This document shows positions 1 through 64,000 of a stretch of 64,000 nucleotides of DNA, piece by piece. Numbering within the stretch: position 1 is the first letter of the stretch; every line of letters begins with the position of its first letter. Under the pieces are notes generated by a model that did not search any database, was not told the origin of the DNA, and was given only the letters and a program-made list of their open reading frames with translations. Made by a program: the position numbers and the translations under genes. Origin of the DNA: a virus (taxonomy: Duplodnaviria > Caudoviricetes); IMG/VR virus record IMGVR_UViG_3300035208_002115. One strand, written 5' to 3'.

Positions 1-756
1 ATTATTATTTTTAAAACCATTTGTAATAAAGCTTTCTAATTTAAAATCTGGTGTTTCAAAATATAATTTATCATCAAGTATTAATTCCTTTTCTGTGAAA
101 ATACCAGTATCATAATCATATCCGAACCACCTCGAAAAGTTAAACTTCTTTATATCTAATTCAAATGATTTGATTGGAAATCTTGGGTTTTCGGTTATAT
201 TATTTGCTAAAAACACACCCAAGTCTGACGTTTTTTGCATATCAAATATTGATATACATTTCCACTTATCAAGTATTTCAGTTCTGAAATTTTCTTTAGT
301 TAATCCTTGAATACGATATTTATCATTTTCTAATTTATAAACGGCAGGTTCATCAACTCTCATTATAATGAAATTATCAGGCAAATCAGTTTTTCTTACA
401 AATAATGGAGCGAAATACTCGAATTCTTCATTATACCATTGGTCTTCAATATTTTTTGCACCAGATAGATAAGTATCATCGATTTGATTTCCAAAATCAT
501 TATACATAATATCTTCATCATTATCAAACTTAACTTCAAAAGCTAAATTCGATGATAACCCATCATAAAACTCATTTATCTTATCTTCAATCAAAGAATT
601 CTTTGACAAACCAAAATGTTTATACTTTGTTGCACCCAATTCCTTATTCGAATTTATAGACTCAAAATAAAGTCTATAATCGGATGTAACAACTACCTTA
701 ACATTTGATGTTAATGCTGGATTAGTCTTTAATAATTGGAAACTTTTATTTATCAA
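1..756 (-). CDS. Large conserved hypothetical, probably virion structural protein; truncated at the window edge
   Basis: Manual translation from TTG at 756: MINKSFQLLKTNPALTSNVKVVVTSDYRLYFES..., open to position 1. TAATATATA motif upstream (786-794). Not in the ORF track. Confidence 0.7.
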   Translation of the reverse strand, partial: MINKSFQLLKTNPALTSNVKVVVTSDYRLYFESINSNKELGATKYKHFGLSKNSLIEDKINEFYDGLSSNLAFEVKFDNDEDIMYNDFGNQIDDTYLSGAKNIEDQWYNEEFEYFAPLFVRKTDLPDNFIIMRVDEPAVYKLENDKYRIQGLTKENFRTEILDKWKCISIFDMQKTSDLGVFLANNITENPRFPIKSFELDIKKFNFSRWFGYDYDTGIFTEKELILDDKLYFETPDFKLESFITNGFKNNN

Positions 757-800
757 TTTAACATATCTTTATTTTTAGATAACATTATATATTAAAATTT

Positions 801-1499
801 TTAACCATCAATTATTTTAATGTCTTGTGGTCGTATATTATTATAAATATAATACCCACCTTTCATGTTTGGGTCTTTATAAATTTTCATGTCTTTATAA
901 AATTTATCTGTAATATTTATTTCTAAAAATTTATAATATTTAGTTATGCCTAATAAATTATCATTAAATGATAAATTTTTTATAAAATTTTCTGCACCCC
1001 CTTTATTTAAAGTTATATATATTCTCTCTAAATGAAATGATTTTTTGTTCTTAGATTTCGGTATTATACCAACTTTTTTAATATTATCTAAATTCGCCTC
1101 ATCTGTTACATGATAAACAATATCTGGTTTATAACCTAATATTTTATCGAACTTAGCTTCAAATATAAAATCTATTTTTTTACAGTTTTTTGATTTTAAA
1201 ATATAATCCTCAATATTAATAAATGGATATCCCCTGTTAATATTTGTTTTATAATATTTTATAAATGAGCAATAATAACCAAGTAAATTGTTGACCAAAT
1301 CAAAAATACTTTCTATTTGGTTTATATTTAAAACACCTACCACTGTTAGGAGAAATACACTATCATTATCTTTTTTAATATTATACCAAAATGGTAAATA
1401 CATTAATTTATTATTTAACGTATCAATAGCTTTATCTATTGGATATGTTGTTATTAAACCTTCGTTCTGTCTTAACAGGAAATTTTCAAATGATAACAT
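801..1499 (-). CDS. ADP-ribosyltransferase-fold (Tpt1/KptA-like, H-type) protein with N-terminal tag
   Basis: VYHVT...NIKKVGIIP...RIYIT motif pattern; N-terminus MLSFENFLLRQNE. Confidence 0.65.
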   Translation of the reverse strand: MLSFENFLLRQNEGLITTYPIDKAIDTLNNKLMYLPFWYNIKKDNDSVFLLTVVGVLNINQIESIFDLVNNLLGYYCSFIKYYKTNINRGYPFINIEDYILKSKNCKKIDFIFEAKFDKILGYKPDIVYHVTDEANLDNIKKVGIIPKSKNKKSFHLERIYITLNKGGAENFIKNLSFNDNLLGITKYYKFLEINITDKFYKDMKIYKDPNMKGGYYIYNNIRPQDIKIIDG

Positions 1500-1537
1500 T
1501 TTATTTTATAGATATTTCAATTATATATTATAAATAA

Positions 1538-1568
1538 CAAATCCCCTAAAAAATTAGAGGATTTGTTA
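1538..1568. terminator. Intrinsic terminator-like hairpin
   Basis: acaaatcccctaa/ttagaggatttgt imperfect inverted repeat between genes. Confidence 0.5.
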
Positions 1569-1585
1569 TTTTTTGTTATTTATCA

Positions 1586-4500
1586 CTATATACCAGATGT
1601 TACATTAACCTTTTTAAATGGTCTTAATTTAAACATTATTGTAAATTCAAATGGTCTGTTAGAATTTGTGGGTTCAATGAACACTCTTAATTTCTTGGTG
1701 TGTGTCAACAAATCATTAGTTACTGTTGGGTTTGAAAAATCTCCAGTTGTAGTTCCAGTACCTTGAAATTTGAAATAAATATTAATAGGTATTGTAATAG
1801 ATTCACTTGGTGCTAAATATTTAGTTTTTTCTTGACCAGTCTCCTGTAAATCACTTATATTTGTCACTAAAGGATGAACCGTTGATAAAAAGAATCCAGT
1901 ATAAGATGAATGCGCCCAATTTATTCCATCTATAATATCCCATGTTCCGTTTGTATACCCTGTTGGAGACGCTTTTAATCCAACATTGTGAGATGGGTCT
2001 GACAACGCAGGTGGAACGAGGGGTAACATAAATGCACCAACTAAAGAATTTGTATTATTATAAATTCTTATACCAGTATCTGTATCTGAAAACCATATAA
2101 ATTGATTACTCTGTTGTTTATAAAAGATATTATTTTTATCAACTATTCCAACAGCATGGTCTGTTTGGTAAAATGAATTACCATTTGTTGAACTCAATAT
2201 CGAAAAAGTTCTATCTGATAATAATCCTAATGAATTTTCATTCGCTATATTATCTATTCTGATATAATAACTTGATATTAAATAAATATCATTTTTATAA
2301 ATTCTACCTGTTGTACCACTCTTTGTACCATAATCTTCACACTCAACAACTTGATTTATAGTAGCACCATTACTAATGGCTATTTCATCTGTATTTCTGA
2401 AAAGTAATACCTGAAGTTCACCTTTAGAACGTTTAACAAGTTCTTCAAGAGAATTAATTTTATTAGTAAGGATTGCCAAATATTCTTTTAGCGACAATGA
2501 ATTTCCTGTACTATCCGCATAAGAAGTTTGAATTGTGTCATCTGTATGAGCATAATATTTTTCATTAACATAAAAAGATTCACTTATATGTTTTGTATAA
2601 CCTTTGGCATCCAGTGATGTTTCAAAATTAATTTTAAGTTCGTCATCAGATGCTTGTTTTAAAATAAATTCATTATCCGAAACTATTGATAATTCATCTG
2701 GAAAATCATAAGCTAAAATTTCTGACCAATCACTTTCAAGTGGTGCATTAGGCCAACCAACTTCGGATATAGATTTTATTCTTATTTCTACTTTTTCACC
2801 AGCAGTAACAGAAATATCCAATTGATTAATATTAGGTGTATCAGCATCTGAAACATCTTCTATTTTCCATTTCCATTCTTGTGTTGTTTCATCATAATAA
2901 CGTTTTCTTGCATCCGTTGTTAATGAATTCCAGTTAGAAAAATATCCAGTTTTTGCTGCATTTGAAACTAAGCTATATCCCTCGGTTGTATTTTCTTTAC
3001 CAGATTTAGATGAATATCTATATTCTAATTTGAATTGAACTACTTCTTGGTCACGATATCCTTCAACTTGTCTTGCTTCTGGTATATCCCAAAATCCACG
3101 TAAACGATATTTAGGTTCTACTTTAGCGTTTGTTGCATTACTACTTGTAATTTGTGTTGTTATAGAATTTAAAGTCTTTGTTTCACTATCTAATTGTTTA
3201 TTTAACTTGTTTAATTCATTTTCACTCTGTGACCTTTCAGCAACAGATTTGAATTGTTTAGTTTTCAATTCCGTGTTTTTTAATATTATAGCATCACTTA
3301 ATTGATTTACCCTTGCTTTAGATTTATTCTTTTGAGAATGTAAATCTTTTATTTTTTTAATATCTTCTGTTTCAGTTAAGTGTTTATTTATCTGAACAAC
3401 CTTGAAGTTATTAGAATTTAATTCTGGTACATTAGGAACTAATCCAACATCTGAAGGTATATTTTTTTTAACAAGGTCTTTTAATAAAGTACCATAATCG
3501 AATACAGTATCCAAATAATACTCAGAAAGAGTTATATTAGAGTCTGTACTTAATTTTAATTCATTTGAATAGAAACACGAACCTTTTGACCATAACGATG
3601 AAATAACGTTATTAGAACCGTTAATAGGTTTAAGGAATATGACGTTATACTCATCAAAACCGATTGTCACTTTAGTTTTTTTATCAAGAAGCACACCACT
3701 ATAATATTTAAGTGTGTTTATACCAGTTACAACTGGGTCGTATCCTTCCACCCTTTCTAAAATTACTCTATAATTCGAAGCAGCTATATTAACTTCATGC
3801 ACTTTATAACGAGTAGTTGAAGATTCTTTATTTAAAATAAGTTCATCACCTATTGCCAGTGTTTTAGGATTACCGTCTGTATCATAATAAGTCAATGTAT
3901 TCAAATGATACCATAATTTATTATTAAGAGTATCTTTTTCTTGTTTAAGTACAGAAAATAAACCAAAACTTGTTAATGTATTATAATCGAACTCAAATAT
4001 TTCTTCATCATAATCATTAATATCATTCATATCATTATTCAATACACCAGTATTAGTTGGATTATTATACCAATCTAAAAATTCATGTATATCAATATCA
4101 TTTCTTCCAAGAAAAATGGAACGTAAATCATCCAATGATGCTTGACCTTTAGCTGTTAATGCACCATCAGCATCTTTTGTAAATCTAACAATATATCTTC
4201 TTGATAATACCTTTGAAACATCTGGCTCAACCAACTCCGTTAAATCTATTTCCACACTTAATAGAGGACTCATTAATGATTCAAAGAACCAGTTATTAAC
4301 TGGAACAAACTGACTAACCACATTTAATTTAGATATCGAATTTGGTTCTCTATTTAAATCAACTTGATATACTTTCTTGGTTGATTCGCCATCAATCATA
4401 TAAGTGGTCTTATCTTGAAATTGAGAAAGACGTTTAATATTATTATTTGCTATATCAATTTCCTTTTTTAGGAAACCAACAGTGGGCATATTGAATGTTG

Positions 4501-4657
4501 ATTCTATACCAGCTTCGTTTGTAAGATTAACTTCCACAGCCGAGGCTTCTGATGATACTACATCTTGTATTTTTGTTATTATCTCAACTGAATTTTTATT
4601 AAGTAGAGAAACCTGTTCCAGGAAACTAACCAGAGAATTTTTCTGAAAGTTACTCAT
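1586..4657 (-). CDS. Large hypothetical, probably virion structural protein (coiled coil plus beta-rich domains)
   Basis: 1023 aa ORF with central coiled coil; TAATATATA motif upstream (4701-4709). Confidence 0.55.
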   Translation of the reverse strand: MSNFQKNSLVSFLEQVSLLNKNSVEIITKIQDVVSSEASAVEVNLTNEAGIESTFNMPTVGFLKKEIDIANNNIKRLSQFQDKTTYMIDGESTKKVYQVDLNREPNSISKLNVVSQFVPVNNWFFESLMSPLLSVEIDLTELVEPDVSKVLSRRYIVRFTKDADGALTAKGQASLDDLRSIFLGRNDIDIHEFLDWYNNPTNTGVLNNDMNDINDYDEEIFEFDYNTLTSFGLFSVLKQEKDTLNNKLWYHLNTLTYYDTDGNPKTLAIGDELILNKESSTTRYKVHEVNIAASNYRVILERVEGYDPVVTGINTLKYYSGVLLDKKTKVTIGFDEYNVIFLKPINGSNNVISSLWSKGSCFYSNELKLSTDSNITLSEYYLDTVFDYGTLLKDLVKKNIPSDVGLVPNVPELNSNNFKVVQINKHLTETEDIKKIKDLHSQKNKSKARVNQLSDAIILKNTELKTKQFKSVAERSQSENELNKLNKQLDSETKTLNSITTQITSSNATNAKVEPKYRLRGFWDIPEARQVEGYRDQEVVQFKLEYRYSSKSGKENTTEGYSLVSNAAKTGYFSNWNSLTTDARKRYYDETTQEWKWKIEDVSDADTPNINQLDISVTAGEKVEIRIKSISEVGWPNAPLESDWSEILAYDFPDELSIVSDNEFILKQASDDELKINFETSLDAKGYTKHISESFYVNEKYYAHTDDTIQTSYADSTGNSLSLKEYLAILTNKINSLEELVKRSKGELQVLLFRNTDEIAISNGATINQVVECEDYGTKSGTTGRIYKNDIYLISSYYIRIDNIANENSLGLLSDRTFSILSSTNGNSFYQTDHAVGIVDKNNIFYKQQSNQFIWFSDTDTGIRIYNNTNSLVGAFMLPLVPPALSDPSHNVGLKASPTGYTNGTWDIIDGINWAHSSYTGFFLSTVHPLVTNISDLQETGQEKTKYLAPSESITIPINIYFKFQGTGTTTGDFSNPTVTNDLLTHTKKLRVFIEPTNSNRPFEFTIMFKLRPFKKVNVTSGI

Positions 4658-4752
4658 AATATAAAATTATAATTTTTTAATCACTAAATTTGTGTTTAGA
4701 TATATATTAAAATTATAGGTATATATTAAAAATAAAAATTTTTATTTTAAAT

Positions 4753-5814
4753 ATGAAAAATAAAAATGGATATTGGACTTTTGAGAGGTGTAAAGAAGTT
4801 GCATTATTATGTGATTCAAGAACAGAATTATGTAGTAAACATGTTGGTGCATATTATAAAGCAATAAATAAGAATTGGTTAGATATTATATGTATTCATA
4901 TGTTTAAGATACATAAACCAAAGAATTTCTGGAATTATGATAAATGTCAAGAAGTGTCATTATTATGTTATTCAAGAAGTGATTTTTATATAAAATATAA
5001 CAGTGCGTATCATGCAGCATATAGAAAGGGGTGGCTAAATACGATATGTTCCCATATGAAAAATATTGGTAATAAATATTTTAGATGTATATATGTGTGG
5101 GAATTTGAAGATAATTCGGCATATATAGGATTAACTGGGAATTTAGAAGAAAGAACAAATTATCATAACTATAATAAGAATAGTCCAGTACTAAAATATA
5201 AAAAAATGATTATTAATCCCATATGTAAACAATTATCAGATTACGTGGTTAAAGAAGAAGCACAAATATTAGAAGAATATTTTATTAATAAATATAAACA
5301 GGCTGGTTGGAATATTTTAAATAAAGCAAAAGCTGGTTCATTAGGAGGCTCTAATAAATATTGGACAAAAGAAAGATGTCAAAAGGTTGCTTCAACCTGT
5401 TCATCAAGAAAAGCTTTTCACATTAAATATAGTAGTGCTTACAATTCTGCTCGTTTTAATAAATGGATGAATGAAATATGTTTACACATGAATACCAAAA
5501 GTAGACCATATGGTTATTGGACATATGAACAGTGTGAAAAAAGTGTGTTATTGTGTAAATCGAAAAAAGAATTTAGTAAAAATTTTTACACTGCTTATAA
5601 GTTGTGTCGAAAAAATAAATGGTTAGATAATTTATGTTCACACATGAATATTTTAAGAAACCCGAACGGTTATTGGACAAAAGAAAAATGTAAAGAAATT
5701 GCATTGTTATGTAAATCGAGAAGTGATTTTATTAATAATTATAGTGGTGCTTATAATTCAGCAATTAAAAACAATTTTTATTCTGAAATCGTTGATTTAA
5801 TTGAAAAACATTAA
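4753..5814 (+). CDS. GIY-YIG homing endonuclease with repeated DNA-binding modules
   Basis: CIYVWEF...AYIGLT...R..H GIY-YIG core; about five YWTxExC repeats. Confidence 0.8.
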   Translation: MKNKNGYWTFERCKEVALLCDSRTELCSKHVGAYYKAINKNWLDIICIHMFKIHKPKNFWNYDKCQEVSLLCYSRSDFYIKYNSAYHAAYRKGWLNTICSHMKNIGNKYFRCIYVWEFEDNSAYIGLTGNLEERTNYHNYNKNSPVLKYKKMIINPICKQLSDYVVKEEAQILEEYFINKYKQAGWNILNKAKAGSLGGSNKYWTKERCQKVASTCSSRKAFHIKYSSAYNSARFNKWMNEICLHMNTKSRPYGYWTYEQCEKSVLLCKSKKEFSKNFYTAYKLCRKNKWLDNLCSHMNILRNPNGYWTKEKCKEIALLCKSRSDFINNYSGAYNSAIKNNFYSEIVDLIEKH

Positions 5815-5961
5815 AAATTGAGAAACGGGTTTAATGAATATCAATATTTATCAAACCACAACAACAACCATTCAAAAACTCAATCAAAACAAGGATTATA
5901 TTAACAATATTATAATAGTTTATCATAAACAAAAGAATAGCTGATAAATACTCCAAAATAA

Positions 5962-5989
5962 AAATCCCACCGATTTCTCGATGGGATTT
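5962..5989. terminator. Bidirectional terminator hairpin
   Basis: aaatcccaccga/tcgatgggattt between convergent genes. Confidence 0.6.
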
Positions 5990-6012
5990 CCTTTATAATA
6001 TTTTCTTCTTTT

Positions 6013-7506
6013 TTAGAAGTTGATAACATCACCAGCAGGTGTAGTAGTTCCAGTTGTCATATGACCATCTTCATATATGAAGTAGTTAGTAGTACCGTTT
6101 GTCAGGATGAAGTAACCATTTTCAGTAGTCGAAATCGATTCGATAGCTGTGGTTATGATTTTTGAACCAGCCGATACAACATTAAGCTGACTTGTTGTAT
6201 TGATAGTACTAATCTGAATTTTAGTCACATAATTAGAACCATCTTCTTCAGTTATATAATAAATGTAGTCACCGAATAAAATCATCTTAGAAGTAAGTTT
6301 ATGGTTGTTATAACCATCACTGATAGTGTTTGATGGGTTTGTAAAAGCGTTCAAGTTTTTTGTTGATAAATCATACATAGTGAATGATGGAGCAAACATA
6401 TAACCTTTCATCCAAACATAACTATCAAGTGTACCAGTGTTAATCTGAGAAATGACTTTATTACCTTTTATCAAAGAACGCATATCAGGTGTATAACCAT
6501 ATTCACTTAAAGCCGTGTTATCATTAATCAAAAGATTAAAAGAATTATTGAAATCAGAATAATTAGCAGATGTTTTTACATAACTTAGTGAGAAAGAACC
6601 GCTACTTATAATTTTAACGACTGTTACAAAAGTCCAAGATGTTGCACCCAAATTACTATTAGGTATGAATGTTATATAACCATACACATCACCGTTTGAT
6701 AACTTAATAGTTTTAGTACAAGCGAAATTGGAAGGACTTGATATTTCATAACCAGTTGTATTAAAGAAGTCGGTATAATTATCAGCTAACATTGTAGCAA
6801 ATTCAGCATTATTAATATTAATAACCGAACCAGTTTTAGAAGATGATTCGTCACTAAAAGTAACAGTAAGACCAGCGTTATTAACCCAAGTCCAATCGTT
6901 ATTAGGTAATACAACATATGCACCATCAGTAACAGGAGTTTCTTCAATAGTTTCAATAGTACCATCTTCTTTATTAACCATTACTGTTGACATTTCGGCA
7001 ATAGTAGCAGACTTCATTGTGTATTCCTGAATACCAGTTGTATTATTAGAAGAAGGATAATATGTACTAACTACAAAATCGGCAGTCATTTTAAGAAAGT
7101 TGCTAACAAGCTCCATGTTTTCAATAGTCGAAAAGGCATAATTTAAATTTGCATCGTGCATTTCGATTTTGTTGCTCATAGGTACAACAAAAGTAGTATC
7201 ACCATAAACATCATATACCCAAATTGAATCAACGAAACCATCAGGTTGCGAAAAAACTTTCAACTTAGATACATTGGCTAAATCGAATTGATTAACATAT
7301 TCACGATGATAACCAACAGTGGTATCAGTGACATTATTACTATCACCATTAACAAGTGTATCACCGTTTTGGCTGATAACAATATTAGTATCAGCAATTT
7401 TAGGTTCAGGATTAAGAAATTCTTCGTCTTTCTCACATGATGTTAAGGTCAGAACGAAAGCAGTCAGAACTGCGAGTGCTAAGAAATAAATTTTTGTTGT
7501 TTTCAT
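6013..7506 (-). CDS. Bacteroidota-type lipoprotein, beta-rich
   Basis: Signal peptide II with lipobox LTSC followed by an acidic stretch (EKDEE); TAnnTTTG promoter at 7539-7546. Confidence 0.75.
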   Translation of the reverse strand: MKTTKIYFLALAVLTAFVLTLTSCEKDEEFLNPEPKIADTNIVISQNGDTLVNGDSNNVTDTTVGYHREYVNQFDLANVSKLKVFSQPDGFVDSIWVYDVYGDTTFVVPMSNKIEMHDANLNYAFSTIENMELVSNFLKMTADFVVSTYYPSSNNTTGIQEYTMKSATIAEMSTVMVNKEDGTIETIEETPVTDGAYVVLPNNDWTWVNNAGLTVTFSDESSSKTGSVININNAEFATMLADNYTDFFNTTGYEISSPSNFACTKTIKLSNGDVYGYITFIPNSNLGATSWTFVTVVKIISSGSFSLSYVKTSANYSDFNNSFNLLINDNTALSEYGYTPDMRSLIKGNKVISQINTGTLDSYVWMKGYMFAPSFTMYDLSTKNLNAFTNPSNTISDGYNNHKLTSKMILFGDYIYYITEEDGSNYVTKIQISTINTTSQLNVVSAGSKIITTAIESISTTENGYFILTNGTTNYFIYEDGHMTTGTTTPAGDVINF

Positions 7507-7722
7507 ATCCGTATAATTTTTAGTTTGTAATTATGTGTCAAAAATAATAGGTTTATTTTTATAAAAAAAATCCTACGAAAAAAATATTCAAAATAATCAA
7601 AAAATATTCAATGAAATATTCAAATTATATTTGAATCGTAGATTTTACGAGAGTAATGTGGGGAAGGTTACATTTAAATAATATTTTTATTTTTAAAATA
7701 CTTACTGATACCCACAATGCTA

Positions 7723-7731
7723 TAATATATA
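7723..7731 (+). promoter_or_regulatory. Putative phage late promoter TAATATATA (representative copy)
   Basis: Same 9-mer a short distance upstream of at least 16 genes on both strands. Confidence 0.6.
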
Positions 7732-7746
7732 AAAATAAAAAGTATT

Positions 7747-8121
7747 ATGTTACTGGTTAAAACTTATATAGATAAAAGTGAGATTGATAACCTTGGAGTG
7801 TTTGCTGTTGAAGATATTTTAGAAGGTACGGTAATATGGAAATATAATTCATATATAGATATAACCTTGGATGAAGAAACAGTTGAAAGGTTGAATGATG
7901 TTGAAAAGGAATTTATAAAGAAATATGCTTTTTTAGATGCACAGACTGATATATTTTTATTATCTGCTGTTAATGATAGATTTACAAACCATAGTAACAA
8001 CCCAAATTCTAATCCGAACATAGAGGGTGATATGATAGCAAATAATAATATTAAAAAAGGAGAAGAAATTACTGCTAATTATTTTGAAATAGATAAATTT
8101 GCTGGAGAAAAATTTTCATAA
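7747..8121 (+). CDS. SET-domain lysine methyltransferase-like protein
   Basis: LGVFA, RFTNHSNNPN and IKKGEEITANY SET signature motifs. Confidence 0.9.
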   Translation: MLLVKTYIDKSEIDNLGVFAVEDILEGTVIWKYNSYIDITLDEETVERLNDVEKEFIKKYAFLDAQTDIFLLSAVNDRFTNHSNNPNSNPNIEGDMIANNNIKKGEEITANYFEIDKFAGEKFS

Positions 8122-8122
8122 A

Positions 8123-8377
8123 ATGGTTTATAAAATTTTAGATTGGTTATATTTTTTATTCTGGATGATAGGAATATTTTTCATTTCTTGTCTAAAATTA
8201 AATTTTAAGGAAGCCATAGAATCAACCTATTGGATACGGATACATTTTAAATATAAAGGTCAGTGTGTAGAATATGCAAAAAGAACATTTTGGCAGAAAA
8301 TAAAAAATGATTTAATAGTAATTTTCGGTGTTATAATTATGTTTGGAACTATATATTTACTAATATATAATATTTAA
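8123..8377 (+). CDS. Small two-TM membrane protein
   Basis: Two hydrophobic segments; ATG at 8123 preferred to the CTG start in the track. Confidence 0.55.
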   Translation: MVYKILDWLYFLFWMIGIFFISCLKLNFKEAIESTYWIRIHFKYKGQCVEYAKRTFWQKIKNDLIVIFGVIIMFGTIYLLIYNI

Positions 8378-8390
8378 AAAAAATATAACA

Positions 8391-8621
8391 GTGTTAGATA
8401 TCGATAAAATATCAAAAGATATTAAAGCGATATTCGATAAACACACTTATAAAAGGGGTAGAAAACCTATTAATTTAAATAATTTAATAGATAAAGATAT
8501 AAGTAATTATATACGTGTAATACATAATGAAATAAAAGATTTAGCCTTTCCAGAAAGATGTTTAGAAATAAACAAAATCTATAAAGTAATAAATGATTTA
8601 AAGAAGGACAAAATAAAATAG
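8391..8621 (+). CDS. Hypothetical protein
   Basis: ORF track; followed by a hairpin terminator. Confidence 0.5.
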   Translation: MLDIDKISKDIKAIFDKHTYKRGRKPINLNNLIDKDISNYIRVIHNEIKDLAFPERCLEINKIYKVINDLKKDKIK

Positions 8622-8646
8622 CACCATTTTTTAGTGGTGCTATTTA
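8617..8646. terminator. Bidirectional terminator hairpin
   Basis: aatagcaccat/gtggtgctatt between convergent genes. Confidence 0.65.
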
Positions 8647-8669
8647 TAATCATATAATGAGCGACATTA

Positions 8670-11102
8670 CTATTTTATTTCATCATTGTATAATTTAACC
8701 AACCCATCCTGTAAGGTGTAAAAATGGTTGAACATTAGTTTTTCTAATGTAGTTTCTTTCATGATACTAGCCAGTGAAATAATACCACTATTATAATCAG
8801 AAGTATCGGTTTTAGATTCGGTATCATCGCTTAATCTATGGTAAACATCATACAATTTTAATGTTTCAACACGTAAAGCAACATCAATTATACTTTTTAT
8901 CCGTCCTTGCTCATCATCACTAACAATAGCACCACTATCTAAAACACGAACAAAGTTTGGGTTGTTCATATTAAAATAAATGTCAATATTATTTTCACCA
9001 CCCAACACTGGAATAGCCACGATATCTTTTTGCAATTTAAAGGAATTAGTAAGTACACTGTCTGCTAATTCTTCATATTTCTGAAATATGACATTAATCT
9101 TATCATTCACCTTTGCAAATCTATTATTCGTGACTTGTGGTTTATCAGTTTCTTCTCTTTTTTCGAACATTATAATATTATAAGTAACTTCTTTCTCTAT
9201 AATATTACCTCCATTATCAATATAGAACTTGATAGTCACTTCAGAATTTTTATTAACTCTAAATCCATTATCACTCGAATAATTGATATAGATAATAGAA
9301 TTACCCGGGAATTCTGAATTAGTAGACGTTTCTATGGCAGCTCCGTCCACATAAACTTCTATTTCTACTGATTTATCTGAATATAGAAGATTTCTTGAAT
9401 TTTCATCTTTATATCCAACTTTAGGATTATCAAAATCATATTTCGAATACTTCAATATGAAATCATCAATAGTGGGATAATTAGTTGTACGTGGTACACC
9501 TTTATGTTTACCATTAAAATATTTACCGTTTTTATCTTTAGGTAAACCATTCTCTTTACCAGTATAATATGGTGTAAGAACACCGTTAGAATCGGTGGCG
9601 ATAGGTGTTTCTTTTAAATTAAAGAGTTTGTGAACACATTTTAAAGCTACTTTTTTAGCTTCATCTTGGTTATAATCATTAGAAGAATTTAATCTAAATC
9701 TTCTAATTTCTTCTTCAATCGCATTTATATGAGGGTTATCACGTAACTCATCTTCGATGATTTTAAAAATTTCTTCATTAATAACTGAATTAGTATTCAA
9801 TCCAGAACGGTCGGTTTTAATATGTTTACCGAGTTCGTGTGGTTCAATACTGGAATAATCAATAAACATAACAATGTTTTTCAGAATATAACTATATATA
9901 TGTTTTATTCTCCAGTTGGATTTTGTAGCTTGGGTTTGTCCATTAACAGTGAAAAAATAACACATGTCACCACGTTTTTTTCGGTCTGTGTTTTTTTTCG
10001 TTCTTTTTTCACCTTCACCCCTCGCTGTGGTTGTCGGGTTCTCAATATATATAGTATAAGGTATTTTATATTTACCTACTGTTGCAATTTTATCAACATG
10101 ATATAATATGGCTTCTTTACCCTCTTTAATGTTATGTTCGAACTCGAAAACAATACCATTCAATTTTGCTTTTTCAGAACCTTTAGATTCATACTCCCGT
10201 TCTTCTATCATAGACACTGGAAAGGGTATATTTGGATAATACCAACCTAAACGATATTTCAATTCGGATGTTATCAACGAATTGAACCCCTTAGTGTCAC
10301 ATTCATATAATTGAATAAGTGTTCCATGTTCAAGATAACCTCTATTCTTTTTATCATCATTTATAGGTATTACCCTTATACCTGCTTTGGATTCAAAGTG
10401 TGGTAATTCACCATTCGGACAAAGAAATTTAAATTCTTTTAATTTTGTTCCTTTTTTTGGTTCAAAAATACGTAACAGTGAATATGTCCAAACATCTTTA
10501 TTTTTATTATCTTTTATTAAAGATGCTGGTTTTTTACTTATAATTAATTGATAATTAGGTTCTTTTAAATGTCTGACGATACTAAATGACCCAGTATTAT
10601 ATGCTCCATTCAAACAAAATTTTGTAATTTTATTAGAATTGGTCATTGTTAAAAAAGTCGATTCAAAGGTTGTTATATCTTGCCCTATACCCCTATCGAT
10701 AATATTCAAAGTTGGAATAGTTGTACCCAATCTCGAAACTATATAAATATTTGGGTCGCTGTTAAATAAATGGGGTTGTTTATTAAAAGAGTTTTCTACT
10801 TTCAGATGTTTGCAATTATTATTTATTACATCTTTATATTTTTTTGGATAAACAGAATTATTATGTAATTCTATTTCCCTTTCAATAAGGGCATCAACTG
10901 AATTTGTTAATTTTTCTGTTAACGCAGGTACACAATCAGCATTACTATTCTGAATTATTCCATCGGTGTTAACGACACCATTAATATTTTTCCACAAGTC
11001 CCTATTTAAAAGACCGTTAACACTCAAATAATCTTCAACATTATTTGATTTAACGATGTTTAATAAATCATAAAACACTTTTTCATAATCGATTTTTTTC
11101 AT
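8670..11102 (-). CDS. GHKL (MORC/MutL-like) ATPase domain protein
   Basis: EKLTNSVDA (ExxxNxxD), IIDRGIGQ (DxGxG), NGAYNTGS lid and HGTLI motifs. Confidence 0.8.
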   Translation of the reverse strand: MKKIDYEKVFYDLLNIVKSNNVEDYLSVNGLLNRDLWKNINGVVNTDGIIQNSNADCVPALTEKLTNSVDALIEREIELHNNSVYPKKYKDVINNNCKHLKVENSFNKQPHLFNSDPNIYIVSRLGTTIPTLNIIDRGIGQDITTFESTFLTMTNSNKITKFCLNGAYNTGSFSIVRHLKEPNYQLIISKKPASLIKDNKNKDVWTYSLLRIFEPKKGTKLKEFKFLCPNGELPHFESKAGIRVIPINDDKKNRGYLEHGTLIQLYECDTKGFNSLITSELKYRLGWYYPNIPFPVSMIEEREYESKGSEKAKLNGIVFEFEHNIKEGKEAILYHVDKIATVGKYKIPYTIYIENPTTTARGEGEKRTKKNTDRKKRGDMCYFFTVNGQTQATKSNWRIKHIYSYILKNIVMFIDYSSIEPHELGKHIKTDRSGLNTNSVINEEIFKIIEDELRDNPHINAIEEEIRRFRLNSSNDYNQDEAKKVALKCVHKLFNLKETPIATDSNGVLTPYYTGKENGLPKDKNGKYFNGKHKGVPRTTNYPTIDDFILKYSKYDFDNPKVGYKDENSRNLLYSDKSVEIEVYVDGAAIETSTNSEFPGNSIIYINYSSDNGFRVNKNSEVTIKFYIDNGGNIIEKEVTYNIIMFEKREETDKPQVTNNRFAKVNDKINVIFQKYEELADSVLTNSFKLQKDIVAIPVLGGENNIDIYFNMNNPNFVRVLDSGAIVSDDEQGRIKSIIDVALRVETLKLYDVYHRLSDDTESKTDTSDYNSGIISLASIMKETTLEKLMFNHFYTLQDGLVKLYNDEIK

Positions 11103-11282
11103 AATATTTAATTTAAGTTAAGTTATTAATATTCAGTTGATTATAGAAATTATATATTTATTTAATAAAATAATCACATGCAAAAATAATAAAAAAAAAT
11201 TAAAAAAAAATAAATTCAACTAAATATAACCACAAATTTATAATATATACTTTTATTATTAAAAAAATGTGAATGTAAATTT

Positions 11283-11789
11283 ATGATTATCAATAGATTA
11301 TGGTCTATGCCAAATAAAAATACTTTTTCTATAAAACCTATTAAAAATTTAATCGAAAAATATAACAGCTCCGATTTTTTAAGTATTGACCCATTTGCTA
11401 ATAATAGTAAAATTGCTAAAATAACAAATGATTTAGATACAACATATAACACGGATTATAATTTAGATGCGTTAGATTTTTTAAATTTATTTGAAAACAA
11501 TTCCATAGATTTCATTTTAAACGACCCACCCTATAACTTTTATCAATTAAATCAATGTTATAAAATATTCAACGATTCTAATCATCTTAATAATAATGAG
11601 GCATATTGGTTAAAATTGTTTGATTTGTATCAAAAAAAATTAAAAATAAATGGAAAAATTATAACTTTTAGTTGGAATTCATCGGGTGTTAATATATTTA
11701 ACAATTTAGAAATAGAAGAAATATTAATAGTACCGCATGGTGGAATTCATTATGATACAGTTTGTGTAGTTGAAAATAAATTATTTTAA
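11283..11789 (+). CDS. Small amino-(N6A/N4C) DNA methyltransferase
   Basis: IDPFA SAM-binding motif, DALDFL, NDPPY catalytic motif. Confidence 0.8.
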   Translation: MIINRLWSMPNKNTFSIKPIKNLIEKYNSSDFLSIDPFANNSKIAKITNDLDTTYNTDYNLDALDFLNLFENNSIDFILNDPPYNFYQLNQCYKIFNDSNHLNNNEAYWLKLFDLYQKKLKINGKIITFSWNSSGVNIFNNLEIEEILIVPHGGIHYDTVCVVENKLF

Positions 11790-12302
11790 ATGAAAATAAC
11801 AAGATATAAAGACGATAATAGATATGATGATTATACCAATCATCCTGAAATTTTAGAAAAAATTTCATTTTTTCTAAAAAAAACAGAAAATATAATATCA
11901 GTGAATCCATTTTCAGGAGATAATAAATTGGCAAGTATAAACAATGACATAAACAGTGTATATAATGTTGATTATCACTTAGATGCATTAGATTTTTTGA
12001 AAGAATTGAAAGATAAAAGTGTTGATATAATAATATATGACCCACCGTATAGTGCAACACAAATGATGAAATATTTTGACGATTTAAACATAAAACGTAA
12101 ATTACACCATACACGAACACAGTATTGGACTTTTCTGAAAAAAGAAATAACAAGAATTATTAAAACTAATGGTCATGTTATATCAATCGGATTTAATAGT
12201 GGTGGTATAGGGAAAACAAATGGGTTTGAAATAGAAGAATTAATAATAATCAATAATAAAACAAATAATGATATATATTGTGTTATAGAAAATAAAATAT
12301 AA
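11790..12302 (+). CDS. Small amino-(N6A/N4C) DNA methyltransferase, paralog of the upstream gene
   Basis: VNPFSG, DALDFL, YDPPY; colinear similarity to 11283..11789. Confidence 0.8.
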   Translation: MKITRYKDDNRYDDYTNHPEILEKISFFLKKTENIISVNPFSGDNKLASINNDINSVYNVDYHLDALDFLKELKDKSVDIIIYDPPYSATQMMKYFDDLNIKRKLHHTRTQYWTFLKKEITRIIKTNGHVISIGFNSGGIGKTNGFEIEELIIINNKTNNDIYCVIENKI

Positions 12303-12337
12303 TTTTTAATATATAACCTAAAAATAACACATTTAAT

Positions 12338-12580
12338 ATGGAAGATATTATGAAGTTTGAAAATTATACAGAAGAAGAACGTGATAATGGACTTGATTCT
12401 AAAGGTAAACCTATATCAGGTGCTGACAGATATCCAGAATTAGCTTATGTTGCACGACAAATATCTAAAGATGTAATTGCTAAAATAAACACTGAAGCTG
12501 ATAAAGTTGAATCTAAAATGCCATATAAATCACAATTTATATTGGAAGAATTAATAAAAATATTAGAAGAACTGGTGTAA
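12338..12580 (+). CDS. Small tagged protein, putative internal head protein
   Basis: N-terminus MEDIMKFENYTEE; TAATATATA at 12307-12315. Confidence 0.55.
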   Translation: MEDIMKFENYTEEERDNGLDSKGKPISGADRYPELAYVARQISKDVIAKINTEADKVESKMPYKSQFILEELIKILEELV

Positions 12581-12586
12581 ATCATT

Positions 12587-13042
12587 TTAATTTTTTGAAT
12601 ATAAAGCTGTAATTTTCAACTCTACACCATCACTAATTCTTGTTGAATAAAGAATCATAGTAGTTCCCCATAGATGAACAGTATATACCATTGAATCACC
12701 AATGGCTTCGGAAATAGGATGACTACTAATATATTCAACATAAATAGTATCACATTCAAATTTATATTTCCCACTAAATGTTATTATATTACCGTTTGCA
12801 TTAGATATATTCTCAAATGTAGTGTCTGTGATAATCTTTTGTATTTCATCTATATTTTTTGGTATATATGAACTTGTTTCAGTAGGCGAGACTGCCAATA
12901 ATTTTAAAAGATGCCAATTTCCTTTGATTGTTGAAACTGTTTCGATATAATCAGGTGTTTCATGATGGGGTGCTGGTTTAAAATGAAACCACACCAATAA
13001 AGAAATACAAATAACACTAAATACAATCAGAAAGGTTTTCAT
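12587..13042 (-). CDS. Membrane-anchored lipocalin-like protein
   Basis: N-terminal TM, IKGNWHL (GxW) motif, beta-barrel pattern. Confidence 0.5.
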   Translation of the reverse strand: MKTFLIVFSVICISLLVWFHFKPAPHHETPDYIETVSTIKGNWHLLKLLAVSPTETSSYIPKNIDEIQKIITDTTFENISNANGNIITFSGKYKFECDTIYVEYISSHPISEAIGDSMVYTVHLWGTTMILYSTRISDGVELKITALYSKN

Positions 13043-13101
13043 CGTAATAAAATTTTAAGTTACAGATTTAATATGACAAATATAAGAAATTTATTTAAAT
13101 A

Positions 13102-13131
13102 AAAAGCTGTCAGAATATATCTGACAGCTTT
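13102..13131. terminator. Intrinsic terminator
   Basis: aaagctgtcaga/tctgacagcttt perfect inverted repeat after the flotillin gene. Confidence 0.75.
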
Positions 13132-13155
13132 CTACATTTACATATTAAACTAAAA

Positions 13156-15057
13156 CTATTTAGATTCCTTTTTTGAAGGTTTGGCATCATCAGCTTTAGT
13201 TACATCAGTTTTAGGTGTATCAACAGTTATACTCTTACCTACATATTTAGCAACTTCTAAACCAAGAAGTGCATCAATAGCACTACCACCACCATTTTGA
13301 CCACCACCAACAATAACATCAGGTGTAATCTTAATATTTCCAGAAGATATGGCTTCAATAACTTTCAATTTAGCAAAGTTATCAGCCCCCATAGCATCAA
13401 CTGTTAATTGATAAGCTTCAGCAGTCGCTTTACCGATAGATAATGTTACTTCAGCTTTTGCGTTACCTTCTTGGGTAATTTTTTTAGCTGTTGCAGTAGC
13501 AGTTCTTTCGATAGCTTGTGCTTCACCTTCGGCCTGTAATATTTTAGACTGTTTTGTACCTTCAGCTTCTTTTACTTTCTGAGAAGCCACGTTTTGAGAT
13601 ATTACAACATTTTGGTCGGCTTCGACTAATCTTTCTTGCATATCGGCAACGGCTTTAGCTTTTTCAAATTCCTGACGAGTGGCCTGTGCATCTTTCTGAG
13701 TAATGAAAGTTGTTTTCTGTTCTTGTGCAATTTTTCTATCAGTCAATGTTGCCATAAGTTCTTTTGGTGGAACGATGTCACCAATAAGTGTATCAACAGC
13801 AGTAACATTATATTCATTCAACACTTTTGAAATATGTCCTTTGGCTTCAGTTTGACGTTCTCTACGTTCACCAAGGAATTGAATTACATCGCTATCTTGT
13901 GCTGAGTTACGGAAATAATTACCGATAGTTGGTTCAAGAACCTGAGAAATAAGATTCAACATATTTCCAAATCGGGCAATAACTTTTGAAGCCTCTTTTG
14001 ATGGTACATGGATAATCTGACTTATATCCAGATTAAATGTAAAACCATCTTTTGAACGAACTGTAATAGTTGAAAGGTTTTTATCAAGTTCATGACTTTC
14101 ATTCTTGCCAGTAGCCCAATTTAATACTAAGTTTGTTGTTGGTACTATTTCAACCTTTGTTGTAAGAGGATTGATTGGGTACTTTCCCGGGTCGAGTGGT
14201 TCATTCCACACACCTTTTTGTCCCCTTGTTACAATATTACCATGTTTAAAACCATCACCAGTTAGGTCTTTTCCTTCTTCTCCAACATATGATATAACAA
14301 CACCAACGTGTCCAATAGGAATAACTGTCATATCAAATTTTTGGACTCTTACAAACCAAGGATTCAGATAATACATACCAGATTGAATAACCTGTGATTG
14401 TAAACCTTTAAACCCACCATTTTTCAAAAATATATCAGCATTTTGAAATGACTCATGACTAAAAGTCATTTCACTACTTGCAATTTCAGATGCTGGAAGT
14501 GGTTTACCAGCAAGAGTTGTTACAACACCAATTTTATTTTGTTCAATAATCTCTGCATCAACAGCTTTAGCGATAAAAAGGAATGTATTAATTTTATAAG
14601 TACCTGCTGGTAAAATTTTAGTTTGTTTTCCTTTAAACCCACCACCTTCTAAGAATGCTGTTGCATCTTGGAAATTTTCACATTCAACATAGGTTGCTAA
14701 AATAGAACCTTCTGGAAGTGGTTTACCATCGATGGCTTCAATCAAACCCACCTGATGTTGGTCTACTTTAAAAAAACCAATCTCAGAAATTTTATATTTC
14801 CAAGGCCACAACCAAAAATGGACACCTGAAGATAAGTAAGGTGCTTGCATACCTGCTTCACCTTTAATTGCAACAATACCGTTCTCGATTTGAAGTGCGC
14901 CACCCCATAAACGGAATACTTTATTGACAAGACCAATCTTATCATCTGGTATAACAACTATACCGAACAATCTCATTAATGGTTTATAGGCTAAACCCAT
15001 TAACAGAACAACAAACCCCACTACAAAGTAGGATAAATAATTCATAAAAAAATTCAT
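13156..15057 (-). CDS. SPFH/flotillin family membrane protein
   Basis: N-terminal TM, repeated GxKGxQ modules, VRSKDGF SPFH motif, EA-rich coiled coil. Confidence 0.9.
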   Translation of the reverse strand: MNFFMNYLSYFVVGFVVLLMGLAYKPLMRLFGIVVIPDDKIGLVNKVFRLWGGALQIENGIVAIKGEAGMQAPYLSSGVHFWLWPWKYKISEIGFFKVDQHQVGLIEAIDGKPLPEGSILATYVECENFQDATAFLEGGGFKGKQTKILPAGTYKINTFLFIAKAVDAEIIEQNKIGVVTTLAGKPLPASEIASSEMTFSHESFQNADIFLKNGGFKGLQSQVIQSGMYYLNPWFVRVQKFDMTVIPIGHVGVVISYVGEEGKDLTGDGFKHGNIVTRGQKGVWNEPLDPGKYPINPLTTKVEIVPTTNLVLNWATGKNESHELDKNLSTITVRSKDGFTFNLDISQIIHVPSKEASKVIARFGNMLNLISQVLEPTIGNYFRNSAQDSDVIQFLGERRERQTEAKGHISKVLNEYNVTAVDTLIGDIVPPKELMATLTDRKIAQEQKTTFITQKDAQATRQEFEKAKAVADMQERLVEADQNVVISQNVASQKVKEAEGTKQSKILQAEGEAQAIERTATATAKKITQEGNAKAEVTLSIGKATAEAYQLTVDAMGADNFAKLKVIEAISSGNIKITPDVIVGGGQNGGGSAIDALLGLEVAKYVGKSITVDTPKTDVTKADDAKPSKKESK

Positions 15058-15126
15058 AGCTTTAAAATTTAGTTAATATGAAAAGTTAATAATAAAAATC
15101 AATAATATAATTATTGGAATTTTCAA

Positions 15127-15306
15127 TTAGAAAATATGTAATTTATCATTCAATAACCAGAGTAAAAACACAACACCTTCTATTCCAAGAATAAATCTTG
15201 AAAATCCATTCCACTCTGATACACTTAAATTCCAATTACATAATGATAAAAACAGGTAGGTGATTATAATCACCATCGCCCATGACATGATTTCACGAAT
15301 TTTCAT
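15127..15306 (-). CDS. Small two-TM membrane protein
   Basis: MKIREIMSWAMV...; promoter TACATTTG at 15340-15347 favours the ATG at 15306. Confidence 0.55.
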   Translation of the reverse strand: MKIREIMSWAMVIIITYLFLSLCNWNLSVSEWNGFSRFILGIEGVVFLLWLLNDKLHIF

Positions 15307-15413
15307 TTTGATATGTTTTATACAATGTTTAGTTACCACCAAATGTATAAATAAATATATTCACCAAGAATAAAACTGTAATATTTTTGTAAAATATTTT
15401 TGTAAATAAAAAA

Positions 15414-15432
15414 GACCGCCAAAAAGGCGGTC
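15414..15432. terminator. GC-rich terminator hairpin
   Basis: gaccgcc-aaaaa-ggcggtc flanked by A runs. Confidence 0.6.
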
Positions 15433-15542
15433 AAAAAATAAACAAATATGAAAATACAAATTAACCTTTATAATATTAGAAGTATATATTAATTTTTTTA
15501 TTAAAATAAATTGTATTTACTTAGCATCTTAAATATTAATTT

Positions 15543-16250
15543 ATGCAAGGAAAAATATTCGAATATATTATAAGTTACCAAACTTCTGGTTCAGGTGGAA
15601 TGGTAATAGTCTTACAAGTCGAAAAAGAGTTGTCGTATTTTCCTGTGATAAAATCTAAACAATTACACACCTCTATTAATACTGGTGGTGGGTTTTCAAA
15701 CCGAATTACTATTAATAAAGAATATTTGAATAAAGTTGAAGAATTCTTAAAAACTCAAAATATTGATAATTTTGATTTATTAATCGAATCATCAGATAGG
15801 TTAGCTATGATAACATCAGAAATCATGGCTAAACAATTACCTATTCAACCTATAACATTATCGTTGAAACCATTGAATAATTATACTCATGTTAAATTTA
15901 TTTCAAACCCTAAAAGGTATGAGATAAAAGGGGATGATATAGGCTCAAATTATTTTACTTCTTGTAAAATAACAAATAAACAAGTGAAAGTTGAAAAGGA
16001 TTATTCAACTGGTTATCAAAATAAAGAATTGTATTATATTACATTCACTAATATAAATTCTAATTCCAGTTATGATAATGGTTACGCTTATCTAAATCCA
16101 GATTTAACCTTAAAATATGGTACATTTAGTATAAACAGTTTGGACTCATCACCAATAAACAATGACCCCAAAGACGTATATTGTAAATTTCAATTATTCG
16201 GAAACGAACGGTTGTTAAAGATTGAAGAAATATTAAAAGATGATGAATAA
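15543..16250 (+). CDS. Hypothetical protein with C-terminal RxxKI motif
   Basis: Ends NERLLKIEEILKDDE. Confidence 0.6.
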   Translation: MQGKIFEYIISYQTSGSGGMVIVLQVEKELSYFPVIKSKQLHTSINTGGGFSNRITINKEYLNKVEEFLKTQNIDNFDLLIESSDRLAMITSEIMAKQLPIQPITLSLKPLNNYTHVKFISNPKRYEIKGDDIGSNYFTSCKITNKQVKVEKDYSTGYQNKELYYITFTNINSNSSYDNGYAYLNPDLTLKYGTFSINSLDSSPINNDPKDVYCKFQLFGNERLLKIEEILKDDE

Positions 16251-16252
16251 TA

Positions 16253-16861
16253 TCATTCCCATCTAAGACATCTTACAAAACCATCATCATGAATTTCATA
16301 TAAACCGAGACTATCCATAGTGGCATTATATACTGCACCAATATTACAAATTTGTTTAAATATTTTCATTAAAGTAAAATAATCACAATAATCTCCACCG
16401 AATTTTTTATACATTCCATTATCTATATGGTATTTATAAAGATAATTATCTTCCAGAATGAAATCTTCTATATCATCAAAATCAGAATAAATAATTTTAG
16501 AAAATATAGCACCATAGATATAATCCTTAAATGTTGGGTGTGTGTGACCTAATATTATTTCACATTTATGTTGTAAGGCATAAACAATAGATTTATATAG
16601 AAAATCATTTTGAAAAAAAGAACAATATGATTCAGTCCCAATAGAACCAACATCCATGTGAACAATTTTATAATTCTTTTTATAAAGAATAAATGGTATT
16701 TCTTTTTGTGTGTTAAGCGGTGAAAAGTCTATTTTTTTATCAATCTCATAAACACTGGCTGAAGTAGATATTTCATATGTTAACGTAGTATCACCATTAT
16801 ATTTCTCCAGTGTTTCATTTAAATTGTCAGTATTTAATAAAATATCATAAAAGTTATTCAT
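16253..16861 (-). CDS. Possible JAB/MPN-like metalloprotein
   Basis: IILGHTHP (HxH) with downstream S and D residues and an upstream E (KEIPF). Confidence 0.4.
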   Translation of the reverse strand: MNNFYDILLNTDNLNETLEKYNGDTTLTYEISTSASVYEIDKKIDFSPLNTQKEIPFILYKKNYKIVHMDVGSIGTESYCSFFQNDFLYKSIVYALQHKCEIILGHTHPTFKDYIYGAIFSKIIYSDFDDIEDFILEDNYLYKYHIDNGMYKKFGGDYCDYFTLMKIFKQICNIGAVYNATMDSLGLYEIHDDGFVRCLRWE

Positions 16862-17003
16862 GATTTTTGTTTTATAATTATAGATTATTATTCATAAAAA
16901 GTTTTAAACAAAAAAGACCAACATTAATGCTGGTCTTCTGGATATATAGAAAAGGTTAGGGTTAATGTATTATTTAAAATGAGTACTAAGTTAACTATAA
17001 AAA

Positions 17004-17288
17004 TTATTTTCCAAAAATTTTAAGAAAATCTTTAAAATATATTATCAATATCTTATTTGTATAATAAATAGATGTATATATACCCACAGATACCATCAAT
17101 AAATATACGATAAGAAAAGAGAATACAAATAATTCTGTTCCGATTCCATTACAACTCGGACTCAAATATGAACCAAAAAACCATAAAGCTTTTGTTAAAC
17201 TACTATGTGGAAAATAAACGTTGAATAATATAAAAAACAGAACTCCAACTAATAAATAGTTGTATATTCTACGTTTAAAAATATACAT
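17004..17288 (-). CDS. Small membrane protein
   Basis: Two to three hydrophobic segments. Confidence 0.5.
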   Translation of the reverse strand: MYIFKRRIYNYLLVGVLFFILFNVYFPHSSLTKALWFFGSYLSPSCNGIGTELFVFSFLIVYLLMVSVGIYTSIYYTNKILIIYFKDFLKIFGK

Positions 17289-17290
17289 GA

Positions 17291-17749
17291 TTATTCCTTT
17301 ATTAAATTTCGGTCTGTACCTAATGTTTCAGCATTAGCATCCTGAATGACATCCAAAAATGAATAAGTGTTACCAGAAAAAGCATACCCTAACATTATAT
17401 TACTCAGGCTCGAATTCATATTATAACTGAAACCTTGCATTTGGATAAATTCATTAACACCTGCTGGATTAAATTTAACCATTTTTGATACAATAACTTT
17501 GGCCTCAGATGGGATTGTGACTTTTACAGGTAAGGTGGAAACATAGGCAACTTTAACTAATACACCTGTGCGATACCAGCCCGGTTTATCTTGAACTTTT
17601 ATTTCTCCGTTATAAGAATTGTATGCCACCCCTATTTGATTAACACTGGTATGATTCAAACAAAATATCCAGAAAAAGAATAAAAATACGATGGTCACTG
17701 CTATTAATACCAAGAAGATGTTTAAAGATATTCTAATTTTGTCACCCAT
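17291..17749 (-). CDS. Short SPFH/band-7-like membrane protein
   Basis: N-terminal TM then QIGVAYN...PGWY, typical of an SPFH N-terminus. Confidence 0.5.
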   Translation of the reverse strand: MGDKIRISLNIFLVLIAVTIVFLFFFWIFCLNHTSVNQIGVAYNSYNGEIKVQDKPGWYRTGVLVKVAYVSTLPVKVTIPSEAKVIVSKMVKFNPAGVNEFIQMQGFSYNMNSSLSNIMLGYAFSGNTYSFLDVIQDANAETLGTDRNLIKE

Positions 17750-17879
17750 AGCTTTAAGTATTTATTTAAAAATTTATACCACAAATATATAATTTTTTAT
17801 TAATACAATATATAAATTGATAAAAAATATTTATATTTACCATCGATTATAATATATTTTTTATATATTTTTAATAGAA

Positions 17880-18089
17880 ATGAGTAGAACAAAAGGTAGC
17901 GGTTGGGGAGCTGGTGTAATATTATATCAGAAATGCCCTAAATGTGAAAAGAAGAAAGCATATTATGACCCTGTTAATTATGGCGGTCATAGTTTTAAAT
18001 GTACATGGTGTGGAAATTTATTTTACTCAGATATACTTTTAAGTTATAAATACGCTGAACAGATAGATAGGTTGAAAAAAATAAAATAA
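17880..18089 (+). CDS. Zinc-ribbon protein
   Basis: CPKC...CTWC. Confidence 0.6.
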   Translation: MSRTKGSGWGAGVILYQKCPKCEKKKAYYDPVNYGGHSFKCTWCGNLFYSDILLSYKYAEQIDRLKKIK

Positions 18090-18090
18090 C

Positions 18091-18258
18091 ATGGGAAAAA
18101 ATAAAAAACCTCATTTCAGACAAGTTAAATTGAATCAGATATTCGAATGTGAATATAAATTATATGCAATTGCAATACAATTAACTGCAAATGGAAATTC
18201 TAATTTATCTGGTGGTCGAAGCATATTTGAATTTATAAAACTTTACAGTGATGAATGA
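18091..18258 (+). CDS. 55-aa hypothetical protein (not in track)
   Basis: MGKNKKPHFRQVKLNQIF...SDE; fills the gap between neighbours and overlaps the next start. Confidence 0.5.
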   Translation: MGKNKKPHFRQVKLNQIFECEYKLYAIAIQLTANGNSNLSGGRSIFEFIKLYSDE

Positions 18259-18688
18259 ATATTCAAAAAGTAGTACCAATGGGTATATCAATACTATGAT
18301 AGAAGATAATGTTAATAAACTTTGTTTTCTTTATTTAGATAGTAAAGCCTTTAAAGAAAAAGTGATAACACATTTATCATTTCGATGGATTGAAATGTGT
18401 CAAGAAGAAATTATCAATGACCTTCTATTAACTGAAGAATATGATATTTATTTGTTAAAGCCAACAAATGGGTTCACTACATTATATAGTATATGTGAAT
18501 CAGGTAATATCGAAATTGTACCGTTTGATATTATTAAAGTTATTCCAATTTCAGCTTGGGATGAAAAAATTCTGGATAATAAAAACAGTACAGATATGAC
18601 CAAATATGAAATAAAAACCTTGAAAGAATTTCTTCTAAGCAAAAGAAAAACTCCCAAGTATGTTAAAGAATATCTATTATCTATTTAG
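18248..18688 (+). CDS. Hypothetical protein
   Basis: ORF track, operon packing. Confidence 0.55.
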   Translation: MMNEYSKSSTNGYINTMIEDNVNKLCFLYLDSKAFKEKVITHLSFRWIEMCQEEIINDLLLTEEYDIYLLKPTNGFTTLYSICESGNIEIVPFDIIKVIPISAWDEKILDNKNSTDMTKYEIKTLKEFLLSKRKTPKYVKEYLLSI

Positions 18689-19331
18689 TATTATCAGTCA
18701 AATAAACAACTTCTAATTGGGTTGAAATGTCACCAACTTTAATGAAATCACAAAAGTTAGAACTTTCATCATAACAAAATAAAAGGTTAGTGATATCTGT
18801 CGTATTATTTCTTCGATATAAATAAACTCGGTCTTTCAATGATTCCACTATAATAAATTCTGTATTTAATATTTTTTCTTTTAATATTTCAGATATTTTA
18901 GAATTCGTAAATATAACATTCGCTAACCCAATCCGACCATTAACAGCGATATTATTACCAGCAAGTAATACAGTAGTTGTAAGCTTTCTTACCGTTTCAA
19001 TGTTTGATAAATCTGAAATATTAACTGAAAAGTTTATTTCCCGTTTTTTATTAAACATCAAACCATCAAATATATCTATGACTAAATTGACTACATCATC
19101 ATAATCATATTTAGATAATGTTTTTTGCATATTTATTTGTAAGTTGTTTAAAGTCATTTCAAGTTTATTAGATTTAAGTTCAACTTCTTTCATTTCCAAG
19201 AATTTTATTTGTTGACCATTTTTTGCTTCGGTGGTTTTTAAGAATTTATCCACCCTGATTATGTCCGTTTTATTCATGATATTTATTTGTTTTTTATTTA
19301 GTAAATTGATAAATTTTTTCAATATCTTCAT
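18681..19331 (-). CDS. Hypothetical protein
   Basis: ORF track. Confidence 0.55.
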   Translation of the reverse strand: MKILKKFINLLNKKQINIMNKTDIIRVDKFLKTTEAKNGQQIKFLEMKEVELKSNKLEMTLNNLQINMQKTLSKYDYDDVVNLVIDIFDGLMFNKKREINFSVNISDLSNIETVRKLTTTVLLAGNNIAVNGRIGLANVIFTNSKISEILKEKILNTEFIIVESLKDRVYLYRRNNTTDITNLLFCYDESSNFCDFIKVGDISTQLEVVYLTDNTK

Positions 19332-19482
19332 CAGTCATATAAACTAATAATTCCCCCAGTTTTTTACAATCTATGTTACCACCAAATTTATCTTCACCAT
19401 TACTATATACATATTGTTTACCTCCATAATGTGGTAACCCCCTACTTTTAACCTATTTGTCTTAACAAAATAATCAATTAAT

Positions 19483-19854
19483 TTATTCGACTTCATGATA
19501 TGTTTTTTTTATATATTTTTCCCATTCTTTCAACATCCTTGGAAAACTTTTTCCGTCACTGTATAATTCATTCTTTACTACAACAATCGGTTTTTTTAGA
19601 ATAAAGGCCATACCCAAATCGAAATGTAATCCTTTGGATTGATTATTATAAAAAATATGTATTTCATCAGCCTTTTTAATATATTTCATGTTTTGTTTAC
19701 ATATTTCATAACCACTTTTACTCTGATTATCATCCTGATGAGGTAATTGAACCTTATAACCTTTATTTTTAAGTTCAATTACATATTCTTCCAGTTGTTG
19801 TCTAACCTCATCACTCATCACTCTCATATTACATAAAATGTATATTTTCTTCAT
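19483..19854 (-). CDS. Nucleoside 2-deoxyribosyltransferase-like protein
   Basis: GYKVQLPH...IKKADEI...SKGLHFDLGMAF...KPI pattern. Confidence 0.7.
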   Translation of the reverse strand: MKKIYILCNMRVMSDEVRQQLEEYVIELKNKGYKVQLPHQDDNQSKSGYEICKQNMKYIKKADEIHIFYNNQSKGLHFDLGMAFILKKPIVVVKNELYSDGKSFPRMLKEWEKYIKKTYHEVE

Positions 19855-20023
19855 TCATAAAAAGTTTATTTTTATAATTTCATCGATTTTATTAAAATCA
19901 TAATAAAGTATTCTTATCAATCTAATATTTTTACTCTTACAAAAAAGGTTCTATTAATTTATAATTTTTCTCTTTACACCTATCTAATACTTTTTTAATA
20001 TTTTCATTTTTATTTATTTTCAC
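19855..20023 (-). pseudogene. Internally deleted homing-endonuclease remnant (DUF559/Vsr-like C-terminus)
   Basis: GTG overlaps the helicase stop: MKINKNENIKKVLDRCKEKNYKLIEPF; other frame FCKSKNIRLIRILYYDFNKIDEII...*. Confidence 0.5.
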
Positions 20024-21702
20024 TAATAATATTTAATTTTTAAATGCTTAACTGCATCAACTACATATTTTGGTAAAAAATCACTAACAAGTACATCTGA
20101 GAAACTGGAATCTAAAACAATTGTATGCGCCCAGTCGTCCTCAGAACGGATGCTTCTACCATATTGCTGAACTAAATCAACAATAGTTTTCCATCGATAC
20201 CAATCTGGATTTGTCTGTTGTCTTTTCTTTACTAACTTAGATTTTATATTTGGATATGGGATTTTCATTATTATTTGAAAACGACTTAATTCATCTTTTA
20301 AATCAATCCCCATCATCATACTGGGAGATATTAAAACCGTAGGATAACTACTATTCACATGTTGATTCAACTTATCATTTCTATTGGCTGTATCATGTAC
20401 AATAATTCTATCTTTAAACTCAGTTTTACTCAAATCATTATTTAACCATGTCGCTAATTCATAATTAAATGTATGAATAATACCTTTATCAGTACTATAC
20501 TTATTTAAAGTTTTCTTTATATATTCTAAATGATACTGGTAACTTGATTCCTTTTCCTTGTAAGTCATTTTACCAGCCTTTATATAATAAATAGGTCTGT
20601 TTTGAACTGGAAATGGTGATGGTATTTCATAATACTTGGTTATTTTTTCATCCAACCCATTTATAGAACAAAATAATTTTTTATTTAAAATAGTAGCAGA
20701 CATGAATATAACATGGTCGTATTGTTCCAATGCATATTTTGGAATATAATCACTACCCCATACTGGTTGAATAACTAAGGATTTGTACTCACCTTCTTCT
20801 TTTTTCCTTTTATCTTTTTTGTAAACAGTTTCTAATATCCAATTTTCTGGATTGTTATTGAATTCAGTAACAAATAAATCCAAGGAATTAAATTTAGACG
20901 TAGTTTCTCTTGCCTGTGCAGCCCATTTTTTATAAGTATCAGTTGGTATCGACTTACCATGTGCCTCTGCATCAGTCATTTCACTCTTTAAAAATTTTAA
21001 TCTTTTATCTAAGTCTGGGAGAAATACCCTATTAATTGTATCTACCAAGGATAAAATATCATTTGTTGAAGCAATTATATTTCTATACTCATTTATTTTT
21101 GTTTGTTCAAACCCACATTTTATAAATACATTTATATTTAATTCAGTGGTCATATAGTCGCAAAACACTTGGTCAAAGTCGGATGCTTCATCAACAATTA
21201 AAACATTACTTTCCCGTGACTGTTTAAAAGAAGTATTAAAAATACTGGCAATATCAAACATATGAAAGTTGGTCATAGATACTCGGCTACCTATAAAATT
21301 TGATAATGCTATCATGTAAGGGCAATTATCGCATCTTTTTTTCTTGGCAGAACAAATTTCCATACCTTCATCACAAGTTGTATTATACAAATCACATGGA
21401 TAATTAACTCGGCCTTTAAGATTTCGTATGTATGGAAATTCCTTAATATATTGTTCTTGCAGTAATTTAGAATTTGTCAGAACATCAAATTTAGCATTTT
21501 CATTAACATGATTTAAATACCAGTTTATGAACATAGTAGCTAAAAAACTTTTGCCAACACCTGTCGGCAAATTCAGTAACATATATTTATTACCAGTTAA
21601 TATAGCTTTTTTAATAAAATTGACCCCATCTATCTGCTGTTGTCTGGGTTCATATTTTAAATCATAATAAAGCTGATATTTACCATCTTCGAATTCAACC
21701 AT
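20023..21702 (-). CDS. DinG/XPD-family SF2 helicase
   Basis: Q-motif PRQQQ, PTGVGKS, Fe-S cysteines, IVDEA, MSATI, GIDL, QQYGRSIRS. Confidence 0.9.
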   Translation of the reverse strand: MVEFEDGKYQLYYDLKYEPRQQQIDGVNFIKKAILTGNKYMLLNLPTGVGKSFLATMFINWYLNHVNENAKFDVLTNSKLLQEQYIKEFPYIRNLKGRVNYPCDLYNTTCDEGMEICSAKKKRCDNCPYMIALSNFIGSRVSMTNFHMFDIASIFNTSFKQSRESNVLIVDEASDFDQVFCDYMTTELNINVFIKCGFEQTKINEYRNIIASTNDILSLVDTINRVFLPDLDKRLKFLKSEMTDAEAHGKSIPTDTYKKWAAQARETTSKFNSLDLFVTEFNNNPENWILETVYKKDKRKKEEGEYKSLVIQPVWGSDYIPKYALEQYDHVIFMSATILNKKLFCSINGLDEKITKYYEIPSPFPVQNRPIYYIKAGKMTYKEKESSYQYHLEYIKKTLNKYSTDKGIIHTFNYELATWLNNDLSKTEFKDRIIVHDTANRNDKLNQHVNSSYPTVLISPSMMMGIDLKDELSRFQIIMKIPYPNIKSKLVKKRQQTNPDWYRWKTIVDLVQQYGRSIRSEDDWAHTIVLDSSFSDVLVSDFLPKYVVDAVKHLKIKYY

Positions 21703-21798
21703 TAAAAATTTTGATTATTATTTAAATTGTATATGCAAAATTAAGGTTATTGTTTTAATTTTTTGTTTTTAATATATAAATAAAAAATTGTGTCATCT

Positions 21799-21920
21799 AT
21801 GAAGATTACTAAATTCTCTAATTTTTATTAAATGATGTTATTTACCCCGATTCTAATGATATAAAAGAATCGAAAAAATTAAAGAATAATAATCTACCTG
21901 AATTCAAGAAAGTAAAATAA
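21799..21920 (+). pseudogene. Frameshifted small tagged gene
   Basis: After TAATATATA (21770): MKITKFSNF then stop; one more T in the T5 run gives LLNDVIYPDSNDIKES...VK*. Confidence 0.35.
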
Positions 21921-21935
21921 TAAAATTTAAAACAT

Positions 21936-23006
21936 ATGCCAGAGAATCTTAATAATAGAAAGAATTTACGAAATATGAGACCCATATTTGACCCAATGTA
22001 TCAATATTACTTTGACGGGGTTCAGAATGAATTAAAAGTTATCATCACTGGTGAACCATATAACATATCACAAGATGAAGTTGATAATTTTAATGATGGA
22101 TTTTTTACGAATGAATATAATAATTTCGCTGATATCAAAGATACTATCGAAGAATGTTGTGTCGGTAAAAAATCAGCAGCCGATTGTGTAAAAATTTTAT
22201 TAGATAAATATTTTAAAAAATTTATGAATAATTTTTATACTGTTGATACTATATCAGACGTTGAAGTACAAATGGAAAGAAAAATTATTCTTTTCTCTAC
22301 CCTGTTAAAAGAAAACAAAATGTTGTTTGACGGTGAAAGGGCATTTGTCATCTTATTAAAAATACTTTCCGAATTTGATATTAAGTTCATCAAACCAAAA
22401 GATAAATTATATTTGAATACAGGAAATTATAATTTATTTTTCAATACATTCAATATTTCTGATTATACATTATTAATTAATGAACTAAAAGATAAAGAAT
22501 CTTTGATTACTACATTTAATGCAATATCTTCAAATAATAATATACCAAATCTCGCATTCTACTTTTCAGTAGAATCTTTTGTTTTGAAATATGGCCTTTA
22601 TATAAATCATGAACATAAACTAATTCAAACAGGTCAATTCAAAACTACATCGAAATTTTTAAAAAATCTGAGTATGAATTCTACCATGTCGATTTATGGT
22701 ATATTACAAACTATAAATCTAAATAATCTTACATTTTTAGGTAAAGTTAGAACCGAATTCAAAAAATTCTTGAAGGAAAAACCAGTTTACATCTCAAATA
22801 ATAAAATTGTTTATAAAAAATTCGAATATGGTGATTTCACTAATCCAAACACTCCACATTTTCAATTCTTAACCGCTTTGGAAAATTGGATTCTGAAATA
22901 TAATTGGAATTATCGTGTGGATTATTACGTGGATGTTAATCAAAAAGAAATAGTTTTTTATATTAAATTGAAAGAAGATGTTACCCAAAACAACTCACGT
23001 TTTTAG
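21936..23006 (+). CDS. Hypothetical protein
   Basis: 356 aa ORF. Confidence 0.6.
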   Translation: MPENLNNRKNLRNMRPIFDPMYQYYFDGVQNELKVIITGEPYNISQDEVDNFNDGFFTNEYNNFADIKDTIEECCVGKKSAADCVKILLDKYFKKFMNNFYTVDTISDVEVQMERKIILFSTLLKENKMLFDGERAFVILLKILSEFDIKFIKPKDKLYLNTGNYNLFFNTFNISDYTLLINELKDKESLITTFNAISSNNNIPNLAFYFSVESFVLKYGLYINHEHKLIQTGQFKTTSKFLKNLSMNSTMSIYGILQTINLNNLTFLGKVRTEFKKFLKEKPVYISNNKIVYKKFEYGDFTNPNTPHFQFLTALENWILKYNWNYRVDYYVDVNQKEIVFYIKLKEDVTQNNSRF

Positions 23007-23158
23007 CATAAATAAATCCTAATTATAATCAATTGATTAACAACAATATATAAAATAACATTTTTGAATTTCTTCAAAAGGTACAACTTAATGATATATA
23101 CTATATATAATATATATTTTCTCTTTTTTTTATTATTTTTACTACTTATTTATAAATA

Positions 23159-23839
23159 ATGAATGTAAATGTTATAGAAATTAAATTCGTACTTTATAAT
23201 AGACGAGGATATGAATCTTTATTAAAGTTAAATAGTATAGAAATAAAAGTTACTACTGAATTTAAAAAGACATATATATGTTTAATATATTCAGAATTTA
23301 TTAATTTATTTAAGAATATAGGATTTAATACCGACCTTATTAAATTTCATAATATAAAAGAATCCGAATCAGTATATTTTAGAATAAATAATAAATATAA
23401 AATAGATTATTTAAGAATAATTAATGCCATACCGACAATTACCAGTAATAAACATCATATAACTATTATTTATGGTATAAGTAAGATATATGATGGTAAA
23501 ATATTTGATTATGATATTAGATATGGATATAATAATGGTTATTTTGAACATAATCTAAATGGTTTTTCTTTTATGCAATTATTTCCAAGTGATTATAAGT
23601 CAGTAAAAAAAGATGTATATTATCGTATGTTTAAAATATTTGATATTGAATATTCATTAATTAATTATCACTATTGTATGGTATACAGAGATATCAAGCG
23701 TTCAAAATATTTAACATTGATGTATGAACGTATATTACATAATAAAAGACAGACATATTTTCAATGTACTGGTATTGAATATATTAAAATAATAAGGAAA
23801 TTAAAAATTAATAATTTATTGGATGGTGATGTGTATTAG
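23159..23839 (+). CDS. Hypothetical protein with C-terminal RxxKI motif
   Basis: Ends IRKLKINNLLDGDVY. Confidence 0.6.
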   Translation: MNVNVIEIKFVLYNRRGYESLLKLNSIEIKVTTEFKKTYICLIYSEFINLFKNIGFNTDLIKFHNIKESESVYFRINNKYKIDYLRIINAIPTITSNKHHITIIYGISKIYDGKIFDYDIRYGYNNGYFEHNLNGFSFMQLFPSDYKSVKKDVYYRMFKIFDIEYSLINYHYCMVYRDIKRSKYLTLMYERILHNKRQTYFQCTGIEYIKIIRKLKINNLLDGDVY

Positions 23840-24384
23840 TGTATTTTATCTAAAGATAATATTTTAATATTTGTATCGTCTTTCAAAACAATTTCATTTT
23901 CTACCCAGACCATATCTCGTTGAAATAAACTTCTTGGAACATCAATTTTACTTTCAGTAATTTCTGCTGTTATTAAATATAAATTGGGTTCTTTTAAATG
24001 CCACATTTGTTGTTTAAAATAAGGATTCGTTATTCTTTCAGGATTAGAAAACCATGAATATCCTAAATGTTCTGTGTTTAATTCTTCTGGGGATTTTAAT
24101 ATAATAAATCTATATACTTTAATAATATTAGGTATTTCATTAAAACCATCGGGAAATTTATCTTTGAGTAATAATTTAAAACCATCAACAATATTTTTTA
24201 TAGCTTCTTCTAAATTATCAGCACCATCCCATGCACCACTTGTTGAAAAATCGTTTTCTAACCCCCATTTACCAATATCATATAAATCTTTTTCTGTAAG
24301 TTCTGAGAATGATTCATATTTATGTGGGTTGAATTGTTCATTCAACCACTCGTTTAAAGAAAATATAAATTTTCTGGATTTCAT
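23836..24384 (-). CDS. R-S-E type ADP-ribosyltransferase-like protein with N-terminal tag
   Basis: KVYRF...LGYSWFS...ENEIVL; N-terminus KFIFSLNEWLNE. Confidence 0.6.
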   Translation of the reverse strand: MKSRKFIFSLNEWLNEQFNPHKYESFSELTEKDLYDIGKWGLENDFSTSGAWDGADNLEEAIKNIVDGFKLLLKDKFPDGFNEIPNIIKVYRFIILKSPEELNTEHLGYSWFSNPERITNPYFKQQMWHLKEPNLYLITAEITESKIDVPRSLFQRDMVWVENEIVLKDDTNIKILSLDKIH

Positions 24385-24492
24385 TATCAAAAATATTTTT
24401 AATTTATATATATATATATTTTTGAAAAAATTTCAAGATAATATTAAAAAAAAACAAATGTTTTTAATATATAAAAAAAATAATAATATATT

Positions 24493-24951
24493 ATGGCTCT
24501 AAAAATAAAAGGAAAACAATTAGCTGACGGAACAATAACACAAATTAATTTAGGTGTAACAACAGAAAGTATTATTAGTGCTACAAGTGTAACAACTAAA
24601 GAATATGTGGATACATATGTTGATGGTCAAATTACTGGTATAACATATGCAACGACTAACTTAAATATGGCAGCATTAATAACCACATCAGGTTCTGGTT
24701 CACAATTAGCATGTAGCACCCCTATTTCAAGTATTACTAATTCTAATGTTAAGGTTATGATAAATGGTATTGAAATTAATGTGGGTGGTTCAGGTGGAAC
24801 TTATATGGGTTTCTTTTCTCCAAATGGTATAATTATTCGATTGCCAGATGACGAACAAGTTGGTGATTATTTTTATTGGAATACTGATACAGCATTATAC
24901 CAATTGGATACTAATGATGAAATAGATTTTATTTATTTAACGAGAATTTAA
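24493..24951 (+). CDS. Putative tail/virion protein
   Basis: T/G/S-rich, VTTKEYVD fibre-like motif, TAATATATA at 24465-24473. Confidence 0.5.
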   Translation: MALKIKGKQLADGTITQINLGVTTESIISATSVTTKEYVDTYVDGQITGITYATTNLNMAALITTSGSGSQLACSTPISSITNSNVKVMINGIEINVGGSGGTYMGFFSPNGIIIRLPDDEQVGDYFYWNTDTALYQLDTNDEIDFIYLTRI

Positions 24952-25049
24952 GAAAAAATTTTTCTTAAATTATCGATATATTTATTATTCCACAATTTAT
25001 ATTTAGGATTAATATATTAAGATATTTTTCAGAAATATTATTGGAATTA

Positions 25050-25868
25050 TTATATTAAATTTAATTTATAACCAGTGAAATATTTTAAATAATTATAACA
25101 AGAAACACCATTACCATCTTTATCATTTATTTTACCATTTGATGATAAAAAATTTTTAACTGCTTTTTGACCTACTAAATGAGATGCTGCTAACATTCCA
25201 GATTCGGTTATTTTAATACCACCAATAGTTTGACCGATATATTTGTAATAATTTCTTAAATAATATTTATTATTTTTTAATAATTTTATTACATCTCTAT
25301 TTTGTTCGTCTTCTGGATACAAGTTAGGATTATTAACGAATGTTGCTGAATCAATTTGATTTTTTTTTATATCTTTAAAAGCATGTTTTCCGAATTGATA
25401 TTTACCAACGTATCCTTTTTTAGCAGATAACCAATTATTTCTTGATTCTCTATATGCTAATTTATCGAGAAATTCTAATGTTTCATCTGAAGATGCATCC
25501 ATATATGATATGTCTTTGTATGGAGTTAATCCAAAATCTATTAATTTATTTACATAATCCTTAATTTCGTTTTCGATGAAATCTATTCTTTTTAAATCAG
25601 ATGAGGCTATTTTAGATGTTGAAATTGATATTAAGAATATTAATAAAATTCTTTTATAAGGTAATTTAGATTTAAAAATTTTAGTGACAACCTGTTTAAA
25701 AAATTCTTTTATTTGTGACTTTGTTTTTAATTTATCAAACATATTTTTAATTTTTTCTTTCATAAATTCTAAGGTATTATTACCTTCTAATATATAATCA
25801 AAATCGTTTAAATTGTTTAATAAATTTATATTCTCGTTAAATGAATTCCAATTATGAATATAAGTCAT
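25050..25868 (-). CDS. Lysozyme-fold (lytic transglycosylase-like) hydrolase with N-terminal tag
   Basis: RESRNN catalytic Glu, GYVGKYQFG, ITESGMLAASHLVG; N-terminus YIHNWNSFNE. Confidence 0.75.
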   Translation of the reverse strand: MTYIHNWNSFNENINLLNNLNDFDYILEGNNTLEFMKEKIKNMFDKLKTKSQIKEFFKQVVTKIFKSKLPYKRILLIFLISISTSKIASSDLKRIDFIENEIKDYVNKLIDFGLTPYKDISYMDASSDETLEFLDKLAYRESRNNWLSAKKGYVGKYQFGKHAFKDIKKNQIDSATFVNNPNLYPEDEQNRDVIKLLKNNKYYLRNYYKYIGQTIGGIKITESGMLAASHLVGQKAVKNFLSSNGKINDKDGNGVSCYNYLKYFTGYKLNLI

Positions 25869-25946
25869 TAAAAATATTTTTATTTATATATATTATTTTT
25901 AAGATTCGTGAATTAAATATATACCTATACAAAATAAAAATAAAAT

Positions 25947-26087
25947 ATGAAAATAAAAGGAAAACTGATAGCTGATTCAACAATAGAACAAAATTCAGAA
26001 ATAACTGGGTCTTATAACTCTATTATTAAAAATTATGTTGTTGGGTTTAGTTATAAAAAAATAATAGTGCTTGCTAAAATTTCATAA
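25947..26087 (+). CDS. 46-aa truncated paralog of the 24493..24951 protein
   Basis: MKIKGKLIADSTIEQ versus LKIKGKQLADGTITQ; preceded by TAAATATA and followed by a terminator. Confidence 0.45.
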   Translation: MKIKGKLIADSTIEQNSEITGSYNSIIKNYVVGFSYKKIIVLAKIS

Positions 26088-26092
26088 ATATG

Positions 26093-26119
26093 AAAGCCCT
26101 CTAAAATGAGGGCTTTTTT
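26093..26119 (+). terminator. Intrinsic terminator
   Basis: aaagccctc/gagggcttt followed by a T run. Confidence 0.7.
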
Positions 26120-26139
26120 CATTTTAATAAATTTTAATA

Positions 26140-26165
26140 AAACAAAGTGATAAAATGATTATATA
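26140..26165 (+). promoter_or_regulatory. Putative phage middle promoter AAAC-N18-TATA (representative copy)
   Basis: Fixed-spacing motif upstream of topoisomerase, helicase, nuclease, kinase operon and glycosyltransferase; variant before S1. Confidence 0.55.
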
Positions 26166-26197
26166 AAATCATATCGTATAAAAATAAAATATTTTGA

Positions 26198-29100
26198 ATG
26201 GTTAAGAAAAAGAAGATTGAAGAACAATATAAGAAACTCTCCCAGAGAGAACACGTTTTACAGCGTAGTGATACTTATATTGGTTCAATTAATTCTGAAA
26301 GAAGAATGGTATTCACTGTTGATAATATAGATAATTTTGAAAATTTAAAAATAGTTAAGAAAGAAATTAATTATAATGCTGGATTAATAAAAATATTTGA
26401 TGAAATTATTACTAATGCTTCTGACCACAGTGTAAAGACAGGTAGAGTTAAATCTATTAAAATTGAAATTGATAATAATAAAATATCTGTTTGGAATGAT
26501 GGTGATGGTATACCTGTTGTTATTCATAAAGATGAAAAAGTATATGTACCAGAATTAATTTTTGGACATTTACTTACGGGTGAAAATTATGATGATACAG
26601 AACAACGAATAGGGGGTGGTCGAAATGGTATAGGTGCAAAAGCTTGTAATATATTTTCTAAAGAGTTTATAGTTGAAACTGCTGATGGTAAAAATTATTA
26701 CAAACAAGTATTTACTGATAATTTATCATCGGATAAAAAAGGTAAATTACCAAAACCACACATTAGAGTATCTTCAAAAAAATTTACTAAAATATCTTTT
26801 CTCCCAGATTACGAAAGGTTCGGATTTATAGAATTAATTGATGATATTAAATCAGTTATGATTAAGAGAACTATTGATATAGCTGCATATAATCCAAATG
26901 TGAAAGTATATTTCAACAATAATCTGATTAGTATAAAATCATTTAAAGATTATATGAAATTATTCATGCTCGATAACCATGAAATTATTTATGAAAAAAT
27001 AAACGATTTATGGGAAATAGGTGTTATGAAAACTTTTTCTGATTCATTTGAACAAATTTCATTGGTTAATGGTCTGGCTACATTACAAGGTGGAACTCAT
27101 GTAAATCATGCTATAAATCAAATAACAAGTAAACTAAAATCATCCCTTTCACGAGGAAATAAATTCGAGATTAATCCGAATGATATTAAATCAAAAATAT
27201 TTTTATTTTTAAATACTAAAGTGTTTAATCCAGAATTTGACAGTCAGGTTAAAGAAATATTAAATACCAAAATATCATCATTTAAAGATATTGAAATATC
27301 AGATAATTTTATTAAGAAAATATTAAAATCAGATATTACTCAGGAAATTATTGATTATATTGAACTCAAAGAACAATTAGCTTTACAGAAAGCTGTTAAA
27401 AATAAGAATGGTAGAACTGTTAAAGTGAGAAAATTAGATGATGCTAATAGAGCTGGTACTAAAGATAGTAGAATGTGTTTATTATTTTTAACTGAAGGGG
27501 ATTCAGCACTTTCTTCTTGTTTAAGAGGATTTTCAGTGACTGGTAGAGATTATTATGGTGCATTTCCATTGAAAGGAAAACCTTTAAATGTTAGAGATAT
27601 AGCAGTTAAAAAAATATTAGAAGATGAAGAAATTAAGGGTATTATATCAGCTTTAGGTTTAGAAATTGGTAAAAAATATACAAATACTTCTGAATTAAGA
27701 TATGGTAAAGTTGTTCTTTTTACCGATGCAGACCATGATGGTTCACATATTAAAGGGTTGTTGATTAATTTGTTTGAAACATTTTTCCCATATTTACTTG
27801 AAGCTGACTTTATATACGAATTTGTTACACCAATTGTTAAAGTAAAAAAAGGTGCTGTTGTTAAATATTTTTATAAATTAAATGAATACAGGAGATGGAA
27901 AGAAACTGTAAATGTTGATAATTGGTTTGTAAAATATTATAAAGGACTTGGTACAATAGAACCACATGAATCAAAAGAATTCTTTAAAGAAATTGATAAA
28001 CATCTAATACGTTTTAATTATCGAAATCCAGAAATAACCAAGGATTTAATTGATATGGCTTTTCGTAAAAATAGGGCTGAAGATAGAAAAAATTGGTTGT
28101 TGAAATATAAACCAAACAATGAAGTAGATAAATTTGGTAAAAAAACATATTATGATTCATTTATAAATGATGAACTTATTGAATTTAGTATGGCCGATAA
28201 TATTAGGTCAATACCAAGTGTTATTGATGGATTTAAACCAACTCATAGAAAAATACTTTATACTTTAAATAAAAAGAATTATAAAGATGAAGTTAAAGTG
28301 GGTTTATTATCAGGTGCTATTATTGAAGCCACCTCTTATCATCATGGCCCACAGTCACTTGAACAAACAATTATCAATATGGCTCAGAATTTTGTTGGTT
28401 CAAATAATATAAATTTGCTTATACCATCTGGAGAATTTGGAACTCGTTCAATGGGTGGTAAAGATTCATCTGCTTCGAGATATATTTTTACAAATAAAGT
28501 TCCTATAACAGATTATATTTTCAGGAAAGAAGATAATGCAGTTTTAGAATATTTAGATGATGATGGATATGTGATTGAACCTAAATTTTATATACCTATT
28601 ATTCCAATGGTATTAGTGAATGGGGCAGAAGGTATTGGAACTGGTTGGTCAACATTAGTTCCAAAATATAATATTGTTGATTTGGTTGATTATATTGAAA
28701 AAAAAATAAAAGGTTCAGCTAATCCAAGAAAAAATATTAATCCATATTATAATAAATTTAAAGGTAAAATATATCTGGATAAAGACCGATATGTTACAGA
28801 GGGTACATTTGAGTTACATAATGATAGGTTAAAAATAACTGAATTACCGATTGGATTGTGGTATGATAAATTTTATTTCAAATTAAATGAATTGATTGAT
28901 ACTAAAGTTATATTGAATTATACTAAGCATAGTACAGATGAGAACGTCAATATTATAATACAATTACCTAAAGAATCTTTAAAATTATTTACCCCTAATT
29001 ATATTTTGAAAATATTTGATTTAACATCGTATATCAATAATTCGAACATGAATTTGTTTGATAAGAATGATAAAATCAAATTATACGGGGACATTTATGA

Positions 29101-29491
29101 AGTAATAGATGATTTCATGGAAATCAGATTAGATTATTATGATAAAAGAAAAAATTCTGTAATTGATAAATTCAAAAGAGATATACAGATACTTAATAAC
29201 AGGTGTAATTTTATAGATTTAATAATTAAAAATAAAATCGTTATATCCAATAAAAATAAAGAATTTATTGAACAGGAATGTATAAAAAATAATTTGGATA
29301 AAATAGATGATTCGTATGATTATCTATTAAATATGGTGATATATTCTCTTTCCAAAGAAAAATATGATAATTTAAAAAATCAATTAGCTGAAAAAATTAA
29401 AGAATTGGAAGAATATTCTAAAAAAACTTTACATGAACTTTGGCTGGATGATTTATCGGAGTTAAAAAGAGAACTTAAAAAATTAAATTAA
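26198..29491 (+). CDS. Single-chain type IIA DNA topoisomerase (fused ATPase-TOPRIM-WHD)
   Basis: EIITNASD, GGRNGIGAK, TEGDSA, PLKGK, DADHDGSHI, YYKGLGT, DGFKP, YHHG, SASRY catalytic Tyr. Confidence 0.97.
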   Translation: MVKKKKIEEQYKKLSQREHVLQRSDTYIGSINSERRMVFTVDNIDNFENLKIVKKEINYNAGLIKIFDEIITNASDHSVKTGRVKSIKIEIDNNKISVWNDGDGIPVVIHKDEKVYVPELIFGHLLTGENYDDTEQRIGGGRNGIGAKACNIFSKEFIVETADGKNYYKQVFTDNLSSDKKGKLPKPHIRVSSKKFTKISFLPDYERFGFIELIDDIKSVMIKRTIDIAAYNPNVKVYFNNNLISIKSFKDYMKLFMLDNHEIIYEKINDLWEIGVMKTFSDSFEQISLVNGLATLQGGTHVNHAINQITSKLKSSLSRGNKFEINPNDIKSKIFLFLNTKVFNPEFDSQVKEILNTKISSFKDIEISDNFIKKILKSDITQEIIDYIELKEQLALQKAVKNKNGRTVKVRKLDDANRAGTKDSRMCLLFLTEGDSALSSCLRGFSVTGRDYYGAFPLKGKPLNVRDIAVKKILEDEEIKGIISALGLEIGKKYTNTSELRYGKVVLFTDADHDGSHIKGLLINLFETFFPYLLEADFIYEFVTPIVKVKKGAVVKYFYKLNEYRRWKETVNVDNWFVKYYKGLGTIEPHESKEFFKEIDKHLIRFNYRNPEITKDLIDMAFRKNRAEDRKNWLLKYKPNNEVDKFGKKTYYDSFINDELIEFSMADNIRSIPSVIDGFKPTHRKILYTLNKKNYKDEVKVGLLSGAIIEATSYHHGPQSLEQTIINMAQNFVGSNNINLLIPSGEFGTRSMGGKDSSASRYIFTNKVPITDYIFRKEDNAVLEYLDDDGYVIEPKFYIPIIPMVLVNGAEGIGTGWSTLVPKYNIVDLVDYIEKKIKGSANPRKNINPYYNKFKGKIYLDKDRYVTEGTFELHNDRLKITELPIGLWYDKFYFKLNELIDTKVILNYTKHSTDENVNIIIQLPKESLKLFTPNYILKIFDLTSYINNSNMNLFDKNDKIKLYGDIYEVIDDFMEIRLDYYDKRKNSVIDKFKRDIQILNNRCNFIDLIIKNKIVISNKNKEFIEQECIKNNLDKIDDSYDYLLNMVIYSLSKEKYDNLKNQLAEKIKELEEYSKKTLHELWLDDLSELKRELKKLN

Positions 29492-29519
29492 TATATAACA
29501 TAAAAATATTTTTATTTTA

Positions 29520-30143
29520 ATGATAAAAGGGTTTTATGAATTTATTAATGAAGGTAAGAATTACCAATTATTTAGAGGTGTTAGTGGTATTAAACATATA
29601 TTAGAAAATGAATTCATAGAGAATAGTGGTGTATTCGATTCTCCACTTAGAAAGGATGTTACAGGCGTAAAATATGGTATATCTGCTACCAGAAACTTTC
29701 ATACGGCAGTCGAATATTCTCATGATTGTGTTATTGAATTTGATGTTCCTAAATTAACGGATAAATACAGATTATTACCTTTTTCTGAGAATCCAGACTA
29801 TTTTTTATATTATATAAAAAAATATGGACGTGGTGAAGCTTTTAAAAAAATGAGAGTTGGTAAAAACAAAAAAGATTCAGAAAATTTTTGGAAAGTTAAA
29901 ACCGATAAGGGTGCTATGGATTTTGATATAGCTGAAGAAATAATAGTTACCAATAAAATATCAATAAAATATATCAAAAAATTATATTTAAATAAAGAAA
30001 CTTATAATAAAATAAAGAATTTAACTGATAAATTGGGTATAGAATGTGTAGTTATATCTGATATGATAAATAAAAAATATATTCATACTACCGATAAATA
30101 TAGGGAATTAATGAAAAAAAGAGAACTTACGAAACAGAACTAA
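29520..30143 (+). CDS. ADP-ribosyltransferase-like protein with N-terminal tag
   Basis: LFRG...GISATR...AEEII; N-terminus MIKGFYEFINE; TAATATATA at 29489-29497. Confidence 0.55.
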   Translation: MIKGFYEFINEGKNYQLFRGVSGIKHILENEFIENSGVFDSPLRKDVTGVKYGISATRNFHTAVEYSHDCVIEFDVPKLTDKYRLLPFSENPDYFLYYIKKYGRGEAFKKMRVGKNKKDSENFWKVKTDKGAMDFDIAEEIIVTNKISIKYIKKLYLNKETYNKIKNLTDKLGIECVVISDMINKKYIHTTDKYRELMKKRELTKQN

Positions 30144-30324
30144 TTTGTTTTACATTATTATTTTCAAATAACACTTCACAACCTTTACAATATAAAGCAT
30201 CCACGTCATAGTTATTATTTAATGTTACGATGGCATCTGTCAATAAAGAAAGGTCAAAGTTTTCTTTTCTGAGAACCTTTTTTATTTTCAACTGCAATAT
30301 TTCATCTAAATCTGTGAATTTCAT
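30127..30324 (-). CDS. Small hypothetical protein
   Basis: ORF with TAnnTTTG promoter at 30342-30349. Confidence 0.5.
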   Translation of the reverse strand: MKFTDLDEILQLKIKKVLRKENFDLSLLTDAIVTLNNNYDVDALYCKGCEVLFENNNVKQISSVS

Positions 30325-30504
30325 AATATATAATTTTGAAACAAAAATAGTATATACTAAGGTAATAAAAAAATTACACTGTTAGATTTTCGTTAAAAAC
30401 TTTAAAATATTAGGTTATTAACTTTATTTTATCTATTTTTATAGTCAAATATTAACATAAGTTAATATTAACTGGGTATTACTACCCTTAAAAAGTAAAC
30501 AATT

Positions 30505-30882
30505 ATGAACGAAAGAACAAATCTGTTCACACTTCGCTCGTATCTGAGCGAAAATGGTTATTCAGAAATTGCAATAACCAAGTTACTAACCTTTCTTCTT
30601 GCTCTTATGGAAAAACAATACTATCAGTTTGGGGAGGGTGTGGTTTTATCAGTATTTGGTGTTAATCCTTATGTTAAAATTAATCCAAAATCTGTAAGAG
30701 TAAGATTATACACTAATGGTGTTCGGGATGAGGTCATCATCGAGCATCCATCTAATACCTTTGCTATAAAAAATGGTGACGTTATTAGAGTTGGTTCACA
30801 TAATTTATTCAAAACTCCGATTGGAGACCAGAAAGGTAAATCTAAATTTACCGATTTAGAAAAATATACTATTTGTTTCTAA
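30505..30882 (+). CDS. Hypothetical protein
   Basis: ORF track; terminator hairpin near 30905-30930. Confidence 0.55.
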   Translation: MNERTNLFTLRSYLSENGYSEIAITKLLTFLLALMEKQYYQFGEGVVLSVFGVNPYVKINPKSVRVRLYTNGVRDEVIIEHPSNTFAIKNGDVIRVGSHNLFKTPIGDQKGKSKFTDLEKYTICF

Positions 30883-30929
30883 TAAAAAATGGATTAAAAA
30901 AAGAAAAGACGTGAATTTCACGCCTTTTT

Positions 30930-31334
30930 TTATAAATTTTCTTCTTGAACATCATCTAAATATTGTTGGTATTTAGGATTAATTGTAATATTTAATTTCT
31001 TAGCTATATTTGGGTAATGTAATAAATCGCCATTATTTTCAGCATAATATAATCTATCAGCTTCTATTAATTCTTCTATTTCATCTTCTCTGGTCGGTAT
31101 AATATCTCCATTATAACCTCTATAATATACATCATATATGGACATTTCGTCTTCATCTTTCGTTGGATTTGACATTACTAATCCGACCAAACCATGATTT
31201 CCCATGTCTTTCGCCCACACTAAATCACCAATATCATATTTTTTAGGAGCAACATCAATATTTTCAGTATTCTCAATTTCAATATTCTCAACTATACTAA
31301 ATTCTTCAAACATTCTTATATGTTTCATATACAT
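30930..31334 (-). CDS. Tagged protein with SH3/PWWP-like barrel
   Basis: MKHIRMFEEF tag; YDIGDLVWAK...GLV...YDV. Confidence 0.5.
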   Translation of the reverse strand: MYMKHIRMFEEFSIVENIEIENTENIDVAPKKYDIGDLVWAKDMGNHGLVGLVMSNPTKDEDEMSIYDVYYRGYNGDIIPTREDEIEELIEADRLYYAENNGDLLHYPNIAKKLNITINPKYQQYLDDVQEENL

Positions 31335-31389
31335 AAATAATTTTCTATTATATATTAAATATTAATTTAAAAATATTTATATTTGACTT

Positions 31390-32509
31390 TTGATTTTTAT
31401 GAGAATGGAAAGTATAGATTTATTAAAAAAACAAGAAAAATTATATTGGAATTCTCCAAGAGTTAATAAAAAATGGTATCGTAGTATATACGGTGGGTCG
31501 TGGAGATGTTTAAAATTAGAAGGCAAAATGCCACCAGCTCGAACTATTTCAGTTTGGACAAAAATGGGGGATGAAAGATGGGGTGGTCAGAAAGAAGTAT
31601 TAGATGTTGAAAATCATCCAATCACAAATGTAGATTCTCGAAAAAAATTATATTCACAATTATTTAAAAATATTCTACATATAAAATCTAAAATTTAAAC
31701 GTATGTCAGATTATAACATCAGAACACACGGAGATTTTAAAAAGTACTATGATACTAACTCAAAAAGTAACATTTGGGTATTAGGGTATTTTGGTGGTGG
31801 TGCTGTTAATATTATTGATGCGTATAAAATGGCTGTAAAATATACCAAATCGGTAAATGTGCCATTGGAGTCTATTCAAATAGATGAAATTCTTAGTTCA
31901 AGAAGATATAAAGGTTTTAAATTTATATATTCAAGTGTATCAGACCAAATACCAGAATCCGATTCATATAAGATGGAAGGTGTTTATGCTTGGTTAAGGG
32001 ATTAATGAATTAATAAATTATGTACTATGATTGAAAAAATTAAACGCAAGAAAGAGCTGACTAAAGCATTACAGGATTTTAGAAAACATTATCCATCTAT
32101 AACAAGTGCTGATATCCAGACATTTATATTAGGGTGGGAAGCTGCTGAAAAAAGCATTTAATTAAAATAAAATAATATTATGGAAGAAAAAATAATAGGC
32201 AGTATTAAGACTGCTAAAATTCAGGAAAAATTTGGTTGTGTTATAATATTCATAACTGATGATAATGTAATTAAAGAAGATAATGTTATGATTAATTTTG
32301 AAGAACATTATCATTATTTCGAAGTTAAAGACATTGAAATAACTGATGATAATAAACTTTTAGTTGAAGCTTATGAAGTTGGTTATTGGGCAACTAAGTT
32401 TGATAAAAATGAAGAATTCGATTTACGGTCATTAACTGATATTAGTGTTGCGTTAATTAAAGATAGGGTTACACTTTCTAAAATTAATGATATGTCTTGC
32501 TGGTGTTAA
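31390..32509 (+). CDS. Cluster of four small hypothetical genes (31390-31698, 31703-32005, 32027-32161, 32180-32509)
   Basis: Tightly packed ORFs after a TATATTTG promoter (31378-31385); 32027-32161 translated manually (MIEKIKRKKEL...EKSI). Confidence 0.55.
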
Positions 32510-32665
32510 ATTATTGCGGTATCCGAAAAGCATAAAGAGTAGGTATATTAGAATCTTTTTATTAAAATATGTTAAATATTTTTTTTATAATAATAATTTG
32601 ATTATTTTTGAAACTTTATTAGTTTATAAAACGTAAATAATAACAGGTTCTTTAACATTTTTAAT

Positions 32666-32851
32666 CGGGCGATAGCTCAGTTGGTTCAGAGCGCATACAT
32701 CAGTCTTCGGATTGGACAGATGAAATTACCTAATTATATAATTAAGAGTGGAGTGAGTGAGTAATTGACACACATGAATCTCAGAACATGTAAGGTGGTA
32801 ATTTCAAATGTTACTTGTGTGAGGTCGGGGGTTCGAATCCTTCTCGCTTGA
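32666..32851 (+). tRNA. tRNA-like gene with a 118-nt structured insert replacing the anticodon loop (Pro-like acceptor, no encoded CCA)
   Basis: Acceptor CGGGCGA/TCGCTTG+A, D arm GCTC-AGTTGGTTCA-GAGC, anticodon stem CATAC/GTGTG, variable loop AGGTC, T arm GGGGG-TTCGAAT-CCTTC. Confidence 0.85.
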
Positions 32852-32871
32852 CTATTTAAAATAAAAAAGTC

Positions 32872-33093
32872 ATGAAAGATTTCATGTATAAAAAAAGTAA
32901 AACTGCTGATGAGTTAAAAAAAATGATTGAAAAATCTTTTGAAACTCACACAATATCCAGAGACAATTATGATAAAATAATGCATCATGCATTGGAAGAT
33001 TCTCATTTAGATAGAGAAGAAGCTGCTTTACTTGCACAATTTCATGAAATGATTGACCAAAAAGATATACGGTTTATTGTGGATAAATCTTAA
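32872..33093 (+). CDS. Small helical hypothetical protein
   Basis: ORF track. Confidence 0.55.
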   Translation: MKDFMYKKSKTADELKKMIEKSFETHTISRDNYDKIMHHALEDSHLDREEAALLAQFHEMIDQKDIRFIVDKS

Positions 33094-33097
33094 ATAA

Positions 33098-33631
33098 ATG
33101 GAAAAAACTATCAGAAAAACAAACATCGGTGTTGTAAAGCAAATCCTCAACGAATGTAGATTTTCTGAAGGTTTTGATAATATTTCTATTTTAGAACCCT
33201 CTGCTGGTTCTGGTGATTTAATCGATGGTATATTAAAATTTCATTCTGGGACAGACCTCAACTTCGATTGTATCGAATTAAATCAGGAATTAAGAAATCA
33301 ATTAAAACAAAAAGGTTATAATGTTGTCGGTGAAGATTTTTTCAAATTTGATACCGAAAAACGTTATGATTATATTATTGCTTGTCCAAATTTCAAAGAT
33401 AATATTGATGTTGAACACATCATGCATATGTATAATTTTTTGAATTATTGTGGTAGCATAGTTTCTTTAACACATCCAGCATGGACTTTTCAAAATTCAG
33501 AACGCCAAGTTAAATTTAGGAAATGGCTGGAAGATAAAAAATATTATCTTAAAATGTTGCCAGATAATTCATTTATGGAAGAATATAAAACTCAACCATC
33601 AATGATTATTAAGATTGATAAGACAGTATAA
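33098..33631 (+). CDS. SAM-dependent (N6-adenine class) methyltransferase-like protein
   Basis: ILEPSAGSG, CIEL, EDFF, YDYIIACPNF (variant of NPPF). Confidence 0.75.
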   Translation: MEKTIRKTNIGVVKQILNECRFSEGFDNISILEPSAGSGDLIDGILKFHSGTDLNFDCIELNQELRNQLKQKGYNVVGEDFFKFDTEKRYDYIIACPNFKDNIDVEHIMHMYNFLNYCGSIVSLTHPAWTFQNSERQVKFRKWLEDKKYYLKMLPDNSFMEEYKTQPSMIIKIDKTV

Positions 33632-34119
33632 TGAAAAAAATAATAGTATATAAAGACCACGACAAACATCTATTTGGAAAAATATTCCAAATTAGATTAA
33701 AAGAGCCTTTGGGTCGTCCCGAATGCCCTTATCTCTATCGTTGGAGTTTAGTATTTTTTGGTTATACTATTCGTTTACACCACTGGATTAAATCGGATGA
33801 CCGTAGATTTTTTCATGACCATTCCTGTGATTTGATTTCAATCATTATAAAAGGTTATTACTATAATGTGATGCCCGATGAAAATGATAATCCCGTTGAA
33901 TATTTAGCCAAGGCTTGGAAACCCAGAAGAATGAAAGCTGAACAAAGACATTACCTTGATATACCAAAAGGTGGGGCTTGGACATTATTACTTTGTAGCC
34001 GACCCTATCTAAAATGGGGGTTTTTTGTTAACAATAAAAAAACTGGTGAATTAGTTAAATGGCGACCCCTAAGATATTTCAGTAAATATGGAATTATCCA
34101 AGACGAAAACTATCAATAA
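33631..34119 (+). CDS. Cupin-fold phage protein
   Basis: PYLYRW...LHHW..SD...HDH...IIKGYY...H...WTL...WGF. Confidence 0.65.
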   Translation: MKKIIVYKDHDKHLFGKIFQIRLKEPLGRPECPYLYRWSLVFFGYTIRLHHWIKSDDRRFFHDHSCDLISIIIKGYYYNVMPDENDNPVEYLAKAWKPRRMKAEQRHYLDIPKGGAWTLLLCSRPYLKWGFFVNNKKTGELVKWRPLRYFSKYGIIQDENYQ

Positions 34120-34174
34120 TTGGTAGTTTTTTGTTTTTAATTATATTTATTCAATATCCTAATATTTTATTTAA

Positions 34175-34182
34175 TATATTTG
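34175..34182 (+). promoter_or_regulatory. Bacteroidota sigma-A -7 element TAnnTTTG (representative copy)
   Basis: Nine copies just upstream of gene starts. Confidence 0.6.
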
Positions 34183-34207
34183 TGGTAATAATAAGTATAT
34201 AAAAAAT

Positions 34208-34698
34208 ATGATATCTTATTTATCCACCTCTCAACAAGTAGAAGCTGTTAATTTATGGCAGAAATTTGACAGTGTTCAAAAATTTCACTGTAAAAATGAT
34301 ATTAATCATGGTAAATTATCGGTTGGTAATAACAAGGGTGTTATATTTTTATATTGTCAACATTGTAATTATGTGGAAGTAAATATACCAGAAATGATTT
34401 TTCAGAAATATTACTTATTAAAAGATTTGTAATGAATTTAAAAAAAGATATAGAAATTGATATCATTACTTATCTAAAAGATTATGGTTTTGAAAATTTT
34501 GAAATATCAAATATAAGAGAATGTGTATATAAATATTTAACAAAAACATATACTGTTTACGATTTTAATTTACGTTTAGCTGGAAACTCGCATACATATA
34601 GAATTAAAACTAATAAAATTAACGATTATTATTTGAGAAGAACCAGAAAATTAAAAATAGAAGAATTATTTGATATTGAATTAGAGGTTTTAGAATGA
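34208..34698 (+). CDS. Two small hypothetical genes (34208-34432 with Cys/His zinc motif; 34432-34698 with RxxKI motif)
   Basis: TATATTTG promoter at 34175-34182; C..H..CxxC; RTRKLKIEELF. Confidence 0.55.
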
Positions 34699-34741
34699 TA
34701 AACTTTATTCATTATTTTGAATATATTAAATAAAAATTATT

Positions 34742-35293
34742 ATGGATTTTCCTTCTTCTAAAAATAATTTTGATAAAGATTTAATAGATGCTAAGAAATA
34801 TGAACTTTTTGCATTAGAATATTTTCATAAAATTAAACATTATAATATCGTTGAAAATCGTAAAAATGAAGATTTAAAATTTTTCGATTTAATAGTATAT
34901 GATGATAATAATAACGTCCTATGTTTTATTGAGGTTAAGCACGATAAATATGTAGCAATGAATAATCACTTTGCCGTTGAATATGAGTCATGGAAAAAAC
35001 CATCTGGTATAGTAATAACTAAAGCTGAATATTTTATTTTTATTAGCTCCCTTCCTAAAAGTACACAGCATATAATGTATATTTTTAAAACTAAAGAATT
35101 ACGTAAATTTATAAAAAATAATAGGGGTAAACTGGATGCTAAAACTTGTCTTATTATTCAACCATGTATAGTTCAAAATGAAACTAACGCAAAATTTTTT
35201 AGAATTCATTTGGATTATCTTGTTGGTTTATATCAGAAAATAGATGTTACTAAATATGTTGATAATGGTTTATTAACAAACCCTGATTTATAA
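34742..35293 (+). CDS. PD-(D/E)xK nuclease family protein
   Basis: E...FDLIV...FIEVKHD...KPSGI. Confidence 0.7.
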   Translation: MDFPSSKNNFDKDLIDAKKYELFALEYFHKIKHYNIVENRKNEDLKFFDLIVYDDNNNVLCFIEVKHDKYVAMNNHFAVEYESWKKPSGIVITKAEYFIFISSLPKSTQHIMYIFKTKELRKFIKNNRGKLDAKTCLIIQPCIVQNETNAKFFRIHLDYLVGLYQKIDVTKYVDNGLLTNPDL

Positions 35294-35301
35294 AGTTAGA
35301 T

Positions 35302-35604
35302 ATGAAAATATATAACACATCATTACATTTAAAAGCAAAAGAATTTCTTTTAGATGAAGGTTTAAGTGGGGTTAAAATAATATATGTTAAACAGAACATA
35401 TATAGTAAGACAGAAATTTTCACACAAAAAAATAAAAATATAAAAAACCTTGAATATTTGATTTATGAGATTGGGTATGTTTGTTCTAATTTTAATAGAT
35501 TTCATATTTACAAAATAAAATGTGAAAAACTTGAACAATATATTACACAAAGAATGAAAAAATTAAAAGAGTTGTTTGAATATGACCCAGATTTTACAAT
35601 TTAG
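35302..35604 (+). CDS. Hypothetical protein with RxxKL motif
   Basis: QRMKKLKELF near the C-terminus. Confidence 0.5.
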   Translation: MKIYNTSLHLKAKEFLLDEGLSGVKIIYVKQNIYSKTEIFTQKNKNIKNLEYLIYEIGYVCSNFNRFHIYKIKCEKLEQYITQRMKKLKELFEYDPDFTI

Positions 35605-36004
35605 AGGTGAATATAGATTTTTATCTAATTTTCATCCAGTTAATATAGAGTACGAAGGAATAGAATACCCTTCAACAGAACATGCATATCAGGCTTGTAA
35701 ATCAACTGATGAAAATACCCGAATATTGGTTTCTAAAATGTCAACCAAGGATGCTAAAGATTTCGGAAAAAACGTGAAATATAGAGATGATTGGGTTGAT
35801 GTTAAAGTCCCATTGATGAAAAATTTATTGATGTTAAAATTTCAGAATGAAGAATTAAAACAAAAACTACTCGCCACTGGAGATGATTATATTGTAGAAG
35901 GTAACGATTGGGGTGATACATTCTGGGGAGTTTGTAATGGTCGAGGTCATAATATGCTTGGAGTTTTATTAATGTATGTCAGATGGCACTATAAAACTTT
36001 ATAA
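35582..36004 (+). CDS. NADAR (YbiA-like) N-glycosidase
   Basis: FLSNF, STEHAYQACK, KFQN, LLATG, WGDTFWG, GHNMLG. Confidence 0.92.
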   Translation: MTQILQFRGEYRFLSNFHPVNIEYEGIEYPSTEHAYQACKSTDENTRILVSKMSTKDAKDFGKNVKYRDDWVDVKVPLMKNLLMLKFQNEELKQKLLATGDDYIVEGNDWGDTFWGVCNGRGHNMLGVLLMYVRWHYKTL

Positions 36005-36638
36005 TATGTTTAATATAGAAAGATACAAAGAATACGAAATTAAATTGATGCCTAATTTTTTTGAAATTCAGACACCAATACTACAATTAAATAAAAAATA
36101 TAATGATAAACCATATAAATTATTTGTCACATACTTTTTAAATGACCAAGGAAAAATTGATATTGTTAAAATATCTTCCTCGTTAATAAATTATATTAGT
36201 TCATGTAAACGAGGTTTCTATGGTACAAGTGAAGGATATTTTTTATCTTATTTAGATGATGAAGTAAAATTTTATTATGCGAATTCCGATAAATCAGATA
36301 TACAATTTGACCCATATATTATGGGTAATGACACAAAAGTGAATGAAGAAGTAGCAGAGAAATATAAAAGATATAATGATGTAGTATTTTATGACCGTTT
36401 TATGTTACATGATGTAAAGTGTGGGTATAATCTCACATTTAAAACAACGGACGTACAAGGATTTATGAAATTTTATAATATTGGTTTGAAAAAATGTGAG
36501 TCACTTTATAAAGAGGGTGATGATAAAAATAAAATATTATCTTTGTATGATGGTGTTTATCAATTAAAAGATTATGATAAATATGTTTTGAATGAAGAAC
36601 GAAAAGCTAAAATAAAATCTATAATTCCTGAGATATGA
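35976..36638 (+). CDS. Hypothetical protein with C-terminal RxxKI motif
   Basis: Ends ERKAKIKSIIPEI. Confidence 0.55.
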   Translation: MSDGTIKLYNMFNIERYKEYEIKLMPNFFEIQTPILQLNKKYNDKPYKLFVTYFLNDQGKIDIVKISSSLINYISSCKRGFYGTSEGYFLSYLDDEVKFYYANSDKSDIQFDPYIMGNDTKVNEEVAEKYKRYNDVVFYDRFMLHDVKCGYNLTFKTTDVQGFMKFYNIGLKKCESLYKEGDDKNKILSLYDGVYQLKDYDKYVLNEERKAKIKSIIPEI

Positions 36639-37546
36639 AAGAATTAGTATTGGAAGTTTTTAAGAAGTTTAATATCAATCCAAATGAACTTCTTCGATAT
36701 GATGAACCTCACCGATTTTATCATAACTGGAATCATATTGAATATATGTTATTAAAAGCCCAAGAACAAGGTATATTATCAGATGAATTATTATTAGCTA
36801 TTATATTTCATGATATAATTTATAATCCTAAAAACAAGGATAATGAAGAAAAATCAGCCGAATTATTTAGGCTATATGTAGAGAATGATGAAATAAAATA
36901 TGCTATTTTGGATACTAAAGACCATGTTCCAAATAGTTATTTGTCTACGTTACTATGTAGATTGGACTTGGATGTATTATATTCAGATATTGAAACATTC
37001 ATTAAATTTGAAGATGCAATATTCAAAGAATATCAATTTATCGATTACAAAAAATATAAAGAACACCGACTTAAAATTCTTGAAAATTATAATTTGAAAC
37101 CAGAGTTTTTAGATTATATTAAATATAAAAAGCCAAATATTGCTGTTTATGCAGGTACGTTTTCGCCTTTTCACCGAGGACATTTGAATATTTTAGAAAA
37201 AGCGGAAAAAATATTTGATAAAGTAATTATTGCAAGGGGTATTAACACTGAAAAAAATAATGTTTTAATTGAATTACCAGAAATAATAAAATCCAGACAA
37301 GTAGAATTTTATGATGGGTTGTTGACGGATTTTCTTGACACCCTTGAATATGATGTTACTTTAATCAGGGGATTGCGAAACATTACAGACCTGCAATATG
37401 AATTAACACAGTATAGGTTTCTTCAGGATTTAAAACCTAATATCAAGGTTGTTTCTATATTTTGTGATAAAGAATATGAACATATTAGTAGTTCTGCAAT
37501 AAGGTTATTGGAAAAATATAATAAATCAGATAAATATTTATTATGA
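36635..37546 (+). CDS. coaD: HD-domain phosphohydrolase fused to phosphopantetheine adenylyltransferase
   Basis: YDEPHRFYHNWNH...FHD HD domain; YAGTFSPFHRGH, IRGLR, HISSSAIR CoaD motifs. Confidence 0.8.
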   Translation: MKELVLEVFKKFNINPNELLRYDEPHRFYHNWNHIEYMLLKAQEQGILSDELLLAIIFHDIIYNPKNKDNEEKSAELFRLYVENDEIKYAILDTKDHVPNSYLSTLLCRLDLDVLYSDIETFIKFEDAIFKEYQFIDYKKYKEHRLKILENYNLKPEFLDYIKYKKPNIAVYAGTFSPFHRGHLNILEKAEKIFDKVIIARGINTEKNNVLIELPEIIKSRQVEFYDGLLTDFLDTLEYDVTLIRGLRNITDLQYELTQYRFLQDLKPNIKVVSIFCDKEYEHISSSAIRLLEKYNKSDKYLL

Positions 37547-38447
37547 AAAAGAAATTCAGAGAAATAACGATAAATAACAAAAAATATGGTTGGACTCTTA
37601 GAAATAATTGTGATGGTGATGGTGGGGACTGTGTTGAAATTTGGTGTGATAAAAAAGTCATACATCGTGAAATTATATCAGGTCATCTTAATGTTACACC
37701 TAAAATGATTTCTAATTTTATCATTGATTCAACAAATCAAACATATTTAAAAAAATATGCAAAATATCTGGCAAATGAACTGAAAAGTATTAATGATATT
37801 TACGGTGACATATATAAAAAATTAAACGGTGACATATATAAAAAATTAATTGAATTATCTATCAATGGCTCTGATAAACTAAAATCAGAGTTTGAAAAAT
37901 CGTTAATGTCAATTAGAACTATAATAATTATATATGCAAAAACAGATAATTATAATTTGACTTTAAAAACTTATGAAGAATTTGAAAAAATTTCTTCTCG
38001 GAAAGAAAAAATAGATAGTTTATATGATTAACCAATCAGTTTATTTTTTAATAGATTCTAATAAAATTATATATGATACACATACAGAAAGAGAATATTA
38101 TGTTTTATCTATAAATAAACATCAGGCAACTTTAAGACCAGTTGGGACAAGTAAGAAAAAATATTTCAGTGTTCCAAATTTTTATGAGAGATTCACAGCA
38201 GATAAAAATGAAATACGGAGATTGAAAATAAAACAGATTTTGGGTGATGATGAGTAATTATAATATATTTTATAATAGACATACATACAAACAATATCAC
38301 TATGTTAAATGCGATGGAAATGATGTTTATTTAGTCGAAGATGGTTGTAAAAATGTCATACAAATAGCTATTGTTGAATTTCTCACATGTTACACAAATA
38401 GTATAAATGAAATTCGGAAAATTAAAATTGAAAAAATTTTAAAATAA
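37543..38447 (+). CDS. Three small hypothetical genes, each with a C-terminal RxxKI motif (37543-38031, 38024-38257, 38244-38447)
   Basis: SRKEKIDSLYD; IRRLKIKQILGDDE; IRKIKIEKILK. Confidence 0.6.
37802..37849 (+). repeat. Exact 24-bp in-frame tandem duplication
   Basis: acggtgacatatataaaaaattaa x2 (GDIYKKL twice). Confidence 0.9.
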
Positions 38448-38514
38448 AACATTTTATTTTCAAATATTTTTTAAACAAAAATTGTATTAAGGAATATAAG
38501 AAAATAAAAACATT

Positions 38515-39027
38515 ATGACAGATTTGTCTTGTTTAAGTATTGAATACTGTAAAAGGTTTTATGTTAGTGTTTTACCGTCCAGCTTAAATCTAAATGTTTT
38601 CCCCTTTAAAAAATATATGCTTGCTTTCCTAAATAAGGAAAGTGATAGTCTTGAAACGTATGCCGAGTGTGTTGATGAAACAGATTTTTCATTGAATATT
38701 AAAGATATTGGTACTATAAAAAGGAATCAAATAAGAATAAACATATCTCAGAGTGAATTTGAGGTTATGTATGCGGTTTCAAAACCCAAAGTGATACATT
38801 ATACCCAATATACCTTAAATGACTCTAAAAACAATCTTATCTCGTTAATTAAGTATGAAAATCTTTATGAAGATATAATGGTCGTGGAATATCGTAGTGA
38901 TATGATATCAATTCAAAGTTATATACCTGACCCTTGGTTTAAAAATGATATAACCAATGATTATAGGTATAATCCAATTTTCTTATCAGTGAATAAGAAA
39001 ATTATTGGAGAAAAAATGATTAAATAA
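38515..39027 (+). CDS. CYTH-like (triphosphate tunnel) protein, degenerate
   Basis: IEYCKRFYV N-terminus, VVEY, PWFKNDITNDYRY C-terminus; catalytic residues poorly kept. Confidence 0.5.
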   Translation: MTDLSCLSIEYCKRFYVSVLPSSLNLNVFPFKKYMLAFLNKESDSLETYAECVDETDFSLNIKDIGTIKRNQIRINISQSEFEVMYAVSKPKVIHYTQYTLNDSKNNLISLIKYENLYEDIMVVEYRSDMISIQSYIPDPWFKNDITNDYRYNPIFLSVNKKIIGEKMIK

Positions 39028-39029
39028 AA

Positions 39030-39755
39030 ATGTTAATAGGTGTGAGTGGTAAAATTAGTGTGAAAACAGTATATATTTACACTCTCAGTGACCCTCGTAA
39101 TAATTTAGTTAGGTATGTGGGTAAGACAAATAATCCAAATATGAGATTAAAAAATCATATGAATCGTAAACACAATGAAAAAACACATAAAACAAATTGG
39201 ATAGAATTATTAAAAAGGGAAAAAATAAAACCATTATTTGAAATAATTGATGAAGTATCTGTTTTAGAATGGAAATTCTGGGAAAAATTTTGGATTCAAT
39301 TAATGAATAGTTGGGGTTTTGATTTAGTTAATCATACTTGTGGTGGTGATGGTTTAACATATGGTAATCAAACATCATTTAAAAAAGGTAATATACCTTG
39401 GAATTATGATAAAGCTAATGAATTTATCTGTGAAATGTGTGGAAAAAAATTTACTGCATCACCCAACACGAATAGAAAATTTTGTAGTCAAAAATGTACT
39501 TCAAAATATAAAAGTAATAAACCTAATTCAGGAACATTTAAAAAAGGTAATATACCTTGGAATAAAGGTTTAAATATTGATATTAGTAATAGAAGTAAAT
39601 GTGTAGCACAATATGATATTGATGGTAATTTTATTGATAAATATCAAAATTGTAGAGTTGCATCTGAAAAATATAATTGTGATTCTGAAACTATAAGAAA
39701 TTGTTGCAATAATAAAACAAAAACAGCAAAAGGTTATATATGGAAATATTATTAA
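39030..39755 (+). mobile_element. GIY-YIG homing endonuclease (NUMOD repeats) fused in frame to a dNMP kinase N-terminus
   Basis: MLIGVSGKIS + VYIYTLSDPR...RYVGKT...R..H; FKKGNIPWN repeats, CxxC zinc finger, NUMOD1-like GYIWKY. Confidence 0.85.
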
Positions 39756-39815
39756 TAATTAAAATTTATATCATTTATAATATTTATTAAATATTAAAAA
39801 ATAAAATAAAATAAA

Positions 39816-40429
39816 ATGAATAAAACAATTAAAAAACGACCCTATCTAATCGGGATTTCTGGTAAGATAGGGTCGGGTTAAATGGAAAAGATGCATTTTC
39901 TGAAAGAATTATTCAGTATTACGAAAAACAAGGGATTAAATTTGAAAACAAAAAATTTGCATACGATTTAAAATATATCGTATCTTATTTAACTGGTATA
40001 TCTATGGAAGAAGCTATGTCCAGAGAAGGTAAACTAAAATTTTTACCTGAGTGGGGGATGACAGTTGGTGAAATGCAGCAAAAAATAGGCACTGAAGCTA
40101 TTAGAAATAATCTTCATCATGATGCGTGGGTTTTATCATTGTTTTCAAAGTATCACCCTGAAGTTGATAATTGGGTTGTTTCGGATGTTAGATTTAAAAA
40201 CGAGGCTGATTATATCAAAAAAATGGGTGGTTTATTAATCAGGTTGAATGGTGACCCAACATCTCTAAGAGAAAATGACCAGAGAGATATGAATCATGCA
40301 TCAGAAATTGAACTCGATAATTATGATGGATTTGATTTAATATTTGAAAATAAACCACCAATTGAAAATTTAGACCGAATTATAGATGAGGTTGTTTTAA
40401 ACATGAACCGTTTATATGTTGCTTTATGA
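39816..40429 (+). CDS. Deoxynucleoside monophosphate kinase, discontinuous at the P-loop (stop plus frame change)
   Basis: Frame A 39816-39881 MNKTIKKRPYLIGISGKIGSG*; frame B from 39884 GKDAF...FAYDLK...QKIGTE...SDVRFKNE...HASE. Confidence 0.8.
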
Positions 40430-41094
40430 TAAATATTGAAACTGAAAAAATGTTCCTGAAAAAACTTAGAAATTTACAGGAAGAATTTGATAATAGAATT
40501 CTGGATTTGAAGAAAGAATTTTATAATTCACAAAAAGTAGAAACAGAAGTTAATACAGTTTCACTTACGAATTTGATTGTAGAAAAATCATCGACTAATT
40601 TGAAAATTGATACACTTAAAAAAAATAAGAAATCAAATGATGAATTATTATTTAAAATAGTAGATGATGAATTATACAAAGAACAAAAAATGATGTTCAA
40701 TCGAGAAGAAGATTTTATGTCTTATAATCATATTATCGGATATTATACAGTTGAACGGGATTTTAGAGATTATTGGTTTAGAAAAATAATATTTGACCAT
40801 TTTAATAGATTAAAAGAATTTTTTGATAATAATGATTTATCTTTTCTCGATTATAAGTCTATACTTGGTGGTGTTGGTATAAAAATCATAAAAACTAAGT
40901 CAAAAAGAAAGGAATACGCATATAAATCTTTTTCTTTTGAAGAATTAGAAAGTAAACTACAATATTATTACAGCACAAATAATAAAAAATGGTTTAGAAG
41001 ATTTTGGAATCAAATATCTGAATACAATCCAGATAAGGTAATATTATTGAAAATAAAATATAAACCCATATTATCAGCTTTAAATATAGTATAA
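40426..41094 (+). CDS. Hypothetical protein
   Basis: ORF track. Confidence 0.55.
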   Translation: MINIETEKMFLKKLRNLQEEFDNRILDLKKEFYNSQKVETEVNTVSLTNLIVEKSSTNLKIDTLKKNKKSNDELLFKIVDDELYKEQKMMFNREEDFMSYNHIIGYYTVERDFRDYWFRKIIFDHFNRLKEFFDNNDLSFLDYKSILGGVGIKIIKTKSKRKEYAYKSFSFEELESKLQYYYSTNNKKWFRRFWNQISEYNPDKVILLKIKYKPILSALNIV

Positions 41095-41740
41095 ATGAAA
41101 GATTGTCTTCACTATAAAGAATTAATTAAACATATAAATCACGAATCTCCGTATAGACCTGTTGTAGTTCATATTATTAATGAGTATTATATTATTGATA
41201 TGATGGTTTTTGAACCAATAATATCATTTAAATTATTTAAAATTGATATGGATAAATTTGAATTAATAGAAAATTCTGGTGTTATTTTCGAATTAGTAGG
41301 AAATAAAAACCCTAAATATATTACATTACATGAACTATATAAAATTTTTATTCAAAATAAGAGAAAAAATAAAATAGATTCGCTCTATGAATAAAAAATT
41401 AGTTATATTAAAGTGTACATATCCCGTAGGTATTTCTGCGAGTCAAACCCAAGAAGTTCTAAAGTATTATTTAGAAAAAATACTGGTCGATTTAAATGAT
41501 AATACTGATAATACTGAATTTAAAATGATTGTTATACCATCTGAAAAATATGAAGTAACTGTAATATATCCAAATGTTGCTATAACAAAAAAAGAATTAA
41601 ACAAAATATTAGATGAGCAAAATAAGAATGTTAAATTATTAAACAATTTGGATAATATAACAAGGGATAAACCTGAAATCAATCGAAATATAAAACAGAT
41701 TTTGAGAAGATTAAAAATATTAGAGATTTCTGATTTTTAA
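41095..41740 (+). CDS. Two small genes with C-terminal RxxKI motifs (41095-41394, 41387-41740)
   Basis: KRKNKIDSLYE; LRRLKILEISDF. Confidence 0.55.
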
Positions 41741-41959
41741 TGCTCTGACTTCATTTTTGATAAAAGGTATTAAATCTTCTATTTTTTCTACCTTTTTAAT
41801 CATTCTATATTGGCCTTGTGACATTCTAACCCACAATGAATTGAAACGAGTGTTTGTTTCAACAAACATTTCCCTTTCGCCATTAACTTTTAAAACAAAA
41901 GAAACTGGACTTTCACAAGTAAAGTCCAGTTTATATAATTCGTCTATATATTTATCCAT
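41720..41959 (-). CDS. Small protein with C-terminal RxxKI motif
   Basis: VRALKIRNL. Confidence 0.55.
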   Translation of the reverse strand: MDKYIDELYKLDFTCESPVSFVLKVNGEREMFVETNTRFNSLWVRMSQGQYRMIKKVEKIEDLIPFIKNEVRALKIRNL

Positions 41960-42675
41960 TATATTTTTTTCTGAAGATTATATTTTTTCAGAATTTTATC
42001 CAGATTATATTTAGCTTTATCTATTGGTACATTTAAATCAAAATTTGATAATGCTAAATAATTTGCTGATTCCGTATCAAACCCATCTTTTGGTACTGTT
42101 TTACAACCAGAATCTAAAAACTCAACCACTGTTGAAATACCAATATTGTGAGCCATTGCAACAAGTCCGCTATTTGTTATATAATGAGTTCTTATAACTT
42201 TATTAGAATATTCGTTAAAAATATTCCTAATTCTGGTTACGGTATCTTCCTTCTCCATATAGTGTTCAAATCGACTATTAAGAATAGCAATGTAATAAAT
42301 CATTGCAGCATCTTGAAGTTCTGGATTATTTTTAAAATCTTCCCATGATATGTGGTCGATATCTAAACACATTCTACAAGCTTCACCAAACTGGTATCTA
42401 CCCCAATATTGAGACCACAGAGTATCACCATCTATTATAAAATTTGGTCGTCTTGCAGCGTAATTTGTAGCTGATTCAAATAAACTCAATTCGTGAATAA
42501 ATTTTTGAGCATTTAAAATATTCACTTCAACAGGTACAGGTCTATCGACTGGTACTTCTACTTTAATGTATTGTACATCATTCGATATAGAACTAAGGAA
42601 AATGAACCCTATAAATATTACTAAACCAGTAATAAATGAATTCATTAAACCTCTGTTTTTTTGGAAAATTTTCAT
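41959..42675 (-). CDS. Membrane-anchored lysozyme-fold hydrolase, paralog of 25050..25868
   Basis: N-terminal TM; FESATNY, YWGRYQFG, ITNSGLVAMAHNIG, KDG. Confidence 0.7.
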   Translation of the reverse strand: MKIFQKNRGLMNSFITGLVIFIGFIFLSSISNDVQYIKVEVPVDRPVPVEVNILNAQKFIHELSLFESATNYAARRPNFIIDGDTLWSQYWGRYQFGEACRMCLDIDHISWEDFKNNPELQDAAMIYYIAILNSRFEHYMEKEDTVTRIRNIFNEYSNKVIRTHYITNSGLVAMAHNIGISTVVEFLDSGCKTVPKDGFDTESANYLALSNFDLNVPIDKAKYNLDKILKKYNLQKKI

Positions 42676-42761
42676 ACGAGTTTTAAATTAGTTTGGTTAC
42701 AAAAATAATTATTTTATTTAATATAAAAAATAATATATACATTAAAATCAATTTGTGCTTT

Positions 42762-44201
42762 ATGGCAATATTATTAAAAGAAACGAAATTCAGTCAATTA
42801 TCTATTCCAGAAGCAGGTTATATTCTGTTTGGTATTGATAGTGAAACTGGAAATATTAAATATGTTGATTCAACGGGTGAAAGTAAAACTATATCTATTG
42901 ATGTAGGTGGTGATATTACTGGTGATTCTATTGTTGTGGGTACTATTGTTGGTACGCCCGGCACGTATTATTTAGCAAATGGATTAAATGTTCAACCATT
43001 ATCCGATTATGCTCATGCCGAAGGTAGGGAAACAATTGTAACATCATCTGCCGATTATGCTCATGCCGAAGGATATAAAACAACTGCAAGTGCTGAATAT
43101 GCACATTCCCAAGGTGAATATACTACGGCTGCTGGTGAAGCCAGTATGACTGGTGGTATAGGTTCAGCTTCATATCTTGTTATTGCAAGTGCCTCTGCAT
43201 CTGTTAATATTTCATCGACAAGTACCAGAACATCTGATATTGCAGGTTCTAACAGTGTAATAATTGGCGGTGTTGATAATCTTATTGGTATTAGTACAGC
43301 TTCAGCTATCATAGGTGGTAGATTAAATACTATTAACGGTGTTAGTAATAATGGTATATTTGTTGGTATTTCTAATACAATAAATAATACTTCACAAAAT
43401 AGTGTAATAATTGGTGGTAATACTAACACTATTAATACTGCTGGTATATGTGATTCGATAATAGCATCTTATAATTCATCAATCGCATCCAGTTTATCTT
43501 ATGTATCTATTATAGGTATGTCTGGATATGCAGCAACAACATATAACAACGTTGTGTATATGCCAGCAATTGCATTAGTTAATAGTAGTACAACTCCAAC
43601 TGTTAATGGTGCTATTAGATATAATGGTGCAAATTTTCAGGGTTATAGTGGTGGTTGGATTTCATTAGAAAGACCCACTGATTATGTAACAACTGGTTCA
43701 ACCCAATCTATAACAGGTACTAAATCTTTTACCACAATGAATTCTACAACATCAAATATCACCACATTAAATTGTACAACTTCAAATTTTACTGGTGTTA
43801 TGACATTTCCAGTCAATACAAATGTTGTAAAAAATCAAGTAATATATTCTTTCACCACTGGAGCTGATGTTACTACTGAACAAATAATAAGTAGAACATA
43901 TTATTATATTTGTGCAAACATTGAGATACAAAATTCTCATGTAGATGTTATATATAATGTTGAGTTAGACAGTTTTGAGTCTTCAACAACTACTTTATCT
44001 TCAATATTATTGGTTAATATAAACTCAAATGGTTGGTCAAGTGATAGTCTTACTATTAATTTTAGAAATACAGCAAATACTGTTTTAAAAACATATAATA
44101 TACCAGGTTTTACAGGAGGTGTTAAATCTGCTGAATTTACAATTGGATATGTATATGGTGGCACATTGTCAAACAGGTTCATTATAATAGGTAACGTTTA
44201 A
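42762..44201 (+). CDS. Tail fibre/adhesin-like protein with YadA-head-like repeats
   Basis: YAHAEG repeats, SVIIGG repeats, GAIRYNG; TAATATATA at 42731-42739 supports the ATG at 42762. Confidence 0.7.
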   Translation: MAILLKETKFSQLSIPEAGYILFGIDSETGNIKYVDSTGESKTISIDVGGDITGDSIVVGTIVGTPGTYYLANGLNVQPLSDYAHAEGRETIVTSSADYAHAEGYKTTASAEYAHSQGEYTTAAGEASMTGGIGSASYLVIASASASVNISSTSTRTSDIAGSNSVIIGGVDNLIGISTASAIIGGRLNTINGVSNNGIFVGISNTINNTSQNSVIIGGNTNTINTAGICDSIIASYNSSIASSLSYVSIIGMSGYAATTYNNVVYMPAIALVNSSTTPTVNGAIRYNGANFQGYSGGWISLERPTDYVTTGSTQSITGTKSFTTMNSTTSNITTLNCTTSNFTGVMTFPVNTNVVKNQVIYSFTTGADVTTEQIISRTYYYICANIEIQNSHVDVIYNVELDSFESSTTTLSSILLVNINSNGWSSDSLTINFRNTANTVLKTYNIPGFTGGVKSAEFTIGYVYGGTLSNRFIIIGNV

Positions 44202-44217
44202 AATAAAAATATAAATT

Positions 44218-44934
44218 ATGAATGCATTTAATTACTTCGATAAAATTTATTGTATAAATCTTGTGGATGATACCCAAAGAAAAGAAAATATGACTACTCT
44301 TTTTACTGAATTAAATATTTTGAATTTAGTGCAGTTTGTAAGCGGTGTTACTAATGAAAATTCATATATAGGTTGTAATAAATCAAGTGTTAATATATTT
44401 TTAGATGCAAAATCTAATAATTATAATAAAATATTGATATTAGAAGATGATATTGAACCAGATGGTGATGTTTTAACTAAGATGGAAAATTGTGTTAATG
44501 AAATAGACCCAGAATGGGATATGTTTTATCTGGGCGGTATACCTCATAGAGTTGAATGGTTTAAAAATGATGAAGAAATTACAACAGTGGAAGAATATAT
44601 GAATAAAAATCATTATATAAAATATAGTAATAATTTGGTCAAATTGAATGGTGGTAGAATTACATTAAGACATGCCGTAGCTTATAAAAATACAACTTTT
44701 GATACATTTATAGATAGATTTTCAAATATTGAAGTCATAGAAAATCATATTATGGATGATATGGATAAATGGTCATGTAATTATTATCAACAACAACCAA
44801 ATATAAAGACCTTTTTTGCTTGCCCAATGTTATTTAATCAAACGTATGGTTATAGTAATAACCTTAAAGCTTATGTAGATATGAGTATTTTTAATAAAGA
44901 CTTATATAGTTTACTTTTGAATATGAAACCATAA
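44218..44934 (+). CDS. Glycosyltransferase family 25
   Basis: KIYCINL...R, GC..S, ILILEDD, WDMFYLG. Confidence 0.85.
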   Translation: MNAFNYFDKIYCINLVDDTQRKENMTTLFTELNILNLVQFVSGVTNENSYIGCNKSSVNIFLDAKSNNYNKILILEDDIEPDGDVLTKMENCVNEIDPEWDMFYLGGIPHRVEWFKNDEEITTVEEYMNKNHYIKYSNNLVKLNGGRITLRHAVAYKNTTFDTFIDRFSNIEVIENHIMDDMDKWSCNYYQQQPNIKTFFACPMLFNQTYGYSNNLKAYVDMSIFNKDLYSLLLNMKP

Positions 44935-44940
44935 TAAATA

Positions 44941-45699
44941 ATGAAAAGTGATTGTATATATCACCGTTCTTTAGACTGTGTTGAAATCGATATTACTTAT
45001 AAATGTAATTTGAAATGTCATAATTGTAATCGTTCCTGTGATATTATAAATTCAGATGATGTTTTCGAAATAAATCAAATTAGAAAATTTTTAGAAAACA
45101 GTGTAATAAATAATAAAATTTGGAGAAGAATTAGGTTGTTAGGTGGTGAACCAACACTCCATCCAGATTTCTTAGAAATACTGAAATTAATTTATCAATA
45201 TAAGATAAAACATAATAAAGAATTGTTAATTGAAATAACTACTAATAATATTTCAATAGAAACAAAAGAATTATTGAAAATATATTTCATAAAATCGAAC
45301 GTTGTTGTTAATATTAGTTATAAAACAGATTTTTATTTAGATGAATTTGTTAATATTTATAATGCACCTATTGATAATTCATATTTTAAAGAAGATAACT
45401 TCGAAGCTGGTTGTGTAATTAGTCAGAATTGTGGAATAGGATTAAATTTATACGGTTTTTATCCTTGTGCTATTTCTGCGAACATAGATAGAATACTTGG
45501 ATTAAATATTGGACGAAAAGTCATACCAAGTGATGATGATACTATGTTAGATTTGTTAAAAATCTTTTGTAAATCGTGCGGTTATTATAAATATTATAGA
45601 GATGATATAATTAAGAATGAAGTTAGTCATTCATGGAAAAAAGTATTTGAAAAATATTTTGATAATAAACCTGTTTTAACAAAAATATATATACAATAA
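44941..45699 (+). CDS. Radical SAM protein
   Basis: CNLKCHNC, GGEPTLHP, C-terminal Cys cluster. Confidence 0.9.
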   Translation: MKSDCIYHRSLDCVEIDITYKCNLKCHNCNRSCDIINSDDVFEINQIRKFLENSVINNKIWRRIRLLGGEPTLHPDFLEILKLIYQYKIKHNKELLIEITTNNISIETKELLKIYFIKSNVVVNISYKTDFYLDEFVNIYNAPIDNSYFKEDNFEAGCVISQNCGIGLNLYGFYPCAISANIDRILGLNIGRKVIPSDDDTMLDLLKIFCKSCGYYKYYRDDIIKNEVSHSWKKVFEKYFDNKPVLTKIYIQ

Positions 45700-45716
45700 A
45701 ATAAAAATATTAATTT

Positions 45717-46283
45717 ATGACTCTATTAGCAAGTGGTAGTTTAAGTTTATTGGGGACAGCAGGTATAAATAGAAATATATCTCAGGAAGTTGATAGAAAC
45801 TCAGTATCACCCAAACAATTTACTACTGTATCATCACATGCTATCCCTTCATATTTACCAGTGAGTATGAGTAATTATTATAGTTATACACAACCATATA
45901 TTAATTTTGGGACGGTTTCTTACGATGTGAATAATGCTTCACAAATTGATGCTAATAGGTCAGTCGATATGTATGGAAAATCAGCACAATGGACTATTGT
46001 GGTTTATGGATATTTATATTGTTTAGGTACATCACCAGTTGGTAATTTGTGGTATAGAAGAAGTGGTGGAGCATGGGTTAAGTTTTTAGAATTGTTAACC
46101 ACTGGTAGCAACTATATTTATTATAGTATAGATATGTATTATTCGGAAACGTTAGATGTTAGAATAAACATATATAATAATGCAAGTTTACAAGGTATTA
46201 TTAATTTAGTAAGTGTTTCCGAACCATCAACAACAAGAGTTCCTTATGTTGGTACTACAAATACTTGGACTGTTTCACTTTAA
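45717..46283 (+). CDS. Putative tail-associated protein
   Basis: MTLLASGSLSL...SMSNYY N-terminus resembling phage fibre-tip proteins; beta-rich. Confidence 0.45.
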   Translation: MTLLASGSLSLLGTAGINRNISQEVDRNSVSPKQFTTVSSHAIPSYLPVSMSNYYSYTQPYINFGTVSYDVNNASQIDANRSVDMYGKSAQWTIVVYGYLYCLGTSPVGNLWYRRSGGAWVKFLELLTTGSNYIYYSIDMYYSETLDVRINIYNNASLQGIINLVSVSEPSTTRVPYVGTTNTWTVSL

Positions 46284-46284
46284 A

Positions 46285-46991
46285 TTATTTAAGAAGTTTA
46301 ATTAAATCAGTCATTAAAATAGAAATAAGTTTTTTACCTTCTATTTCGACATCTGGTATATTTTTTATTATAGAGTATTTATCATTACCATCTATTTCTA
46401 ATTTAGATAGATGTTCTTTTAAAATTGTGTGGTGTGCATAATAATTTTTCAATTCAGATAAGAATTTAGTTAAATCGAAACCCTCCTTATTGTTATATTT
46501 TATCATTTTTAACTCATTATCTTGGTTCTCAACCATGATATACCATATACTTTTCTTGGAGATTTTAATATTTTCAAGAAAATTATAGGCGTGATGAGCT
46601 TTTGTGTTCTTAGGAAACTTTGCTATTTTACCAATAAAATTTACGTTTTTATCATTTGACATATATAAATATCATATTTTATAGTATATATTTAAAAGAA
46701 TTGGTCGTATTTGGTCGTTTTTAAATATAGTTTTTAATTTCGATGCTTATTGTAGTATTTATCAACAGTATAGTTCCAAAAATTTCTTACAACTAATGTT
46801 GATTCGTGCATCCATACAGTCATTTTTTCCAATCTAATGAGAAATTCATTTGTAGTATCATTCCCAAATATATAATGAGAAAATGCTTTTTTATATAAAT
46901 TATTTTCATAATCAAATCTTTTATCTGGATTGTAATCATGTCTGTGATTTAATTCATACAATTCTTTGATATGTTTTTGTTCTTCAATCAT
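46285..46991 (-). CDS. Two hypothetical genes (46285-46662, 46734-46991)
   Basis: ORF track. Confidence 0.55.
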
Positions 46992-47037
46992 AAAAATGTT
47001 TTATTTTTTAATATATATAAAAAAAACATATTATAAA

Positions 47038-47337
47038 ATGAAAAGTTTTCTGGATTTTGTAAATGAAAAAGAAATAATGATAAAAGTTGAGTTAGATGTT
47101 GTTGAAACGGAAACATCTGTCGATAGTGATGATGTTGAAGATAATATTTTAACAATAATGAACTCTCTCGAATTTAAACAATGGATATCTAATCTTACCG
47201 AAGAAGAAATAAAAAACATTGAAATTGGAGCTGCTGATTTTTATAAATCCGAACCTCAAAATGCAGAATATTTACGTAAATGTTTTTTTGTAGAAAAATT
47301 TTTAGAACAACAATCAAATGAGGATAAAACTATTTGA
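47038..47337 (+). CDS. Small tagged acidic protein
   Basis: MKSFLDFVNE at ATG 47038, after TAATATATA at 47009-47017. Confidence 0.55.
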   Translation: MKSFLDFVNEKEIMIKVELDVVETETSVDSDDVEDNILTIMNSLEFKQWISNLTEEEIKNIEIGAADFYKSEPQNAEYLRKCFFVEKFLEQQSNEDKTI

Positions 47338-47839
47338 ACAATTTAGTAAGAAGTGGTATCATGGTTCTAAAGAAACTTTTTCTGATTTTAAATTAAAAAA
47401 AGGAACTCTTTTAGATTATAATTATATAGCACCTATATTTTTAACGTCTGATTTAGAATTTGCTGAAGCACATGCTGGATATAAAACCCCACATATTTAT
47501 GAAATTGAAGTGTTGACAGATAAATTATTTGATTATAAAAAAATACCAAATGGATATGACTTGTTTAGATTCTTAGAAAAAGATATTAAAAAAGATGATG
47601 ATAAAGATTACACCCTTGGTAAAAAGTTATATTTTGATATCGAAAATAAGTCAGATGATGTAGATAGAATGTATGGTGGTATATGTTCTGGTGAATATAG
47701 TGAATTAGAACAAGTTTGGTTTTATGATTGGTTGAAAAAAAATGGTTATGATGGTGCATATGTGAGAGAAACTGGTATCGTTAATTTATTTATTTTTGAC
47801 ACCAAAAAATTGAAGATAATAAAAACAATAACACAGTAA
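47318..47839 (+). CDS. ADP-ribosyltransferase-like protein (polyvalent-protein type) with N-terminal tag
   Basis: WYHGS...FKL...IFLTSD..FA...GYDG; N-terminus MRIKLFEQF. Confidence 0.65.
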   Translation: MRIKLFEQFSKKWYHGSKETFSDFKLKKGTLLDYNYIAPIFLTSDLEFAEAHAGYKTPHIYEIEVLTDKLFDYKKIPNGYDLFRFLEKDIKKDDDKDYTLGKKLYFDIENKSDDVDRMYGGICSGEYSELEQVWFYDWLKKNGYDGAYVRETGIVNLFIFDTKKLKIIKTITQ

Positions 47840-47841
47840 TA

Positions 47842-48381
47842 ATGAAATCTTTTATATGTTTTATTAATGAAAAACGAGTAGTTAGAGAAGAAAGAATTGA
47901 AATTTTAAGAGATTCCAAATATATAGTAGTTGCACCATTATCTGAAATAGCAAGTTGTAAATACGGTGCTTATACTCATTGGTGTACATCTAATCCGCAT
48001 TCTGGTGCATGGTCAGATGATTATGTTAATGGTGAAAACCAAAATAAGTTAATCTATATTATACAACGAAATTATAACATGACTCCAGAAAATAAAGAGA
48101 AATCTGAAGAATATTATTATCTAAATCAGAAAATAGAAAATCAAGATTTTGATGACGAAGAAGATAAAGAAAGAACACAAGAAAGATTTAGTGACTTAAA
48201 TGATGATGAAGAATCATTAGATTTTTCTAAAATTGCAATAGAATATAATAATAGAAATAAAAGTTTTGTCATCTGGAGTGCCAATAATATTCCAATATCT
48301 GAAACTCGGTATTATGACTTGGGTAATTTGCCGATAGATGACTATGTTATAGATAGAATAAAAGATTTTTGTAAAACTTAA
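47842..48381 (+). CDS. Tagged protein with ASCxYGxxTxWC motif
   Basis: MKSFICFINE; VAPLSEIASCKYGAYTHWCTS. Confidence 0.55.
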   Translation: MKSFICFINEKRVVREERIEILRDSKYIVVAPLSEIASCKYGAYTHWCTSNPHSGAWSDDYVNGENQNKLIYIIQRNYNMTPENKEKSEEYYYLNQKIENQDFDDEEDKERTQERFSDLNDDEESLDFSKIAIEYNNRNKSFVIWSANNIPISETRYYDLGNLPIDDYVIDRIKDFCKT

Positions 48382-48411
48382 TATTGTTTAATATTATTAA
48401 ACAAAATCATT

Positions 48412-50898
48412 TTAAAAGTCAAATGATTCATTGAGCATATTCTGGAATATTTCTTTCTCTCGTTTACGTTGTTCGATGCCAATTTCGTTTCCTTTTAATC
48501 CAGAATCCATCAACTCTTGACCTGATACGGATAAATTATATTCAATAAATTTATTTGTGAATTTCTTATCCAGACTATGTATATCTGAAAATTCTCTGAT
48601 AATATCAGGATTGATATCTAATTGATTCTGTTTCTTTTTCATATCATATACTTTATCGACATCACCGATATTATCATAGAATGTTATTAAAAAACAAATA
48701 ACATCGGCATAATCAGATGAAAATTTAAATTCCCGAATCAATCTTTTATTAAAATCACCGTTTGGAATGTTTTCTAAAAATAAATAAGTATACATTTGAA
48801 TTAAATCTAAACTATTGATATTTATTACATCTTCATTAATGAGCGTATTTTTAAACATTTGATTCCACATCTTGAACCCAGTTAAATATCTCAAATACAT
48901 TTTCCAAGCTGATAAATCATTTTTATCGGATGCATATTCCCACATTTTCCATATTTCTTCCAGTATTCTTTCTTGTGAAACATCGTCTTCAGGTGAAATA
49001 CCACTTAATTGATTATCTTTTTTAATAGCATTGGCTGTTTCTTCATCAATTTTATTATGACTTCTGGCAGCAAATCTGAAACAACGAATTATGCGAAGGC
49101 GGTCTTCTTTAAATCTTTCTGAAGGGTTTCCAACAGTCCTTATAATACCATTTTTTATATCATCGATACCACCAACCAAATCAATTATTTGTTTCTTATC
49201 TATATCATAAAAAAGAGCATTTTGTGTTAAATCTCTACGCTTAACATCATCTTCAATTGTAATATGAGAACCTATTTCTACCTTTTGGTCATCACCTTTG
49301 GTATTTCTTCCTGATGAGATATCACGCCTGTATGAAGCTATCTCATAACCTTTTGGTTCATCCTCTGTAAATACTCTTATAACACCAAAATGTGCGCCTT
49401 GTAAATCGGTTCTATAATCTTTTAATATCTTCTTAGTTTCTTCTGGTAGAGCATCAGTTACTAAATCATAATCATGTGGTATCTTACCCATAATAAAATC
49501 ACGAATCGCACCACCAACTATGAAAAGTTTTTTACCAGCTTCGCTGAATAAATCATGAAATTCTAAAACATCTTCTGGTATAAACATTTCGGTATTTAAA
49601 TTATTGTTTTCGTTATATTTTTTTATTGTGGTGTTTTTTGTTTCTTCATTTCTACAAATATATGGTTTAATATTAAAATATTCATACACTCCATGTCCAA
49701 TCCCAGACTTATTTTCTATTAAATCATATCTGGCTACTAAGTAATCCCCTGATATAAAAAATGATTTAGCATTAATTAAAACAGAAAATACATACGGTTT
49801 TCCACTATTATTAGTCATCAAACTGTATCTTTTTGATGTTTCATAATCAATACCAAACCAACTTCCACTTTTAAATTTACCTGATTTTAAAATTTTCTTA
49901 AAATTAGCTGGAGTTGTCCCATGATAAACTTGTAAGAATTTTTCTCCATTTAATTCATGAATTGTTACTTTATTCCTGATAGCAAAATCCAAATTCATTT
50001 TCTCATAAAAATCTGAATCATCATCAGATTCATTAATTTTATTATTTTGTAATAAAAAAGAATCCGATTGAATATATGCTAATATTTCTGTTTCACCGTT
50101 TACTAATGCTTGTTCAATTCTATGAAATCCATCAATTACACCTGACTTTTGAACATCACCACCCCTTGAAATATCACCTACTATAATAGGAGTTTCTATA
50201 ATTTTTATTTTTATGATTGGTTCACTCGAATTTAAATATTCTTTTAAATCCACATCATTTTGTATCAGTTTAGAAATAGGGATGTTTGTTAATATATAAT
50301 TATGACTTTTAATAACATTTTCCAAATCATCTATATCATTGTCTTTTTTTCTAATTAATGAAAAAACGACATCACCACTTATAATATTATTTTCATTTGT
50401 TTTATACATTTTAAAATCGGAGAACTTTATAAGAGATTCATATTCTGGTTTATCTCTTTTATCTATTAATTCAACACCATATTTTTTTGCATAATCATGA
50501 AGTAACCCTCTTGCTTTTTCCCAGCCCTTTTTTGAATATCCAGATGTTTCTAATCTGAAATTATTATTTTTACAGAATTTCATCATGGTATCAACTATAT
50601 TCTTAACATATCCACGACCTTGATATTCTTCAATTATAGATATATAATCTATCCAAAATAAATCTTGTTGATTATATGGACTTTCTTCTAATTTACATAG
50701 ACCAATAATTTCTTTATCATCGAATAATGTGACAAAAAATATTCTGGAAACATATAATTTTGATAGAGTGTTTGAATATGATGCACGGACATCATTATAA
50801 TAAAAATATTTTATTTTTTTTTCTAAATCATATGGTTCACCACGACTATATATGATATCTGATAATTCTTTTTGACTTAGTACAACTGTGTTAATCAT
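48412..50898 (-). CDS. Polyvalent protein: GNAT + ParB-like + ART-like + CCA-adding tRNA nucleotidyltransferase
   Basis: EEYQGRGY (GNAT motif A); VIDGFHR (ParB); VYHGT...WFG (ART); VGGAIRD, DYDL, RRDLTQNA, EDRLRIIR (class II NTase). Confidence 0.85.
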   Translation of the reverse strand: MINTVVLSQKELSDIIYSRGEPYDLEKKIKYFYYNDVRASYSNTLSKLYVSRIFFVTLFDDKEIIGLCKLEESPYNQQDLFWIDYISIIEEYQGRGYVKNIVDTMMKFCKNNNFRLETSGYSKKGWEKARGLLHDYAKKYGVELIDKRDKPEYESLIKFSDFKMYKTNENNIISGDVVFSLIRKKDNDIDDLENVIKSHNYILTNIPISKLIQNDVDLKEYLNSSEPIIKIKIIETPIIVGDISRGGDVQKSGVIDGFHRIEQALVNGETEILAYIQSDSFLLQNNKINESDDDSDFYEKMNLDFAIRNKVTIHELNGEKFLQVYHGTTPANFKKILKSGKFKSGSWFGIDYETSKRYSLMTNNSGKPYVFSVLINAKSFFISGDYLVARYDLIENKSGIGHGVYEYFNIKPYICRNEETKNTTIKKYNENNNLNTEMFIPEDVLEFHDLFSEAGKKLFIVGGAIRDFIMGKIPHDYDLVTDALPEETKKILKDYRTDLQGAHFGVIRVFTEDEPKGYEIASYRRDISSGRNTKGDDQKVEIGSHITIEDDVKRRDLTQNALFYDIDKKQIIDLVGGIDDIKNGIIRTVGNPSERFKEDRLRIIRCFRFAARSHNKIDEETANAIKKDNQLSGISPEDDVSQERILEEIWKMWEYASDKNDLSAWKMYLRYLTGFKMWNQMFKNTLINEDVININSLDLIQMYTYLFLENIPNGDFNKRLIREFKFSSDYADVICFLITFYDNIGDVDKVYDMKKKQNQLDINPDIIREFSDIHSLDKKFTNKFIEYNLSVSGQELMDSGLKGNEIGIEQRKREKEIFQNMLNESFDF

Positions 50899-50943
50899 TA
50901 AATATGGTATCTTTTTTATTATATATAAAATTAAAGGATGGTA

Positions 50944-52314
50944 TTACCATTTTTTTCGGTCATCATTCACTCTAAAATTGGATATTTTATCTAAATTATC
51001 TTCGGACGGTAATGGTGAAAAACCAAAACGTTTTTTAATATTATTTCTACCATATGCCCAGTTATAATCTTCTTCACCATCTTTTTTGACTCCATATACC
51101 ACACCACCTTTATCATTGGATGACCAAACATAATATGCATGTACGTTCCATTTAACACCTTTATCATCTAATATATCATAATAAGCTTCTTTGGTGTCGT
51201 GTGTAAATGCGCCAACACTCAATGGGTTATTAGTAGCTATAAGATAATCCTCATCTGTTACAATGATATCATCTTTTTCAAATTTGTAATTCTTAGGTAC
51301 AACTACGATATATTCTCGTTCTTTTTTATTACTAACATAGTCTTCTTTGTCAAATAGTTCTTCAGTTAATTCAGAAGAAATTATATTTATTTTTGAAGTT
51401 TCAACTCGAAGAACAAAACCCTCTTTATTTGAGAAGTATTTAGCTACTGGTAAACTGGCAGTGAAAGAAATGAATTTCCCATCAGTCAACTTATGAATAC
51501 CATTCTTTAGAATGTAATCAAACAACAAATCATACTTTTCTTGCATGGCTTTGTTATGCTTAAATTTCGAATCTGAATGATATTTAGTCATATCTTTCCA
51601 TTGTTGACCAATAGCTTTTTCGGCTTTTTGCCACATTGTTCCTCGGATTCCTCTGTAAATATATTTTGGTAACTTATGAGTTTTTTCTTTTATACCTTTT
51701 TTCAAAATATAATGATTATAAAATATGTATAACCAAATATATTGTAGTATATTATTTACTTTTTTAATTCCTTCTTCTGTCCTAACAGTGAATGCTGTTG
51801 TTCCAGCTACTGTTACGAATCTTTTCATTACATCTTTATTTGAATATTGGTCACGTTCTGTTTCTTTAGGGTCAGTATTTTTTATTTTTTCTAAATCTCT
51901 GTATTGACTTAATAAACCAAGACCATTAACTGACATCGTATTTCCATATATGTTCCTTGAATTATAACCACCAGAAGTTAATATTAGAAATCGAGTCTGA
52001 GTTTTTAAATCTTTGAAAATATTTGTGTCTTTTTTTGGAATTTTATAATTAAGTTCGGCTATTGAATGTATTATACTTTTAGATAGAGAATCTTTCCAAT
52101 GTAATATCATATGCTCTTTAATCTTGATATATATTTCCATATTCATACCCATTAAAGAAATTAATTCTTCAATAGTATTGAAACCAGTTAATACGGATTC
52201 ACGCAATTTGTTTCTAAAATCAGTCCAATCTGAATATTGAATATTTCCTTCAAATTTACCAAACATAGATTCATTTATTGAGTTAAACTTATTATAATTA
52301 AAGAGATGTTTCAT
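50944..52314 (-). CDS. R-S-E ADP-ribosyltransferase (Alt/Mod-like) with N-terminal tag
   Basis: IYRGI...FISFTAS..VA..F...EREYIV; N-terminus MKHLFNYNKFNSINE. Confidence 0.7.
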   Translation of the reverse strand: MKHLFNYNKFNSINESMFGKFEGNIQYSDWTDFRNKLRESVLTGFNTIEELISLMGMNMEIYIKIKEHMILHWKDSLSKSIIHSIAELNYKIPKKDTNIFKDLKTQTRFLILTSGGYNSRNIYGNTMSVNGLGLLSQYRDLEKIKNTDPKETERDQYSNKDVMKRFVTVAGTTAFTVRTEEGIKKVNNILQYIWLYIFYNHYILKKGIKEKTHKLPKYIYRGIRGTMWQKAEKAIGQQWKDMTKYHSDSKFKHNKAMQEKYDLLFDYILKNGIHKLTDGKFISFTASLPVAKYFSNKEGFVLRVETSKINIISSELTEELFDKEDYVSNKKEREYIVVVPKNYKFEKDDIIVTDEDYLIATNNPLSVGAFTHDTKEAYYDILDDKGVKWNVHAYYVWSSNDKGGVVYGVKKDGEEDYNWAYGRNNIKKRFGFSPLPSEDNLDKISNFRVNDDRKKW

Positions 52315-52371
52315 TAAAAATTTAAATATTTTTCTTTATATATTTAATTCTAAAGAAAAATTTATTTGAAA

Positions 52372-53296
52372 TTAAAATTCAGGAAATAACTCTTTTATTT
52401 TTTCTGCCCTGACTCTTTTCAATTCGGGTAATGTCCAAAACGCTTGTCCTTTTGAATATGAGAAATCTCTATCATTAACTACCTTATACATTCTATCTTC
52501 AAATGTGATATAATAATTGTTAAATTGTGTTTTATATACATCAGATTCTTTACCGTTGATAGTTATATTATCATCCCATGCATATTCAAGTTCAACTTTT
52601 CTTAGAATAAGATTTATTTCTGTATCATCTTCGTCATAAATTCTCGAAACGGGTTTAGTTGGGAGTTTTTTATTCGGCATTTTTTTACCTGTCGATACAA
52701 AATAAAAATATGTATTTTCTATCACTTTTTCCGAATGCTTTCTTACATCTGTTTCAAGTTTTTTATAAACAAACCTAATATATTTCAGCAATTCTAATTC
52801 TTTTAGAATTTGTAAGACCTTTTCATTTTTTTCGTGATAACCCAGCAACATACCAGTTTTTCTTTTGGTATAATATCTTCGATAATATTTTCTATGTAAA
52901 TCTGTTATTTCGATGTTATTTTTCATTATTTTATGATTTAAATTCATCATTAAATATTTCATCTAAAGCGAGAATTCTTCGTCCAATTTTTTTCTCATTC
53001 CATAAAGATTGTTCTGAAAAATTAATAAATCTAAGACTCCTATACCAATTATTATTATATTGAATATAAGCTGAACTAATATTGTGTCCAGAAGACTGTA
53101 ATAATGTACATTCTTTTCTATTTATGAAAATTATAGATTTAATAAGATAAGGGAAAAATTTTTTGTGTTTCGATAAATTGAATGACACTTCACAAAATTC
53201 ATATTCCCCATCATTTATATCATATAGAAACATACTCATTATATTATAAATATTTATCAAAAATAATAAGATATAATGTATAAAAAAAATCATCAA
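52372..53296 (-). CDS. Two hypothetical genes (52372-52962, 52931-53296)
   Basis: C-termini VRAEKIKELFPEF and RRILALDEIF. Confidence 0.5.
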
Positions 53297-53412
53297 GAAT
53301 AATTCGGACTTATATTTTTAAATATATAGATAAAAATTAAAACTAATCATGGTGGTGCTTTTACATATCTTAAAAGAAATAATTTAATTTTAAAGTGTAC
53401 AGAATATATAAA

Positions 53413-53442
53413 AAAGAACCAGATTTAAATCTGGTTCTTTTT
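53413..53442. terminator. Intrinsic terminator after phoH
   Basis: aaagaaccagattt/aaatctggttcttt perfect palindrome. Confidence 0.7.
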
Positions 53443-53446
53443 ATTT

Positions 53447-54232
53447 TTAATATTTATCTAATATATCTTTTATAATTGGGTTTCTAACAATATCTTCATT
53501 ATCAAATTCAAAAACCCCGATTTTTTCTATCGATTTCAATCGTTCAAATGCATCATACAATCCACTTTCTTTAACATCTTTAAATCTATCAACTTGTTCC
53601 ATGTCACCTGATATTATAAATTTAGAATTATATCCTATACGAGTTAGAACTGTTTTCATCGATTTTTTTGTTGAATTCTGAGCTTCTTCAAAAATCATTA
53701 TGCAATTATCTAAGTTACAACCTCTTAGAAACCCAAGTGCTAAAGGTTTTATGATTTCTTTTTCGATTAATTTTTCTCTTGCTTGTTTACCTATTAATTT
53801 ATCTATGATATAATAAGTTGAAAATAGATATTCTGAAAGTTTATCATTTATGTCACCGGGGAGAAATCCATAAGATTCCTCTGATTCCACAGCAGGTGTA
53901 ATAATATAAATTTTATCATATGAATTATCTGGTTTCTGTAAAAGTTTTAAAGCTTCTACTATCGATAAATATGACTTACCAACACCAGCCGGGCCTTTAC
54001 AGATAATGATTTCCTTCTCATCTATTAAATTTATAAAATCTTTTTGTTTTTTATTTTTACATTTTACTATTAATCTTTTACCTATTAACACTTCAGTTTT
54101 ATGTTTATTTGTTAATTCGAGAACCTGTTCACCGTTTGTGATAGTTTCATAGTCACCACTAATTCTGGATTTTAAAGCTGTTGTACTTAAAAACTGATAG
54201 TTGTTGTTAGGTTTACCGTTTTTCTTTGACAT
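53447..54232 (-). CDS. phoH: PhoH-family ATPase
   Basis: GPAGVGKS, GFLPGD, FLRG, EAQN, LTRIG, SGDMEQ, DIVRNP. Confidence 0.95.
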   Translation of the reverse strand: MSKKNGKPNNNYQFLSTTALKSRISGDYETITNGEQVLELTNKHKTEVLIGKRLIVKCKNKKQKDFINLIDEKEIIICKGPAGVGKSYLSIVEALKLLQKPDNSYDKIYIITPAVESEESYGFLPGDINDKLSEYLFSTYYIIDKLIGKQAREKLIEKEIIKPLALGFLRGCNLDNCIMIFEEAQNSTKKSMKTVLTRIGYNSKFIISGDMEQVDRFKDVKESGLYDAFERLKSIEKIGVFEFDNEDIVRNPIIKDILDKY

Positions 54233-54570
54233 AATAGAGTCTTTGTTTTTAATTCCATTTTACTGGAATAATGACTTACTTAAAATAAAAAAGCACAAGA
54301 CAACCGTTTTCACTTTTCAATCCTGTTTTCAAACGAATTATTCGAAATAGTTCCGTTAAAACTTAGATTTTTATGGTTTCTTGTGCTTTCTATTGTAATC
54401 ATATTTAGTGTATCCATAATACATAATTATATATTAATAGTGCCATTATGAGATTTTTCTAAGAAAAATAAAAATATTTTTTATACTGGTGAATATCAAC
54501 AAAATAATATTTAGTCAATATATAAGATAATAAAATATATTTTTCTTTTTTTTAAGAATAAAATAAACGC

Positions 54571-54849
54571 ATGAATAACAAGGTAATAGCTGGGAAGATA
54601 ATTAATAAAGAACTTGGAAATAAACTTTTAAAAATAGATTTAAATAGTATTAAGTATATAACAATTGCTGGTACAAGTAAAATTGATGGAATGCCATTTA
54701 TAATAATTAGTAAAAATATACTTAGGAGAATGAAAATAAATGAATTATTTTCAGATTTTAATGATTGTGTAATATCTGATATTGAAAGAGAAATATTAAA
54801 AGCCTTTGAAGATAATAATAAAGAAATACTTGAAATCATAATGATATAA
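54571..54849 (+). CDS. Small hypothetical protein with RxxKI motif
   Basis: LRRMKINELF; followed by hairpin aaaagccactt/aagtggctttt. Confidence 0.5.
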   Translation: MNNKVIAGKIINKELGNKLLKIDLNSIKYITIAGTSKIDGMPFIIISKNILRRMKINELFSDFNDCVISDIEREILKAFEDNNKEILEIIMI

Positions 54850-54916
54850 AAAAGCCACTTAAAAAGTGGCTTTTTCATTGAACTTAACTTAACTTAAAAA
54901 TCCCTATGAAAAATTT

Positions 54917-56143
54917 TTAAACATTCTCTGTATATGTAGTATCAGTAGTATCAGTTGTTTCTTTTACTCTGTTTTTATCATATAAAGACAGGTATATTTT
55001 TCTGTCATCTTTTAAAACATTGACTACTTTCACACTGATTTTATCGTTTTGAGAAAGATGTTTTTTGTATTTATTCAAATAACTTATCTGAATTAAACCA
55101 ATTGTTTCATAATCAAGCTTAACTAAAGCTCCAAATGGTTTCATTGCTACAACTTCTCCATCCAGTATCATTCCAACTTTAATGGTGTCCCAAAGTGAAT
55201 CATCTAAAGTTTGGGTCAATATAATTTTGCTATTTTTTGTGATTTCTTTGATATAAAACACCATCAGTGTTCCTGGTTTTATTTCCTCAATCCTATCTCT
55301 CCAGTCAGAATTCACATTTGCTTTGTGAATCATACCTGTTAAACAACCATCGAATTGAACAAATACACCAAATGGGGTTGTACCAGTAACTAAACCCTCA
55401 TATTTTTCTTCAAAACTCAGTTTGTTCATTTTTTCAGGTATCAGAGTACGTAGATATTTTTTCCTACTTACAACGTATACACCTTTTTCCTGTTGCATAG
55501 TTTCCAACAATACATTTATTTCCTTACCTAATAAAACATTCGGGTCGTATAACCTATTTACATCAGCCAATGTATTAGGCATAAATGCACCAACTTTAAC
55601 TTTATCTATTTCCATAGACAACATAAAACCTGCTGGTATTATTTCATTGACAACAGCTACTATTGGTGTGTTTTCTTCAAAATATGTTCTGATTTTAGTA
55701 TCAACATTTCTTCTTAATAAATCCATGATTGAACCTCTAATCATGAAAATTGGTTTACTTTGTATTTCTTTTATCAGAACGTCAATAACATCACCCTCTT
55801 TGAATGATTTTAGTGTAGGCCAGTCCGATAGTTTATTTTCGACATAGATATAATCCTTATAATTGAAATCGATTTGCATTTCCCTCTTGGTCATAAATCG
55901 AATTTGACCTGTTACTACCATCCCTTCTTCTACTTTCTTATCGAAAGAATGCAACCCATCATACAACGATAGTTTGTATTCTTGTTCATTTGTTAAGTTG
56001 GCATTTTCTTTATTTTTATAACTAAAAATATGTTCTCTGCCATTTAAAATAGAATTCCAATCAAAATTATCATTCCCATCAACTTGATTAGATGTTTTTA
56101 GCTCATTGCTAATTTCTCCCTTTATTTTTTGTTCCATATCCAT
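54917..56143 (-). CDS. rpsA: Ribosomal protein S1-like protein (about four S1 domains)
   Basis: AFMP...VVSRK; GLVTGTTPFGVFV...GMIH; GEVVAMKPFGALV...KIYLSL. Confidence 0.85.
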   Translation of the reverse strand: MDMEQKIKGEISNELKTSNQVDGNDNFDWNSILNGREHIFSYKNKENANLTNEQEYKLSLYDGLHSFDKKVEEGMVVTGQIRFMTKREMQIDFNYKDYIYVENKLSDWPTLKSFKEGDVIDVLIKEIQSKPIFMIRGSIMDLLRRNVDTKIRTYFEENTPIVAVVNEIIPAGFMLSMEIDKVKVGAFMPNTLADVNRLYDPNVLLGKEINVLLETMQQEKGVYVVSRKKYLRTLIPEKMNKLSFEEKYEGLVTGTTPFGVFVQFDGCLTGMIHKANVNSDWRDRIEEIKPGTLMVFYIKEITKNSKIILTQTLDDSLWDTIKVGMILDGEVVAMKPFGALVKLDYETIGLIQISYLNKYKKHLSQNDKISVKVVNVLKDDRKIYLSLYDKNRVKETTDTTDTTYTENV

Positions 56144-56213
56144 GAATTAATTAATTGTTTTAATTACTTGTAGTGGTGGGATGTTTAAAAGTTTTTATTT
56201 TTAAGAAAAAAAT

Positions 56214-56825
56214 TTATATCCTATGTTTTGGTTCATTTATAGGTATATCAAAAATGTTTTTGTCGGGTGTGTTCGGTTTATCTCCAATTTTCCAGAGAAT
56301 GTCGATAAAATTATATAGAAATGTTATAGAAAACGTTTTTTCAGATATATCCATCACATGATAACTTAATCTATTTTCTGATATAGATTTTAGTAAATTT
56401 TCTTTGAATACAACAGCATATATAACATCACCATTTTTATCTAAGATGTCAAGATTAAAAATTGGTATATATTGAGTATCATTATTTAAATAATATTCAT
56501 TTAATATTTCCACTAACATAAAATAATTAATATGAGCATCTACGCTTCTGAATGTTATATCAAGTTCTCTTGTAAAATTATCAAACACAGACCCAGCATT
56601 TTTCCAATGTACCTCTTTACCCCTTTTTAATATTTGGGTTGATGTGTTAAATTGGATGGATGGGAATGTTATTTCTTTTATTGTACTATTAATATAATCC
56701 AATACACCATCATATGGTATAAAATTTTTATCCATAAAAATAAGCATACGTTCTTCTATTTCTTTTGGAATGAAATCACTCGGAAAATTGAATACGAATT
56801 GGTTATTTTGTGATGATAGTCTCAT
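56214..56825 (-). CDS. Conserved hypothetical, probably tail/baseplate protein
   Basis: Tail-tube-like beta pattern (ELDITFR...FSITFLYN); co-transcribed with a large ORF behind a TAATATATA motif. Confidence 0.4.
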   Translation of the reverse strand: MRLSSQNNQFVFNFPSDFIPKEIEERMLIFMDKNFIPYDGVLDYINSTIKEITFPSIQFNTSTQILKRGKEVHWKNAGSVFDNFTRELDITFRSVDAHINYFMLVEILNEYYLNNDTQYIPIFNLDILDKNGDVIYAVVFKENLLKSISENRLSYHVMDISEKTFSITFLYNFIDILWKIGDKPNTPDKNIFDIPINEPKHRI

Positions 56826-56828
56826 ATG

Positions 56829-59072
56829 TTATAATATATCTTTTAATTTTATTGTTTTTGAAATACCATTAGCAACATATTTTATTAAAGTTGGTGAATT
56901 CTTTGTTGTTTGTGTAGTGTTCAATTTATTTAATTTTTCATCAATGGCCTTTTTAACTTGACTTTCTGTTATAGTATTATTTGTTTTAGCACTTTGGTTT
57001 TGACCATCATAAATATCTATTCTTATTACTTTACTAATAAATTCGGTTTTCTTTTCTATAACAGTAACTTTCAATAAATGAACAGCATTTATGTAATATA
57101 CATAATCATTATAAATCCACGTTTTAATACCAAGTGTTTTAATATATGTTTCAAAATCAGCTTTTACGATTTTCTTTTTAATAAAAATTAATAAATTAAA
57201 ATAATTTTTATTATTTTTTATTTGATTATTTGGTGTTGTTAAAGGTACGTTTACTGCTTTGAACTGAGAGTTTTGACTGACTTGTTTATCTAATTCTAAT
57301 TTTTTTATTTTTTGATTTAATAAACTAACAGTTTGGTTATATTTTTTATTTGTTGCTTCCAATTGTTTTTTATAAATATCAACACCAATACCAGTTCCAG
57401 CAGAAGTTACTGGTGACTTTGTAGTATTTTTAATATCTACAAATTTGATGTTTTCATAAAAATCATATTTTCCAGAATATAATAGTGTTCTACTATCATT
57501 TGAGTATAATATCAAATAGAAATTTTTAAATTTTTTATTGTATATACTTTTTATCGTTGCAATATCACTCTCTTTAATTTTAAATACCACATCTCCATTT
57601 TTAAAATCATTTTCATTAGATTGAGCAAAATAATCTATTTCCAATGTTTTAGCATCGGATTTAAATACCAGTTTAAGTTTAGCATTGTTTGATATTGTAA
57701 ATAAATCATAGGGTACAGGCTCACCCGTTTTATTATCAACAGCCGTTGCTAAACTAAATTTAACTATGTTATCAAACGGGGTAATAACAATGTTTAATAA
57801 ACCATTTGATTTATATTCACTATTAATAGAAACAGTACTATTAACCAGTAATTTATATTTATCATATAAAACTGGGTATGGAACTTTTGTTATACTGGTT
57901 GTATCATCATTTGAAGTGCCATTAATTATAATTGTTTCTGGTTTAGCTTTATAAATTTTAGGCTTAAATACAGAACTGTCCAGATTAATTCGGGATAATG
58001 TTTTACCATATTTAAATATACTTTTTGTTAATCCAATTGAAGCATAACGTTCAATTTGATTATTATTCACTAAATCTTTGACATTCATTTGAACATCAAT
58101 AGCTGCTGTTGTATTTGAAAACCGTATAATTGGTCTGTATAAAAGTTTTTGAGAAAAGTTTTCATTTACAACAAATGTCTGAGGATACCCACTTTGAATG
58201 TTTTCTTCAAATAATGTAATAACATATTCTAATTCAATACGTTTTCCTTTAGCTTCAACATCGCTTACGAAATCATCCAAATTTTCATTAGTACCTTTGT
58301 ATATTCCATATATTTCAAAAAAATCTCCCTGAGTTGATTCAACTATTTCCACTCCCAGTGATTGGTATTCTGGTTGTTGTGGTACTGATGTTTCAAATGT
58401 TTCACCTAATCTGTAATATAATTTATTTAAAACAACTTCACCTGTTACAATGTATGAAAAATCTATAAAAATTGGAGCTGATTGACTTAATCCAACACCG
58501 TTTGTTAAATTATAATTTATAGTATTAGGTATTACAGTATTCGAAGTATCATTAATTATTCGGTCTTTGGCTATATTATATATAGATGGAATATCTAATG
58601 TAATACTTTTTCCCCATAACTTTTCATCATAAGTAAAGGGTGTTTCTAAATTAATCATACCAATATTATCATCGAGAGCTATATCATAATAAAATTTACA
58701 AATTGAATGTATGTTTTCGTTTGCATAATCCAACGTGTAAATATCTAAATGAAATCCCCTATATGTGTTGAAAACATAATTAACAGGAAAATATAATTTT
58801 ATTTTATCATGTGATAAAGGATTACCTGCATAATTTTGTTTTTTTAAGAAATTAAAAGATTCAGTATTAAACTGTGAATATTTCTTAACTACTTTATCGA
58901 CACAAAATAATGTATGGTCTTCACTATTAAGTGGAAGAAATGATACATAATCTCTTGTACCTAAGTTTAAATTGGAAAGGACTGAATAATTTTCATTTTT
59001 TATATTATTATCATCGTATGTCCATTCAAGTAAAACATTAATGTCAAGCTTTATCCTTTTAGTAATCGCCAT
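56829..59072 (-). CDS. Large hypothetical, probably virion protein
   Basis: 747 aa; TAATATATA at 59095-59103. Confidence 0.55.
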   Translation of the reverse strand: MAITKRIKLDINVLLEWTYDDNNIKNENYSVLSNLNLGTRDYVSFLPLNSEDHTLFCVDKVVKKYSQFNTESFNFLKKQNYAGNPLSHDKIKLYFPVNYVFNTYRGFHLDIYTLDYANENIHSICKFYYDIALDDNIGMINLETPFTYDEKLWGKSITLDIPSIYNIAKDRIINDTSNTVIPNTINYNLTNGVGLSQSAPIFIDFSYIVTGEVVLNKLYYRLGETFETSVPQQPEYQSLGVEIVESTQGDFFEIYGIYKGTNENLDDFVSDVEAKGKRIELEYVITLFEENIQSGYPQTFVVNENFSQKLLYRPIIRFSNTTAAIDVQMNVKDLVNNNQIERYASIGLTKSIFKYGKTLSRINLDSSVFKPKIYKAKPETIIINGTSNDDTTSITKVPYPVLYDKYKLLVNSTVSINSEYKSNGLLNIVITPFDNIVKFSLATAVDNKTGEPVPYDLFTISNNAKLKLVFKSDAKTLEIDYFAQSNENDFKNGDVVFKIKESDIATIKSIYNKKFKNFYLILYSNDSRTLLYSGKYDFYENIKFVDIKNTTKSPVTSAGTGIGVDIYKKQLEATNKKYNQTVSLLNQKIKKLELDKQVSQNSQFKAVNVPLTTPNNQIKNNKNYFNLLIFIKKKIVKADFETYIKTLGIKTWIYNDYVYYINAVHLLKVTVIEKKTEFISKVIRIDIYDGQNQSAKTNNTITESQVKKAIDEKLNKLNTTQTTKNSPTLIKYVANGISKTIKLKDIL

Positions 59073-59180
59073 TAATTCATTGATTAATTTTTAATATATA
59101 TTAAATTAGAAATATCTACCTTATATATTAAAAAATAAATCTTATCAATTTAATATATAAATAAAAATAAAAATAATTTT

Positions 59181-60142
59181 ATGGCACTTTTAGTATCTTC
59201 AGGAATAACCATATTTAGAGATATAAGTTTAGAAACTCTTTATATTAGGTTGGATATAAATTTCATACAATCTGGTAATGAAATAGTGATAACACCACAC
59301 CCATATACATCTAAACAAGCTTTTAAAGAAAGTAGATTCAATAATGAATTAATTATGAGAGGTTTCGACCCCATTTCAATTGAATATAATTATGAAATAG
59401 ATGGTGATATGATATTACATGCACACAATAGTTTCGTTGAATATGTTAATAATAATTTAACAGATTTAATACCAATCAACTCTACAATAATTATTGATTT
59501 AGATTAAAAATATTTTTATTTTATGAAAGTAAAAAAATTTGAAATGTTCATGAATGAGAGTATTGCTTCAATATTCAATTATACCAGAACATATAGCGAT
59601 GATGTTAGTAGGTCACTTATTGATGTTATTATGAGAGCTAATAAAGTTTCTGAAAAAAGTTTCAACCAAGTCGATTCTATTATGGCTAATGTCAAAGAAT
59701 TATTAACTAACAATAATGAAGCTAAAGATGTTATAGCTGAATTTGAATCCGAAAATAAAAGAGCAGAGTTTTGTGCCGAATATATTTACCATTATATTAT
59801 AAATAAAAAATAAAATTTATGTATTCATTTGAACAATTTCAATTACTGGAGAAACGTAATCGGTATCAAGAAAATAAAAAATCTTTACACCTGAGTAGGA
59901 AAATATCAGATAAAATGAAAGAATTGATAGAACCATTGATGAATACTGGTTCTAAAGTTAGAAATGGTTTTGTGACAGGACTTAAAAAGCCTTTTGGTTT
60001 ATCTAAAAAGATGGGTGGTATTGGTCTTGGTGCTGATAAGGATGGATTTTTTGTTTATACTCATAGAGCATCCAGTGAAAGATACGCTTCTCCAGAAGCA
60101 ATTCCTGAAAAGGATATAAAATTTATACAAAGTACAGGATAA
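59181..60142 (+). CDS. Three small putative late genes (59181-59507, 59523-59813, 59819-60142), the last two tagged
   Basis: TAATATATA at 59151-59159; MKVKKFEMFMNE; MYSFEQFQLLE. Confidence 0.6.
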
Positions 60143-60708
60143 TGGAAGAATTAAAATATATAAAAACATTTGAAACGTATGTTCATTCAAATTATAATGT
60201 TGATATGAACAATCCTATTGATTTATTAAAAGACTATCCAAATTTATTTTATTCAGAACCAACACCTGAAATGTTGAAAGAATTTAATAAAATAATAAAT
60301 CCAAATAAAAATCAGTATCAACCAAAAATTAGACCCGTGAAATTATATCATGGTACATCGGCTAATATTGATATTTTAAAAGATGGGTTATTAACTACAA
60401 AAATGAAAACTAAAAAATCTATGCAATCTCAAACTGGATATGTTTATTTATCTATTTTTCCAGATATGGCTAAAACTTTTGGGGATATAGCATATCCATA
60501 TGATGATATTGTGGTTTATGAAGTTGTAGTGCCAATTTATTTATTACAAGCTGATAAAGACCAATTAAGAAATCAACGTGCATACGCAGGTAGGGACACT
60601 GGTGATTCATTAGCTGAAAGTGCATTATATGGTCATGGTTTCAGGGTTAAAGGTGATATACCACCTTATATGATTAGTGTGTATAAAAAATATCCGAGAA
60701 ACAAATGA
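60142..60708 (+). CDS. ADP-ribosyltransferase-like protein with N-terminal tag
   Basis: LYHGT...ILKDGL...VYLS...A..F; LKYIKTFETY. Confidence 0.65.
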   Translation: MEELKYIKTFETYVHSNYNVDMNNPIDLLKDYPNLFYSEPTPEMLKEFNKIINPNKNQYQPKIRPVKLYHGTSANIDILKDGLLTTKMKTKKSMQSQTGYVYLSIFPDMAKTFGDIAYPYDDIVVYEVVVPIYLLQADKDQLRNQRAYAGRDTGDSLAESALYGHGFRVKGDIPPYMISVYKKYPRNK

Positions 60709-61532
60709 TTACCAAACAAGAAGGTTTAGAAAGTTTAATGGATAGTGCCAAAAGACATGGTTTTACTTTTGAAAAAGACAGTAAAAATAATATTATAGTG
60801 TATCACGGTACAAGTGAATTTGCTGCTAAACAAATTGAAGCAACTAAATATTTCAAGGACGGTTTCTTTTTTCATAGTGATGAAGGTAGTTTTGAAAGTG
60901 ATTTCGATAATGTGTGGAATTATGCTACAATTAGAGCTGGACAAAAAGGTGAAAAAGGAAACGGTGAAGTTTTAACTATGGTAGTTGACCCAAGATGTTT
61001 ATTAATTAATGGTGCTGGTGAAACGGAATCGGATGGCGACCTATACTTAGATACAGATGATGTATGGAAAACTAAAGAATATCTAAATAAAAATATAAAA
61101 GAGGTTTCTAAGAATCCCGAATTAAGAACAAAAGAAGAAATAAAAAAGGTTATTGATGATGATTTAAATGTAATAGTTACTGATAAATTCGCTGAGTGGA
61201 TATTACAAACAGTTAGACATTATCTGTTTACTAAGAAAATTTCTTTAGATGGTGTTATTACTGCTATTTGTGGTGACTTAAACTATTTTTATGATATAAG
61301 TTATGATTATAAAGATTTTTTGGATGACCCAGACCCAGAAATGGTCGATGATATGAGTAAAATAAACACATTCAAAGATTTTATATCAACATGGGGTTAT
61401 ACAGATGAAAATTTTAAAGTATTACAAGATGTTTTATGGATGTTAAAAGACGATTTGAAAGTAAAACATATCGCTAATGTGATAACAGAAAACTTAAAAT
61501 ATATAAAACGATTTAAATATTTTAAAAGTTAA
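60705..61532 (+). CDS. ADP-ribosyltransferase-like protein with the tag at its C-terminus
   Basis: VYHGTS...FFF...YA...GE; ends TENLKYIKRFKYFKS. Confidence 0.55.
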   Translation: MITKQEGLESLMDSAKRHGFTFEKDSKNNIIVYHGTSEFAAKQIEATKYFKDGFFFHSDEGSFESDFDNVWNYATIRAGQKGEKGNGEVLTMVVDPRCLLINGAGETESDGDLYLDTDDVWKTKEYLNKNIKEVSKNPELRTKEEIKKVIDDDLNVIVTDKFAEWILQTVRHYLFTKKISLDGVITAICGDLNYFYDISYDYKDFLDDPDPEMVDDMSKINTFKDFISTWGYTDENFKVLQDVLWMLKDDLKVKHIANVITENLKYIKRFKYFKS

Positions 61533-61556
61533 AGGTCAGATTTCTCTGACCTTTTT
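61531..61556. terminator. Bidirectional terminator
   Basis: aaaggtcaga/tctgaccttt between convergent genes. Confidence 0.7.
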
Positions 61557-61571
61557 GTGTAAATAATCTCG

Positions 61572-61814
61572 TTATATTTTTTTACTAAGAGAACATGTCT
61601 TAATAGAATCTGGTTTTGGTCTATGACCAATTACTACAACTTCATCAAGAAGAATTGTATTATGTAGTACGGGGTATCCGTTTATTGTATCGATTCTATC
61701 AATTGTATCAACTTTATCAAATGAATTTTTCGGGTTTGGTTTTGGTTGAATTTCACGAAATGTTAATAGTAATAATAGTGCAAACACAGAATAAACAATA
61801 ATAGTTTTTTTCAT
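61572..61814 (-). CDS. Small membrane-anchored or exported protein with TonB-box-like LDEVVVIG motif
   Basis: N-terminal hydrophobic signal; ILLDEVVVIGHR. Confidence 0.55.
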   Translation of the reverse strand: MKKTIIVYSVFALLLLLTFREIQPKPNPKNSFDKVDTIDRIDTINGYPVLHNTILLDEVVVIGHRPKPDSIKTCSLSKKI

Positions 61815-61976
61815 TGGGGGTTATATGGTTTTTTAATTAAGATTATACATCTTAATGAACCCCATTATACTGTAAATGCTGACTAAAGGTTATGTTTTTA
61901 TTGATAATAATTAATAAAAAAAAAAGTCAGAAATTTTCTGACTTTTTGGTAATTATTTTTACTCGCTCGATTATTT

Positions 61977-62159
61977 TTATTTAATAGAATCGGTTTTAAC
62001 TGAGTCAGCTATAATTGCTGTGGTATCTACTACAAAAGTAGTTGAATCAACAGCAGTGCTGTCTATACCTTCAGTTGTGGCGGTAGTTGAATTGTTACAA
62101 GCTAATGTTAATACTAATACAGTTGTAATAACAGTGATAAAATAAATAATTTTCTTCAT
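61977..62159 (-). CDS. Small Bacteroidota-type lipoprotein
   Basis: Lipobox TLAC; DSTAV/DTTA low-complexity repeats; terminator near 61923-61948. Confidence 0.7.
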   Translation of the reverse strand: MKKIIYFITVITTVLVLTLACNNSTTATTEGIDSTAVDSTTFVVDTTAIIADSVKTDSIK

Positions 62160-62385
62160 AATACTTTATAAATTGTTTTTTAATTTTTAATCCTCTATAT
62201 ATTAAAATTTTTTATGAATTTAATATAAAAAGATTTTGGTAATAAGTCATTATACCCTTTTTATAGCATTTTGTTATATAAATATTGAAATTAAATAAAA
62301 CTTTTTTCGTATTTGTATTTATAAGTACATGTCATACTATATTTTCTCATTAATATATGTGGCCTAAAAAATAACTGTGTAATGG

Positions 62386-63597
62386 ATGGAAAAATTAAAA
62401 GTTCTCGCAATCAATGTAGATAATGATGGTGTTGGATATCATAGAGTCTTATCACCACATACAATTTTAGACGAAGAAAACATTGATGTTGATATAAGAA
62501 ATCTGGGAGACCACACACTCCCGTTATTAGATGAAAACTTTTTAAAAAATTATAATATTATTTTTTACAACAAAAAAATTCCCTTTTCTGACGAAATAAA
62601 GAAAATCACGTTTAAAAATATATTGAATAAATATAACATTAAACTTGTGTTTGATATCGATGACCATTGGGAATTAAACAGCAGTCACGTTAATTATAAA
62701 AGTTGGATTCAGAATAATGGTAAAGAATCGGTATTAACTGAATTAAGGGGTGCTGATTATGTCACTACTACCACACCAATTTTTGCTGAAGATATTAAAG
62801 AAATAAATCCAAATGTAAAAGTGATACCAAATGCTGTTAATTTAAAAGAATACCAGTGGTTGGATAAAAAAGTACCATCTGATAAAATCAGATTTTTATG
62901 GGGTGGTGGTATTACACATTTGCCAGATTTAAGATTATTACAACCATCTTTTAAGAAATTTGATAAAGAATTCCTTGAAAAATGTCAATTGTATCTATGT
63001 GGTTTTGATTTAAGAATGAGAACTAAGGAAGGGATGGCTAAATCTGACTGGAGAAGTAATCAGTGGACATTCTTTGAAGATATATTCACAAATGATTTAA
63101 AATACATTAAGAATACTGAATATTTTCAATGGTTAAGAAAATATGAAGATGGTGGTAAGGATAATTATGGCGCAAGACCAGAATATATTAATGAATTTTA
63201 TCAAAGACGTTGGACTAAACCTATTTTACTTTATGGTACTCAATATAATGAAACTGATGTGGCATTAGCACCTATTAAATCAGGTGTTAAATTTAATATG
63301 GTAAAGAGTCAGTTGAAAATTATCGAAGCTGGCGCACATAAATGTCCAATAATTGCATCAAATTTTGGTTCATATACTTTGGATGATATTGAAGGAAAAA
63401 TAGACAGTAAACCAAAAGGCTTCTTAATTGATGAGAATGATAAAGACGGATGGTATCAGAAAATGAAATGGTTTTCTCAAAATCCAGAAGCGGTCAGAGA
63501 ATATGGTGACAATTTATATGAATATATTAAATCAAATTATGATTTAAGAGTTGTAAATAAAGAACGTGCGGAGTTTTATAGAAGCATCGTTAGATAA
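62386..63597 (+). CDS. GT-B (GT4-like) glycosyltransferase
   Basis: DGVGYHR..P, FDIDD, DVALAP...FN..KSQLKIIEAG...PIIAS. Confidence 0.85.
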   Translation: MEKLKVLAINVDNDGVGYHRVLSPHTILDEENIDVDIRNLGDHTLPLLDENFLKNYNIIFYNKKIPFSDEIKKITFKNILNKYNIKLVFDIDDHWELNSSHVNYKSWIQNNGKESVLTELRGADYVTTTTPIFAEDIKEINPNVKVIPNAVNLKEYQWLDKKVPSDKIRFLWGGGITHLPDLRLLQPSFKKFDKEFLEKCQLYLCGFDLRMRTKEGMAKSDWRSNQWTFFEDIFTNDLKYIKNTEYFQWLRKYEDGGKDNYGARPEYINEFYQRRWTKPILLYGTQYNETDVALAPIKSGVKFNMVKSQLKIIEAGAHKCPIIASNFGSYTLDDIEGKIDSKPKGFLIDENDKDGWYQKMKWFSQNPEAVREYGDNLYEYIKSNYDLRVVNKERAEFYRSIVR

Positions 63598-63600
63598 CAA

Positions 63601-63765
63601 AACGGTTTTAAATTAATCTCGGAGAAGGAGATGGGGGTGCTGAATGGATGCGAATCCTACTTAAAGGCTTAAAACGGCTACCAATGGTAAATATCGAAGT
63701 CCAATAAATAGCAGACAGTGTGCTGTGTTCATGTGGAATAGAATATCTCTAATTTAAAATCATTT
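63601..63765 (+). ncRNA. Candidate structured non-coding RNA
   Basis: GC-enriched intergenic block with a 12-bp closing stem (63604-63615/63750-63761) and a GGAT-GCGA-ATCC GNRA hairpin. Confidence 0.45.
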
Positions 63766-63783
63766 AAAAAATGATAATATGTT

Positions 63784-64000
63784 TTGGAATTAAAACGTTG
63801 CAAAAATTGTGGTGATGAATTTCCAGCTACGACTGAATATTTTGCCCGAAATAAACTATCAAAAGACGGTTTGTTTTATCATTGTAAAACCTGTCAGAAC
63901 AATAAACGAAATGCAAGTAGAAAAATAAATGGTCGGGTGTGGTATGAGAGAGTGTTAAGTTCTGTACATTATCGAGCAAAAGTTACAAATAAACAGGATG
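63784..64000 (+). CDS. Zinc-finger N-terminus of an HNH/EndoVII-like endonuclease, partial
   Basis: Manual translation from TTG: MELKRCKNCGDEFPATTEYF...DGLFYHCKTC. Confidence 0.6.
   Translation, partial: MELKRCKNCGDEFPATTEYFARNKLSKDGLFYHCKTCQNNKRNASRKINGRVWYERVLSSVHYRAKVTNKQD

Follow-up and report, generated by a model that had tools for sequence, protein, structure and literature searches.

Tagged genes in the window

The window is the whole stretch of DNA that was analysed (64,000 nucleotides), corresponding to positions 349370-413369 of a 675,678-bp phage contig with 1093 open reading frames (ORFs). A preliminary description had quoted 13 N-termini sharing a short motif, and all 13 were found in the sequence at their respective positions. 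They are listed below, together with a further gene to which the motif had been assigned at the C-terminus. Arrows mark the predicted cut after Glu, and the late-type motif is TAATATATA or a variant of it.

801-1499, minus strand: tagged gene, MLSFENFLLRQNE↓G, whose aromatics occupy the T4 positions 4 and 7; late-type motif 1522-1530
12338-12580, plus strand: tagged small gene, MEDIMKFENYTEE; late-type motif 12307-12315
23836-24384, minus strand: tagged gene, MKSRKFIFSLNEWLNE↓Q; late-type motif 24404-24421
25050-25868, minus strand: tagged gene, MTYIHNWNSFNE↓N; late-type motif 25887-25895
29520-30143, plus strand: tagged gene with a predicted ADP-ribosyltransferase-fold body, MIKGFYEFINE↓GKNYQLFRG; late-type motif 29489-29497
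30930-31334, minus strand: tagged gene, MYMKHIRMFEEFSIVE↓N; late-type motif 31349-31357
47038-47337, plus strand: tagged gene leading a tagged operon of three genes, MKSFLDFVNE↓K with the register of T4; late-type motif 47009-47017
47318-47839, plus strand: tag-like N-terminus with no downstream Glu, MRIKLFEQFSKKWYHGS
47842-48381, plus strand: tagged gene, MKSFICFINE↓K
50944-52314, minus strand: tagged gene, MKHLFNYNKFNSINE↓S; late-type motif 52337-52345
59523-59813, plus strand: tagged gene, MKVKKFEMFMNE↓S; in the operon behind late-type motif 59152-59161
59819-60142, plus strand: tagged gene, MYSFEQFQLLE↓K; in the operon behind late-type motif 59152-59161
60142-60708, plus strand: partial tag beginning MEELKYIKTFETY, with the aromatic pair and no Glu at the cleavage position
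60705-61532, plus strand: not a member of the tag family; N-terminus untagged, C-terminal NLKYIKRFKYFKS (up to the stop codon) without Glu

Two of the quoted members, 47318 and 60142, hold up only in part, since the aromatic pair is present in both but the downstream Glu is absent; the 60142-60708 product is possibly targeted yet uncleaved, or its tag degenerate. The C-terminal occurrence claimed for 60705-61532 was rejected: it lacks Glu, its score falls under the threshold, and enrichment of the motif at C-termini is weak (about 5 of the 43 non-N-terminal matches would be expected in the final 20 residues, and 9 lie there). The 23836-24384 protein belongs to the one five-member paralogue group among the tagged proteins. 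The tag of 50944-52314 has the long-spacer form that is also found in the major capsid protein (YAEFHSINE↓N), and the body of 47842-48381 matches an internal segment of longer phage proteins (phrog_28193, phrog_17056). A terminator-like hairpin lies at 61534-61556, 3' of gene 60705-61532.

The tag, its carriers and the upstream motif across the genome

Genome-wide, the tag follows the consensus M-(K)-x-(I/L)-K-x-[FY]-x-x-[FY]-[IL]-N-E at ORF N-termini. We estimate that about 80-100 of the 1093 ORFs carry it (roughly one in twelve, 8% of the proteome), with 11-13 of these in the window. The pattern [FYW]xx[FYW]xNE gave 52 matches in the proteome, 29 of which begin in residues 1-15 against 4.2 expected. 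With a position weight matrix, 78 N-termini reached a score of at least 8, compared with 3-6 in internal, near-C-terminal and shuffled N-terminal controls, so that the motif is enriched over the shuffled N-termini against which it had been proposed to be judged. This cut-off undercounts the family, several "untagged" paralogues being visibly tag-bearing by eye, and a loose regular expression found 107 matches over a background of about 40.

The tag sits at the extreme N-terminus: for 75 of the 87 tagged proteins the first aromatic lies between residues 4 and 8, and matches are at least 10 times rarer internally. F or Y occupies matrix positions 0 and +3 in 69/80 and 63/80 tags, respectively. 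Glu is found at the canonical position in 55 of 87 tags, or in 65 of 87 with variable spacing allowed, and about 25% have no Glu at the cleavage position; among the 55 canonical-Glu tags, P3 is I or L in 40 and P1' is N in 17. Synonymous codons at the tag positions occur in the same proportions as genome-wide, which argues for selection at the peptide level. Two related genomes contain 31 and 39 tagged proteins, versus about 90 here. The family noticed in the window is therefore real but its scale had been understated, as it is genome-wide and clade-wide rather than window-specific. When 20 kb of the window were compared with phage records by megablast, no match was returned, and in the literature we found no paper describing such a megaphage tag.

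Stripped of their tags, the 87 tagged proteins fall into 80 unrelated BLAST components. A homologue in two relatives exists for 6% of them, compared with 19% of other genes, and the bodies are fast-evolving. The tagged proteins are acidic on average (median pI 5.5), and about 95% are orphans, for which the label "effector" is unproven. Among some 42 tagged proteins scanned with Pfam and PHROGs, only two confident domains were obtained, ART-PolyVal (E 2e-22) and SprT-like (E 8e-14), each on a tagged protein; the muramidase that had been named as part of the set was not found among the proteins scanned.

The AF2 model of the 29520-30143 product (pLDDT 84) displays the split beta-sheet fold of ADP-ribosyltransferases, with the tag as a short separate helix (residues 5-10). 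Foldseek matches to this model (best E 4e-4, TM 0.46) are, among those listed, mostly of the ADP-ribosyltransferase fold, including the top nine (DarT, Tpt1, SopF, pertussis S1, scabin), and weak Pfam hints on homologues agree with this superfamily. Conserved in the family are R/H (LFRG or LYHG), S55, R58 and E139-E140. The model suggests that at least one tagged protein of the window has an ADP-ribosyltransferase fold, like T4 Alt, with a putative enzyme activity. The ADP-ribosyltransferases proposed earlier as tagged cargo are thereby upheld for 29520 at the level of the fold, while 47318-47839 gives only a weak ART-PolyVal match (E 3e-4) under the family cut-off.

Across 118 homologues of the 29520 protein, the tag Glu is among six nearly invariant residues; orthologues retain the tag, with M1, F5, F8 and E11 invariant. 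One homologue has the tag internally, behind an extra domain, and two homologous polyproteins (1200 and 2290 aa) contain 6-10 modules, each starting directly after [LI][ND]E↓G. Judging from these arrangements, the tag appears to be portable.

TAATATATA or a variant is located 20-25 nt upstream of the ATG in eight tagged genes of the window, and the remaining ones are in operons behind 47009-47017 or 59152-59161, as had been described. The co-occurrence extends to the whole genome, where 44% of N-tagged genes have the element in front of them, compared with 20% for other genes and 3% where the product bears a second, C-terminal tag (p = 2e-7); at the operon level the frequencies are 80% versus 46%. 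The same distance of 20-25 nt separates it from the genes of the capsid protein, terminase, sheath, gp25 and protease-scaffold downstream, baseplate genes are likewise behind it, and it is missing from 9 of 10 replication genes. We consider it a putative promoter motif of late, structural genes, its lateness being judged from the genes downstream. Late genes for structural proteins that share this leader have no tag, and the AAAATAT leader element was discarded as a marker of tagged genes, being not specific to them. BLAST with T4 gp55 revealed no homologue, nor did T4 gp45, gp62 and gp22 queries.

Prohead protease, scaffold and major capsid protein

The head module occupies contig positions 543309-549634 and is ordered as portal, an 801-aa protease-scaffold fusion and the major capsid protein. 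The protease domain (residues 1-260) matches phrog_207 (E 1e-26) and Pfam Peptidase_S80 (27.4 bits, cut-off 23.4). Its N-domain aligns with T4 gp21 in hhalign (E 3e-5), including the catalytic His and Ser motifs (GEFDHP/GELNHP and VSSRAAG/VSSRGLG), and the AF2 model, of low confidence (pLDDT 50), has T4 gp21 (5JBL) as its top three PDB fold matches. Searches of PDB sequences with phmmer and a protease-domain profile recovered no protease, and the gp21 link comes from hhalign and the fold search only; the genome search with PF03420 (T4 gp21 family) was silent, as were its controls, and is thus uninformative. Taken globally, these matches indicate that the phage encodes a gp21-type prohead protease.

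The scaffold, fused to this protease, presents 13-14 tandem copies of the motif (YSEYLAE↓N). Of the 68 internal proteome matches to [FYW]xx[FYW][LIVM]xE, 14 fall in the scaffold with a 14-residue spacing, and a core-only matrix ranks it as the top protein. The repeats are retained in all relatives (46-62% identity) and their P3 is L or I. They share only the 7-9-residue core of the tag: the K-rich lead-in is unmatched and the full matrix gives no score.

In the major capsid protein, a block W-M-S-E-Y-A-E-F-H-S-I-N-E↓N lies about 44 residues from Met and is invariant in 50 distinct relatives, with a variable region directly after it. YAEFHSINE↓N, where P3 is I/M, is predicted to be the propeptide end and maturation site; the mature protein would begin at N68 in the numbering of the 568-aa ORF. 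Covariation of the tag spelling with the capsid and scaffold sites was looked for across relatives, in which these sites are invariant throughout the clade; the only informative contrast is with T4, where P1' is Ala instead of Asn.

A capsid-targeting interpretation

T4 internal proteins begin with MKTYQEFIAE or MKTFKEF..., and mutagenesis assigned targeting to residues 4 and 7 (Y4, F7) and processing to residues 8 and 10 (I8, E10) (PMC9026906). The four most conserved positions of the tag coincide with these determinants. Like the T4 capsid targeting sequence, the tag is a peptide 10-14 residues long at the N-terminus, built on the core aromatic-x-x-aromatic-[I/L]-x-Glu and carried by unrelated, fast-evolving proteins. 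The phage also encodes a protease of the gp21 type, and proteases of this type cleave after Glu (PMC9026906). The capsid-protein cut sites follow the same pattern (FGSFLTE65↓A66 in T4 gp23, YAEFHSINE↓N predicted here), and one carrier is predicted to share the ADP-ribosyltransferase fold of T4 Alt. T4 internal proteins purify together with gp22, the scaffold protein, and the T4 signal leads to retention of Alt and internal proteins in the head and then to their ejection (PMC9026906). On the other hand, there are about 80-100 carriers here and 3-4 in T4; the tag usually exceeds its T4 counterpart by 1-3 residues and has its first aromatic at 5 or 7 instead of 4; Asn stands at P2 and P1', where T4 has Ala; and the average cargo is acidic, whereas T4 internal proteins are basic and DNA-binding. 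Unlike gp22, the scaffold is protease-fused and made of 13-14 tandem tag-like units.

Based on its sequence and on this analogy, the tag, written M-(K)-x-(I/L)-K-x-[FY]-x-x-[FY]-[IL]-x-E, is probably a T4-type capsid targeting sequence on some 80-100 different, putatively late proteins. The portable targeting tag of the preliminary description is thus supported in silico by the T4 determinants, the protease, the motif in capsid protein and scaffold, the promoter motif and the cargo fold. Mechanistically, the two aromatics would dock the nascent cargo on the prohead scaffolding core, itself built from 13-14 copies of the motif. After shell assembly, the gp21-type protease would cleave after Glu (hydrophobic-x-Glu) in the tags, the scaffold repeats and the propeptide end of the capsid protein, so that cargo would be freed inside the head, the scaffold diced and the shell matured. 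The freed proteins, ADP-ribosyltransferase-fold and SprT-like ones among them, would probably exit with the DNA, as T4 Alt and internal proteins do; docking, cleavage, packaging and injection are all steps that we infer. Several observations count against the capsid reading: the number of cargo species (about 90) far exceeds that of any studied phage (about 4 in T4), tagged proteins are acidic, around a quarter of the tags have no Glu, the scaffold repeat corresponds to the tag core only, BLAST finds no gp55 and the protease model has a pLDDT of 50.

The tag could instead be a docking handle for some other partner (a chaperone, a regulatory protease or a membrane site), its likeness to T4 being convergent and the capsid uninvolved. 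The genome has another tag, at the C-terminus of a comparable number of proteins (93), which would suit such a handle, as would acidic rather than basic carriers and the tags devoid of a cleavable Glu. We nevertheless find it unlikely: the motif reproduces the four determinants established by experiment in T4, is found again in the scaffold and at the capsid-protein propeptide end and is tied to the promoter-like motif of structural genes, and the N- and C-terminal tags are nearly exclusive, with both on 2 proteins (of 87 and 93). More doubtful still is a tag serving as a mere prohead-protease site that activates or degrades late proteins, such as assembly helpers or fillers, whose products are neither retained in the head nor injected. 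The scaffold is itself built from the motif and presumably degraded and expelled, and most cargo is orphan and bears no effector signature; however, the T4 proteins with this signal, Alt and the internal proteins, are retained and then ejected (PMC9026906), ADP-ribosyltransferase-fold and SprT-like cargo would make sense as host-delivered enzymes, and the quick turnover of the bodies is typical of arms-race proteins.

An origin of the motif as a by-product of AT-rich composition, of an RNA-level preference in translation initiation or of paralogy was rejected and appears very improbable. K, N, I, F, Y and E are indeed all common because the genome has 27% G+C, but shuffled N-termini and internal windows yield 3-8 matches versus 78, both synonymous codons are used at the tag positions, the bodies are unrelated and late genes for structural proteins are untagged despite sharing the leader.

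Since the tag matches the T4 head-loading signal, packaged cargo may be readable from sequence. Proteins entering with the phage DNA set the first seconds of infection and are known for a handful of cultured phages; if the tag works as in T4, the packaged set could be listed for a whole clade of uncultured 0.5-0.7-Mb phages. Such a set would be far above anything known and may partly account for genome size, while hundreds of orphan genes of published huge phages could be annotated by a simple rule based on the tag. Furthermore, a scaffold made of tag-like repeats offers a concrete and testable account of the recognition of capsid targeting sequences. Tentatively, and with slightly more doubt than belief, we propose for this megaphage clade, to which the published genomes LR756501-4 and LR745206 (634-735 kb) belong, that about 100 proteins are loaded per head. 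Each cargo would bear one unit of the 14-residue scaffold repeat, the scaffold would in effect be a chain of tags with which cargo co-assembles as pseudo-subunits, and one protease would free them all. In that case, an uncultured phage's whole first-wave arsenal would be legible from its genome.

In phiKZ, 201phi2-1 and SPN3US, head, inner-body and ejection propeptides are cut by gp175-type (S80) proteases (PMC7411985, PMC5694885, PMC9026906). Like phiKZ and SPN3US, this is a large phage with a protease that looks like a diverged gp21 homologue and falls under Peptidase_S80 in Pfam; those phages process many head-internal proteins C-terminal to Glu, and such cleavage is predicted here. Proteases of the phiKZ/SPN3US type favour a small P3 residue (S/A/G-x-E), and phiKZ has about 19 processed head proteins. 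Here, in contrast, P3 is I/L and is preceded by a common aromatic pair. The S/A/G-x-Glu motif was accordingly dismissed, with P3 being I/L in 40 of 55 tags, L/I in the scaffold and I/M in the capsid protein. We know of no common N-terminal targeting peptide described for that type. Polyvalent proteins, whose hallmarks are ART-PolyVal and SprT-like domains, are presumed to be injected. Iyer et al., in 2017, reportedly described such proteins of phages and conjugative elements as carrying ART-PolyVal and MPTase/SprT-like domains. The sole two confident Pfam domains on tagged proteins are likewise ART-PolyVal and SprT-like, and the two homologous polyproteins chain their modules in a comparable way; unlike in polyvalent proteins, the modules here are mostly separate small genes with one tag each.

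The N-terminal tag and its carriers

The window forms bases 349370-413369 of a single viral contig of 675,678 bp (27% G+C). The genome holds T4-type genes for both replication and recombination (gp41, gp43, gp44, UvsX, UvsW, gp46/47) and the virion (gp4, gp17, gp18, gp20, gp23, gp25), a gene content that marks the phage as a very large, distant member of the T4 kin. For topoisomerase II and the head genes, the nearest sequences belong to the uncultured 'huge phage' genomes LR756501-4 and LR745206 (634-735 kb). The T4 gp43-like DNA polymerase is seemingly split into two genes ~120 kb apart, at contig 539510-540991 (+) and 659109-660566 (-).

The thirteen N-termini from which a family of tagged genes had been proposed in the preliminary description were all found in the sequence, and the motif is genome-wide, beyond the window. 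In the crude gene set used for counting (1093 ORFs), [FYW]xx[FYW]xNE occurs 52 times, and 29 occurrences begin within residues 1-15 (4.2 expected). A position weight matrix derived from these hits, with consensus (I/L)-K-x-[FY]-x-x-[FY]-[IL]-N-E-N, retrieved 78 N-termini scoring at least 8, while controls from the same proteins (internal windows, near-C-terminal windows and shuffled N-termini) gave 3-6; the tag is thus commoner than in shuffled N-termini. A looser pattern returned 107 N-terminal matches over a background of ~40, and we estimate 80-100 carriers, ~8% of genes. The first aromatic is residue 7 in 42 of 87 tagged proteins, residue 5 in 20, and sometimes residue 4, the T4 register.

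With the tag removed, the 87 proteins fall into 80 BLAST groups, and nearly all are orphans. The tag is a portable element, not a family signature. Only 6% of tagged proteins have a homologue in two related genomes (508 and 476 kb), versus 19% of other genes, and these relatives carry 31 and 39 tagged proteins of their own. Synonymous codon choice at the conserved tag positions follows the proportions of the genome as a whole, which places selection at the level of the peptide, not the RNA. Tagged genes are also clustered (23 adjacent pairs, 6.8 expected). Directly 3' of the capsid gene, many relatives encode a conserved tagged 129-aa protein; in the present genome another tagged gene, unrelated to it, takes that place. 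The 129-aa protein (MIKNFNSFNE|SKKDKFPNIQKLEIEGF.V.VGKDAK; the bar marks the predicted cut after Glu) is found in most relatives (loci L041-L116), and its body motif resembles, by eye, NFACT-R/DUF814-type domains.

The late-type motif

The genes for capsid, terminase, sheath, gp25 and protease-scaffold all have TAATATATA, or a near match to it, 20-25 nt 5' of the start codon; of 10 genes for replication and recombination, 9 lack it upstream. The claimed association of tagged genes with this motif held: eight window genes have their own copy, and the remainder lie in operons behind 47009-47017 and 59152-59161. Genome-wide, 44% of N-tagged genes have it in the 100 nt upstream, compared with 20% of other genes and 3% of C-tagged genes (Fisher p = 2e-7). 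Counted by operon, 80% of tagged genes lie behind it versus 46% of the others. Judged by the structural genes that the motif precedes, the tagged genes would belong to a late promoter class. The C-terminal tag, RxxK[IL]xx[IL], is a separate element found by regular expression in 93 ORFs; only 2 proteins (of 87 and 93) carry both tags, and 0 of 91 C-tagged proteins have homologues in the two relatives.

Two minor features accompany the motif. An A/T palindrome, AAAAATATTTTT (or AAAATAT), lies between it and the ATG in many genes (window 29498-29519, 25869-25886, 24385-24403, 59497-59522 and others), and nothing resembling a Shine-Dalgarno sequence is present there; roughly one in three late-motif genes has the palindrome, tagged and untagged alike. 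In one 110-bp intergenic region, opposite-facing motifs (window 59089-59100 and 59152-59161) resemble a divergent promoter pair for the 747-aa gene 56829-59072 (-) and the operon from 59181 (+).

Tag-like units in the head module

The head genes lie outside the window, in contig numbering:

543-550 kb (-): portal, 801-aa protease-scaffold fusion, major capsid protein, then directly a tagged gene
543309-545015 (-): capsid ORF, with an in-frame ATG 23 codons 5' of the conserved start

The protease domain matches phrog_207 (head maturation protease) and Pfam Peptidase_S80. Aligned with T4 gp21 (hhalign E 3e-5), its catalytic His and Ser motifs fall in register (GEFDHP/GELNHP, VSSRAAG/VSSRGLG), and T4 gp21 (5JBL) supplies the three best PDB matches to a low-confidence model. 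Residues 303-463, in the scaffold part, comprise 12 tandem 14-residue units, NxDxSIxYSEYLAE, with one further unit at 261. This protein holds 14 of the 68 internal [FYW]xx[FYW][LIVM]xE matches in the proteome and ranks top with a core-only matrix. Its repeats are retained, 11-14 per protein, in relatives at only 46-62% identity; LR756501 has them as well. A 77-aa ORF ~1.6 kb past the window end (contig 415016-415249, +) begins with MTYSEYIVEHLDNSIAYAEYITEQL, two scaffold-repeat units in a free-standing mini-protein.

The 5' extension of the capsid ORF contains a hairpin and a late-type motif, which identifies the second Met, codon 24, as the true start. Some 44 residues further stands the block W-M-S-E-Y-A-E-F-H-S-I-N-E|N, followed by a variable region; the present phage and its two closest relatives have …AEMHQMNE|N. 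The block is otherwise conserved in 50 distinct relatives, all 50 with the -NE|N end, where a T4-like maturation cut would be expected. The T4 gp23 cut site, FGSFLTE65|A66, has the same pattern as this predicted site, and window gene 50944-52314 begins ...YNKFNSINE|S, in the long-spacer form of the capsid site.

T4 IPII and IPIII begin with MKTYQEFIAE and IPI with MKTFKEF. Amber-suppressor mutagenesis of the IPIII signal identified residues 4 and 7 as the chief targeting determinants and residues 8 and 10 as needed for processing; gp22, the T4 scaffold protein, co-purifies with the internal proteins, and a cut after Glu is common to the T4, phiKZ and SPN3US proteases (PMC9026906). In the tag, conservation is highest at precisely the four positions that match these determinants (aromatic, aromatic, I/L, Glu). 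P1' is Asn in 17 of 55 tags (7.8% background); T4 has P1' Ala in its signal, scaffold and capsid sites, whereas the present phage has Asn in tags, scaffold repeats and capsid site.

The most economical reading of these sequences, as the preliminary description proposed, is a T4-type capsid targeting sequence expanded to a proteome-wide system, and we consider targeting plus cleavage probable. To this we add that the scaffold is built as a concatemer, its units tag-like, and that the predicted capsid propeptide ends in such a unit, which suggests that cargo would enter the scaffold core as pseudo-subunits. Mechanistically, a single protease, fused to the scaffold, would release the cargo, cut up the scaffold and bring about shell maturation. 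Against capsid targeting stand the unprecedented number of cargo species, the acidic average of the tagged proteins and the quarter of tags without a cleavable Glu; caution also attaches to the promoter class, which we infer. The T4 signal and its occurrence on diverse T-even phage proteins were already known (PMC3012670, PMC9026906). Our literature search found no paper in which 'capsid targeting' and 'huge phage' occur together, nor anything for megaphages; the scale and the tag-repeat scaffold are new relative to the T4 signal.

Proposed cargo and the 29520 family

Delivery of the cargo into the host as effectors is plausible, if somewhat less so than targeting and cleavage. Domain matches were as follows:

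Contig 175706-176746: tagged protein, ART-PolyVal (E 2e-22)
Contig 326336-327079: tagged protein, SprT-like (E 8e-14)
Window 47318-47839: ART-PolyVal, weak match

Of the cargo proposed earlier, ADP-ribosyltransferases agree with the predicted fold of the 29520 protein (window gene 29520-30143, +) and, weakly, with the match on 47318-47839; a muramidase was not found in the tagged proteins scanned.

Homologues of the 29520 protein retain the tag, with M1, F5, F8 and E11 invariant; in one, the tag is internal, after an extra 150-residue domain. A profile search with the family gave 161 cluster representatives, with a tag-like N-terminus in 125 of 149. Across 118 aligned homologues only six residues are nearly invariant, one of them the tag Glu, and the consensus tag, MIxFKxFLxE, is almost the T4 sequence. 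The model built from this alignment (pLDDT 84) predicts the tag as a short helix (residues 5-10), with coil before the first strand. Most of the PDB fold matches listed, the top nine among them, have the ADP-ribosyltransferase fold (DarT, Tpt1, SopF, pertussis S1, scabin), at modest scores (best E 4e-4). T4 Alt is a packaged ADP-ribosyltransferase, and the 29520 cargo would resemble it in this predicted fold. Two metagenomic polyproteins, P0022 (2290 aa) and P0038 (1200 aa), contain 6-10 ADP-ribosyltransferase-like modules homologous to the 29520 protein, and every module starts directly after [LI][ND]E|G.
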